Source of the DNA: Chiloscyllium plagiosum | Lineage: Eukaryota | Direction of reading: 5' to 3' | Length of the DNA stretch: 64,000 nt | NCBI RefSeq assembly: GCF_004010195.1 | Contig: NC_057718.1 | Span: 74,719,403-74,783,402 of the forward strand | Shown: piece by piece, positions 1 through 64,000 of the stretch | Position numbering within the stretch: the first letter of the stretch is position 1 | How the letters are laid out: every line of letters starts with the position of its first letter | Made by a program: the position numbers and the translations under genes | The notes under the pieces: generated by a model | What the model saw: the letters and a program-made list of their open reading frames with translations, nothing else | What the model was told of the DNA's origin: nothing | The model's database searches: none

Positions 1-1940
1 GGGAGGGTGGGTTATTATGGGGCGTGGACCTGACCAGGTAGTCACGGAGGGAACAGTCCTTGCGGAAGGCGGATAGGGGTGGGCAGGGAAATATATCCCT
101 GGTGGTGGGGTCCGTTTGGAGGTGGCAGAAATGTCAGCAGATGATGCTGCTTATGTGGAGGTTGGTAGGGTGAAAGGTGAGGACCAGGGGGGCCCTGTTC
201 TTGTTGCGTTAGGAGGGGTGTGGTTTGAGGGCGGAGTTGTGGGATGTAGATGAGATGTGTTGGAGGGCATCTTCAACCACGCGGGAAGGGAAGTTACGGT
301 CTTTAAAGAAGGAGGCCATTTGGTGTGTTCTGTGGTGGAACTGGTCCTCCTGGGAGCACATGTGGCAGAGGCGGAGGAATTGGGAATACGGGATAACATT
401 TTTGCAGGATGTAGGGTGGGAAAAGGTGTAATCCAGGTAGCTGTGGGAGTTGGTGGGTTTGTAAAAAATGTCAGTGTTAAGTCGGTCGTCATTGATGGAG
501 ATGGATAGGTCCAGGAAGGGGAGGGAGGTGTCAGAGATGGTCCAGGTCATTTTAAGGTCGGGGTGGAATGTGTTGGTGAAGTTGATGAACTGCTCAACCT
601 CCTCGTGGGATCACGAGGTAACGCCGATGCAGTCTTCAATGTAGCAGAGGGAGTGGTGCCGGTGTAACTACGGAAGATGGACTGTTCTACGTAGGCAACA
701 AACAGATAGGCATGGCTGGGGCCCATGCAGGTGCCAATGTCTACCTCTTTCATCTGGAGGAAATGGGAGAATTCAAAGGAGAAATTGTTAAGGGTAAGGA
801 CTAGTTCAGCCAAACGATTGAGTGTGTCAGTGGAAGGGTAATGGTGGGGACATCATGAGAGGAAGAAACGGAGGGCTTGAAGGCAGATGGCAGATGGAGG
901 TATAGAGGGACTGGAAGTCCATGGTGATGATGAGGCATTGGGAGCCGGGGAAACTGAAGTCTTGGAGGAGGTGGAAGGCGTGGGTGGTGTCTCGAACTTA
1001 TGTGGGGAGCTCTTGGACTACGCGGATAGGACAGTATCGAGGTAGGTGGACATGAGTTCGGTGGGGCAAGAGCAGGCTGAGACAATGGGTCGGCCAGGGT
1101 GGTCAGGCTTGTGGATCTTGGAAAGGAGGTAGAATCGGGCAGTGCAGGGTTCCTGAACTATGAGGTTGGAAGCTGTGGGTAGGAGATCTCCTGAGGTGAT
1201 GAGGTTGTGTACGGTCTGGGAGATGATGGTTTGGTGGTGAGGGGTGGGGTCATGGTCGAGGGGTAGTAGGAGGAGTTGTCTTCGAGTTGGCACCTGGCTT
1301 CAGTGGTGTAGAGGTCAGTGCGCCAAACTACCACGGCACCCCCTTTATCTGCTGGTTTGATGGTGAGATTGGGATTGGAGCAGAGGGAGTGCAGGGCTGC
1401 GCGTTGTGAGGCTGAGAGATTGGAGTGGGGGAGGGGGGGTAGACAGGTTGAGACGGTTAATGTCTTGGTGGCAGTTGGAAATGAAGAGATCGAGGGTGAG
1501 TAATAGGCCAGCACAGGGTGTCCAGGTGGATGGAGTGTGTTGGAGGCGGGTGAAGGGGTTCTCAGAAGGTGCGCAGGAGTCGTGATTGAAAACATAAGCT
1601 CGTAGGTGGCAGAAGAATTGTTCGGCGTCACGACACGTATTGAATTTATTAATGCATGGATGGAGGGGGAGTAAAGGTAAGGCCTTTGCTGAGGACTGAT
1701 GGTTCGTCCTCAGTAAGGGGGAGGTCTCGGGGGATGATGAAAACTCGGCAGGGCTGGGAGCTAGGACTTGGTGTAGGTATGGAGCTGGGAGTGGGGGTGG
1801 AGCCTGTAACTGGAGTTGTAACTGGTAGGGGAATGGGGGTGGAGTCATTAGCAGGGATGATGCTCCCCTCAGGGTTCTGGGGTGCGGGAATGGTGACAGT
1901 GGGATCCGTGGAGGCATGTCGGCAGTATGCAAGTGAGTGG
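1..1940 (-). mobile_element. Penelope-like retroelement, decayed RT region
   Basis: Frameshifted motifs IKPADKGGAVVVW, KIHKPDHPGRPIVS, MGPS.A.LF, FLDL, YKPTNSHSYLDY, IPYSQFLRL. Confidence 0.88.
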
Positions 1941-3240
1941 CATTTACCCTATTCATGTCCCTCATGATTTTAAAAGCCTCTCTAGCATCATCCCTCAGCC
2001 TCTGACGGTCTAGAGAAAACATCCCAAACTTATTCAGCCTCCCCCTATAGCTCAAACCCTCCAACCCTGGCAACATCCTTGTCAATCTTTCCTGAACCCT
2101 TTCAAGTTTCACAACATTCTTCTTTTGGAGCGAGACCAGAATTGCACACAATATTCCAAACATGGCCTAACCAATGTTCTGTTCAGCTACAACATAACCT
2201 TCTAACTCCTATACTCAATGCTCTGACCAAAAAGGAAAGCATACTAAATGCCTTCTTCACTATTCTATCTACCTTCGACTCCACTTTCAAGGAACTCTAA
2301 ACCTGCAGTCCAAAGTCTCTTTGTTCAGCAACATTCTCCAGGACCTTACCCATTAAGTGTATAAATCCTACCCTGATTTGCCTTTCCAAAATGCAGCACC
2401 TCGCATTTATCTAAATTAAACTCTATCTGCCATTCCTCGGCCCATTGACCCATCTGATCAAGATCCTGTTGTACTTCGAGGTAACTTTCTTTGCTGTCCA
2501 CTACACCTCCAATTTTGGTGTAATCTACAAACTTATTAACTGTACCTCTTATGTTCACATCCAAATCATTCACATAAAAGTCGAAAAGCAGTGGACCCAG
2601 CACCAATCCTTGTGGCACTCCACTGGTCACAAGTCTCCAGTCTTGAAAAGCAGCCATCCACCACCACCCTCAGTGTTCTACCTTCGAGCCAGTTCTGTAT
2701 CCAAGTGGCTAGTTCTTCCAGTATTCCGTGAGATCTAACCTTGCTAACCAGTCTATCATGAGGAACCTTGTCGAATGCCTTACTGAAGTCCATATAGATC
2801 ATGTCCACTGCTCTGCCTTCATCAATCCTCATTGTTATTTCTTCAAAAAACTCAATCAAGTTAATGAGTTATGACTTCCTATGCACAAAGCCATCCCTAA
2901 TCAGTCCTTGCCTAACCAAATACATATAATTCCTGTCCCACAACAACTTGCCTACCACCAATGTCAGGCTCATCGGTCTATCGCTCCCTCGCTTCTCCTT
3001 ACCACCTTTCTTAAATAATGGCACCACGTTAGCCAACCTTAGGTCTTCTGGCTCCTCACCTGTGACTATCGATGACACAAATATCTCAGCAAGGGGCCCA
3101 GCAATTATTTCCCTAGCTTCCCACAGAGTACCAGGATACACCTGATCAGGTCTTGGGGATTTATCCACCTTTATGAATTTTAAAACATCCAGCACCGCCT
3201 GCTCTGTAATATGGATATTTTTCAAGATCTATTCCCCGCA
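1941..3240 (-). mobile_element. CR1 LINE RT fragment
   Basis: KSPRPDQVYP, ANVVPLFKKG, MDFSKAFDKVPH, SGVPQGLVLGPLLF, KLERVQERLTRMLPGL. Confidence 0.9.
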
Positions 3241-3944
3241 TTCTGCTTCCCTCACACATACCATCAGCAGTCTCTGTGGAACTCCATGTACTCCTCCTTT
3301 CTTGAATAAGAAAGGAAAGTTACTCTTTGCACCTTTGATGGGAGCACAATAAAGACCACCTGAAGATAAGAATTAAGAAATTTACTGAGATTCTCAAAAA
3401 GATGTTTACAGTTCCTTTGTCTCCCCCCCAATAATAAATTGTACCTCTTGCACTGATGCTGTGAATCTTATCACAAATACTAACCCTGGTATCACCACTT
3501 ATTTCTTAACTACATTCTCTTTCATTTTAGGAGTGTTTGGTAGTCTGGTAGATCACATCCTGCCAAGTGACTATGACCTCAGTTTTTCCAGATGTTTTGA
3601 ACCAACCTGTCCAGTGATGTTATCTCTGATCTCCAGCATCTGCAGCCCTCACTTTCTATCCAGTGATGTTAGTAAACATGCCTGGCACAGTTGGGCCTCG
3701 AACCCAGGCTTCCTCATTCAGAGGTAGGGATACAACCACTAGATCCCAAGTTATTACATTCCTGCTGGATATTTTTAATCAAGCCATTCAGGGATGCTAT
3801 TACAACGTCTGGAGAAGGTAAGACTTAAATCTGGGTCTCCAAGCTCAGAAGTAGGGATGCTACCACTGTGCCATAGCAACTCTTTACCTCAGTCATTCCA
3901 ACCAATACACAGAACACACTATTTAGAGTTTTTAGGAAAATATC

Positions 3945-4286
3945 TATGCTTTAACTCACTAGCATTTTAACCACCAATCTTTTCAGTTAACTATTGATTG
4001 CACAATAATTTTCTTTATGTCTAGTTATATAACTTCTAATTAGGGTTTTTAATAGAGAAAACCTCAGAAGCATTTATTTGAATAGGGCTTTAAAGTAGAT
4101 AGTAGTTGAAACTTTATTGCTGGAACAGTATGCTTTAACTCACTAGCATTTTAACCACCAATCTTTTCAGTTAACTATTGATTGCACAATAATTTTCTTT
4201 ATGTCTAGTTATATAACTTCTAATTAGGGTTCTTAATAGAGAAAACTTCAGAAGCATTTATTTGAATAGGGCTTTAAAGTAGATAG
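3945..4286 (+). repeat. 158-bp direct duplication with 26-bp spacer
   Basis: 3945-4102 is repeated at 4129-4286 with 2 substitutions seen. Confidence 0.9.
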
Positions 4287-5208
4287 GAAAGATCAACGTA
4301 ATAACTAGTTATTAGAAAGTTTACAACAAACCAAACATTTTCAGGAGACAAATTCTGCACAGCAACAATCACCCTCCACCTGATATTAAAATGTCCCTGT
4401 TCCCATCTTTTAATAATGGGGGGCAGCTGATCAAACAATGAGTAATGCACGTATGCAAACCTAATTAGGAACAACAGTACACATTTGAATTCAGAGACCA
4501 ATAGACTTTGAGCGTTATTTCACCCATTGATATTAGCGGATGTACACATTTGTAGAATGCACTGACTTTTAAAGCTGATTCCCAGTATTTGTTTCCACCA
4601 TGCAAAATTCTATGCCAGGAAGGCTATGCCATGAAATTTACCCTCAGCTTCTCATTCTGAATATTTGGATTTTGTGGCCTAAAACAGATCAAAGTTTAAG
4701 CTCAGGGCAGTCTGATGTGCAGGCAACAATCCTCAAAACAGCCTATATATATACCTACATGTTTACGTTTTGACTGTATTAAGGATCAGATTTAATTATT
4801 GCTTAAAACCAGTATTAACTTACTCAGCTTAGGTTCTATTATACACATATTAATTCCATTATTTCATTTCATTATTCCGTTGTATCAATTGAAAATATCA
4901 TGAGTACTCGGTGCTTGCACAAAAATGCTTCAAAAAACACATAACCTGATGTTGTGTGATCTTTAACTTCAAATAACAAAGCAGTGTCAGAGTTAGTGCT
5001 GGCTCACATTAATTGCTTGTGTTTCTTTTTAAATGAAAGCTTGAATCAGAAGATTTTTCTTTTAACTACCACGCTTCCATCTTGTTGAAGAGGTCCACAG
5101 TTATTTTACTTCTGCATTGCAGACAATGGTTTTCTTGGTTTTACAATTCAGGCTGCAATGAGCTAGGAAGAGCTCCACAGACCTCCAAGAAAATCATGGA
5201 CAAGGAGT

Positions 5209-8141
5209 GAAAATAAAATTGCTGGAGATCGTGCAGCATCCATGGAGAGAAAGCAAGCTACTATTTCGAGTCTAGTCAACTCTTCGTCAAAGCTGAAGTG
5301 CAGTGTAGATGAGGCAGCAGTTATGCAATAGTGGTGGTGGTGGTGGTTAGACGGCTGAGGGAGAAAGGATGCTGATAGTTCTGTTTAAGTGTTTGGAATG
5401 TGAGAATGGCAGAATGGTGTGTCTAACTGCCAGACCTGAATGAACAGATCGTCCCACTGTGGCGAATGGGAAGAGGGAAAGAGGGTCGTCTCAATTTCTC
5501 TGCAGCTCTCACCCACTCTAAGCTGTCCCCCTCTGAAATTGTGGCACTTCGTTCTCTCAGGTCCAACCCTAATTTTATTATCAAACATGCTGACAAAGGT
5601 GGCGCCATTATAGTCAGGTGCACTGATCTTTACCTTGCGGAGGCTCAACGACAACTCTCGGACACTTCTTCCTACCTCTCCCTGGACCATGACCCCACAT
5701 CCAATCATCAAGCTATTGTTACCAGGACTGTCAACTACCTTATTGCTTCCAGAGAATTTCTCCTAACTACCTCCAAACTCAGTCTCCCAACTTCGGACAG
5801 CTCGATTCTGCCTTCTTCCCAAAATCCACAAACTAGACTGTCTCAGTATGCCCATCATATCAGCCTGTTTCTGCCCCACTGAGCTCATTTCCTCTTACTC
5901 TGACTATATCCATTCTCCACTTGTCCAGACTCTGCCCGCTCCCCCACCACATCTGCAGCCCTCCACCATATTGACAATCTCCAGTTCCCTGGCCCTAGCT
6001 GTCTACTCTTTACCATGGATGTCAAATCCCTCTACACTTCCATTCCCCATCAGTGTGGTCTCAGAACTCTCAGCTTCTTCCTCGACCAGAGGCTTAAACA
6101 ATCCCCATCCATCACCACTCTCCTCCACTTAGCTGAACTTGTCCTCCCACTGAACAATTTCTCCTTTAATTCATCCCACTTCTGCCAAATCAAATGAGCA
6201 CCCATTTGGGTCCCAGTTATGCCTGCCTCTTTAAAACATAGAAAATGATGCCAAATGAAACTAATCCCTTTTGTCTGTCCTTGGTCCATATCCCTCTATT
6301 TGCATATTCATGTGCTTATCTAAAAGTCCTTTAAATGCTCTGATCATATCTGCCTCCACCACCTCCCAAAGTTGTGTATTCCTGACTCCTACTACTCTCT
6401 GTATAAAAGGTGCCCCTCGTGTCTCCACTGAACTTTCCCCCTAGTATGAGACATTTCAACTCTGGGAAAAACATTCTGACCATCAACCCTATCTGTGCAT
6501 CTCATAATTTGAGAAACCTCTATCAAGTCTCCCCTCAGCCTCCGCTGCTCAAGCGAAGACAATCAGTTTTTCAAGCCTCTCCTTATAGCTCATACCCTCT
6601 AATCGTGGCACCATCTTGGTAAACCTCTTCTGCATCCTCTCCAAAGCCCCCACATCCTTGCAGTAATGTGGCGCCAGAATTGAATACAATATTCTAAATG
6701 TAGCCTAACCAAAGTCTTCACTCTTGGACTCAATTCCCTGACCAATAAAGGCAAGCATGCCACAAGCCTTCTTTACCACCCTATCGACTTGCATGGTCAC
6801 TTTCAGGGAGTTATGGACTTAAACCCCAAGATCCTTTTGTACACCAATGCTGTCCAGAGTCCTACATTAACTGTCTACTTTTCCTTAACATTTGATCTCC
6901 CAACACTTACCTGGATTAAACTCCATCTGCCACTTCTCCACCCATATCTGCAACTGATCTTTATGGGGTATGTGGAACAATCCTTATTCCAGTCCTACAA
7001 TGGCCCCCTCCCACAACTGTTTATTGGCAAATCGACAACTATTTCGGTATCACTTCATGTTCCCGCCTAGACCTCAAAAAGCTTGTTCATTTTGCCTTCA
7101 ATTTCCAACTCCTATATCTTTCACATTGTCTGTCTCCAACACTTCTTTTCCTTTCCATTACCTCTCCATCTCCATTTCAGGAAACAAACTGTCCGCTGCC
7201 ATCCACTACAAAGCCATTGACTCCCATAGCTACCTTCACTGTAATTCTTCCCACCCCAAGGATTCTTCCTCATCCACCCAGTTCCTTCACCACTGTTGTA
7301 TCTGTTTGAATAATGCAATCTTCCAAAACAGCAGTGCTGACATGACCATTATTTCCCACCCACTTTGGTTTACATGGCCATCATCTGGATGCGACATACC
7401 ATCTATGCTTCCGCCCTTGCCCCTTCCCATCACTAACAGCAGCATGATCAGGTCACCCTTGTTCTCACTTTTCACCCCACCAGCCTCTGCATTCAAAGGA
7501 TCATTCTCTGCCATTTCAGACGGCACCAGCAGAATACCATCACCAAACACATCTTCCCTTCACTCCCACTGTCTGCATTTTGCAGTGATTGTTCCCTCCG
7601 AGAAACCCTAGTCCATTCCTCAACCACTAACACCACTATGCTGCAATGCACCAGTGAACCACAGAGCAAACTCATACTGCAGGGAATCTAATCTAAAAAT
7701 TTTTTTAAAAATCTCATTTTCAACCTTCTGGGCTCAATATTGAGTTGAATACCTTCAAATTGCGAACCTATTCCTTCCCTTTAGCTTTGCTTGTTACATT
7801 GTCTGTCACTCTCTCTCTCCCCTTCCCCCACCAGAGTGGGACTATCTTTTCTTTCCAATCTGGCAGTTTGACACACCATTTTCTACCATTCTACCATTCC
7901 GATCACTTAATCTGAACTATCAACATCTTTTCTCCCTCAGCACTCCAAACACCACCTCCAGCCTCCACTTCACCATTATTGCATAAATGCTGCCCTCTCC
8001 ACACTTCAGCTCTGAAGGAAGAGTCATCTAGATTTGAAACATTAGCTTGCTTTCTCTCCAAGGATACTGCCTGATCTGCTGTGATCTCAAGCATTTTTTG
8101 CTTTCAGTTCAGATTCCATCGTCTGCAGTAATTTGCTCCTA
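5209..8141 (+). mobile_element. Penelope-like element with inverted termini, interrupted by CR1
   Basis: PLE RT motifs (IKHADKGGA, MDVKSLYTSIP, LNNFSFNS, YKAIDSHSYL). 5209-5490 is an inverted copy of ~7810-8100. Flanks catggacaaggagt (5195-5208) / catggagaaggagt (8142-8155) form a TSD. Confidence 0.82.
6235..6958 (-). mobile_element. CR1 3' fragment nested in the PLE
   Basis: CR1-type 3' end and RT C-terminal sequence; the PLE RT reading resumes after ~6960. Confidence 0.75.
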
Positions 8142-8329
8142 CATGGAGAAGGAGTTTCTATTGAGCCTGCAAAATATCACAATTTCAAAACATCACATGA
8201 ATCATTCCTGTAATGAGCACAGTCTACCCCATTATCAGCTAAAATCCACAAGAATGCCCACTTTATCCATTTAAAGACAGATTAGCTTACTTCACAAAAA
8301 TACACAATATTAAAACTGCACAGTCATGA

Positions 8330-8775
8330 AACTGCAAAGGAATATAGATCTCTTAAGAAGTTGGGCAAAAACTTAGCTGTTGAAGTTTAACTAGGAGCAC
8401 ATATAGGATTGTCCACTTTGTCAGAAAGAACGAAAAAGCAAAATATTAGTTAAGGTGAAGGGTAATGTCACAGTATTTGGGATCAGAGTGTCCTTATACA
8501 TGAAAAGCTATAAGTTAGCATGCAGGTTCAACATATAACTAAATGAAACAGAAGTGTAGAAAAGGCTTGCTACTTCTGGGTAAGTTATTGGTGAGACAGC
8601 ATCTGAGGCACTGTGTACAACTTTCATCTACTTTACAGAAGAAAACACCTGCATTGAGACAGTTCAGAGACAGTTTACCAGTTTGATTGCTTCTGAGATG
8701 GGTTGTCTTATAAGGAAAGCTAAACAGAGTAGGCTTATACTAATTAACAGTTAGAGAATGAGAGATAATCTAATG
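8330..8775 (+). mobile_element. old CR1-like fragment
   Basis: Degenerate similarity to the 3' RT region of the other CR1 copies in this window. Confidence 0.55.
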
Positions 8776-9621
8776 TTGTTACAAAACCAGATAAAGCTAC
8801 AATCTTATGAGGGGCCAGTAAACTTTTTATTTCAAAGGCCAAAGTTTTAAATCTCAGTTGCTCATCAACTTATAATCTTGCACTCAGAATTAACACGAGG
8901 TAAAATATGAGTTATTAGAATTAACAACTGCAATCAAATGTTTCAAATACCAACTGCACACAAGACAGTTACCATGGACTTCTAGTCAATCCAGATGTTA
9001 GTGACTCTGTGGGACACCAAATCTCATCAAATATTTGCTTTCTTGAAAAGGGATCGCAATTTTTCACTATCTAATCTCTAGTTTTAAAATTCCCTCAACA
9101 ACTACTCCTATTTAACTTGAATTCCTTCCTGCTCCTTCTTTTGCTAGCAAGTAATTGTCAGGCAACAGGATCCAAGTTTAGAATGTCCTATAACTACTCA
9201 ACATCCAGTTCCTCAACCTCTCCTCCTGAAACTATGCCCATTGAATTCATAAAGATAATTCAAGATCCAGGAAGCAGACAAACATTTCATCTTAGTTAAC
9301 ATGGCTCTACCATAGAATTTCTCTGTTCTTGTGTCTTGCATGCAGTCAGTTTATTATGGAAAGTCACCATTTCTGACTGACTAAAACAAAAATTGACTGA
9401 AAACTGATTCTTGAACTATTTAGCTACATTTCAAATATTTTCAGTGATCTATTAGAATACTTCCAGAGCATTACACTTTCTTTACTGAGCAGATCAAATG
9501 TAACTAGGAGTGGAACATCCTGTGTTTGTATGTTACAGTCTCTACAGGTGTTAGATTTCTCGGCACATAGGAATACAGAAAATAGATTTCATCACAAGTG
9601 TCTAGGGAGACTTGATAGGTA

Positions 9622-9841
9622 CAGGTCATTCTACAATAACACATATTTCATCTATACAAATTTGCTGTAACGTGATTGGCAAAATGGTGGATACTTTCTC
9701 TAAAGCACGGACTTTTAAAACATGTATTGACTGAAATGCGATTAAACTGGCAACACTCAGTGCTGTTTCTAAAGCGCAATTTTTCTATAACGCAGGGTTA
9801 TATACAGGAACACAACCATCGCATTATAGAAGAACTGCCTG
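9622..9841. mobile_element. Tc1/mariner (Tigger-like) MITE inside a CR1 3' fragment
   Basis: Imperfect terminal inverted repeats caggtcattctacaataac / gcattatagaagaactgcctg, TA on both flanks, no ORF. Confidence 0.6.
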
Positions 9842-11669
9842 TAGGTGCGTAATGGAATCTAGAACCAGAGGTCGCAGTTTTAAAATATGGCATCGCCCGT
9901 TTAGGGTAGATAAGAGAAGGAATTTCTTCTCTTTGAAGGCAGTTAATCTTTGACACTCTACTCAATGGACAGTGGAGGCTGGGTCATTGAATGTATTCAA
10001 GGTTGACAGATTGTACAGAGTGAACAGATTTTTTGACCCACTATGTTATGCAAGTGAGCAGGAAAGTGGAATGGCCATAATCATACCTGCAGATTGGCAG
10101 AGGAGGAGGCAAACTATCTACTCCTGTTCCAATTTCTCATTTTCTACTTTTCTTGCCAATGATAATTAGAATCCCATGAAAAATTCATAAATTTCCCAGT
10201 GACTAAATTACATGAAAGGAATTCATGTTTTAAGACTTTGATTCCAACAAATCAACTAAAAATCATCATTTACTAAACAAGGCAACTAATACACTCAATA
10301 GAGTAAGATTGAGTAATTAAGTTAAGTTAACTTAAAACACCACTTCATGTTAAATGTTACATCACACTATAAGCAAATTCATAGTCCCAAATTCCTGATG
10401 ATTCAATAGGCTCCGTTCCCACCAAGAAACCAGGCTGAGTCTTCAAATGTTCCCTTTGGAAGTCCCTTCACTTAGTCTCCAGGCTATCATCAAACTGACT
10501 CCCAATTTCGAAGTTTCGCTGGTAAATCTTTGATCGCATTTAACGAGGATTTTAGGAGTGGGAAATAGTGCAGGCAGGAGTCCTTAATTAAAGGTGGGAG
10601 CGGGAAAGAAAGAGATGGAATATTGATTTACTGAATCTTGATTCTGGGAACCAGAAGAGAAGACAAGTAGACAGCGAGGTGGAAACTGGAGACTGTAAGA
10701 ATCATGAAGATAGCATTAATAAGGGGAAGAGTATGCAGAGAGCAGATGAAAGCAAAATAACTGATGGCCTCAAGTGCAACTACTTTAATTCAAGTAGTGT
10801 GTAAGGCAGATGAACTTAGGGCTTGGATTGAGACTGTAAGAATCATGAAGATAGCATTAATAAGGGGAAGAGTATGCAGAGAGCAGATGAAAGCAAAATA
10901 ACTGATGGCCTCAAGTGCATCTACTTTAATTCAAGGAGTATAGTGTGTAAGGCAGATGAACTTAGGGCTTGGATTGATGCCTGGGAATATGACGGTATTG
11001 CAATCACAGAGACTTGGTTGAAGGAAGGGCATGATTGGCAACTAAATGCTCCAGGACATAGATGCTTCAGAGAGGACAGGGAGGGAAGTAAAAGCGGGGA
11101 GTGGAGTTGCATTGTTGGTCAGGGATGATATCATGGCCAAGCTAAAGGAGGACACTATGGAGGGTAGTGAGGCATTATGGGTGAAGCTGAGAAATAAGGG
11201 TGCAGTTACATTGTTGGGGCTGCATTACAGGCCTCCCAACAGTGAGTGTGAGGTAGAAGAACAAATAGGTAAACAGATTATGGAAAGATGCAGGGGCAAT
11301 AGGGCAGTGGTGATGGGAGATTTTAATTTTCCTAACATTAACTGGGATACACTTAGCATCAGAGGTCTGGATGGGGTAGAATTTGTAAGAAGCGTCCAGG
11401 AGAGTTTTCTAGAGCAGTATGTCAATACCCTGATGAGGGAAGGGGCCACATTGGACCTGGTACTGGGGAACGAGCCAGGACTGGTGGTAGAAGTTGCGGT
11501 GGGGGATTTATTTGGGAACAGTGACCACAATTCTGTAAGTTTTAGAATGCTCGTAGACAAAGACAAAAGTAGTCCTAAGGGAAGAGTACTAAACTGGGTC
11601 AAAGCCAATTATATCAAAATTAGGCAGGAGTTGAGAAATGTGAATTGGACAAGGCTATTTGAAGGGAAG

Positions 11670-11765
11670 AGCTGAAAAATGTGTTGCTGGAAAAGCGCAG
11701 CAGGTCAGGCAGCATCCAAGGAGCAGGAGAATAGACGTTTCGGGCATAAACCCTTCTTCAGGAAT
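11670..11765 (-). mobile_element. short PLE-terminus insertion carrying a hammerhead motif
   Basis: ~95-bp unit recurring across the window; TSD tatttgaa(g/t)ggaag; minus strand attcCTGAAGAagggtttatgcccGAAACGTC. Confidence 0.8.
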
Positions 11766-12014
11766 AATATTTGAATGGAAGTCCACATTTGATATATGGG
11801 ACGGTTTCAAAGATAGATTAAAGATAGTGCAGGATAGATGTGTCCCGGTGAAGACAAAGGATAGGAAAGGCAACTGTGGATGACCAGAGAAATCATACGA
11901 CTAGCCAAGAGGAAAAGGAAAGCGTAAATAAGGTCCAGGCAGCTTAGAATAGAATGGGCCCTGGAGGAATATCGAAAGATTAGGACCAGTCTTAAATGAG
12001 GAATCAAGCGGGCA

Positions 12015-12140
12015 GAAAGTGAGGTCTGCAGATGCTGGAGATCAAAGTTGAAACTTTATTGCTGGAACAGCACAGCAGGTCAGGCAGCATCCAGGGAACA
12101 GGAGATTCGACGTTTCGGACACAGGCCCTTCTTCAGGAAT
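12015..12140 (-). mobile_element. short PLE-terminus insertion carrying a hammerhead motif
   Basis: 16-bp TSD aggaatcaagcgggca (11999-12014 / 12135-12150). Confidence 0.85.
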
Positions 12141-12141
12141 C
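12104..12141 (-). ncRNA. minimal type I hammerhead ribozyme motif (intact)
   Basis: gauuc-CUGAAGA-a-GGGC(cugu)GUCC-GAA-ACGU-C-gaauc: full core, stem II, palindromic stem III (ACGU), GUC site, paired stem I. Confidence 0.8.
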
Positions 12142-12649
12142 AAGCGGGCAATAAAGGGATCATGAAATAGCTTTAGCGAGCAGAATTAAGGAGAATCCCA
12201 AAGCATGTTATTCTTATATAAAAAGCAGGTAACTAGAGAAAGGATTGGTCCACTAAAGGATGATGAAGGAAGGCTGTGTGTCGAACCTGAGAGAATGGGT
12301 GAGATTCTGAATTATTACTTTGCATCAGTGTTCACTGAGGAGAGGAACATGATGAATGTTGAGATTAGAGATAGAAGCTTGATTAGTCTGTATCACATCG
12401 ACGTAAGTGGAGAAGATGCGTTCGATAGGCTAGAAGTTATTAAGGTGGACAAATCCCCAGGACCGGATGGGATCCATCCCAAGTTGCTGAGGGAGGCGAG
12501 AGAGGAAATAGCTGGGGCCCTGACAGATATCTTTGTGGCATCCTTAAGCACAGGTAGGTGTCGCAGGACTGGAAGGTTGCTCATGTTGTCCCCCTGTAGA
12601 AGAAGGGTAACTACAGACCAGTGAGCCTGACGTCGGTGGTGGGAAAATA

Positions 12650-14296
12650 CTGGGAAAGTACATGTGTTGCAGGTCACGAAGAACATGGCATAGTTTTTCG
12701 GCTCCTGGGAAGTACTGGACAACAAAGGGTACCCTGTCAGTTGCAGCACGTGCCTGTCTCCTGAGGAGGTCATTACAGTTCCTTGCTGTGGCACATTGGA
12801 ACTGGCAGTCGATGAGTTGGGCATCGAACCCCATTCTTATGAGGGCATCCCTGAGTACTTCCATGTGCCCATCATGTTCCTCCTCATCTGAACAGATCCA
12901 GTGTACACATAGGGCTTGTCCATAGGGGATGGCTGTTTAAATATGTTTTGGGTGGAAGCTGGAGAAGTGTAGCATTGTGAGGTCGTCTGTGGGTTTGCGG
13001 TAGGGGATGGTGCTGAGGTGTCCATCCTTAATGGAGATGCATGCATCCAAGAATGAGGCAGATAGCAGAGAGTAGTCCATGGTGAGTTTGATGGTGGGAT
13101 GAAACTTGTTGATATAATTGTGGAGTTTTATCAATGACTCCTCGTCATGGGTCCAGAGGAAGAAAATGTCATCAATGTACCTGGTGTATAATGTTGGTTG
13201 GAGGTCCTGCGTAGAGAAGAAGTCTTGTTCAAACCTGTGCATGAAATTGTTGGCACATTGGGGTGCAAATTTGGTCCTCATGGCTGTTCCATGTGTCTGC
13301 ATGAAGAACTGGTTGTCAAAGATGAAGATGTTATGATTGAGGATAAAGTGGATGAGTTGTAGGAGGGTGTTCAGAGATTGGCAGTTGTTGGTGTTGAGTA
13401 CTGAGGCTGTTGCCGCAATGCCATCATTGTGGGTGATGCTGGTGTTAAAGTGCTGAAACATCCGTTGTGACGAGGAATGTTCCTGGTTTGATTGGTCCAT
13501 GGCTGCTGAGTTTTTAAGAAATCCGTAGTGTCGCGATAGAAGCTGGGGATCCCCTGTACAATGGGTTTCAAGATGTCTTCAACATAGCAGGAAAGATTCT
13601 CACACAGGGTCCCATTGATACGATGGGACATCCTGGTGTATTGGCTTTGTGTATCTTTGGAAGGCAATAGAAGTCACCTATGCGAGAAGTACGTGGGATG
13701 AGGGAGCGTAGGGTATTCTGAAGGAGTGGATCCAAAGTCCTTATCAATGTGTTTAATTCACAGGTGTGCTCTTTAGTCGGATCAGCTGTTAGTTGCCTTT
13801 AGTGTTCCTGATTGTTCAGTTGTTGGTACACTTCCTTGCAATAATCTGTTCTATTCTGAATGACGATGGCTTCTCCTTTATCTGCTGATTTGATGACAAT
13901 GTTGTGATTTGTTGTGATTGGTTTTGAGAGCATGGATGGTGTTGCATTGTGAATGGGTGATGTTTTGCTCTACTTTGTGGGTAAAGCACAGGAGGCTAAC
14001 ACCTTCAACATCTTATCTGGCCTGACACCAATTGTTACAGTTAACCTGAGAATGTAACTTTTAAAAAAAAGTTTTGTGATTTACATATGAAAGAAGTGAA
14101 ACTACCATGGTCATTCTAACAGATAAGAGACTTAAACAATCAAGGTATTTTTCAATGTATAGTTTCAGTTACATAACACTATAAACTTTTGCTATAAATT
14201 CTGTGTCTCCACAACCACCTGATGAAGGAGCAGTACTCCGAAAGCTAGTGCTTCCAATTAATGTTGGACTATAACCTGGTGTTGTGTGATTTTTAA
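12650..14296 (-). mobile_element. Penelope-like element (second family) with inverted terminus
   Basis: HGTAMRTKFAP, RYIDDIFFLW, FHPTIKLT, YRKPTD..TMLHFSSFHPKH; the terminal segment ~14010-14296 carries a plus-strand hammerhead. Confidence 0.85.
14216..14250 (+). ncRNA. minimal type I hammerhead ribozyme motif (intact, family 2)
   Basis: cac-CUGAUGA-a-GGAG(cagua)CUCC-GAA-AGCU-A-gug; palindromic stem III AGCU; stem I cac/gug. Confidence 0.82.
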
Positions 14297-15530
14297 CATC
14301 ATAGAGCAGGTGAAGGATAGTGACAAACTTCCTGGTGCAACCAAAGTAGAGAAGCATTTCATGATGCTTCCCAAATGACAGTGTCAAAGATCTTTGTAAG
14401 GTCGAAGGCGGCCATGAACAGGGGTAGGTTCTTTTCCCTGCATTTCTCCTACAATTGTCCATTGTGCCTCTCCATGGTCAAAAGCCACATTGCAATTCTG
14501 GGAGTAGTTCTTCAGCTACAGGGAAGAGACGGTTGAAGACAACCTTGGCAATGACTTTTCAGATGGTCACTACAGGTCACTCCTGTAGTGACCAAAGTCA
14601 GACTGTTCCTTTTTTTTAGAAAATGCTCACAACTGTGGCATCTCTGAGCTTTCCTGGAAATCTCTCCCTTTTCATGATAAGACAGACAATCGCATGTAGC
14701 TTCAGCAGGAGCTCTTTGCCTCTGCATTTTAATGCCTCAGTGGACATACTGTCTGCTCCAGCAGTCTTCTTGCTCTTAAGCTAGCAGATGGCCTTCTCTA
14801 CTTCAGCAGGGCTGGGGTGTTGCTGAAGTTGTGACATGTAGCTTGCTGTGGGATATGTTCAAGGATGCTCGGATCTATAACAGAGCTCTAGTTGAGAAAG
14901 TCTCTGAAGTGTTCCTCCAGTGGTTGTTTGATGACTTCTTTATATTTGCTAAGAGTTATTTTGTCCATGGCCAGTAGTGGGATGGGGCTTTTGGCGTTTG
15001 GTCCATATGCATTCTTGACAGCACAGAAGAAACCATACATATCGTGGTTGCCCGTCATTCATTATGCTTCCAGTGCTTTTTCTATCCACTACATGTTCTT
15101 TATGTCGCGGGTTTGTTTTTGGGCCTCAGTCACATATAGGCCTGTCTTTTCTCTTCTGAGTGTAGTTGTCATTTTAAGGCATCCACTTCCAGCTTAACAG
15201 TTCTTGGATCTCCTGACCATTCTCATCAAACCAGTTTTAGAGCTTCCTGATTGAGTGGCTGACTGGATTTTTTTGTAGAAATTGATGATGATGGTCTTAA
15301 GGGCAGACCAAAGGCTGTTGGGATTCAGTGATGCAGTGTCGCCGAGGGACGCTAGGTTTATGGAGAGGAGTTGGCCGTATGAGGCAATTTTTTTACGGGT
15401 ATTTTAATTCCTCAATGTTGAACTTTTTGCAGCATTGCTTCTGTTGTCTCCACTGCACCGAGGCTATATTTATGATTGAACCTGGTTTGGATCAGGCAAT
15501 GGTCCATCCAGCTGTAGTCGGCTCCTGTCA
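14297..15530 (-). mobile_element. RTE-clade LINE fragment
   Basis: Decayed motifs WFDEN, VKNAYGP, LPELQCGF, EKCRE, FDLTK.FD, GC.RKFV.IL. Confidence 0.7.
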
Positions 15531-15859
15531 TGATGATTTTAAAATCTTTCCGATCGCTTGCTCTAAACAACATTTAGCCTTGGGCTGATAAGTGATAAAC
15601 ATACACTGCCAACAAAAAAGAATCAAAACATCACCCTTGACATTGAATAGCATTACTATTGCTAAATCCCCACTGACACCATACTGGGGATTACTATTGA
15701 CCAGAAATTGAACTGGATCAGCTATATAAATAAATAATGAGGCTACAAGAGCAGTACAAAGGCTATAAATTCCTGTCGCTCCAGTTCTTTTTCACCTATA
15801 AGCCACCAGTCAAGAGTCTTTTGGGTTACTGTCACTTGTCTAGATGAGTGCTATAATAA

Positions 15860-17450
15860 GGTTACAAAGTAGTGGTGTATATGATGATGCAACTGTGACA
15901 TCAGCAGTCATGTGCTAGATTCTGCAAATGAGGAATGGATAATCTTTTGCAAAGAAACTGTACTGCCTCACAGTTTATAGTGTATGACAGTCAAAATATA
16001 ACGAATAAATAAAAGGAGTTAGGCAGAAACCTACCAAAATCCGACTTTTGTCACTCTTAGGAAGACGAAGCTTTCCAAATATATATCAGGCCATGAGTTA
16101 TCTGAAGAGAGGTTCACATAAGATCCAAAAGTGGAACCAAACCAAAAACACAAGTACTAACAGTGGTGACACCAATTTAACAATAGTTTAGTAGTGTCAA
16201 CAGAATCCACAAGGTAGAAATCAACCTTCTTCTACTGAAGAAAGCATTAGAAAACAAGTACACTGAAAATCAGAAGTGATGTTAAAAGACATAAGCAACA
16301 ATTAAGTGCAGTCCTGTATGCAATGCAATCTGCTGCAGATGACACCTTCATGAGTCGGGACAGAATAGACCTCTTTGAAACCATCCTAAACGCATCTGAT
16401 GCATGCCTCAGATGAAAGTGGAACTTTGTACAACTCAATTGGAGATTTCAAAGGCTACGGGAGTCCATTGAATTGTTGTTTATCAATCTACATTTTTTTT
16501 TAGATTACTTATAGTGTGAAAACAGGCCCTTAGGCCCAACAAGTCCACACCGACCTGCCGACGTGCAACCCACCACACCCATACATTTACCCCTTCACCT
16601 AACACTACGAGCAATTTAGCATGGCCAATTCACCTGACCTGCACATCTTTGGACTGTGGGAGGAAACTGGAGCACCCAGACGAAATTCATGCAGACACGG
16701 GGAGAATGTGCAAACTCCACACAGTCAGTCGCCTGAGGCGGGAATTGAACGCAGGTCTCTGGCGCTGTGAGGCAGCAGTGCTAACCACTGTGCCACCGTG
16801 CCGCCCACAGCAGCTTTTGAGGATATGGAGCATTGATAAACTAATTTATTAATAACCGAATCACAGTTGAAGTACACAGATTTTTGCAACAAACAAAGAT
16901 CTAATACTCAAGTGGTCATGTACAGGAGGAACACCAAACAAAGGACACAAAATTAGTATACAATCTGTCGAAACATCCAGCCTTTTAGTGAATCCAATGT
17001 TTGGATAGGACCAAAAGCATCCACTCAAAAGCCTCCCCAATAAAGTGCTCAAGTTGCAGATCCAGCAACACAAAAGGCAAGACTATTCAGAATGGGGCTC
17101 AGAATGTTCCCATGCAAAAAGACAGGCCACTGCAAATAGTTGTGCAAATCAAAACATACAAGGAAAAAAAGCAAGAAAATATACTTGGAAAAACAGAAAG
17201 TCCAGGAAACTGATGGTGAAGAAGAGATGAGAATTAGATTTCACAAGTAAAAAATCAAAAACTGGATATTCAATAACTTTTTGAGTTAATGGATTTAAAT
17301 TTGTCAGTGGCATAATGGTACAGCACTGACTGCTCACTTGGAAAAGCAGAAGATATCTAAGAAATAAACTTCAAGGTCCAGGTAGCACAAATGTACAAAT
17401 AAGAAGTCAGATATCTACCACACTTAGCCTGAGAATAGCCTCAAAAAGCT
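15860..17450 (+). mobile_element. degenerate Gypsy-like LTR element remnant (LTR + gag)
   Basis: AATAAA-containing LTR-like 5' part; decayed gag zinc-knuckle WGSECSH..KTGH...C near 17090-17145. Confidence 0.5.
16495..16806 (-). mobile_element. HE1/V-SINE
   Basis: tRNA-like head ggcggcacggtggcacagtggttagcactgctgcctcacagc, V-domain, aatct tail. Confidence 0.88.
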
Positions 17451-17529
17451 AGAGTTTATTGGGACTCTATATTTTGCAATCTCAAATATGACCTTTGCTA
17501 AGCGAAAACAAACATACAGCCAGGACTTT

Positions 17530-18100
17530 TGGAACGAGGAAACAAATATCTAGGAATACTGTGTGGTAACAGCATCTCCTGACCCGCAAAGCCTGTTCAT
17601 CATATAAAAGACATAGGTCAGGAGTGTGATCCCCACTTGCCTGGATGAGTGCAGCTCCAACAATACTCAAGAATCTTGACACCATCCAAGAGAAAGCAGC
17701 CCGCTTCACAGGAACCACATCAACAAGCATCCACTCCCCTCACCACCAATGCTCCATAGCAGCAGTGTGTACGACCTACATGATGCACTTCAGAAATTCA
17801 CCAAAGATTCTTAGACAGCATCTTCCAATCACATGACCATTTACATTTCGAAGGTCAAGAGCAGTACATACATGGGAAAACCACCACCTGCAAGTTCCTC
17901 TTCAAACTACTCACCAACCTGACTTGGAAATATATTATCATACCTTCATTATCGCTGCATCAAAATCTTGGAATCCTTTCCCCGAAGGACATTCTGGATC
18001 CACCTACAGCACACAGACTGCAGTGGTTCAAGAAATTAGTTCACCAGCATCTTCTCAGGAGCATCTACTGCCAGGCAATAAATGCTGACCAACCAGCAAT
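17530..18100 (+). mobile_element. LINE (CR1/L2 group) 3' fragment
   Basis: WMSAAPT.LK.LDTIQ.KAAR; related pieces at 15580-15850, 52730-53030 and 58150-58250. Confidence 0.6.
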
Positions 18101-18182
18101 GTTGGTTATGCCCGAAACGTCGATTCTCCTGTTCCTTGGATGCTGCCTGACCTGCTGCGCTTTTCCAGCAACACATTTTCAG

Positions 18183-19995
18183 CAAGAATTAGAAAGCCTA
18201 AAAGGGGCCATGAAATATTCTTGGCAAGTAAATTAAGGAGAATCCCAAGGTATATTATGTGTAAAATAGGAGCAAGAGAGTGGTTGGAGAAAGGATACAT
18301 TCTCTCAAGGACAAAGGAGAGAACTAATGCGTGGAGCCAGAGAAAGTGGGTGAGGTCCTTAATCAGTACTTTGCATCAGTATTCACCAGGAATGGCATGG
18401 ACTAATATTAGGGAGGAGTATGTTGATATTCTAAGGCACGCCAATATTAAGGAGGAGGTGGTGGTGGTAATGGGTGTTGTGAAAATCATAAGGTAGATAA
18501 GTGCCCAGAGAATGTTGAGATCTGAAAGAGGCAGTGGCGGAGATTGCTAGTGCCTTGCCAGAGATCTCTGTTTCTTTTTTAGCCAGAGACAAGGTTCCAG
18601 AACACTGGAAAATAGCCAATATTGCTCCTTTGTTTAAGAAGGGCAATAGGGATAATCCAGGAAACTACAGATGGGTAAGCTTTACATCAGTGGTAGGGAA
18701 ATTATCGGAGATTCTTAGGGACAGATTTACTCGCTTTGGAAAAGAATGGACTTATTGGGGATGGTCAGCATATCTTTATGAGGAGAGATCATGTCTCACA
18801 ATTCGACTGATTTCTTTGTGGAAGTAACAAAGATGATTGAAGAAGATAGGGCAGTGATTGTAGTCTACATGGACTTTAATAAAGGTGCCTCATGATAGGC
18901 TGGTCTGGAAGATTAAGTCACATGGGATCTATAGCAAGTTGGATATAAAATTGGCTTGGCAATAGAAGACAGAAGGTAGTTGTGGAAGGGTGTTTTTCTA
19001 ACTCGAGGTGTGTGACATGATGTTCTATACTGATCAGTGTTGAGCCCTCTGTTGCTTGTAATTTTATAAATGATTTGGATGTAAATGTAGGTGGTTTGAT
19101 CTAGCATCTGCAGTCCTCACTTTCTCCTAGGTGATTTGATTAGCAAGTTCAATTGGTGAAGTTGGGGAAAGTGAGGAATGTTGTCAAAGGATACAGATGG
19201 TCATAGGCCAGTTGGAAAGTTGGGTAGAAAAATGGCAAATGAAGTTTAATCTGAGCAACCATGAAATGATGCATTTTGGGAGGTCAAATGCAAGAGAAAA
19301 GTATCCAGACCCTGAGGAGCATTGATACATAAAGGGATCTTGAGGTGTAATGCTCCCTGAAAGTGACAACACAAGTGTTAAGGTGGTCAAGAAGGGATTC
19401 TTGCCTTCATTGGTCAGGGCATTGAGTACAAAAGTTAGCAAATTGTGTTGCAGCCATAGAAAACTTTATTCAGGCCATATTTGGAGTACAGTATGCAGTT
19501 CTGGTTACCACACGAGAGAAGACTGTGGAGGTTTTGGAGAAGGTGCAAAAGTGGTTTAATAGGATGTGACCTGTAAGGAGTGGTTGGATTGGATTGTTTT
19601 TGCTAGAGCATTGGAGGCTGAGGACCTGATAGAAATATATAAAATTATGAGAGATATAGATGGGGTAGACATTCAGAATCTGTTTTCTAGGGTGGAAATG
19701 TCAAATACTAAGGGAATAGGTTTTAGGTAAGAGGGGAAAGTTTTAAGGCATTGTGTGAGGAAAAGTTTCTCTTACCCAAAGGATGGTAGGTGCCTGGAAC
19801 AGCTGCCAGGGGGATGATAGAAGCAGATATAATATATAGTACAAGCGGCATTAACAGACACATGAACAGACAGGGAGGGAATAGAGGATACAGTACATAT
19901 GCAGACAGATGGGATTTGTTTTGAATGGCACCATGCATGCCAAAGACATAGTGGGACAAAGGGGCTGTCATGTGCTGTACTATTCTAATGTTCTA
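18183..19995 (+). mobile_element. CR1 LINE RT fragment with 3' tail
   Basis: WKIANIAPLFKKGNRDNPGNYR, YMDF.K; ends in ttcta repeats. Confidence 0.85.
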
Positions 19996-21264
19996 ATTCT
20001 AAACTACCTCAATTCTTCACAAAAAAAACTGGTTAAAAATCTAATCTTCAGAAGGATTTTTGCAAACTGAAACCAAAAGGCTTTCTAAGCTTGGGATATT
20101 GTCCCCAAGCGAAAAACAAATAAACCTCTCTGACTAAAAGACTAATACTCTTCAATGTTTACTTTGTTCGAAAAAAAACTTTCCCAATACAAGGAAATTG
20201 TCATGAACGCTCCCCGATACCATGTACCATTTTTTTTGTTCAAAAATTATGGCTGTAGAAAACCTGACTGGCATTGAATCCTTTTTAAACACAGATAAAA
20301 ACCCACATGGCACTAATTCAAAACTCAAATGAATGTTATTATAATATGTAAATTGCATATCTTACATTAGACTTCCCCACAAGGAAAAATGAAATTGGAT
20401 CTCAAAATTTAACTGAATACAACTGCTATGTAAATTTAGCATTAGTAATACACTGACCCACAACTGAATCCCTATAATGCCTCCTGATTATTATTCCAAA
20501 CCAGTTTACAATAACTCTCACTCCAAGACCAGAAGCAACAAACCATCTGAGACTTTTAATTCTGCTTAAAAAGTATGCTAATTACTGAATCCCCTTCAAA
20601 GTCCACATTAACTTCCCCATCTTACAGACTCCTCCCCCGACCCCAGCCCCTACCACACAATGGACAGTCCCTTGTTGCAATGTGCCATGGGTCTGTACCC
20701 TTATTGTTCCTATCCCTCACAGGTAAGAGTTAAACAGTAATTATTGGACAGGATCAGTTTTTATGGTTCCTTGTTCTTACCTAAGTTCTTCTCACCACAT
20801 CTCTAAGCAGTGTTGCAACTTTGTTCCAAACGGTCCAGAAACTGCTCCCCTTCTTTTATGAATCAAAATGTGTCCAACTCTCTGTCCAGCTTAATGGATC
20901 TGAGTTGGAGAGATTCAAGACGAAGATACCCGCTTCAGATAATCATTCATTCAAAGGACTCATTCACTCAAAGTTCACAACTCCCACATGCTGCAAACTA
21001 GTCATGCAATCAATTCTGCCATCTCAGTCCATTTATTTACATTACTTATATCGACTTCTTAGCTTATTAAAAAAATTTCTTAAACAATGGCTTGTTGTAA
21101 TCACTGGGTAGACACTTTAAATACTTACTGCCTCAGCTCCATAAGAAGTGAGGTGAAAACAAGAACCTCCATTAAGGTATGTCATAACATCTCTGATCAG
21201 ATTTTTAAAAATATATAATTGTATATATCAAGAAAGCAATATTCAGCACATTTACAAAATAAAT

Positions 21265-23822
21265 ACCCTGAGGAACCATTAGGAGGCAGTGATCATATGA
21301 TTGAATTTACTCTGCAATTGAGAGGGAGAAGATAGAATCAGAGGTAACGCTATTACAACTGAATAAAGGTAACTACAGCAGCATGAGGGAGGAGCTGGGT
21401 AGAATTGCCTGGGAGAGGAGCCTAATAGAAAAGACAGTGGAATTGCAATGGCAGGAATTTTTGTGAGTAATTCACGAGATACAGAAGAGATTTATCCCAA
21501 GGAAAAAGAAGCATGGTATAGGGAAGATGAGGCAATCATGGCTGACTAGAGAAGTCAGGGATCGCATAAAAGCAAAACAGAAAGCATATAATGTTACGAA
21601 GGGCAGTGGGAAACCAGATGATTGGGAAGCTTACAAAGAGAGCGACAAAAAAAGAAATAAGGAGGGAGAAGATTAAATATGTGGGTAAGCTAGCCAGTAA
21701 TATAAAAGACTGTAAGAGTTTCTTTAGCTATATAAAGGGCAAAAGAAAAGCAAATGTGGATATTGGACCACTGGAAAATGATGCTGGAGAGATAGTAGTG
21801 GGGAACAAGGAAATGGCTGAAGAACTCCACATCAGTCTTCACTGTGGAAGATAGTAGAAATATCCCAAACATTCATGAGTGTGAGGAGGCAGAGTTGAGT
21901 ATGATAGCCATCATTAAGGAGAAAGTGCTAGAAAAACTGAATGCCTGAAGGTGGATAAATCACCTGGATCAGATGGACTACACCCCAGAGTTCGAAGGGA
22001 GATAGCTGAAGAGTTAGTGGAGGCATTAGCGGTGGTCTTTCAGGAATCGCTAGAATCAGGGATAGTCCAGGAGGACTGGAAAATCACTTACATTATACCT
22101 CTGTTTAAAAAGGGAGTAAAGATGGAAAATTACAGATCAATTAGCCTAACTTCGGTTGTAGGTAAGATCCTGGATTCGATTGTGAAGGATGAGATTTCTG
22201 AATACTTGGAAGTATATAATAAAATAGGGCAAAGTTAGTATGGTTTCATCAAGGGGAGGTCATACCTGACAAATCTGCTAGAATTCTTTGAGGAAGTAAC
22301 GAGCAGGTTAGACCAAGGAGAGCCAATGGATGTTATCTACCTGGACATCAAGAAGGACTTTGACAAGGTGCCACACAGGAGGCTACTGAGTGAGATAACA
22401 GCCCATGGTATTATAGGCAAGGTACTATCATAAATAGAAGATTAGCTGTCTGGAAGAAAGAAGAGAGTGGAGATAAAAGGGTCCTTCTCAGGATTGCAGC
22501 TGGTGACAAGTGGTGTTCCACAAGGCTCAATTTTTCAATTTATACATTAACAATTTAGATGAAGGCATTCTGGCTAAGTTTGCAGACGATACAAAGTTAG
22601 GTAGAGGGACAGCTAGTATTGAGGAGGCAGAGATGCTATTGAAGGATTTGGACAGATTAGGAGAGAGAGCAGAAGTGGCAGATGGGGTACAATGTTTGCA
22701 GGCAGCATGGGGGCTGTGATTAGCATTGCTGCCTCACAGAGCCAGGGACCCGAATTTGATTCTAACCTCAGGTGAGTGTGTGTGGAGTTTGCACATTCTC
22801 TCCACGTCTGCGTGGGTTTCCTCCGAATGCTCTGGTTTCCACCCACAATCCAAAGATGTGCAGGTCAGGTGAATTGGCCAAGCTAGATTGCCCAAAGTGT
22901 TAGGTGCATTAGTCGGGGGTAAATGTAGGGGAAGAGGTCTGGGTGGGTTACTTTTCGGAGGGTCGGTGTAGACTTGTTGGACCAAAGGGCCTGTTTCCAC
23001 ACAGTAGGGAATCTAAAAGAAATTGGGAAAGTGTTTGTCATGCACTTTGGTATGAATAGAGGCATGGACTATTTTCTAAATGGGAGATAATTCAAAAGAC
23101 TGAAGTGTAAAAAGACTTGGGAGTTTTAGTTCAAGATTCTTTCAAGGTAACCTTGCAGATTGAGTCAGTAGTGAGGAAGGCAAATGCAATGGTGGCATTT
23201 ATTTTGAGAGGACTTGAATATAAAAGCAGGGGTGTATTTCTGAAGCTCTATAAGCCTCTGGTCAGACCACATTTGGAATATTGTGCACAGTTTTGGGCCC
23301 CATATCTCTAGAAGGATGCACTGGCCCTGGAGCATGTTCACAGGAGGTTCACAAGAATGGTCCCAGAAATGAAAAGCTTAACATATGAGGAACATTTGAG
23401 GATTGTGGATCTAAACTCGATTGAGTTTAGAAGGATGAGGGAGGATCTAATTGAAACTTACAGAATACTGAATCGCATAGACAGAGTGGATGTTGGGAAG
23501 ATGTTTCCATTGGTAGGAGAGACTAGGACCGAAGGGCACAGCCTTAGAGTAAAGGGAAGATGTTTTAGAAGGGAGATAAGGAGAAACTTCTTTAGCCAGA
23601 GAGTGGTGAATCTATGCAATTCACTTTCACAGAAGGCTGTTCAGCCAGACCATTGAGAGTATTTAAAACGGAGATAGATTGGTTCTTGCTTGTCAAGGGG
23701 ATCAAGGGTTACAGGGAGAAGGGAGGAGAATGGGGGTGAGAAACTTATCAGCCATGATCGAATGGCAGAGTAAATTCAATGGGGTGAATGGCTGAACTTC
23801 TGCTCCTATGTCTTATGGTCTT
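21265..23822 (+). mobile_element. CR1 LINE ORF2 fragment interrupted by a SINE
   Basis: KSPGSDGLHPR, AKFADDTKLG, LVRPHLEYCAQFWAP, RRNFFSQRVVNL; tail tatgtcttatggtctta. Confidence 0.9.
22700..23015 (+). mobile_element. HE1/V-SINE
   Basis: Same consensus as the other SINE copies. Confidence 0.85.
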
Positions 23823-24089
23823 ACCAAAGAGCTCTGGTGGTGCCCCTATCTCTGACTTTCTTCACTACCCCAACTCCCTGGGACTGTACTTCCAAGGAAC
23901 AATGAACCTGCACTCCATCGTCTTTACTGCTAGTGATTACTAACCAGCAGGCAGATTTGTCCCTAATTCCCAATGACTTGTTTATCTCGGGTTTCTTGAT
24001 GTCACACAGTGAAATGCTACTTTAGTGTCAAGTTAGTGTCCCTTATTTCTCTGAGTTCAGTTCTTTTTTGAACATGCAAAGTCTAAGCA

Positions 24090-25440
24090 GGAGTATGCCA
24101 TTCAGCCCCTCGAACAGGGTCTGCTCTTCTGTATAGGCATTGACAATAAAAGTTGTATAAAGTAAAAAAAATTCAATGAGCCCTATCTCCTGAAGCTAGA
24201 GAGTTCTGAAGTCGCATAATCATCTGTAAGAATAGTGTTCTCCTCGTTTCTGTCCTGACAGGAACATTCCTAAATTTTAAGCAGTGTCCCTCCAGTTCTT
24301 GATTCACTCCAAACATTCTTTCCTTGTTCGTCTTGTTAAAGCCATTCAGGCTCAATCAATCAATTTAATTCCAGTGGAATCAAATCCAGTCTGTCCTTCC
24401 TTTACTCATAAGGCAAACCACTCAACCCAGTAATCAATACACTTTGTATGAACCATTTCCAATGCATTTACACCTTTCCTTAAGTAAAGAAACCACAACA
24501 ACACACAATATTTGTGATGTGGTCTCACCAACATCCTATATAACCATACCACTGAATCCTTACCTTCATTTCAATTCCTTCTGTTATAATAAAGGATAGC
24601 ATTTCATTAACCTTATTAATTACTTACTGTTCCTGCGTACTAACATTTTTGTAACTCATGCAATAGAGCAAAATCTCTCTGTATCTTGAAAGACTATATT
24701 CATTGTCCATTTAAGTAATAGTCTAATTTTAGATTATTCCCATAAAATTGAACAACTTCATATTTCACTATATTCCATCCACCAATCTTCTTCTCATTCA
24801 CTCAACCTATCTACATTCAAGTACATTTTTGTTATGTTATCTTCGGAACATATTTATAATTCATTTTCAAGTCTTTTAGAAGCTTTCCAGCATCTGGCAT
24901 ATTTTGGAAGAGTATCAGTGAAATTATTACAACTTTATTACCCACATCTTTTCAGACTCTAGACTGAAGTCAAGTAGGAGAAAGTGAGGACTGCAGATGC
25001 TGGAGATTAGAGTCTAGTGTGGTGCTGGAAAAGCACAGCAGGTCAGACAGCATCTGAGGAGCAGGAGAATTGGCATTTCAGGCATAAGCCCTTCCTGATG
25101 AAGGGCTTATGCCCAAAACATTGATTCTCCTGCTCCTCGGATGCTGCCTGACCTGCTGTGCTTTTCCAGCACCACACTCTCGACTCTAGACTGAAGTCAT
25201 CAGAACCCAGAGACTTGTCAGCCCACAGTTCAATCAGTTGGCTCACTAGGGACTGTAAGTTTCTCTCTCTCTTTCATCTTCTGATTTAAAGCAGTTGCTG
25301 ATGGCTTTTTGTATAACCTCTATTGAGAAGAAAGAAATGAAATATTTATTCACTTCATCTGTCATTTCCTTATTATCTATCACTGACTCCCCATTCTTAT
25401 TCTCTAGAATGCCAACAGACACGGTGCTTACTCTTTTCCA
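24090..25440 (-). mobile_element. old CR1 fragment(s)
   Basis: Degenerate CR1 3' RT similarity (RTETRRTLFLQMIMRL). Confidence 0.6.
24973..25181. mobile_element. palindromic PLE-terminus insertion
   Basis: Inverted arms centred on the hammerhead segment; 18-bp TSD gactctagactgaagtca (24955-24972 / 25182-25199). Confidence 0.85.
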
Positions 25441-25764
25441 GTTTCAATATCTTGCTAAGATCCCAGCTTCAGGTACTACTGGGTAAGTCAGATTTGATTG
25501 AAACCAGGCTTGATAGGTGTAATTTTTTTTTGTTTGTTTTCATTAATGTGGGTGGGAAGTCACTGAAATACATTCTTTTACAGCTATAAATTCATTCCAC
25601 AAAAGAAAGAAAACCAACAAACTATACTACAGTTAGAAAGATCATCTCAAACATCTCAACAAAGTTTCAATTTCTTTTTCAACACTATCTGCTACAAAGA
25701 CTCAATCCAGAGAAATTAATCACCTACCTCAACTCAAATCACTCCTTCCATTTTTTCCTTTCAT

Positions 25765-26532
25765 AGAATCAGAGAAATCCCTACAGTGTGGAAGCAGACC
25801 ATTTTTCCATCAGGTCCAAACCAACCCTCTAAACAGCACCCACCCAGAACCGTGCCGCCCTCCCCCCACCCAACCTGAACCCTGCATTTCCCATGGCTAA
25901 TCCACCTAGCCAGCATCTCTCTGAACCCTATGGGCAATTTAGCATGACCAAAGGAGATTTACCAGAATGTTGCCTGTTATGGAGGGAAGGTTTTATGAGG
26001 AAAGTCTGAGGGACTTGAGGCAGTTTGTGTTAGAAGAAGGTTGAGCAGTGACTTAATAGAGACATACAGCTTCATCAGAGGTGGACAGTGAGAGCCTTTC
26101 TTCTCAGATGGGGATAGCTAGAATGAGGGGAGATACCTTTAAATTGAGGGGTGATAGATATAGGACAAATGTCAAAGGTAGGTTCTTTACTCAGAGAGTA
26201 GTAAGGGCATGGAATGTCCTGCCTGCAACAGTAGTAGACTTGCTAATTTTAAGGGCATTTAAATGGTCATTGGATAAACATATGGACAAGGATGGAATAG
26301 TGTAGGTTAGATGGGCTTCTAATTGGTTTCACAGGTCAGCATAACATCGAGGGCCAAGGGCATGTACTGTGCAGTGATGTTCTATGCTCAATCCAGGCAA
26401 CCTGCACATCTTTGAACTGTGGGAGGAAACCAGAGGCACTGGAGGAAACCCAAACAGACATAGGGAGAATTTGCAAACTCCCAACGATGGAATCAAACCC
26501 AGTCCCTGCTGCTGTGAGGCAACAGTGCTATG
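25765..26532 (-). mobile_element. V-SINE split by a plus-strand CR1 3' fragment (~25952-26386)
   Basis: SINE halves resume on each side; the insert is highly similar to the 3' end of the CR1 at 51750-52200. Confidence 0.75.
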
Positions 26533-26929
26533 CATTGAGACATTATGTGCTGTTCTTTCAAGAACTGTTAAGACAATTTTGTAATTTCAGTCTGAGTCTG
26601 GTGAAATTAACTTTTCCTATTCTGATGGCCTAGACATTTCCAATTCTAGCAATCTGAAGACTTCTATATCAAACTCTCTTGGCTTAGAAAACTTCACAAA
26701 CTAAAAACAAAACTGCTGCAGCGATATGTCTCCTCTGAAGAAATCTGAACTAAAACCTGATGGGTCAGAAAAGTTTTCTTCAAGGTCCATGTGCGGCAGC
26801 AACTTTTGAAAGTGAAAGTCAACACTGGGAATGGTTAGCACACTGATTATCGTGCGCAGACACTTAGAGGAAATGTTGGTTGCAACCTCTCCTTTTGGTT
26901 TTCCTTTTTAATAGGAATATACTTATTTC

Positions 26930-27510
26930 AGGTATTCTCAAATGTCCCCTTAAACATCTGCCACTGCTTCCCTATTGATCTATCGGTTAGCCTCGTATCC
27001 GAGTGCACCTAAGCTAGCTTAGCTTTTATGTCGACAAAGCTGCCCTTATTTAAGTTTAAAATACTGATCTGTACACTGTCATATCCCTTTCAAAATGAAA
27101 GCAAAATTCAATCATATTATCATCAATGCTACTTTAGGCATGCCTTTACTCTGAGGTCATAAGTTAATACTATCATAATCCAGAATACCAAGTCTTGCAT
27201 AGCCTTCTCTCTAATTGCTTCTTATACATGCTTCTGAGGAACAATCTCAAAAGCATTCTATGACTTCTTCATATAAGCTACTATTGTCAATCTGATCTTT
27301 CCAGTTTAAATGTAGATTAAAATCCTGTCACTTTATCAAAAAGTACACAATACTTCTTTCTGTATACTCCATCTTATATTACATTCAATGTTAGGGAGCA
27401 TGTAGGCCACCCCTAATATGATTCTTCACCTCCAACAAACTGATTTTACTTCCTTATCTCTTTAAAATGATCATCTGTAACTACTGCACCACTGCCATTC
27501 TTGACTAACA
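26930..27510 (-). mobile_element. old CR1 endonuclease-region fragment
   Basis: Degenerate similarity to the EN/linker region of other CR1 copies. Confidence 0.5.
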
Positions 27511-27764
27511 GTATCCACTTTGGACAAATGTGGTCAGGAGCTGAATGGGCCTTGGAGAACCCAAAGACCATCAGTGAGATGGTTATTGTTGAGTAAGAGC
27601 AGCAAAAAATATCTTAGCTCACTTTTCTGATAACTGAGAAGAGATTGATGGACAGTAACTGGGTAGGATGGCTTGACCCAGCTTTTGGCAGGAGATAGCT
27701 GGACAATTTTTACATTGTCAGTGTGCAATGTGTTTTTTTTCCCATTCTGACAGTTGTTGTCTTT

Positions 27765-28145
27765 CCTTTGTTTTGAATGGCAGGGTAAGGCACATGGGAG
27801 GTCTAAAAAGCTAAATTGTACCTATTTTAATGAAAGGAACTTGAGTGATAAGGTGGATAAACTTAGAGCATTGATCAGCACATGGGAATATGATGTTCTT
27901 GCAATCACTGAGACATGGTTGAAGAAAGGACAGAACTGGCAGTTCAACATTCCAGGGTGTAGAAGTTTCAGGTGTGATATAAGGGTGAAGTGAGAGAGGT
28001 GGGGCATTGCATTACTAATCAAGGAAACCATAGCTGGAATCAATTCACATCTTACAGGGTTCTTCAAACGGGGCCATCGGGGTAGAGCTTAGAAATAAAA
28101 AAAGGAGTAACTACTTTGCTGGGAGTATACTACAGGCCTTCCTAT
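27765..28145 (+). mobile_element. CR1 endonuclease fragment
   Basis: LNCTYFNERNL.DKVDKL, YDVLAITETWL. Confidence 0.8.
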
Positions 28146-28149
28146 AGGC

Positions 28150-31100
28150 CAATTAGAGGAAGGTGAGAAGAGCAACAGGGATATAGATATAAGGGGTTGC
28201 AGGAGCTCACCCAACAACAGTACCATAGTTAAACCTTTATTGGACATTATGGGATTGAAAAATCTTAAATTTGTTTTGAAAACTGCCAACATAAATGTGC
28301 ATAGCATAAAACCACCATGTGATATGAACATACATGGCCAAAATTAAAACAGATCTCCTGTTTCTGCAAGAGTGCAGGATACCACACCTCACCCAAAGAA
28401 ACTCAAACATATAAACAGAAAGCAGGAATTATCAACAGTGCTTCGCCTGGAGGCCCACTCAAGATGTTACCTAGTAGACTGACGAAACGTCTGGAAATGA
28501 ATCTTCCAGCTCAGTGAGCAAACCTACATTCAGACCAGACACCTCAGCAGCTACAGGAAATAGTCAAGCTAGTGGGTCCATGGACCATTGATTTGGTCAA
28601 GGGTTACAATTGCCCTTTCTCCAGCCTGGGGATTCTGTTGCAAGGAGATATCGCCACCACCTCTGAAGGAGTTAGAGAGCAGGCATTTCTTTGAAGCAGT
28701 TGTCATGTACAGAAATGCTCCCCTAAGATTAATAAACGTGTACATCCAAGTGGTAAAAAGCAAGCGGTTGGCCATCCTTCAGCATTGGTAATTCTGACTG
28801 TTGACTTCAACTGCATCAATGATGCAACTTGACAATCCAAAGGGGATGACAGCAAACTGGATGCCATGTCTGGATTCCTGATGGAAATGGTTAAAGCTGT
28901 CAAGGTGCATGATATCTTCAATAGCCCTTCAGGCATAGCACCGCATCAATACAGTTATCACAGCTAGACTGGTCTATCCACTCAAGGACAAATTTCCAGC
29001 AAGATCCAGTGACGTCAAGGAAGTGTTCATCTCTGACCACTGTCTCCTGCAGGCCGACTGTCTCCTGCTGTACAACCAGGTAGCTGGCAAGGGAACGTAG
29101 AACCTGAACTTGAAACTTATGACCCCAGAAAACATAGAGGAACTCAAAAGGGATTACAAAGAGTGGAGAACTGTGAAACCTCTGAGTTTCCACCAAACTG
29201 GTGGGAAACAGTCAAGGGGAATCTCAAGAGGTTATTCATCTTCAAAGGCGTTCAAAAGAGATAGGTAAAATTGTCAAAACTCCAGAAAAGAATGCAGAAA
29301 CTATTCCTATTGCAGACAATGGGGTTGATGTCATGGAGAATCTTTAGGTGAAGAGCCAGTGCACCTTGTTGCCTCAGGAGCCTCCAAGATAACCTTCCGG
29401 TCCAGGATCCACAACTGGCTCACAAACTGTTCTTCCAGAAGGTGCACGGGGCAGTGGTGGGGCTCTGGTATTAATAGCCTGAAAGAAGAAGCCAGCTCAG
29501 TGACATCATCTCATTCAGACATCCTTAGGATCAGCAAATCCATTTATGTCAGACTGTACGGCATGAAACCACCAAGAGCACAGCCTCCTGGCTGCTCCTG
29601 TCCTCTATCATGAAGGACAGCATGTGGGAGTGTCGGGACCAGCTATCATCTCTCGATGAGCTGATTAAGGCCTGCAAGTCTTTTTAGCAGGGTAAAACTC
29701 CCAGAAATGATGGCTTACTACTGAGTTGTATTCAGCTCTGTAGAACTTGATCGGCCAGACTTGACGAAGGGCATATCACCCTCATCTACAAACTGAAGGG
29801 GAAGAAGGAGGAAATCAGAAATTACTGACCAAATTCATTGCTGAATGCAGATTACAAAATCCTGTCAAAATTCATCATCAGCAGGTTCAGGTCTGCTCTG
29901 GGACCGGTAATTCACCCCAACCAAATCTGTGCTGTACCAACCAGGAAGATCTCTAAGAACCTCACACAACTCAATCGCCTCCAGCGGGACAAACGAATGG
30001 ATATCTGCCTCATGAAACTGGACCAGAAAGCCTTTGACAGGATATTACACACCTATATGTGGGTTGTGCTCTCCAAACTGGGCTCTGGGAAGGGAATCCA
30101 TAATTGGATCTGACTACGCTGCAACATATTAGTACAATCTCAATCAACAGGTGGGAATCAGAAAGCTTCTTGATCAGATCTGGTGTCAGGGTAGGCTGTC
30201 CTCTCTCTGCTACCTTGTTGGTGTTTTGTATAGAACCTTTTGCCAAGTCCATCAGGAAGGATGCAAGCCTGAGAAGGGTGACTACTCCAGCCAGTGGAGT
30301 CCTGCAGGTCACACCCTCTCCGCACATGGATGGTGTCGCCAGTTTCTCAGATCCATTGTCAGTGCAGACTCACAAACATATGTGACCAGTATAAACTGGC
30401 CTTGTGAGCCAAAGTAAATTGAGGCAAGAGCGAAGTCTTGTTCTTTGGGAAATGGGCCAACCGATCCTTTATCCCCTTCACTGTGGGACAGATTATTTGA
30501 TGTTACTGGGAATATGGCTCGGAGGAGTCTGTGTAAAAATGTGGGAGGAGAATATTGCCAAGGTGAGGTGGAAAATATGCTACGGAGCACCGCTCCCTCT
30601 TCATTGCAGGTAAAAACCTGGTCATCAAGTGTGAGACACTGTCAGTCTTACCATGCATGGTGCAAGTCTAGCCCATTCCATGAACCTATGCCTGAGCCAT
30701 CTTCCACTTCATCTGGAGATCAAAGATGGACCATGTCCTCGAGGGCACCATGTGCAAAGCTCTGAGTAAGTAGGCGGGGAAGAACATACCCAACACTGCC
30801 TTCATCCTGATGGCTACCTTTGTGTGTGGCTCAATTAAGCTGTGCGTAGGTTCTAAGTACACAAACACCATGTGTCACTATGCACTGAGATTTGATCTGC
30901 CCCTGATGTTGCGAAGGATGGATCTGGCCTCAGTGCCATAGTGCTTCCAAGTAGTTGAGCTCTTCCATAGCACCTATCCTTCATGGAAAAATTTATGAAG
31001 AAAAACACTTTTGACTCTAAACCCATCAGGAAGTGGTCAGTACACAGTGTCCTTGAGACCCTGCTACTCAAGGAGATGGTGAATCCTGTTACACAATTCC

Positions 31101-31390
31101 AGCAGCAGATCATCAAGGTCATTTGGCAGAAAGCCGTAATATCAGAAATTTCCCACAAGTACTAAGATGTAACTGGGCTGATGGCAAGAAGAGCACTGCT
31201 GTCAGATGCCTTATGCAGATCTGATATCTGTGTGCTATCGCTGCCCTCAAAACAGCTGCGTTGGTGCATAGACTGTCACTCATCTCCTCTGGAATGCATC
31301 TTTACAATGAATCTGGAGAGAGATGCACTAGTTTTTGTCAAGGTTCATTCCAAGCAGCTCCCTGATATAGGGCTGTGTTCCATAGACATT
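28150..31390 (+). mobile_element. Tx1/L1-clade LINE ORF2, decayed
   Basis: LRLINVY, DFNC, LLNADYKILSK, IHPNQICAVP, LDQKAFDR, SGVRVGCPLS..L..FCIEPF. Confidence 0.85.
28455..28494 (+). ncRNA. degenerate hammerhead motif (family 3) in a short insert within Tx1
   Basis: cca-CUCAAGA-...-GAA-ACGU-C-ugg; stem I cca/ugg paired; core G mutated to C. Confidence 0.55.
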
Positions 31391-32053
31391 GCATTATAAT
31401 ACCGGAACCATCACTGAGTAATGAACAATGAAGTCCTCGAAGGATTTTCAAATAAGGCCATGGATAGAGCTTAGAAGTAGGGAAGGTGTGATTACCTTAC
31501 TGGGAATTTACAGAGGCTTCTCAACAGTCAGAGAGAAAGAGAGAAGCAGATATGCTGGCAAATCACAGAAAGGTGCAAGAGAAACCGCTTTATAGTTCCA
31601 GGGGACTTCAATTTTCCTTACATTAACAGAGATCATCTTAGTGTGAAAGGATTAACTGGGGTGGAATTTTTCAAGTGCATCCAGAAGATCTTCTTGTGCC
31701 AGCACACAGAAAATCCTAATACAGATGGGGCAGAGCTAGACCTAATCCTCAGGAATGAAACCAGTCAAATGGTTCAAGTTTCAGTGGGTGAGCATTTTGG
31801 GGATAGTGACCATAACTCTAAGTTTCAGTCTTTATGGAAAGGGATATTGCTAGTGCAGAAAGGCCAAGTTCAATATCATTAGAAAGGATCTGGCAAGCAT
31901 TGACTGCAAGAGGCTCCTTGCAGCTAAGTATACATTTGGAAAGCAGAAGTCTTTTAAAAGTAGCATTGTGAGAATTGAGTGCTGCATATTCCTCGAAGAG
32001 CAAAGGATAATGCAGCAATGCATAGAACCCTGGATTTCAAGTGATATTGAGAG

Positions 32054-32423
32054 CTGAAAATGTGTTGCTGGAAAAGCGCAGCAGGTCAGGCAGCATCCAG
32101 GGAACAGGAGAATCGACGTTTAGGGCATAAGCCCTTCTTCAGGAATGAGGAAAGTTTGTCCAGCAGGCTAAGATAAAAGGTAGGGAGGAGGGACTTGGGG
32201 GAGGGGCGTCGGAAATGTGATAGGTGGAAAGAGGTCAAGGTGAGGGTGATAGGTCAGACGGGGGTGGGGGCGGAGAGGTCGGGAAGAAGATTGCAGGTTA
32301 GGAAGGCGGTGCTGAATTCGATGGATTTGACTGAGACAAGGTGGGGGGAGGGGAAATGAGGAAACTGGTGAAACCCGAGTTCATCCCTTGTGGTTGGAGG
32401 ATTCCTAGGCGGAAGATGAGGCG
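32054..32423 (-). mobile_element. PLE 3' end with terminus
   Basis: Minus strand reads RLIFRLGILQPQGMN..F (PLE C-terminus) followed by the terminal unit; hammerhead GAAA mutated to TAAA. Confidence 0.8.
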
Positions 32424-32683
32424 NNNNNNNNNNNNNNNNNNNNNNNNNNNNNNNNNNNNNNNNNNNNNNNNNNNNNNNNNNNNNNNNNNNNNNNNNNNNN
32501 NNNNNNNNNNNNNNNNNNNNNNNNNNNNNNNNNNNNNNNNNNNNNNNNNNNNNNNNNNNNNNNNNNNNNNNNNNNNNNNNNNNNNNNNNNNNNNNNNNNN
32601 NNNNNNNNNNNNNNNNNNNNNNNNNNNNNNNNNNNNNNNNNNNNNNNNNNNNNNNNNNNNNNNNNNNNNNNNNNNNNNNNNNN
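32424..32683. other. assembly gap
   Basis: N run. Confidence 1.
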
Positions 32684-34892
32684 GTTAGGGTCTGGAACAC
32701 AGTGTCTGAGAGTGTGGAATTGGCCTGGTCAATCCAGGGATTGGGGTCTGGAAGACAGTGCCTGAGAGTGTGTGATAGGCCGGATTACACCAGGGGTTAG
32801 GGTCTGGAAGACTGTGCCTGAGAGTGTGGGGTAGGCAGGGTGAATCCAGGGGTTAGGGTCAAGAACAAAGTGCCTGAGAGCGTGGGATAGGCCGGATTAA
32901 TCCAGGGGTTAGGGTCTGGAACACGGTGTCTGAGAGTGTGGGATAAGCCGGGACAATCCAGAGGTTCGGGTCTGGAACACAGTTACTGAGATTGTGGGAT
33001 AGGCCGGATTACTCCAGGGGTTAGGGTCTGGAACAGAGTGCTTGAGAGAGTGGGATAGGCTGGTTTAATCCAGGGGTAAGGGTCTGGAACTCAGAGCTTG
33101 AGAGTGTGGGATAAACCAGTTTATTCCAGGGGTTAGGGTCTGGAACAGTGTCTGAGAGTGTTGGATAGGCCGGATTAATCCAGGTGTTAGGGTCTGGAAT
33201 ACAGTGCCTGAGAGTGCGGGGTAGGCCGGATTAATTCAGGGGTTAGGGTCTGGAACACACGCCTAGAGAGAGTGGGATCGGCCAGATTAATCCAGGGGTT
33301 AGGGTGTCTAACACAATGTCTCAGGGTGTGGGAGAGGCTGAGTCAATCCAGGAGTTAGGGTCTGGAACACAGTGCTTGAGAGAGTGGGATAGGCTGATTT
33401 AATCCAGGGGTTAGAGTCTGGAACACAGTGCCTGAGATTGTGGGATAAACCGGAATAATCCAGGGGTTAGGGTCTGGAACACAGTGCCTGAGAGAGTGGG
33501 ATAGGCCAGATTAATCCAGGGGTTAAGGTTTCTAACACAATGTCTCAGGGTGTGGGAGAGGCTGAGTCAATCCAGGGGTTAGGGTCTGGAACACAGTGCT
33601 TGAGAGAATGGGATAGGCTGGTTTAATCCAGGGGTTAGAGTCTGGAACACAGTGCCTGAGATTGTGGGATAAACCGGAATAATCCCGGTGTTAGGGTCTG
33701 TAACAAAGTGCCTGAGTGTGTGGGGTGGCCGGGAAGGTGCAGGGGTTAGGATCTGGACCTCAGTAGCTGAGAGTGTGGGGAGGCTGGATCGATCCAGGAG
33801 TTAGGGTCTGTAATACAGTGTCTGAGAGTTTTGGGTAGGCCTATTAATCCAGGGGTTAGGGTCTGGAACACACTGCTCGAGAGTGTGGGGCAGGTCAGAT
33901 TAATGCACGGGTTAGCGTCTGGAACACAGTAACTGAGAATGTGGGATAGGCCAGTTTAATTCAGGGGTTCGGGTCTGGAACACAGTGTCTGAGAGAGTGG
34001 GATAGGCCGGATTAATCCACGGGTTAGGTTCAGGAACACAGTGCCTGAGAGTGTGGAATAGGCCGGATTATTCCACAGGTTAGGATCTCGAACACAGTGC
34101 CTGAGAGTGTGGGATAGGCCGGATTTATCCAGGGGTTAGGGTGTGGAACACAGTGCCTGAGGCTGTGGGGGTGGCCGGGAAGGTGCAGTGGTTAGGATCT
34201 GGAACTCAGTAGCTGAGAGTGTGGGGAGGCTGAGTCAATCCAGGAGTTAGGGTCTGTAATACAGTGTCTGAGAGTGTTGTGTCGGCCTATTAATCCAGGT
34301 GTTAGGGTCTGGAACACACTGCTAGAGAGTGTGGGGTAGGTCAGATTAATGCAAGGGTTAGTGTCTGGAACACAGTACCTGAGAATGTGGGATAGGCCAG
34401 TTTAATTCAGGGGTTAGGGTCTGGAACACAGTGTCTGAGAGAGTGGGATAGGCTAATTAATCCACGGGTTAGGTTCTGGAACACAGTGCCTGAGAGTGTG
34501 GAATAGGCCGGATTATTCCACGAGTTAGGGTATCGAACACAGTGCCTGAGAGTGTGGGAAAGGCCGGATTTATCCAGGTGTTCGGGTCTGGAACACAGTG
34601 TTTGAGAGTGTGTGATCGGCCAGATTAATCCAGGGGTAAGGTTCTGGAACACAGTGTCTGATAGTGCGGGGAGGCAGCTTTAATGCAGGTGTTCGGGTCT
34701 AGAACACAATGTCAGAGAGTGTGTGGGAGGCTGGTTGAATGCAGTTGGATGGGTCAGGAAAACCGTGCCTGAGAGTGTGCAATACGCCGGAGTAATTCAG
34801 GGGTTAGGGTCTGGAACACAGTGTCAGAAAGTGTGGGGTAGGCCGGGTCAATCCAGGGTTAGGGTCTGGAACGCAGTGTCTGAGAGTGCGGA
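32684..34892 (+). repeat. 56-bp tandem minisatellite, ~39 copies, TTAGGG in most units
   Basis: Consensus ccaggggttagggtctggaacacagtgcctgagagtgtgggataggccggattaat; period 56 (e.g. 32692 to 32748). Confidence 0.95.
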
Positions 34893-34980
34893 TTCCCTGG
34901 ATGCTGCCTGACCTGCTGCACTTTTCCAGCAACACATTTTCAGCTCTGATCTCCAGCATCTGCAGACCTCACTTTCTCCT
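34893..34980 (+). mobile_element. PLE terminal unit, inverted relative to 32054
   Basis: Reverse complement of 32051-32104 plus the tail tgatctccagcatctgcagacctcactttctcc. Confidence 0.85.
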
Positions 34981-36196
34981 CAAAGAGATATTGAGAGTTC
35001 TACAAAGCAAAAGGAAGCTTATACCACCTACAGCACATTAAAAAGTATAGACTGTAGGAGGTTGCTTAAAAAAGAAATTAAAAGGAGAAAGAAGAGCAAC
35101 GAAATATCTTTGACCGATGGGATTAAGAAAACCTCAAAGCATTTTAAACGTATGATAAGAGTAAGAGGATTACCAGGAAAGAGTGCAAGTATTTTAAAAT
35201 AAAGGAGCAACTTGTGCTTTGAGCCAGTGGACATGGGTGAAGTTTTAAAATGAATACTTCTCATCAACATTCAGAGGAAAAATACATTGTAGCTGCAGAT
35301 TTAAATTGGGAAGATGAAGTACTAGTACACATTAAGATTAATATGAAGGAGGTATTAGACATTTTAGAGGGCACACATAGATAAACCCCCAGGGCTTAAT
35401 GAGACATATCACAAGCTATTATGGAAGACAAGGAAGTAGATTGTTAGGGTCCTGACAGATGTATTTAATACTTTTCTGGCCTCAAGTGAAATGCCAGATG
35501 ACTGGAGGATAACTAAATGTGATTCCTTTATTCACGAAAGGCAGCAGGGTACGCCAGGTTATTACTATTCAGTTATTCTGGTGTCAGTGGTAGGGAAAGT
35601 TTTGGAAAACTATTCTGAAGGACAGTATTAATCAATACTTGGAAAGGCAGGGATTGATCAGGGATAGTCAACACAAACTGTTACAGGGAGATCCTGTCTG
35701 ACTAATTTAATTGATTTGTTTTGAAAAGGAGACTAAATATATTGATGAAGGTAGTTCTGTTTACATAGACTTCACTAAGGCCTTTGACAAGGTCCTACGT
35801 TGAAGACTCAAAAGGTAAAAGACCATGGGATCAAGTTGGCAAACTGGATCAAACCTGGCTTGCAAATTAGAGGCAAAAGATGATGGTGAAGGGTTTTACT
35901 TTTGTGATTAGAAGCCTATGACCAGTAGTGTACCATAGAGGCCAGTGCAGGGACTCTTGCTGTTCGTTGTATACTTTAACGACTTGTACGTGAATGATAT
36001 TGATCAGTTGGTAAACTGGGCAAAGCAATGACACATAGAATTTAATCCTGATAAGGGTGATGTGATGCATTTTGGAGATCTTATAAGGGAAAGACAAAAC
36101 AAATGCTAAGTCCTAGGGAGCACGAGGAACAAAGGGATCTTGGTGTACAAGTCCATCGGTCATTGAAGATATCAGTCAGCACAAACAGATACGGTG

Positions 36197-36367
36197 ACAG
36201 AAAGTAAGGACTGCAGATGTTGGGGATCAAAGTCAAGAATGTAATGCTGGAAAAGCACAGGTCAGGCAGCATCCGAGCAGCAGAAGGGCTTATGCCCAGA
36301 ACTTCGCTTCTCCTGCTCCTCAGATGCTGTCTGACCTGCTGTGCTTTTCCAGCACCACAATTTCAAC
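36197..36367. mobile_element. palindromic PLE-terminus insertion
   Basis: Inverted arms; TSD acaaacagatacggtg / acagacagacacggtg. Confidence 0.75.
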
Positions 36368-37099
36368 ACAGACAGACACGGTGTTGAAGAAGTCTTATCA
36401 GATGCTTGCCTACATTAGTCTTGGCATAGAATTTAGGAACAAAGAAAACTTGTTGCAATATTATAAAATATTAATTAGGCCACAGATAGAATACTGCTGC
36501 GATTCACGTCACGAAGGATGTGATTGCACTGAAGAGAGTGCAGAGGAGACTCTCCTGGATGCTGCCTAGGATGAAAAGTCTAAGTTATGAAGAGAGACTG
36601 GATAGGCTGGTTTTACTTTCCTTGGAGCAGAGGAGGCTCAGGACCATCTGATTGTGGTATACTAAATGGCGAGGCATAAACAGAATGGATCGTGAGAATC
36701 TCTTGCCCATGACAGATGTGTCTAAGACCACAGGGCATTAGTTTAAGGTGAGGACAAGTCAGTTAGAGGAGATTTGAGAAAATAAAATTCAACCAGAGGG
36801 TGGTAGATATATGGAATATGCTGCCTGAGAGGACAGTGGAGGCAGGTATTCTTGCAGCATTTAAGAAGCATCTGGATAAGTACTTAAAATACCAGGGCAT
36901 AGTAGGGTATGCATCAAGTGGATTGGGATGAGTGTAGTTTGCTTTTGTTGGTGAGCACAGGCATGGTGGGTTGAAGGGCCTCTTTAAATCTATATGACTT
37001 ATCAGCTTTTACATCAGGAGTCTTTACATCAGCTCCATAAATTCATGACTTCCACACTGGTGGTTAAGACCTTTGAAAAATGAAAATCGAGTCTGTTCA

Positions 37100-37460
37100 C
37101 CGTATAAATTCAAGTAACAGTCGATCTCATGTAAACACCGACCCCTATTTTAGGCCAGAAAATCTGGAATTTTCCATATATCTCATGTAAAAGTCAACCC
37201 TAGTTCTTCACAGATAACAAATAAACTTTTGAGTCAGTGTGCTGGCTATCGCAGACCGCCCCAGGTTTTCAGAATTGCCGTAAATGTTTGTTTTCTTTAT
37301 TCGTTTAGAGATCAATTAGGCTTCAGCTAATGATAAGGTATGAATTTTGATAGGCATGAATTTCAGCCATTCAAAAGTAATATCCTTGTTATAGTCGACC
37401 ACATAAATTTATCCTTAAAAAGTAGTCAAAAAATTCAACCACTATTTGAATATAACCAGT
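37100..37460. mobile_element. possible Tigger/pogo-like MITE
   Basis: Starts ccgtataaattcaagta with a degenerate inverted end (tatttgaatataaccagta); internal gtcgac-type sub-repeats. Confidence 0.4.
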
Positions 37461-37719
37461 AAATTCAGCACTTTTTTCAAAATAGCACAGCTGAGTTTGA
37501 GTTTCCTGCCTAAGAGACTCACGTCCTCCACATTTCTCCAGCAGCAAAAATGGTAACAGATAAAAAAAGTGGCAGGATTTCTGCCTCAGAGTTTCTCCTA
37601 CCATTTTTAAATGTCTCCAGAATAATTCTATCTCCACAATATTCCTGCTCATATTGGTTACATAAAAACAAACCAACAGGGTAAAAACATTACCTTCACC
37701 CATCTTCAGTGATGGAGGC

Positions 37720-39060
37720 AACCAAATGGTATATGTTCTGAGACTGTCCTGGTCATAACAAAATGGTGACTTCCCATGTCAAGCCATTTGAAACCAGGAA
37801 GAGCTTTTTCTTGAAACAAGTCAGGAAGGATTGTATATAATCTGCACATAGCAACAATGAAATGAAATCTTACTAATCGCTTCACAAATTGATATTCACC
37901 TTCGCTGCACTTCATTTTAATAAAATCTGCTTTCTCCCGATCCAAAGCCATCTTTTGTAGGCCATCTTTGTCCTTGTCCATAACAAATTTGAACTATACA
38001 ATGTTGTAGTCACTGGCGCCAAAAACTTCCCTCACTGCCACATTGAACACTTCATTGCCCACAACCAGACCCAGCACTGCATTATCGCTTGCTGTGCTTT
38101 CTATAAATTGATACAAAACACTCCCCTGAATACAGTTCAAGAAACCGACCACCTCTAAACCCTTAATACCATCCGAATTTAAATTGGGAATGTTGCAATC
38201 CCTAGTATAATTGCTAGATTATTACTCTTATATACATCAGTGAACTGTCTATATATTTGCTCCTCTATTTCCCACTGACTCTTTCGGAGATCTATAATAC
38301 ACTCCCAGTAATGTGACTGCCCCCTTTAACATTCCTAAGTTCTACTCAACAAGTCGTGCTTGAAGACTTTTCCAAGATATCATCTCTCGTTATTACAGTA
38401 ACTGATGCCTTAGTTAATGGTGCTACTCCACCACTCTTTTTACACCCACCTCTATCTCACAAAGATTTTATACCTTTCCCTTAACTATGTTTGTGTGATG
38501 GCAATAAAATCACACCTCCATGTGTCAATCCAGACCTTTAACTCAACAGTCTTACCTATTACACTCTTGCATTAAAGACTATCCGGCCTTCCCTTACTCT
38601 CTTGAGACTCAACATAGCTGAACTCACTCTGACTTATATGATTACCAATCCTTTGGCCACTTTGCCACTGCCTTTCACCACGTTATATGCTTTCTCTTTT
38701 GCTTTTATGCTGTCCCCGACTTCTCTGGTCAGCCATGATTGCCTCATCCTCCCTTTAGTAAGTTTCTTTTTCCTCGGGATGAATTCTTGCTGCGTCTCCC
38801 GAATTAGTCCCAGAAACTCATGCCATTGCTGTTCCAATGTCTTTCCTGCTAGGCTCCTCTCGTAGTCAACTCTGGAAACCCATATACAATATTTTAGGTA
38901 TGGTCTCACCAATGCTCTATATAACTGATGCATAATATCCTTCACTCTATGTTCAGTTCTTCTCTTAATAAAGGACAGCACCTCATTATCAATCTGGATT
39001 ACATGCTACCTTTTTGTGACAGATGCACCTGAACACACAAATCCCTCTGTGCCTCAGAAT
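37720..39060 (-). mobile_element. adjacent CR1 fragments
   Basis: EN-region decay; QQWHEFLG...QSWLTREV; LYRALVRPYLKYC. Confidence 0.7.
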
Positions 39061-39061
39061 A

Positions 39062-39150
39062 GCTCTGATGAAGGGTCACTGGACTTGAAACATGAACTCT
39101 GCTTTCTCTCCACAGATGCTGCCAGACCTGCTGTGTTTCTGCATCAATTT
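39062..39150 (+). ncRNA. PLE terminus with degenerate hammerhead motif
   Basis: CUGAUGA-a-GGGUC(acug)GACUU-GAAAC; stem III and cleavage site mutated. Confidence 0.6.
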
Positions 39151-39189
39151 CAATTGGTTTGAGATTTTCAGCGTCTTTGTGCTGTCTTG

Positions 39190-39594
39190 CAGGCAAAATA
39201 TGAAAATCTAACCACACCCTGCAGTTAAGAATGAATAAGAACACTGCAGTTAAGAATCTAACCACACCCTGCAGTTAAAAAAAAAACAATTTAAATCAGA
39301 TCCTGCAGTTAATGAATGGGCTAATCACATTCTTTCTGGAAATAATCAAATCACTACATTCTGTCTTGAGTGGCATGTGACTATGGGAGTGGCTGAGGAA
39401 TTGTCTTTGGTGACATGTGACTGTGATATAAAATCATGTATAAAGGAAGACTGTCATCTTTTGTTCAGGGTGAGATCTCTTGACACGGCTGCACAAGCCT
39501 TACGAACAGTGTTTCTTTAAAAGCTTGCACTTGCTTAATAAATATTTGCTGTTCACAGACGTTGGCATATTCCAGTTGCATCAAGTTTGTAACA
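39190..39594 (+). mobile_element. possible solo LTR
   Basis: TATAAA, AATAAA and a ...tgtaaca end; 5' boundary unclear. Confidence 0.35.
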
Positions 39595-40261
39595 ATCTCA
39601 AGAAAAATCACCTAACACTGCTGCACCCATTCTCGTTACACACAATCTTTCCTGTATGTCATTGCAAAAGAGACTAACCCATAACCAAGCAGACAGGCAG
39701 ACTCTGTGAGGGGCTGAGTTGCTCATCAAGCTGTTTGGCCATTTGCTTTAATATATAGCACTGTCTACCTAGTCCAGGATTCTGCACATCTTCTCGAGGC
39801 CTATATTCCACAACAACTTTGTGGAAGCATAGCCAGCATTGTAATTTTATTCTGCAGCATTCTGAGGATTTCTTAGAGATGCCAAGGCACCAGGTTTGAA
39901 TGGCACTCTTCTTGATCACCAAACATCTTTTTATTGAGGACCTTGCAAAGAGTCTGTCACCTCCAGTATATTTAAGTCTTAACAACTCCCTAGATATCAA
40001 GTGCTAGCATGCAAACTTTGGCTCTTCTAATCACAAATGAGTCAGACATTAAGGGGTGGGAATCCTTTTCCATTTACAAATTGGTGACAGGATGTATTGA
40101 AAACTCTGCAGGATGTACTCTGCAACTGCAAGGCAGTGTGGAATGAGAATCCTGTTGGCCCAGGATTGGCTCAGTCAATCCTGAACACGTTTATGGGTGG
40201 AGGCCAGAAAAGTGGGCAGAGATCCCAATAGGTCCCTAGAAAAAGTCACTTGCAATAAAAT

Positions 40262-42146
40262 TAAGATGTGGAGATGCCTGTGATGGACTGGGGTGGATAA
40301 AGTTAAAAATCACGCAACACCAGGTTATAGTCCAACAGGTTTATTTGGAAGTACTAGCTTTCAGAGCACTGCTCCTTCAGGTAGTTGTGGAGCAGGATCA
40401 TAAAACACAGAATTCATAGCAAAAAGATCACTGTCATGCATGCAACTGATACAATATGTTGAACAAATCTGGATTGCTGTTAAGTCTTTCATATTTTAAT
40501 ATGGATTGCAGGTTTTGGTTCATTAATATAAATCCCAGACCTTCATTCAAATCACCTTCTTGAGGAAACTTAAGATTTTATACAAAAAAAGTGACATTTC
40601 AGGTCAGACAATCTGCAGATTTGTGCTTCGTGAACAAAATAGAATGTATCTGCAATTACAGTGTCACACACAATGCATGTGTGTGTGAGTCTGTTTTTGC
40701 ATGTGTGCGCCTCTCAGCCGGGGGGGGGGTATGTTGCTGAGACAGAGAGTGTGTGTGTGTGAGAGAGGGTATGCGAGAGTGTATGCATGAGAGTGTGAGA
40801 GAGAGTGCACAGTGCAAGGTCCCGGTTAAGGCCATCCTCATGGGTACGGAACGAGGCTATCAGCCTCTGCTTGTTGCATATCCCGAAGTCCACCTTGGAA
40901 GATGGTTACCCAAAACACGCACTCTCACATGCACACTCTCTCCCACACAAACTCGTCTATGGGGTGAATTTGCATTTTCAGAATTGTAATTAGAGATACA
41001 TTCTATTTTGTTCAAAAAACGCAATCTACAGGCAGTCAATCCATGTTAACATTTTATAAATTCCTATTTTGGAAATAGAACCAGTCTGACTCAAGAATGG
41101 TGTTATGATACTGGGTAAACCCTCCTGCTTAATTTTAACCAGCAACACAGAAGAGATTTATCCCATGCAGTAATCTGTGAATATTTGAGAGGCCAAGAAC
41201 TACTTAAGGTAAAAAATAACAACTTTATTTCTTACGGTATAATGGAGAATAATTAACTAACAACTATTTACAACTCTTTCCTCTAACCTATCTTTTACCT
41301 CCCCTTCTACAATACTAGTCCAATAAAATCCCCCGATTAAGATTTACTAAAAATTCAAGTTTTCAAAATCAGCCAGCTGCTGAATTTTCTATTTGGATCT
41401 TCCTGTGTCTTCTTTTCTTCTTCTGAGGGATTATGCTTCACAGGTCACAGATCGATAAAGATACCTTTTCTCTGGTTAGTCTGCAGATCATTGGCTTGGC
41501 AGTTCTCCTACCAACTGTTCAATTTCCCCCAGCCATATACCCCCCAAAGCATCAGATTGTGTCATTGGCTTTTAAAATCGTCAATATACTAAATTCAAAC
41601 TTGATTGGAGTTTGGTATCTTTTGGGGTATAATTTAAACTGACTGGCCTAATTCTAATCTGTTTTGTCGTTTCCAGGCAACCCAGCTAATCTAGTTTTCG
41701 ACTAAGTGATACATTGTTACCTTACTCAGAACACTTGGTGCTGTCAAGTAGTTCTGCTAGCTTTCAATTCTATTAAAAGGTCCAGTACACTCACATCTTC
41801 ATAACAATTGGGATACAGGCAGACTCTAGCCTAACATCTTTAATGCATTGCCTGAGCCAAGATATCACTTTTTATTATATAACCTTAAGTTATCACAAAT
41901 GCGATTTGGAAAAGTTCTAGTATTTACATATTAATGAACCGAAACCTGCAATCCATTCTAAAAGATGAAAGACTTAACAGCAATCTAGGTTTATTCAATA
42001 GATCATATGAGTTGTATGCAGCATGACACTGTGATCTTTTGCTATAAATTGTGTCTTTATAAACCTGCTCCACAGCTACCTGAAGTAGTAGCACTCCAAA
42101 AGTTAGTATTTCCAAATAAACCTGCCAACTATAACCTGGTGTTGTG
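40262..42146. mobile_element. family-2 PLE derivative with long inverted termini
   Basis: 40300-40600 is inverted relative to ~41820-42146; both ends match 14170-14296; hammerhead cores damaged. Confidence 0.75.
41101..41806. mobile_element. solo LTR (706 bp)
   Basis: tgttatga...tcataaca terminal inverted ends; flanks aatgg / attgg (5-bp TSD, one mismatch). Confidence 0.75.
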
Positions 42147-42464
42147 TAAAAAAAAATTAAGGACAGCTCTAACTGTCAAATCTACCTGCAGGGATTGCCA
42201 TAGAGACTTTGTGAGCACATTTCCTCATACAGCAGGTAGCATATCTGTGACACAATGGCCCGGGATATCCCAAGTCTTTTCTGCAATGGACCTGTGTCAT
42301 TTGCAAAGATCTACATCGAAGTCTATAGAACAGTTCTATGCCAGAACTCTGTCACCTTGGTCCTGTTTCTTCTCTCACTAGATGCTGTACAACAGCCAGT
42401 GGTGGCTACTGATCATATTTAGCCTGGAGATGTTGTTATATGTGCTGTCTTAATAGAATGAGAA

Positions 42465-42840
42465 TCAATGAGTTCTTACAGTGCAAGTAGGAGCTATTTG
42501 GTTCATCGAGTTTGGACCAACCCTCCAAGGATCATCCCACGCAGACCCAGACTCAACTACAACCCCCACCACCATCCCGCCATCCTCCATCCCTGTAACC
42601 CCACATTTACAATGGCTCATCTACCTAGCCTGAACATCACTGGACACTTGGGGCAAGTTAACATGGCCAATCTAACCTGCACATTGTTGGTCATTGGGAG
42701 GAAATTGGAGCACTCGCAGAAACCCACGAAGAGATGGAAAGAACGAATAAACTCTGGACACAGTCACCTAAGGCTGGAATCAAACCTGGATTCCTAGAGC
42801 TAAGAGACAGCTGTGCTAACCACTGTGCCACCGTGCCATC
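42465..42840 (-). mobile_element. V-SINE (diverged)
   Basis: Head ggcacggtggcacagtggttagcac on the minus strand. Confidence 0.75.
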
Positions 42841-43265
42841 CCTTCTTCTGCACTTATTTTGTTTTGACAGCAGTGCTTGCAGATGATCTTTGTTTATTAT
42901 TTCATTTTTAAGTATCCACACTGGGCCTTCATTCCTGTAATTATTTCTCAATCTGTGGCAATACAAATAGAATTCTATTCTTATCTTATCAGGAATTTTA
43001 TATAATCTTGGTATGAATGAACATTAATTGTCATCTCTTGTTAATGTTTTAGTAAAGAAAGCATTGTCATTGTGCCAACTCAATCTCTCAAGAGAGCAGA
43101 AGTGACCAATACCTGGGCTCATTTCCTCAGTGGAAAAGGTCTCAATTGCATTTTTAAACTAACTTCATGAATGTATTTTTTGCAAAGGAATGTCTCGTTC
43201 AAACTCTACCGCAGACATATCTGCATGCTCAACGTAATTATTGATCTTGCAACTCACAAATGAAT

Positions 43266-43668
43266 AGACAGGCAGGAGGCTGGAAGAACACAGCAAGCCA
43301 GCAACATCAAAGGGCTGAGAAGTTGAGGTTTCGGGTTTAACCCTTCTAAGGACTGGAGGTGGGTGCGGGGGGAGTTGCAGATAAAGGATGTGGTGGGGCA
43401 GGTTAGTGAAGTGAGAATAGGTGAAGATAGGTAGAGGGTATGACCTGGTTGGTCAATGGGAGGAATGAATCCAGTGGTGGCAGGGAGGAGTGAAAGGGAT
43501 GGGAAGGGCTGGGAAGTTATCTGAAATCCCCCCTACACTCACCCCAGTCCTGAAGAAGGGTTACATCCGAAACATTGACTTCTCCACCTCCTGATACTGT
43601 CTGGCTCACTGTATTCTTCCAGCTCCTGCCTGTCTTTCTTGGAATACAGCATCTGCAGTTTTATCATC
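43266..43668. mobile_element. inverted-repeat PLE derivative (family 4)
   Basis: 14-bp TSD actcacaaatgaat; hammerhead agtc-CTGAAGA-a-GGGT(tac)ATCC-GAAAC-ATT-gact at 43546-43580. Confidence 0.82.
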
Positions 43669-44132
43669 ACTCACAAATGAATGAGCAGAGATTCTGATTT
43701 TCTTCTAGTGGACAGTAAGATCTTAAACCAACCACATGAAAATAATTTAAGTCATAAAATTACATTCATCTGAAATCTGTGTCTACTACTTTAATGGAAA
43801 CAATGACACTGTTTAAGTAAATGGGTCATAAATCCCACATAACATCAGACAGAAGAACTGTGCAGCAACAGTTCTAATATTCAATACCTACAGGTCTTAC
43901 GGTTTCAGTTTTTGTATTTGATGGATCACAAATCCATCTCAAAAAGACTAATCAAAATAGCACCACTTAAAGGTATACAAAAATCTTTATAGTGAAATTT
44001 ATGTCTCTGGATATAGGCTGCTCCACTAGTTCTTAAACAATGATGAGAAAATCCATATACAATAGTTAAGCTGCAGTTATTTGTTGAATAAATGCAGATA
44101 TAAGAGTAACACACTGCACAAAATGTACTTAC

Positions 44133-44731
44133 CCTATTTACTTTTGTGTTATCCAAAATGACTTTCACCAAATCCTTCACAAGTTCCTCTACTATCTTAA
44201 TGCATTGCACAAGAATTATCTTTGGCAATTTTCCATCGTGCAGTAAGTGCACAAGAGTCCATGTTGTTTCCATCAGTAAAGAATCTGGGAGAAGAGATCT
44301 AGATTCCACACAGAAAGCTAACAAATTCTTAGCAAGAAGCGAGACTGAATCTGTCACTACTGAATGGTCACTGTCTAGAATCAATGCTTCCGTTGATGGC
44401 ATTCTGACCATTGCAACTTTTCTAATTCTTATTAAACTCTGTAAAAACTCGGTTTGAAAATTGAGCATTTTCTCCTCCTCTTCTAATTTGTCTCTACGGG
44501 TAGAATTTGATTCGGGATGCAACAATGCGGAACTGACTAATACCTTAGATTTTTCACTCGTTAGTGAATAAGAATCATGGTATCCCAGGCTATGATTAGC
44601 TAATAGATCCTGAGTATCTGACTCTTGTCCATTAGATATATCACAACCTGAATCTTCCAGATGAGTGGATTCATTCCTAGATTCCAGAGCACCTCGAGTT
44701 GGAAATTCTGGGCAAAAAGCAGAGTCAGCTC
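44133..44731 (-). CDS. MEI4: MEI4 large internal coding exon
   Basis: Stop-free, non-repeat 599-nt frame (GADSAFCPEF...FQTEFLQSL...VVTDSVSLL...VILDNTKVNR). Acceptor ttgtttttcag| and donor |gtaagt. Its phase-1 start joins the previous exon (G+GA=Gly) and it ends in phase 0. Downstream exons were not found in the window. Confidence 0.88.
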
Positions 44732-45096
44732 CTGAAAAACAATAGTCAAACATTTGAAGAGGTTGTTATGTATGGTTTTTTGCCATCAATATAATATGTC
44801 AAATTTTCCAAGTCCCAAGTTAAATTTGAAAAGGAACATGTCAATAAATACAAATTTGCTTTGAGATATGGTTTATGCTACTGCACATACTGATTAGAGA
44901 CAAAGAAAATGCAGATGCTAGAATCCAAAGTAGGCAGGATGCTGGACGAACACAGCAAACCAAGCAGTATCAGGAGGTAGAGAAGTCTACGTTTTGGGTG
45001 TAACCCTTCTTCTGGACCGGGAATAGGTGTAGGGGGAGCTGCAGATACAGGTGGAGGCAGGGGCAGGGTGGTGATGTGGGGATAGGTCAAGACAGG

Positions 45097-45276
45097 AGGT
45101 CAGGCAGCATCCAGGGAACAGGAGAATCGATGTTTCGGGCATAAGCCCTTCTTCAGGAATCTTATGCCCGAAACGTCGATTCTCCTGTTCCCTGGATGCT
45201 GTCTGACCTGCTGCGCTTTTCCAGCAACACATTTTCAGCTCTGATCTCCAGCATCTGCAGACCTCACTTTCTCCTC
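45097..45276. mobile_element. palindromic PLE-terminus insertion
   Basis: 15-bp TSD ataggtcaagacagg (45082-45096 / 45277-45291). Confidence 0.85.
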
Positions 45277-46074
45277 ATAGGTCAAGACAGGTAGAGGGTA
45301 CAACCTGGTTGGTCAATGGGAGGAATGAATCCAGTTGGTGGCAGGGAGGAGTGGAAAGAAGGGGGAAGGGCTGGGAAGGGAGGTTATTTGAAATTAGAGA
45401 ACTCAATGTTGAGTCCTCTGGATTGTAGGCTACCCAGGCGGAAGATGGGGTGTTGTTCCTCCAATTTGCGGTTTGGTTCATTGTGGCAATGGAGGAGGTC
45501 AAGGATGGTAATATCAAAAAGGGAGTGGGAAGGGGAATTAAAATGGGCGGTGACTAGGAGGTCCGATCAGCCCCTGCGGGCCTGGTTGAGATGCTCAGCG
45601 AAATGTTCCCCGAGTTTACATTTGGTCTCTGTGGCAATGGAGGAGGTCAAGGATGGTAATGTCAAAAAGGGAGTGGGAAGGGGAATTAAAATGGGCGGGT
45701 GACTAGGAGGTCCGATCAGCCCCTGCGGGCCTGGTTGAGATGCTCAGCGAAATGTTCCCCGAGTTTACATTTGGTCTCTGTGATGTAGAGAAGACAACAT
45801 CAGGAGCAACAGATGCAGTAAACTAGGTTGGAAGAGAGGCAGGTGAACCTCTGTCTCACCTGGGAGGACTGTTTAGGGCCCTGGATGGAAGTGGGGAGGT
45901 GGGGGTGGAGTACCAGCAGGTTTTGCATCTTTTCCAGTTGCAGGGAAACGTACCCGGGGGTTTGGGGGAATGAGGGTTGGTGGGGAGAGTGGCACAAACC
46001 AAGGACTGCAGAAGGGAATGGTCCTTGCAGAAGGCATAATGGGGTGGGGAGGGGAAGACATTCTTGATGATGGG

Positions 46075-46275
46075 CTTAAAAATGTGTTGCTGGAAAAGCG
46101 CAGGTCAGGCAGCATCAAAGGAGAAGGAGAATTGACGTTTCGGGCATAAGCCCTGAAGGACTTATGCCCGAAACGTCGATTCTCCTTCTCCTTTGATGCT
46201 GCCTGACCTGCTGCGCTTTTCCAGCAACACATTTTTAAGATCTGATCTCCAGCATCTGCAGTCCTCACTTTCTCC
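46075..46275. mobile_element. palindromic PLE-terminus insertion
   Basis: 16-bp TSD cattcttgatgatggg; near-perfect ~80-bp arms. Confidence 0.85.
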
Positions 46276-48319
46276 ATTCTTGATGATGGGGTCTAGTTGG
46301 AGTTGGCAGAAGTGTTTAAGGATGATGCGTTGGATGCGGAGACTGGTGGGATGGTGGTGAGGACAAGGGCGCACTGTCTTTATTGTGTTGTGGGGGGCTT
46401 TAGAGCAGTGGGACAGGGAATGGAGGTAACGTGGTGGAAGGCTGTATGGATGACAGATGGAGGAAAAGTATATTGTTCGAAATTGGTGGTCATCTGGCAT
46501 GCTTGGGAGTGGAGTATCTCCTCATCCAAGCAGATGTGGCAAAGGCAAAGGAATTGGGAGAACGGAATGGAGTTCTTGCAGAATACTGGATGGGAGGAGC
46601 TGTAGTCCAGGTGGTTATGGGAGTCTGTGGGTTTGTAGTAAACGTCCATTTGGAGACTGTCACCGGAGATAGAAATGGAGAGGTCAAAAAAGGGCGTCCA
46701 AGATGGACCAAGCAAATTTAAGGATGGGGTGCAAGTTGTGGGCGAAGTTGATGAACTGCTCCAGTTAAGCCTGGGCGCAGGACGCTGCACCAATGCAGTC
46801 ATTGATGTAATGGCGATAGAGTTGGGGCACAGTGCTGGTGTAGCTACGGAAGACAAACTGTTCGACAAAGAGGCAGGCGTAGCTGGGGCCCATCCAGGTG
46901 CCCATGGCCAGCCTCTGGGTTTGGAGGAAATGGGTGGAGTTGAAGGAAACGCTGTTGAGAGTGAGGACCAGTTCAACGAGACGGAGGAGGCTATTGGTGA
47001 AAGGGAACTGGATGGGTCTGTTGGAGAGGAAGAAGCAGAGGGTCTGGAGGCCATCCTTTTGGGGTATGGGCGTGTACCAGGACTGTATGTCCATAGTGAA
47101 GATAAAGCGCTACGGACTGGGGAACTAGAAGTTACTGAAGAGATGGAGGGCATGGTGGATGTAGGTGGGAAGGGCCTGAACCAAGGAGGAGAAGATGGAG
47201 TCAAGGTAGGACGAGATGCGTTCGATGAGGCAGGAGCATGCTGAGATGATGGGTCAATCAAGGTAGCTGGGCTTGTGGATTTTGGGGAGCAGGTAGAATC
47301 AGGCAGTGCAGGACTAGGAGACTATGAGTTTGAAGGCAGTGGAGTGGAGATCACTGGAGGCAATGAGGGCACGGACAGTGTGAGTGCTTTTAGCCTGATG
47401 GCCCACATGCGGTCGTGGGCAAGGGGGAGGTAGGACGTGGTATTGGAGAGTTGGTGTTCAGTCTGTGCGACATAGAGGTCTGTTCTCCTGACTACCACCT
47501 TTGTCAGCAGGCTTGATGGTGAACCAGGCATTGGTGCGGAGAAACTGGAGTGCTGCACATTCGGAGCAGGTGAAGTTGGAGTGTGCAAGTGCTGTAGAGC
47601 CAGAGAGCTAACTGCTCGTCTAACATTTTGCTCTCAAAGAAATGAGAAAACACTCGATCAAACATACTTTTTATTGTGAAACGTACTCACAGTTAATAAA
47701 AAGAAAGACAACAACCCAGGGAGATCATCAGCAGGAACAGTGAAAACACCGAAGAAGACAGCGACTGTGTGATCTTGAGATTAAGTTATTGTAATGTTTA
47801 ATAAATGTATTATTGGAACAGTATATTATTTTTATAGAGTTAGCATGAGATAGTACATAGCTAAGAAAGGATGAGCTTGGATTTGTGAATAGTATTTGTT
47901 TAATGTTCACTATTAGAGTTTAAATAAGTTATTTCACTTAGTGGAATTTAGGAGTTTCCTATCACTCACTTACATTTTAACAGATTACAAGGTGAGGCAA
48001 GCTTTTCTGGGTTTTGGTTTTAATTAACAGAGAAGTTTGACCTCTGTGTTGTAACACCTGTACCGCCAACAGGAAAGTTACAGCACACTGGTGTAAGGAC
48101 CAATATTAGGGACGTGCTCTGGGAGTCCTCTGTGTTTACTCCAGACCTTGTGAGGTCTGATGGCATCAAGTCAAATGTGGGCAAGGAAATTTGCTGATTT
48201 ACCATGTTACCACCCCAGCCCTGCTTGGCTGATTAATCAAAGCTCCCCCATGTTGAATACTAAAGGAAGTACAGGATGCAGCAAGGGCCGAGAATGTACA
48301 CTGGTTTGATGACCAAAAG

Positions 48320-48965
48320 AGACAGGAGAAGAACTAGGCCATTCAGCCCATTGGGTTTGCTCCACCATTTGATATAATGATGGCTCATCTAATTCCTTAA
48401 TGCCACTTTTCTGCCAATCTCTATAACCATAAGTTTGTCTATTTCAACCTTAATATACTTAATGACCAAGCCTCCACAATCCTCTGTGGTAAAGAATTCC
48501 ATAGAGTCACTACCCTCTGAGAGAAGAAATTCCTCCTAATCTCTGTTTTAAATGTGTGACCCTTATTCTGAGATTATGTCCTTTCATCCTAGACTCTCCC
48601 ACAAGGGGAAAAATCCTTTCTGCATCTACTCTGTCAAGTCCTCTAAGGATGTTGTATGTTTCAGTAAGGTTGCACCTCAATATTCCAATAAGTATAGGCC
48701 ATATTTATTTAACTTGTTCTCCTCATAAGACAGTCTCCTCATATCCGCTGTCAGTCTAGTGAACCTCACCTGCACTGCCCCAAAAGCCATATTATAACTG
48801 CCCCTTTCCTTAGATAAGAGGCCCAAAGCACACCACAGTGTTCCAGTTATGGTCTGACTACAGCCTTGTATAGTTTCAATGAAATCTCTCTACTTTTATA
48901 CTCCATTCCCTTTGAAATAAAGACCACCATTTCATTTGCCTTTCCTATTTCCTGCTGAATTTAGA
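48320..48965 (-). mobile_element. CR1 3' fragment
   Basis: Reverse complement resembles the 23150-23800 region. Confidence 0.7.
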
Positions 48966-49377
48966 TGCTCAAAGAGGTAGTGTGGAAGCTTAGAGCTAGA
49001 ATAAACAGAGTTGTTATCTCTGATTTGTTCTCCGTGCCACATGCTAGCAAGGCGAAGAATATATATATATGGTGGACTCCCAACAGATCACTGTCTATAG
49101 GTTAAAGGCAGTATACTTTATAACCCTTGTGTGTGTGACTAGTACACATTTCCCAAGCACCACATAATTTATTGTTACTACATCTAGTACTGTTCACATA
49201 AGTCAAAAGTAGATAAGCGAAGCTGTTAACAATGTTCTATTAATTAAAAGAAAAACAGCCTGGTCCAAGGACAGGGAGAGGATTAGACAATTCCAAGGTC
49301 ACGCCTGCAATTTGTGATTCACACAGCCACTGAAATATTTAGTCTGCCATGTCTGCAAGCACCCAGTTCCAATTTGT

Positions 49378-52200
49378 AAGGTTTGAAGTGAGTCTACTTC
49401 AATGCCAGGAGCATCCAGAATAAAGTGTGTGAACTTGCAGCATGCGTTGGTACCTGGTTCTTCAATGTTGTGGCCATTTCAGAGACATGGATAAAGCAGG
49501 CACAGGAATGATTGGTACAGGCTCCAGGATTTAGATGTTTCACTAAGAACAGGGAAGGTAATAAAAGAGGGAGACTTGTGGCATTGTTAGTCAAGGATAG
49601 TATTACAGTGACAGAAAGGATGTTTGATGAAGACCCGTCTACTGAGGTAGTTTGGGCTGAGGTTAGAAACAGGAAAGGAAAAGTCACCCTGTTGGGAGCT
49701 TTCTATAGGCCTCCGAAAAGTTCCAGCGATGTAGAAGAAAGGATTGCAAAGCTGATTCTGGTTAGGAGCGAGAGTAACAGGGTAGTTGTTATGGGGGACT
49801 TAAATTTCCATATATTGACTGGAAACACTTAGATGGGTTGGTTTATGTCTAATGTGTGTGTGAGGGTTTTCTGACACAGTATGTAGATAGGTCAACAAGA
49901 GGCAAGGTCACAATGGATTTGGTACTGGGTAATGAACCGGGCCAGATGTTAGATTTGGAGGTAGGTGAGCACTTTGGTGATAGTGACCACAATTCGGTTA
50001 TGTTTACTTTGCTGATGGAAAGGGATAGGTATATACCGCAGAGTAAGAGTTATGGCTGGGGGAAAGGCAATTATGATGTGATTAGACAAGATTTAGAATG
50101 CATAGGATGGGGAAGGAAACTGCAGGGGATGGGGACAATTGAAATGTGGAGCTTGTTCAAGAAACACCTACAGCGTGTCCTTGATAAGTATACACCTGTC
50201 AGGCAGGGAGGAAGTGGTCGAGCGAGTAAACCATGGTTTACTAAAGAAGTTGAATCTCTTGATAAGAGGAAGAAGGAGGCTTATGTAAAGAGGAGCCGTA
50301 AAGGCACAGTTAGGGTGCTTGAGTGTTACAAGTTAGCCACGAAGGACACAAAGAGAGCGAAGAAGAACCAGGAGGAGACATGAGACGTCTTTGGCAGGTA
50401 GGATCAAGGAAAACCCTAAAACTTTCTATTGGTATGTCAGGAATAAAAGAATTACTAGAGTAAGAGTAGGTTCTGTCAAGGACAGTAGTGGGAAGTTGTG
50501 CGTGAAGTCCGAAGAGATAGGAGAGGCGTTAAATGAACATTTTTCGTCAGTTCTCACATAGGAAAAAGACAATGTTGTCAAGGAGAATACTGACATATAG
50601 GCTATTAGACTAGATAGGATTGAGGTTCACAAGAAGGTGTTATCTATTTTTAAACTTCCAGAAATGCTAAGTCCCCTGGCTTGGATGGCATTTATCCTAG
50701 GATTCTCTGGGAAGCTAGGGAGGAGATGGTAGATCCTTTGGCTTTGATCTTTATATCGTCATTGTCTACAGGAATAATGGCAAAAGACTGGACGATAGCA
50801 GATGTTGCCCCCTTGTCCAAGAAGGGGAGTGGAGACAACCCTAGTAATTATACACTAGTGAACCTTACTTCCGTTGTGGGTAAAATGTTGGAAAAGATAG
50901 ATAGTATTTATAATAATCTAGAAAGGAATAATTTGATTAGGGACAGTCAACACGATTTTGTGAAGGGTAGGTTGTGCCTAACAAACCTTACTGAGTTCTT
51001 TGAGAAGGTGACCAAACAGGTGGATGAGGGTAAAGCGGTTAATATGGTGTATATGGATTTCAGTAAAGCGTTTGAGAAGGTTCCCCATGGTAGGCTATTG
51101 CAGAAAATACAGAGGCATAGGATTGAGGGTAATTTAGCGGTTTGGATCAGAAATTGGTTAACTGTAAGAAGACCAAGGGTGATTGTTAATGAGAAATATT
51201 AATCCTGGAGTTCAGTTACTAGTTGTGTATTGCTAGGGGTAGGTTTTGGGCCCACTGTTGTTTGTAATTTTTATAAATGACTGGATGAGGGCGTACAAGG
51301 ATGAGTTAGTAAATTTGCAACTGACACTAAAGTCGGTGGAGTTTTGGACAGTGTAGAAGGATGTTGCAGGTTTCAGGAGGACATAGATAAGCTGCAGAGC
51401 TGGGCTGAAAGGTGGCAAACTGTGTTTAATATGGAAAAGTGTGAGGTGATTCACTTTGGAAGGAGTAACAAGAATACAGAGTACTGGGCTAATGATAAGA
51501 TTCTTGCAGTGTAGATGAGTGGAGTGATCTCAGTGTCCATGTGCATGGATCCCTGAAAGTTGCCACCCAGGTGGATGGGGTTATTAAGAAGGCATACAGT
51601 GTGTTGGCTTGTATTGATAGAGGGATTGAGTTTCAGAGCCATGAGGTCATGCCGCAGCTGTATGAAACTCTGGTGTGGCCGCACTTGGAATATTGCATGT
51701 AGTTCTGTCACTGCATTATAGGAAGGATGTGGAAGCATTGAATAGGGTGCATAGGAAATTTATCAGAATGTTACCTGATATGGAAGGAAGGTCTTATGAG
51801 GAAAGGCTGAGGGACTTCAGCCTGTTTTCGTGAGAGAGAAGGTTGATAAATGAGTTAATAGAGACATTCAGCTTCATCAGAGGGTTAGACAGGGTGGTCA
51901 GTGAGAGCCTTTTTTCTTGGATGGTGCTGGCTAGCACGAGGGGACATAGCTTTAAACTGAGAGGCAATAGATATAGGACAGATGTCAGAGGTAGGTTCTT
52001 TACTCAGAGTAGTAAGGATATGGAATGTCCTGCCTGCAACAGTAGTATACTAGCCAACTTTAAAGGCATTTAAATGGTCATTAAATAAACATATGGATGA
52101 TAATGGAATAGTGTAGGTTAGATGGGCATCAGATTGGTTTCACAGGTCGGCACAACATCGAAGACCGCAGGGCCTGTACTGCACATAATGTTCTCTGTTC
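49378..52200 (+). mobile_element. near-complete decayed CR1 ORF2 with 3' tail
   Basis: YFNARSI, FYRPP, GEHFGDSDHN, DGIYPRIL, MDFSKAFEKVPH, RTDVRGRFFTQ. Confidence 0.92.
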
Positions 52201-52397
52201 ACTCTGTGATTCATGCACAGGGACTTCTAATCTCTCTGTTTTTTTGGTCGTCTTTCTCCATGTATATAATATTCAGCTCCATTGTCTTTTCTGCCAAAGT
52301 ACATAATCTCATATTTCTCCACATTATATTCCATTTACTAAGTTTTTGCCGTTTCACTTAACCTTTCTGTAGACCTCTGCAGACTGTTTGCATTTTA

Positions 52398-52690
52398 TGG
52401 GGAGGCAATAGCCTGTTAATCCTTTGATTAAACATTGAACCGATAATGTTCTCAGAAGCTGAGTTCAAATTCTGCCATGAATTTTAAAAAGTCTGGAATT
52501 GAAAGTCTAACAATGACCATAAAATCTTAGTTAGAAAAAGCCATCTGGTTCACGAATGTCGTTTTTAGGGAAGGAAACTGTCACCCTTATTGTCTGGACT
52601 ACATGTGACTCCAGACACTTCTGCCCTCTGGGATGAGCAATAAATGCCAGCCTAGGCAGTGATGTCCTCATCCTGTGAATAAATTTTAAA
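52398..52690 (+). mobile_element. Deu-domain SINE (SacSINE1-like)
   Basis: ccatctggttcac.aatgtc.tttagggaaggaaa...tacatgtgactccagac core. Confidence 0.65.
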
Positions 52691-53834
52691 AAGTCAGAGT
52701 GAAAAAAAGTGTGATGGTATGCTGAATACTTGCCAGAATGAGTGCAGCTCCAATAACATTCAAGAAGCTTGTTGTCATCAAGGACAAAATAGCTCACTTG
52801 ATTGTAACCACATCTATGAATACTCAATCCTTCCTCCACCGACACTTAGGAACAACTGATGCACAGTGCACAAAATCACTGACACTTCTTCGCCAGCATT
52901 TTCTAAACTGATGACCACGACCATTTTGAAGGAAAAGGCCAGCAGATATATTGGAGTGCTGTCACCTTCAATTTCTTCACTAAACCACTCATCATCCTGA
53001 CTTGGAAATATTTGTACAATTGCTCTCCCACTAATTTTCAAAACACCAGGTTTATACACCCTGCATTGGCACATTAAATTCTTATAATTTGATTGCTTTC
53101 CAGGTGTCAAAACAATAACATTCAAATACCACTGGCTTCCGCTATCTTAGGCATAATTTAAACTAATTGGTTAAATTAAAACTGTTGTCAAAACAAAAGC
53201 CAAAACTCAAGTATCCATTTAACAGCCAATTGTTACATTTGGAACAGCCTGACCTTTAGCTGGCAGCTGTGGCTGTACTTTAAATTCAAAAAAGCATTTT
53301 CTATCTTAAAGTGACCATACACGCTTTTGACTTCGTAACACAGGGCTTATTCATGGTGATAGTCATGTTTGGGACATTGTTACATACGATTTGGAGAATA
53401 AGAATATTAAGCTGGTGCTTGACTAATCTAATGTTACGCGTTCGGAGTTTGCCACTGTTGTTTTCAGTGCCAAGGTCAACGCTAGGTGGGCCACCTACAT
53501 TCATTTTTATGAAGCATTGATACAACTGAGTGACATAATGGGCCATTTCAGAGAGCAGTTGAGAATCAACCTGATTGTTGTGGCTCTGCAATCACATGTG
53601 GGCCAGACAGGTAAGACCGTGGGATTCAAACCCAAGGCCCCTGAGCATTACCTAGGTCTTTGGATCACCAGTCCAGTGACAAGATCATTAAACATAGCCT
53701 CCAAAAATGCCTCAAAAATGGAAAAGTATTGCCTCCTTATCATACAGGTCACCAAGTGTCAGACAACATGGCAGCATCAAATTGAATGAAATTAACTATG
53801 TTACTAAATACATAGAACACCATGATATGCTCAC

Positions 53835-54083
53835 CATTGCTTGTTCCTGCTATAGACTTCATTCGACTCAGAAACAATTCTTGGCGTAGATGTAACACTT
53901 CAGCTTTCCAAGTCTCAGCTTTTACCTTCCAGTCTACCTCCTTCACACTCAAAGTTTTGGCCAAGTGCTCTGCATATTCTCTACTGCTCTTCTCTGGAGG
54001 GGTATCACTTATTACAGCTAAAGCCAATGCTAACTTTGATGTTTTTAAGTACCATGCAAGCACATCTTCATTCAACTTTTGCC
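53835..54083 (-). CDS. MEI4: MEI4 coding exon (N-terminal conserved helix region)
   Basis: Translates as QKLNEDVLAWYLKTSKLALALAVISDTPPEKSSREYAEHLAKTLS...WKAEVLHLRQELFLSR, matching the vertebrate MEI4 N-terminus as I recall it (WYLRTSKLALALAIIRSKP..KSSREYTEHL). Acceptor ttcttctgtcttatcaatag| and donor |gtgagc; 249 nt, phase 1 to phase 1. No in-frame ATG (the ORF-track M is TTG). Confidence 0.92.
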
Positions 54084-54197
54084 CTATTGATAAGACAGAA
54101 GAAATTATGTTAAATTAGACATTTAAGCTAAGCAATCACAGCTTCTGATACTATCGTGAAACATGATTACTCAGCTAAATAATTGTTGTCTCTTTGT

Positions 54198-54535
54198 TGG
54201 CGACATGGTGGCTCCATAGTTAGCACTATTGCCTCACAACATCAAGGACCCGATTCCACCTTTAGGTGACTGTCTGTGTTCAGTTTACCCTCTCTCCTTG
54301 TGTGCCTGGGTTTTCTCCGGGTGCTCTGGTTTCCTACCATAGTAAAAAGCTGTGCAGGTTAGGTGGATTGGCCATATTAATTTGCCCACTGCGTTCAGGG
54401 ATATGTAGATTAGGTGGACTAGCCATAGGAAATGCAGGGTTACAGGGAGAGGGTAGAGTCTAGGTCGGATGCGCTTCAAGGGTGGTGCAGATTCAGTGGC
54501 CCAAAAGGCCAGCTTTCGCACTGTAGGGTTATGAT
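54198..54535 (+). mobile_element. V-SINE (diverged)
   Basis: Similar to the other SINE copies. Confidence 0.75.
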
Positions 54536-55429
54536 TCTCTATAAATACAGCCATGTTTGAAGTTACAACTATAAATTTTGTTTTAGAAATAATAAGTTAA
54601 AATTAACAATGCAATATTAGAAACTTTTGATAGCCTGCGGCAATTAATCGTACTTCAAAATAACATTGCATTGTTGTATGTTTTATGTCATTCTGCTATA
54701 CATAACCTTGAGCAATATCACCCCTTCAAACTTCCTAGATTTATTTAAATATTCATTACATTTACTGTATAGAAAATAGCTGATAAGTATTGTATTTTAC
54801 ATTGTTCATAAAATTACAAAATCATACTTAATAAACCATGAGACCCATAACACACAAATTTAACATTAGTTTTTAAAAACCTACTTACGTTAATAGAATT
54901 CAAAGTACACTCTGCACCTATTTTATAGCTTAGTAAACCATAAAAAATATTTTATTCAAGTTGAGTCTCATGACACTTCAAACACAGCTATACAAACCTT
55001 GCAATATACTAAACTACATTTTTAAAGTAGATCATTTGTTACACTTCAAAATTATTCCTCTAAATATATTAAAAATAAAAATGACTTGTGAATGCAGTCC
55101 AAAACAGTTGAGCTTCAAGTAGCATAATTCCATAATTTAAAAAAATAAAATTTGCACAATTTATAGTAGATTACCATAAAATATAAAGAGAGATGACTAA
55201 GAAACATAAATATGATATAAAGATCGCTAACAGATTGAATTATACTACTCAGCAAAATGAATTGCATTTTTAACTACCAATCAACATAAAATCTAGATCA
55301 AGGTTTATTTTATGCTGTTAAATTATTTAATACTCATATCATATTTTAAAATTCACAGTTTGAAATTTCAATGACAAATCCTATTCTTGTTAATATCAGT
55401 GTTTCACATATTCAGAATATACAGGAAAT

Positions 55430-55743
55430 TTAGATTAGATTACATTACAGCGTGGAAACAGGCCCTTCGGCCCAACAGGTCCACATCGACCCGCCGAAGC
55501 GCAACCCACCCATACCCCTACATTTACCCCTTACCTAACACAACGGGCAATTTAGCATGGCCAATTCACCTGACTTGCACATCTTTTTGGACTGTGGGAG
55601 GAAACCAGAGCACCCGGAGGAAACCCACGCAGACACGGGGAGAACGGCAAACTCCACACAGTCAGTCGCCTGAGGCGGGAATTGAACCCGGGTCTCAGGC
55701 GCTGTGAGGCAGCAGTGCTAACCACTGTGCCACCGTGCCACCC
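55430..55743 (-). mobile_element. HE1/V-SINE (young)
   Basis: Near-consensus, CpG-rich copy with (aatct)n tail. Confidence 0.9.
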
Positions 55744-56419
55744 TGAAACATGCCAAGAAAGAACAGAAACAATAACAACTCAAAACAGAAACAGCAAAGA
55801 TAGCAATAGATCTATTTATAGCAGTTTATAAAGTTAAAAAAGTATATAATAGATAATGCTGAAAATACTCAACAATTTAAGCAGCACCTATATAGCAGGA
55901 TAAACAAAACTAATTGTTTCAGATAAATAGCAATTCATTAGAACAGAAAAACATTTAGAGATATGGAAGGTTTTTAAGTTTATACAAGGACAGGGTAGTG
56001 AGGAAGACGAGGAAAGAACGAAAGGGTAATTTGTGATAGGTTGAAAGATAGAATAGAAGAAGTGACAATAGAGATGACTATTCAATGCAAAAGGATATTG
56101 CAACATGACAAGCAAAAAACAACAGATAGGACTCGTGTTTCCATGTTTCATTACCAAAGACAGTTGCTCGAAAAATAAAATGGCAGTTGTGGTTATGGTC
56201 CTTCAAATGTAGAGCTCAGTGTTGAGTCTGAAATGTTGCCAAGTACCAAAGGAGTACTGATTACTCAAGTTGAAAATATTAGGCCAAATCTTATAAGGAA
56301 GGCATTCATAGTTAATGGCTCTTCATTGCCTGGCATATACCTCAATCTAAAATTACTATGCAGCCAGGGACCAACCCTGGTTCAATGGAGAGTGCAGGAA
56401 AGCCTGCCAATAACAGCAG

Positions 56420-58590
56420 CAGCCACATTTAAAGATTAGATGTTGGCTTGTGAAGTGAGGGAACAGGACTAATTGTGCGTCAAACAGTATATGCAGCAAG
56501 TGACAGACAGAGCTAAAGCAATCTCACAACCAATGGATTAGATCTAAGCTCTGCAGACCTGCCAAATCCAGTCATGGACAATTAAAAACTACCTGAAGGA
56601 GGTGGCTCCACCAATATTTCCATCCTCAAGAATGGAAGAGCCCAACATATCAGTGCAAAAGAGAAGGCTGAAGCATTCAGACAACCTTCAGTCACAAGTG
56701 CCAAGTGGATGATCTGTCTCGTCCAGTGGTCCTCAGTATCACAGATTAATTTGATTCAACCAATTTGATTCACTCCAATTGATATCAAGAAATGGTTTGT
56801 AGCATTGGATACTGCAAAGGCTATGGGCCCTGACAACATTCCAGCAACAGTTCTGAAGACTTATGCTCTGGAACTTGCTACATCTCTAACCAAGCTGTTA
56901 CAGTACAGCGAGGTAAAAACAATGACTGCAGATGCTGGAAACCAGATTCTGGATCAGTGGTGCTGGAAGAGCACAGCAATTCAGGCAGCATCCGAGGACA
57001 GGCAAAATCGACGTTTCGGGCAAAAGCCCTTCATCAGGAATAAAGGCAGNNNNNNNNNNNNNNNNNNNNNNNNNNNNNNNNNNNNNNNNNNNNNTTTCCT
57101 ACTCTATGCCACTCTCTCCCCACCCCCACCCTCCTCTAGCTTATCTCTCCACGCTTCAGGCTCTCTGCCTTTATTCCGGATGAAGGGCTTTTGCCCGAAA
57201 CGTCGATTTTGCCTGTCCTCGGATGCTGCCCGAATTGCTGTACTCTTCCAGCACCACTGTTACAGTACAGCTACAACACTTCCATCAACCTGACAATGTT
57301 GAAAATTGTCCTGACATGTCCTTTATAGATACAGCAGGTCAAATCCAATTTAGCCAATTATCACCCCAGTCTACTATCAGTAAAGTGACAGTACATTTCA
57401 ACAACAGCTACTTGGCAATAACCTGCTTACTGATATCCAGTTTGGGTTCTGCCAGGACCACTCAGCTCCTGACCTCATTTGAGCCTTAGTTTAATCATGG
57501 GCAAAAGAGCTGAATTCCAGGGGTGAAGTGAATGACAACCTTTGACACCAAGCCCACATTTGACCAGGTTTGGCATCAAGGAGCCCTAGCAAAGCTGAAA
57601 CCGATGCGAAGCAGGCAGAAAACTCTTCACAAGCTAAAATCCATATCTGGCTCATTGGAATGTAGTTGTGGTTGTTAGAGTTCAGTCTTCTCAGTTTCAG
57701 ACATCTCTGCAGGCATTCCTCAGTGCAGTGTCCTAGGCCCAACCATCTTCAGCTGCTTCATCAATGACCTTATCTCCAAATTAAGATCAGAAGTGGAGAT
57801 GCTTAATGTTCAGAACTATTCACAACTCCTCAGATATTGAAGCAATCCATGTTCAAATCTTATAAGACCTGAAAAACATCCAGGCTTGGGCTGACAAATG
57901 GCAAGTAACATTCACGCCACACAAATGTCAGGCAATGACCCTCTCCAATAAGAGACAGACAATCTAACTACTGCCCCTTGATGTTCAAGGTGTTACCATC
58001 ATTGAATTCCCCCACTACCTACATCCTAGGGGTGAGTATTGATGAGAAATACAGTGGCTACAATGGTAGGTCAGAGACTAGGAATACTGCAACAAGTAAC
58101 TCACCTCCTAATTTCTCAAGGACTAACCTCCATCAACAAGGCACAAGAGAGCAGCATTATGCCTGGATGTTAGAAGCTCGAACAATCAAAAAGCTTGACA
58201 GCATTCAAGACAATGCACTCCACTTGATTGACATTGCATCCACAAACATCACACATGCCCTTCTTTTCTTTCTCTTCCCCCATCACACCCACACACTTTC
58301 ATTCAGTAGCTCTTCTTGGCGAACTTTAAGTGGCAATTGGATAGGTACATGGATGGGTGCTTAAGCTAGGACAAATGTTCGGCACAACATCGTAGGCCGA
58401 AGGGCCTGTTCTGTGGTGTATTGTTCTATGTTCTATGTTCTTCCCAGCCCCTCCACATCTTTGCAGGAGGTCCTCAGGGTAGTGCCATAGGCCCAATCAT
58501 CTTCAGCTGCTTCAGTGATGACCTTCCCTCCAAAAAGATCAGAAGTGGTGATGCTCAATGTTCACAACTCCTCAGCTATTAAAGCAGTCC
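56420..58590 (+). mobile_element. LINE (CR1/L2 group) RT fragment
   Basis: DTAKAMGPDNIPATVLKT, GIPQCSVLGPTIFSCFINDL, IQAWADKWQVTF. Confidence 0.75.
56910..57256. mobile_element. inverted-repeat PLE-terminus insertion spanning a small N gap (57050-57094)
   Basis: 15-bp TSD ctgttacagtacagc; intact minus-strand core attc-CTGATGA-a-GGGC(tttt)GCCC-GAAACGTC at 57006-57041. Confidence 0.85.
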
Positions 58591-58594
58591 ATTT

Positions 58595-58828
58595 TTTAAA
58601 AATCTGGAATTAGGAATCTACTGATGACCATCGTTGATTGTCAGAAAACCCATCTGGTTCACTAATGTCCTTTAGGGAAAGAAACCATCATCCTTATTTG
58701 GTCTGGCCTACAAGTGACTCCAGACACAGCAATGTTGTTGACTCTTAACTGCCCTTTGGACAATTAGGGATAGGCAATAAATGCTACCTAACGAGCAATG
58801 CTCTTATCCCTGGACTAAATAAATAAAA
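58595..58828 (+). mobile_element. Deu-domain SINE fragment
   Basis: aaacccatctggttcactaatgtcctttagggaa...gtgactccagac. Confidence 0.7.
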
Positions 58829-59561
58829 AAACTCTGCTGTTCACACTTCCCTGGCCTGCTAAATTCTGGTTTTTGCTAAGCAGCCAAAATAACAACTTCC
58901 TTTTGGGATAAGTGGCAACAACCCCCAAGCTTGTTGCCACTTTCGTTGTTAACAGACTGACTGGAACTCTCTCCTCTGAGCTTTAGCAATTTTAGTGACA
59001 ACAGTCAAAGTGAGGCAGAAATTGGAAAAGTTAAAAGGACAGAATTGCACTACCCAGAATTTGCAATTCATCCAACCAGAAGTTATTTCTCATCACTGAT
59101 CTTACAAAGCCAATAACAACGTGAGAGCCCTGCATCTGATTTGCTTTATCAACGTCAAAATAGACCCAAGAGATTAATTTGTGCACAGCAGATTTGTCAG
59201 AGGTCAGTGGTATATAAGCTGTTCCCATGAATATTAACAAGAGAAGCAGAATACCAAGATCTGTGAAATAACTTCTAAACGTTTGGAAATCACCTGCAAA
59301 TAAGTGAAGGCATGCTTTCAAAATGTTTGTGAATATAGATTTTCACAGTGGCAAAAGCAAAAAATGCAGTTTCACTAATTAAGGGCTTTCAGGTTGTCAA
59401 TTTCACTAATCAATGATTCCTCATTGTACTCTCACTTAAGATCCACACAACTTGGAAAACCTATGTGCTGTCAGTTAAGGCCAGATTCTGTGTTGAGAAT
59501 ACAATTTAAATGTAATATTTAAATTGTGGAGGTAGCCTTGTGTCTTGTAAGATAAGAATTG

Positions 59562-60061
59562 NNNNNNNNNNNNNNNNNNNNNNNNNNNNNNNNNNNNNNN
59601 NNNNNNNNNNNNNNNNNNNNNNNNNNNNNNNNNNNNNNNNNNNNNNNNNNNNNNNNNNNNNNNNNNNNNNNNNNNNNNNNNNNNNNNNNNNNNNNNNNNN
59701 NNNNNNNNNNNNNNNNNNNNNNNNNNNNNNNNNNNNNNNNNNNNNNNNNNNNNNNNNNNNNNNNNNNNNNNNNNNNNNNNNNNNNNNNNNNNNNNNNNNN
59801 NNNNNNNNNNNNNNNNNNNNNNNNNNNNNNNNNNNNNNNNNNNNNNNNNNNNNNNNNNNNNNNNNNNNNNNNNNNNNNNNNNNNNNNNNNNNNNNNNNNN
59901 NNNNNNNNNNNNNNNNNNNNNNNNNNNNNNNNNNNNNNNNNNNNNNNNNNNNNNNNNNNNNNNNNNNNNNNNNNNNNNNNNNNNNNNNNNNNNNNNNNNN
60001 NNNNNNNNNNNNNNNNNNNNNNNNNNNNNNNNNNNNNNNNNNNNNNNNNNNNNNNNNNNNN
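59562..60061. other. assembly gap
   Basis: N run. Confidence 1.
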
Positions 60062-60076
60062 TGCATTCCAACACTG

Positions 60077-60377
60077 GGTGGCACGGTGGCTCAGTGGTTA
60101 GCACTACTGCCTCACAGCACCAAGGTCCCAGGTTCAATTCCAGCCTTGGGTGACTGTATGTGTAGAGTTTTCACATTCTCCCCGTGTCTGCGTGGGTTTC
60201 CTCCCATTGTCCAAAGATGTGCAGGTCAGGTGAATTGGCCATGCTAAATTGCCCATAGTGCTAGGTGCATTAGTCAGAGGGGAAATGGGTCTGGGTGGGT
60301 TACTCTTCGGAGGGTCGGTGTGCACTGGTTGGGCCAAAGGGCCTGTTTCCACACTGTAGGGAAGCTAATCTAATCTG
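60077..60377 (+). mobile_element. HE1/V-SINE
   Basis: Head, V-domain and aatct tail. Confidence 0.88.
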
Positions 60378-60952
60378 AACCAATCATTGCATACAATGTT
60401 TTTCCTTGGATTTTTTTTCTAGTTCTTATGCAAATCACCATGAATCTATACTTTTATCTATTGATTATTCAGCATTGTGAAATAACTTCTGTTTGTTATT
60501 CTGTCTAAATCTTCATGACTTTAAACACCTCTGATAAATCTTCTGTTGGTCATGCCTCAAATTAGCTTTTTTTCTGAAAGATATGACTAATTTCCTTTTG
60601 AATTAATTAATACTTGCTGCTTCTAGCCTCTTGTGCAGGCCATGTCCTCTGGTTCATTTATGGACAAGATGAAATAGCTTGTCACGACCAAAATTTTCTA
60701 GTTTATTTAGCGTCCCAAAATAACACAACCATATCATCTCCCAGCCTTCTCTTTTCCATTAACTGCAATCCATCGATCATTGTGGTCGTGTGCTTTTGTA
60801 TACTCCCAACAGCTGCAATATCTTTTTTGTAGTGTTGATCAGACAACACACCATCTTCAGTGTAATCTAACTAATGATTAATAAAGGAACAGGGTACCCC
60901 CATCACTTCAGCTTAATGTTAATAAACAACTAGCTTACTGTAAATGTGAGTG

Positions 60953-60953
60953 T

Positions 60954-60984
<31 letters not shown>

Positions 60985-60987
60985 CAT
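60953..60987 (+). repeat. (CA)n(TA)n microsatellite
   Basis: Direct reading. Confidence 0.85.
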
Positions 60988-63269
60988 AGCAGTATTTGGT
61001 TAAGAAAGTGATTTTGTCCATAAAGCATAGACTAATTGTGAATGCTTTTATGACTGAAAAGGATCGTATATAACTCTATCAATTGAATTCAAAGTTGAAT
61101 ATTTGTTCATGTCAGTTATAAAAAAAAGTGTATGAAGTCTTTGGCCTGTATTTTCTGATGGCCAGACTTTCATCATTCCAGCATAGATGGGAGTTGTGCA
61201 CTGGAACCCAATGGAGTTCCCAAAATAGGGTACTCCTGAGGAATTACCCAATACATAGACAATTCCATTCAACAATTTCTCTATTTAAGTTTCTATTTAA
61301 TTCAGAGAATTCCGAACATTCCAACTAAGTAAATAGCTACACAGGAAATGTTAAATGTTAAATAACTAAATATATAGTCCAACTCCTGAGCAAATACTCC
61401 TAACTCACCACCCCTCTCCCCTGATCCAAGTACTGTTCTCCCAGACCACATAGAACCCATCAACTCCAGATACCCTCAGGACCTGAAATCCCTTCATCCA
61501 TGCTGCACCAGACACCCCTCTCTTCCATATTTGGCATCCTTCACCTGCTTCACCCCAAACCCCTCCATTGGGCATGCTAATCCCCACCCCCATTGTCCAA
61601 CCATGAGGCATAATCTCCACTTTCCCTGTTCTGCACCTGATTCCCTTTCTCCTGCACTGGGCACACTCTCCCCTGCCTGCATTCCACACCAGACCACCTT
61701 TCTCCCTCCACTGTGCATGCCTTTTCCTTCTCCAATCTCTACCACTTTTGGTTATGGTGCTGCTCCTTTCTGTTCTGCATCTAACTTTTGTATCTCCACC
61801 AGTCGGCATGCCCTTCCTTTCCCCCAATCCGCAACAGTATAAAAGCAAAATCCAGGGTTGCATGCCACTTCAGAGGGGGTGGTAGAACATTAAAAGTGGT
61901 TCATAAATAATGAATTGCATAAACTTTCCCATTACGAATTTCCTATCTAATATTTCAGTGGCACTGCCTTACAAAAGGCAAAAAGCTGTTTTTTTATGGA
62001 AGCTCTTCAAGAAGGAGGGTTGTTTTGTGAAGGAACTTCGAGTGTAAGGCAATGGAATGTTTGGCAATGTGTGGTGGATTGAAGCGAGGGGTAATATACC
62101 ACATGGTATCAGAAATTTCAGGAGAATTGCTGCTAATAGGGTGAAATTCAAATACAAGGATGAGAATATTAAACTTGAGACAAAAACCAGAAGTACTGGA
62201 GCAACTCGGCTCATCAGTGGAGAGAGAAACAGAATTAACATTTCAAGTCTGATATGGGTCTTCTTTCAGTTTTGCATGAGATGACATTTGTGGAGGATGA
62301 AACAAGGGATTTAGCAGGCTATCATTGAACTCATTATCTACAAATAACAAGAGCTTGGCTGTGACTTTAGCCATCTGATTTTCTGATGAAACGTCAGATG
62401 TCAGATGGACTGAGGCAGAATAGGACGTAGGTGATAACTTTTGATGGGGCAATGCAGCAATAATCTAGGTATCTACTCCATGAACCATTTCATTAGTATG
62501 AATGTTTTGATTCAAGTACCAAATTGACCAGAATTGTTTCCCCTTACTAAAGTTTCCAGAATAAATTAGATTTTCACCAAGCTTTTTTTAATGAACCTCA
62601 AAATAATTTAGTTATTATAAACAACCAATTTGTTAAACAGTTTTTCCAGTTGTTTAAATATCAAGTTTTATTCTGGAATTAAAGAATAATTTACTTAATT
62701 ACTTAATCTCAGACAAACACATTCACATGACAATCCAGACAATATAGCTCTGCAGGCACGTTATAGCTTTTTTAAAAAATCAGGCAAAATGGGCAAAACA
62801 AACCCTGTGGGCCAAGTGTCTGAACTCCAAGGATAAAAATGCAATTGTTTCTCATGATTCCTTGACTTTCCTGTCAATGACAGCAAAATACTGTCTGTCA
62901 TAGAATGACAGAAAATCTTCAGATCAGAAGTCAGTTCAAATGGCAAGTTAGTTAGGCTTAAGTCTTTGATCAGAAGTAAGAGCTCAATTTTTAAGTTTTA
63001 TGAAGTGGTCAAGGATATTGATATTTGGAACTTGGAATTTGCAGAAATATTTCATTTAGATAGATTTCTGCAACCTGTCTTGCTGTAAGGTGTGCCTGCT
63101 GCTTTTTCAGGGGAAATAAAAACTTTTGTACTGCATATTTTCAAGGTTCATTTTTCTTCTGCTGGTATGCCCAGGTGTACTGGAAAACAGGAACTAATTC
63201 CAGAAGAATATTGCTAGGTAACCTTTATCACTTGGGCCCTATTTCTTACAAATAAAGTTGAAAGTTTGT

Positions 63270-63930
63270 TCACAGCATAAAAATAGTTGGAAAGGCAGAT
63301 TGTCAGAGAGATAACAAACACTATACAAAGAGATAGGTTAAGTAAATGGGCAAAAAGTTGGCAAATGGAGTATAATGTGGGAAAATGCAGAGTTGTTCAT
63401 TTTAGAAGAGGGAACAAAAGAACACGGGCGGCATGGTGGCACAGTGGTTAGCACTGCTGCCTCACAGCGCCAGAGACCCGGGTTCAATTCCCACCTCAGG
63501 CGACTGACTGTGTGGAGTTTGCAGGGTAAATGTAGGGGTATGGGTGGGTTGCGCTTCAGCGGGTCGGTGTGGACATGTTGGGCCGAAGGGCCTGTTTCCA
63601 CACTGTAATGTAATCTAAAAAATCTAATCTAAACAGAATATTCTCTAAATAGAGAAATACTGCAGAAAGCAGCAACACAAAGGGACTTGGGAGGTACTTG
63701 TGCATGAAACAGAGAAAGTTAGCACACACGTGTAGCATTTAACCAAGAAAGCTAATAGAATATTGACCCTTATTTCAAGGTGGTTGGACTATTAGAGTAG
63801 GGAGTCTCACTGCAACCGTGCAAGATGTTGGTGAGACCATGACTGGAGTCCTGTGGGCAGTTTTGATTCCTTATTTAAGGAGAGATATCATTTCATTGGA
63901 GATGGTTCAGGGAAAGTTTATGAGAATGAT
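63270..63930 (+). mobile_element. CR1 fragment with an internally deleted V-SINE (63426-63630)
   Basis: WAKSWQMEYNVGKC; the SINE head is joined directly to its 3' part. Confidence 0.8.
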
Positions 63931-64000
63931 TTGATTTTATTTATTGTCATCTATATCTTATTACAAAACACAGTGAAAATTGTTCTATATTGGAGGAATT

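Follow-up and report, generated by a model that had tools for sequence, protein, structure and literature searches.

Minimal hammerhead ribozymes in Penelope-like terminal repeats of a shark genome, and short copies that probably reflect uncut RNA leaders

At least five families of Penelope-like elements (PLEs) in the shark Chiloscyllium plagiosum carry minimal type I hammerhead ribozymes in their terminal repeats, at about one per 4 kb and mostly decayed or truncated, and the short copies are probably cDNA of the uncut 5' leader reaching up to the RNA cap. The window referred to throughout is the whole 64,000-nucleotide stretch of contig NC_057718.1 that was analysed. The pairing of hammerheads with PLEs was published in 2014 by Cervera and De la Pena (PMC4209133), where PLE hammerheads in general are described as cleaving as dimers, with low activity.

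The preliminary description of this DNA had reported a recurring hammerhead motif, and the repetition is genuine. With 100 dinucleotide shuffles as the null, a descriptor scan of the window found 13 near-intact matches (at most one core change) against a shuffle mean of 1.12 and a maximum of 5, and 3 matches with a perfect core and both stems of at least 3 bp against a mean of 0.01. The reported count of about 15 was too low, there being 27 family hits, 23 of which span most of the hammerhead; the window holds 23 hammerhead-bearing ends from five families, in agreement with the claim of at least four. Taken as first written, with the hairpin directly after CTGANGA, the motif gave 0 strict matches to a descriptor without an extra base; of 139 core-perfect copies, 135 have a single unpaired base (A; T in family E) separating A9 from G10.1.

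The core CUGANGA / GAAA / UH is present in all eight family majorities, which were built from core-selected copies, and the G10.1-C11.1 pair in seven, with C2 (4 old copies) showing G-T. The proposed covariation between families was upheld: stem I, which played no part in copy selection while stem II did, pairs in 27 of 32 family-by-position cells, with three pair types at each of its first three positions. Both stems pair in 58 of 64 family cells against a shuffle mean of 38.3, and none of 10,000 shuffles reached 58. Stems were counted on anchored columns; in a MAFFT alignment of ten representative sequences, family B was shifted out of register. The proposed stem I attc/gaat applies to subfamily A2 only, the commoner A1 and A3 having attc/gatt with a U·U mismatch. 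The palindromic stem III (ACGT or AGCT) is found in six of eight family majorities, the exceptions being C2 with ACAT and E2 with ATGT (4 and 2 copies), both of which fit CpG decay. Divergence within families was 4.5% in the core and 8.8% in the tail for A, and 4.4% and 6.3% for B, values biased by copy choice and pooled subfamilies. An Rfam covariance-model scan returned no hammerhead family among 17 matches at E <= 10, what matched being miRNA models that resemble the hairpins of the inverted pairs and score under the gathering threshold; such a miss would be expected because these motifs have no helix III. Predicted minimum-energy folds took the hammerhead shape only for the A2 monomer and, with mismatches, the A1 dimer, with A3, B and E1 predicted to fold otherwise.

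All eight sites first singled out as best copies carry a hammerhead-like motif, with intact core, palindromic stem III and family stem I only at 12136 (minus), 14219 (plus) and 57037 (minus). The eight sites first listed as decayed all hold the motif or a piece of it, those near 25095 and 46140 being head-to-head pairs 5'-shortened at or within the core. Family A is represented by stubs, pairs and longer ends. An A1 stub at 11668..11765 (minus) starts at -4 and has a short 3' end and a perfect core, with the first stem-I pair gone (copy at 11761), while an A2 stub at 12014..12141 (minus), hammerhead intact, starts at -4 with a G before it, has a long 3' end and lies between direct repeats of which the G is part. 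A further A1 stub at 18106..18183 (plus) starts within stem II (+12). Head-to-head A1-type stub pairs lie at 24987..25187, joined at the core, and at 36205..36365, truncated at +32 and +4. Two further A1 pairs sit within a family D element: one at 45093..45280, with the minus arm at -4 with G before it and the plus arm at +11, and one at 46079..46284, inside the 45280-47574 ORF, with arms truncated at +7 and +5. The copy at 45156 (minus) has stem III ACAT where ACGT is expected. An A1 end at 32050..32420 (minus) retains native upstream sequence and a GIY-YIG C-terminus and has G12 changed to T. An A3 hammerhead end at 56923..57045 (minus), intact as in its family, adjoins an assembly gap, and its inverted partner at 57101..57265 (plus) has U4 changed to G. 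At 2..1424 (minus) lies a broken PLE reverse transcriptase (RT) remnant of the type found upstream of A3 hammerheads elsewhere in the genome (tblastn, 58-84% to the L062-L090 ORFs).

Family B comprises a broken ORF (RT and thumb) at 12540..13982 (minus), matching the L081/L086/L087 ORFs at 63-82% and headed by an inverted copy with an intact hammerhead at 14216..14297 (plus), together with an end whose core is short of 3 bases (40265..40424, minus) and a decayed end (42036..42147, plus). The family C element at 5427-8132 consists of a broken RT region (5427..7622, plus) and, downstream, a hammerhead end with A9 changed to G (8004..8132, plus), and is headed by a decayed inverted copy (5226..5335, minus); a C2 stub at 39057..39175 (plus) has G at position 17 (copy at 39065). 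Two family D ends point outwards within 43266..43660, a decayed one on the minus strand (43266-43356) and one on the plus strand (43542-43660) with a perfect core and, in its copy at 43550, stem III ACAT where ACGT is expected. The family D element has a broken ORF with RT, thumb and GIY-YIG at 45280..47574 (minus), and its 3' end is a hammerhead with two core changes (44907..45021, minus). Family E2 is present at 28450..28528 (plus), where the copy at 28458 has C in place of G5, carries T as its extra base and lacks an ORF remnant of its own, and would be Poseidon-type by kinship to E1.

The claim that these hammerheads mark PLE termini was confirmed, as they are minimal type I hammerheads and four families adjoin RT or GIY-YIG remnants within the window; the hammerhead is part of the terminal repeat in A1, B, C and D elements. 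Fragments in the window were placed by tblastn, having been missed by Pfam; RVT_1 matched in PLE ORFs, and some homologs carry PF01541. The best homologs of a family B ORF are shark proteins, consistent with the shark host first proposed. RT followed by a C-terminal GIY-YIG with CCHH was seen by eye in L081 and L086 (B) and in the window ORF at 45280-47574 (D) and was not seen for family C. A CX2-5CxxC linker separates RT from endonuclease in family B (L080, L086) and A3 (L090), and the one E1 copy read through this region (C9right) has a C-terminal GIY-YIG without the linker Zn finger. Domain layout suggests that families A-D are Neptune-type PLEs and E Poseidon-type, the linker being also common to Nematis. 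The direct-repeat unit of L084 measures 3.08 kb, and the ORF of L057 begins at the long 3' end.

Many copies are stubs of 95-130 nt that terminate at one of two fixed 3' ends and have their 5' ends clustered at the front edge of the ribozyme. Among 192 tail-anchored family A copies, 82 begin at -5..+12, 18 at -11..-6, 27 at -99..-12, 34 beyond -100, 12 at +13..+26 and 17 at +30..+46; with just 2 at the cut site (+27..+29), a start at the cut was rejected. The non-native base before A(-4) is G in 7,410 of 12,611 A1/A2 copies against 26% expected, and one base inward G occurs in 13 of the first 100 matches listed. For family B the start was predicted beforehand from one copy and its initiator-like sequence and then counted by hand, giving G in 86 of 100, these being the first listed out of 870, with controls of 27/100 and 15/100 at neighbouring positions. 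This G likely marks the capped start of uncut RNA, a cap we infer from the DNA junctions. Other sources of the G were considered. An origin in the sequence after the cut is unlikely, since A2, with another post-cut sequence, and B also show it; splicing to a 3' site at this edge, the situation in D. virilis, was rejected as the native upstream sequence has no AG; and point mutation of long copies was rejected for B, the native upstream sequence being found in only 1 of 74 junctions. One poly(A) single-cell dataset yielded 1,495 reads, from both strands, with depth tracking copy number and no end pile-up, and a second yielded 0, which is uninformative on cleavage or start.

A distinctly less probable reading accepts the same PLE ends and takes the stubs as 5'-truncated copies, with RT stalling on or just past the hammerhead fold or a bound protein and the G arising by microhomology with the target or the inverted partner, with no cap involved. 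It draws on all 7 A1/A2 G-loci (6 of them independent) whose junction shows a clean target duplication, the G being inside the duplication in each, on at least 12 of 65 family B G junctions that abut a partner G, and on the many inverted junctions where the partner could have templated the G; microhomology choice therefore explains part of the excess. Because the reference used to classify family B junctions was shifted by one base relative to the more frequent B variant, some six junctions scored as "filler" in fact abut. No enrichment for G is seen in A3-type copies (22 G, 23 A and 55 C of 100), ends are spread across about 18 positions, and the 5' edge is blurred, with position -3 holding about as many ends (12,356) as -4 holds non-native ones (12,611). 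Truncation is nevertheless opposed by the finding that two unrelated families each show the excess at a single position only, by five B loci with G on both arms (L239/240, L280, L282, L301 and L304), and by the expectation that a stop caused by structure would fall at the fold's 3' base and not past its 5' edge. At L302 a lone G follows the target duplication.

The first density estimate, one hammerhead per 4-5 kb, agrees with 1 per 3.7 kb over 80 dispersed loci, a density that is genome-wide. Core-perfect copies number 96 in 1.017 Mb, about 1 per 10.6 kb, which extrapolates to roughly 3 x 10^5; a copy-number search for the short form returned 46,341, identical on both strands as printed. The majority of copies are decayed or truncated. 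A head-to-head partner within 60 bp is common (88 of 276 copies). It is improbable that the dispersed genomic copies are working ribozymes cleaving host or element RNA as dimers: the palindromic stem III of most family majorities, the frequency of core-perfect copies and the weak cleavage reported for dimers of such motifs (PMC4209133) agree with it, but a same-strand family neighbour within 400 bp is rare (14 of 276), both core and palindrome are kept in just 33 of 83 whole-core family A copies, with CpG decay, and cut-site starts are confined to the 2 of 192 noted above. Slightly less credible still is an independent non-autonomous element, retrozyme- or SINE-like, copied through circles or its own transcripts, for which very high short-form copy number and PLE-end-derived non-LTR retrozymes in one chondrichthyan genome (bioRxiv 10.64898/2026.07.22.740005) speak, against the rarity of tandem neighbours, the lack of tandem unit arrays in the window, a separate junction at each sampled locus and a subfamily-by-subfamily match of stubs to full-element ends. 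Those retrozymes share the type I hammerhead, PLE-end origin and chondrichthyan host, but are tandem units by definition, whereas copies here are solo or head-to-head.

Under the preferred reading, copying of an uncut leader to its cap, transcription would start at an initiator-like A lying 4 nt (A1/A2) or 8 nt (B) before C3, so that the hammerhead would be the first structure of the RNA. The element enzyme would nick the target and prime internally, some 90 or 125 nt downstream, at either of two sites, the outer of which is the start codon in family B. RT would then pass through the intact ribozyme to the cap and add a C, read as G. Head-to-head joints would form when end-joining, with trimming and added filler, links the first cDNA either to a second one primed on the opposite strand or to its own fold-back, and longer copies would result from priming in the downstream repeat of read-through RNA. 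The ribozyme would be under selection in master lineages and is probably slow, cutting only with help from a dimer or an element protein, and most templates would thus stay uncut.

The metazoan PLE hammerheads of PMC4209133 are likewise type I without a true helix III, with a 15.2-16.2 palindrome, an extra base between 9 and 10.1, a G10.1-C11.1 pair and a short helix I, and form many covarying families of mostly solo copies with some opposite-strand pairs. Helix II has 4-5 bp here vs 7-8 bp in Schistosoma, and the extrapolated copy number of about 3 x 10^5 compares with 4,000-9,000 in coelacanth and Xenopus, figures from differing descriptors that are not strictly comparable; neither sharks nor a fixed 5' edge with G is mentioned in the available portion of that paper. 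The EN+ PLEs of the Neptune and Penelope/Poseidon groups, which have a pLTR, an inverted copy at the 5' end and a tail of 30-40 bp (PMC8557442, PMC3846280), share RT with C-terminal GIY-YIG, direct and inverted terminal repeats, the Zn-finger linker (here in A3 and B), an optional tail and target duplications. Those sources assign head-to-head palindromes to antisense-template self-priming, whereas inverted junctions and solo copies are here placed to the base relative to the ribozyme and the putative start.

The tail of Anolis Poseidon PAc (Frangieh et al. 2024, PMC11167929) is similarly delimited by two internal positions at which RT starts; nicking and extension take place on both strands, the ribozyme is dispensable for in vitro insertion, and uncut RNA is the main template. 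Its start codon lies in stem II with priming 111-118 nt into the ORF, whereas in family B the ribozyme and both 3' ends precede the start codon; the templates used for PAc were produced in vitro, and the portion of that report available gives no cap signature. Full-length L1 (PMC11702581) also has a non-native G at a fixed 5' junction position, read as a copied cap; there it marks full-length copies and usually lies outside the target duplication, whereas the shark G is found on stubs that contain only the leader, frequently within the duplication or at an inverted joint. A literature search found nothing on shark Penelope hammerheads, with supplements, figures and subscription journals as places where sharks or the junction G may be covered, and among the matches listed no PLE paper used "strong-stop" and "extra G" did not occur together with "Penelope".

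More speculatively, and with a good deal of doubt, PLE RT may make a retrovirus-like strong-stop cDNA, primed in the 5' leader and copying the uncut hammerhead and cap, then integrating or jumping to the RNA 3' end, where a landing site, a terminal repeat of some 32 nt, would be left once the downstream hammerhead had cut. The integrated product would be the stubs and head-to-head pairs, near a million ends in the genome by extrapolation. If true, this scheme would explain pseudo-LTRs, inverted copies and the role of the ribozyme together.

The known pairing of PLE ends with minimal hammerheads is thus extended to a shark, at very high density. The added value lies in mechanism, namely how PLEs form pseudo-LTRs and inverted copies and what the ribozyme does. 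Thousands of junctions point to a base-precise RNA start at the ribozyme edge and to uncut templates in vivo, and they supply an exact construct and predictions for cap mapping and for the existing PLE in vitro system.

The hammerhead feature of the window, which lies at C9:74719403-74783402 in a 3.56 Gb assembly, is real and of a known kind. The motif was found at every position assigned to it in the preliminary description, whose core reading is upheld with corrections. As first written, with the hairpin directly after CTGANGA, the motif gave 0 strict matches in a descriptor search of the window, because one unpaired base sits between A9 and stem II. With this base included, the window yielded 3 perfect matches, against a mean of 0.01 over 100 shuffles, and 13 when a single core change was tolerated (mean 1.12, maximum 5, over 100 shuffles). 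Of 139 core-perfect copies taken from the window and from fetched loci, 135 have this base, which is a published trait of minimal hammerheads of Penelope-like elements, PLEs (PMC4209133). Only three of the eight copies ranked best are intact; in each of the other five, a pair of stem I, the palindrome or one base of the core has been lost. The family-based inventory comprises 27 hammerhead pieces, 23 spanning most of the hammerhead, which sort into groups A (subfamilies A1-A3), B, C, D and E. A single hammerhead-like match at 41680-41740 (-) departs from the core at one position, has no kin in the rest of the window and is probably due to chance.

Stem pairing was counted on core-anchored columns in the majority sequences of eight families and subfamilies. 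Paired cells numbered 58 of 64, whereas partner shuffling gave a mean of 38.3 and reached 58 in 0 of 10,000 tries. Since stem II served in copy selection and the families are kin, stem I alone is the fairer measure; it pairs in 27 of 32 cells of the family majorities, and its first three positions show three pair types apiece, bearing out the claim that the stems differ between families and stay paired. In stem I, A1 and A3, which are the commonest forms, carry a U·U mismatch. Among 83 family A copies, position 7 departs from the reference in 31 and neighbouring positions in 0-4, as expected of a free core position; core and palindrome are both kept in 33. Decay of individual copies is fastest at CpG.

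The carriers are visible as broken reverse transcriptase (RT) remnants at 2-1424, 5427-7622, 12540-13982 and 45280-47574. Ends of families C, B and D lie beside one such remnant each, with the downstream repeat and/or inverted upstream copy of the known layout, and at 32146-32420 a GIY-YIG C-terminus precedes an A1 copy. The best homologs of a family B ORF are shark proteins, with at most 90% identity over part of the ORF. Copies end at either of two 3' ends, which are spaced by 30-40 nt and delimit the PLE tail. The outer 3' end of family B falls on the start codon at locus L057; L084 has the same layout, but its start codon is altered. In A3, a candidate ATG lies ~38 nt beyond the outer 3' end at two loci. 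At L081:9267-9558 (+), family B ends form a partial tandem with a spacing of 291 bp, and downstream of L084:6721 (-) a ~100 bp internal duplication begins again inside the tail, immediately ahead of the start-codon position. Stubs, short copies starting near the hammerhead's front edge, have inserted exactly where the tail of a different family's end lies at C9left 12953 (-), L075:1759-1886 and L086:3424, which hints that PLE tails may be preferred as targets.

Each strand has 46,341 occurrences of one exact A-family pattern. In 80 dispersed loci of 10 kb there is one hammerhead-bearing end per 3.7 kb (207 in 762 kb). Core-perfect copies average one per 10.6 kb (96 in 1.017 Mb). The window is therefore representative of the large contigs that were sampled. 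A head-to-head partner lies within 60 bp of 88 of 276 ends. Same-strand family neighbours within 400 bp accompany 14 of 276, so the tandem setting that dimers require is rare among dispersed copies. At the centre of L304, L301 and L239, the filler of the head-to-head joint consists of several short stretches in which the first 10-15 bases of the element are copied anew, which suggests that the cDNA end was re-primed more than once.

A frame search returned two minus-strand Pfam Mei4 matches, at 53749-54114 (E 1e-23) and 43926-44765 (E 5e-8), which are exons of MEI4, a meiotic gene. The intron between them houses two A1 pairs and the family D element, with 0 intact sense-strand hammerheads. A tandem array of ~40 copies of a 56-nt unit (32628-34892) is flanked by two A-family ends, at 32050-32150 (minus) and 34894-34953 (plus). 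A dispersed SINE-like repeat family, which may resemble the shark HE1 SINE, lies at 16596-16807, 22698-23016, 55435-55743, 60075-60368 and 63426-63618. LINE fragments with AP endonuclease and RT occupy 11046-11675, 12190-12624, 31481-31882 and 49853-51202, three of the frames matching Pfam Exo_endo_phos and RVT_1; one fragment interrupts the family B element.

The 5' ends were surveyed in 192 family A copies recruited by tail rather than ribozyme, with positions counted from core base C3. Ends near the hammerhead edge (-5..+12) number 82, peaking at -4 and -3. Upstream, 18 lie at -11..-6, 27 at -99..-12 and 34 beyond -100; downstream, +13..+26 accounts for 12, the cut site for 2 and positions beyond it for 17. 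Most integrated cDNAs thus traverse the cut site. The native base preceding A(-4) in A1/A2 is C; where it is not C, G stands there in 7,410 of 12,611 copies across the genome (26% expected), and one base inward in 13 among the first 100 matches listed. For family B, the start A(-8) was fixed before counting, from one copy and the initiator-like sequence. By hand count, G precedes A(-8) in 86 among the first 100 of 870 matches listed, and occupies the two neighbouring positions in 27 and 15 among 100 matches listed each. Inspection of 74 family B junctions gave G in 65 and a classification as native upstream sequence in one; five loci carry G on both arms, and in one a lone G follows the target duplication.

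Some observations count against a cap origin of this G. A3-type copies show no G excess before the start; 7 of the 30 inspected A1/A2 G-loci have a clean target duplication where the copy begins, and in all 7 the G lies within it; and in many inverted joints among these 30 the partner could supply the G. Non-inverted A1/A2 copies still show the excess (10 of 18 after dropping one duplicate, p = 0.007). Predicted folding gave a hammerhead shape for the A2 monomer and, imperfectly, the A1 dimer, and none for A3, B or E1. Reads of one RNA run tracked copy number on both strands, with no pile of ends, a pattern that has no bearing on start site or cleavage. In the literature searched, with most subscription journals outside it, no listed paper dealt with hammerheads of shark PLEs or with a cap-derived G in any PLE.

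PLE RNA most likely starts at the ribozyme's 5' edge; we infer this start site, the cap and any cleavage. The enzyme would prime inside the leader, ~90 or 125 nt downstream of the RNA start, and the uncut leader would be copied up to the putative cap, where a C would be added. The cDNAs from both target strands, or one fold-back, would then be joined head to head. In vitro, an anole PLE primes internally at two sites and extends both strands, its ribozyme cuts only with protein, and uncut RNA is used (PMC11167929). For L1, a G derived from the cap is described (PMC11702581). The junction signature, on which confidence is moderate, is the part that deserves specialist attention.
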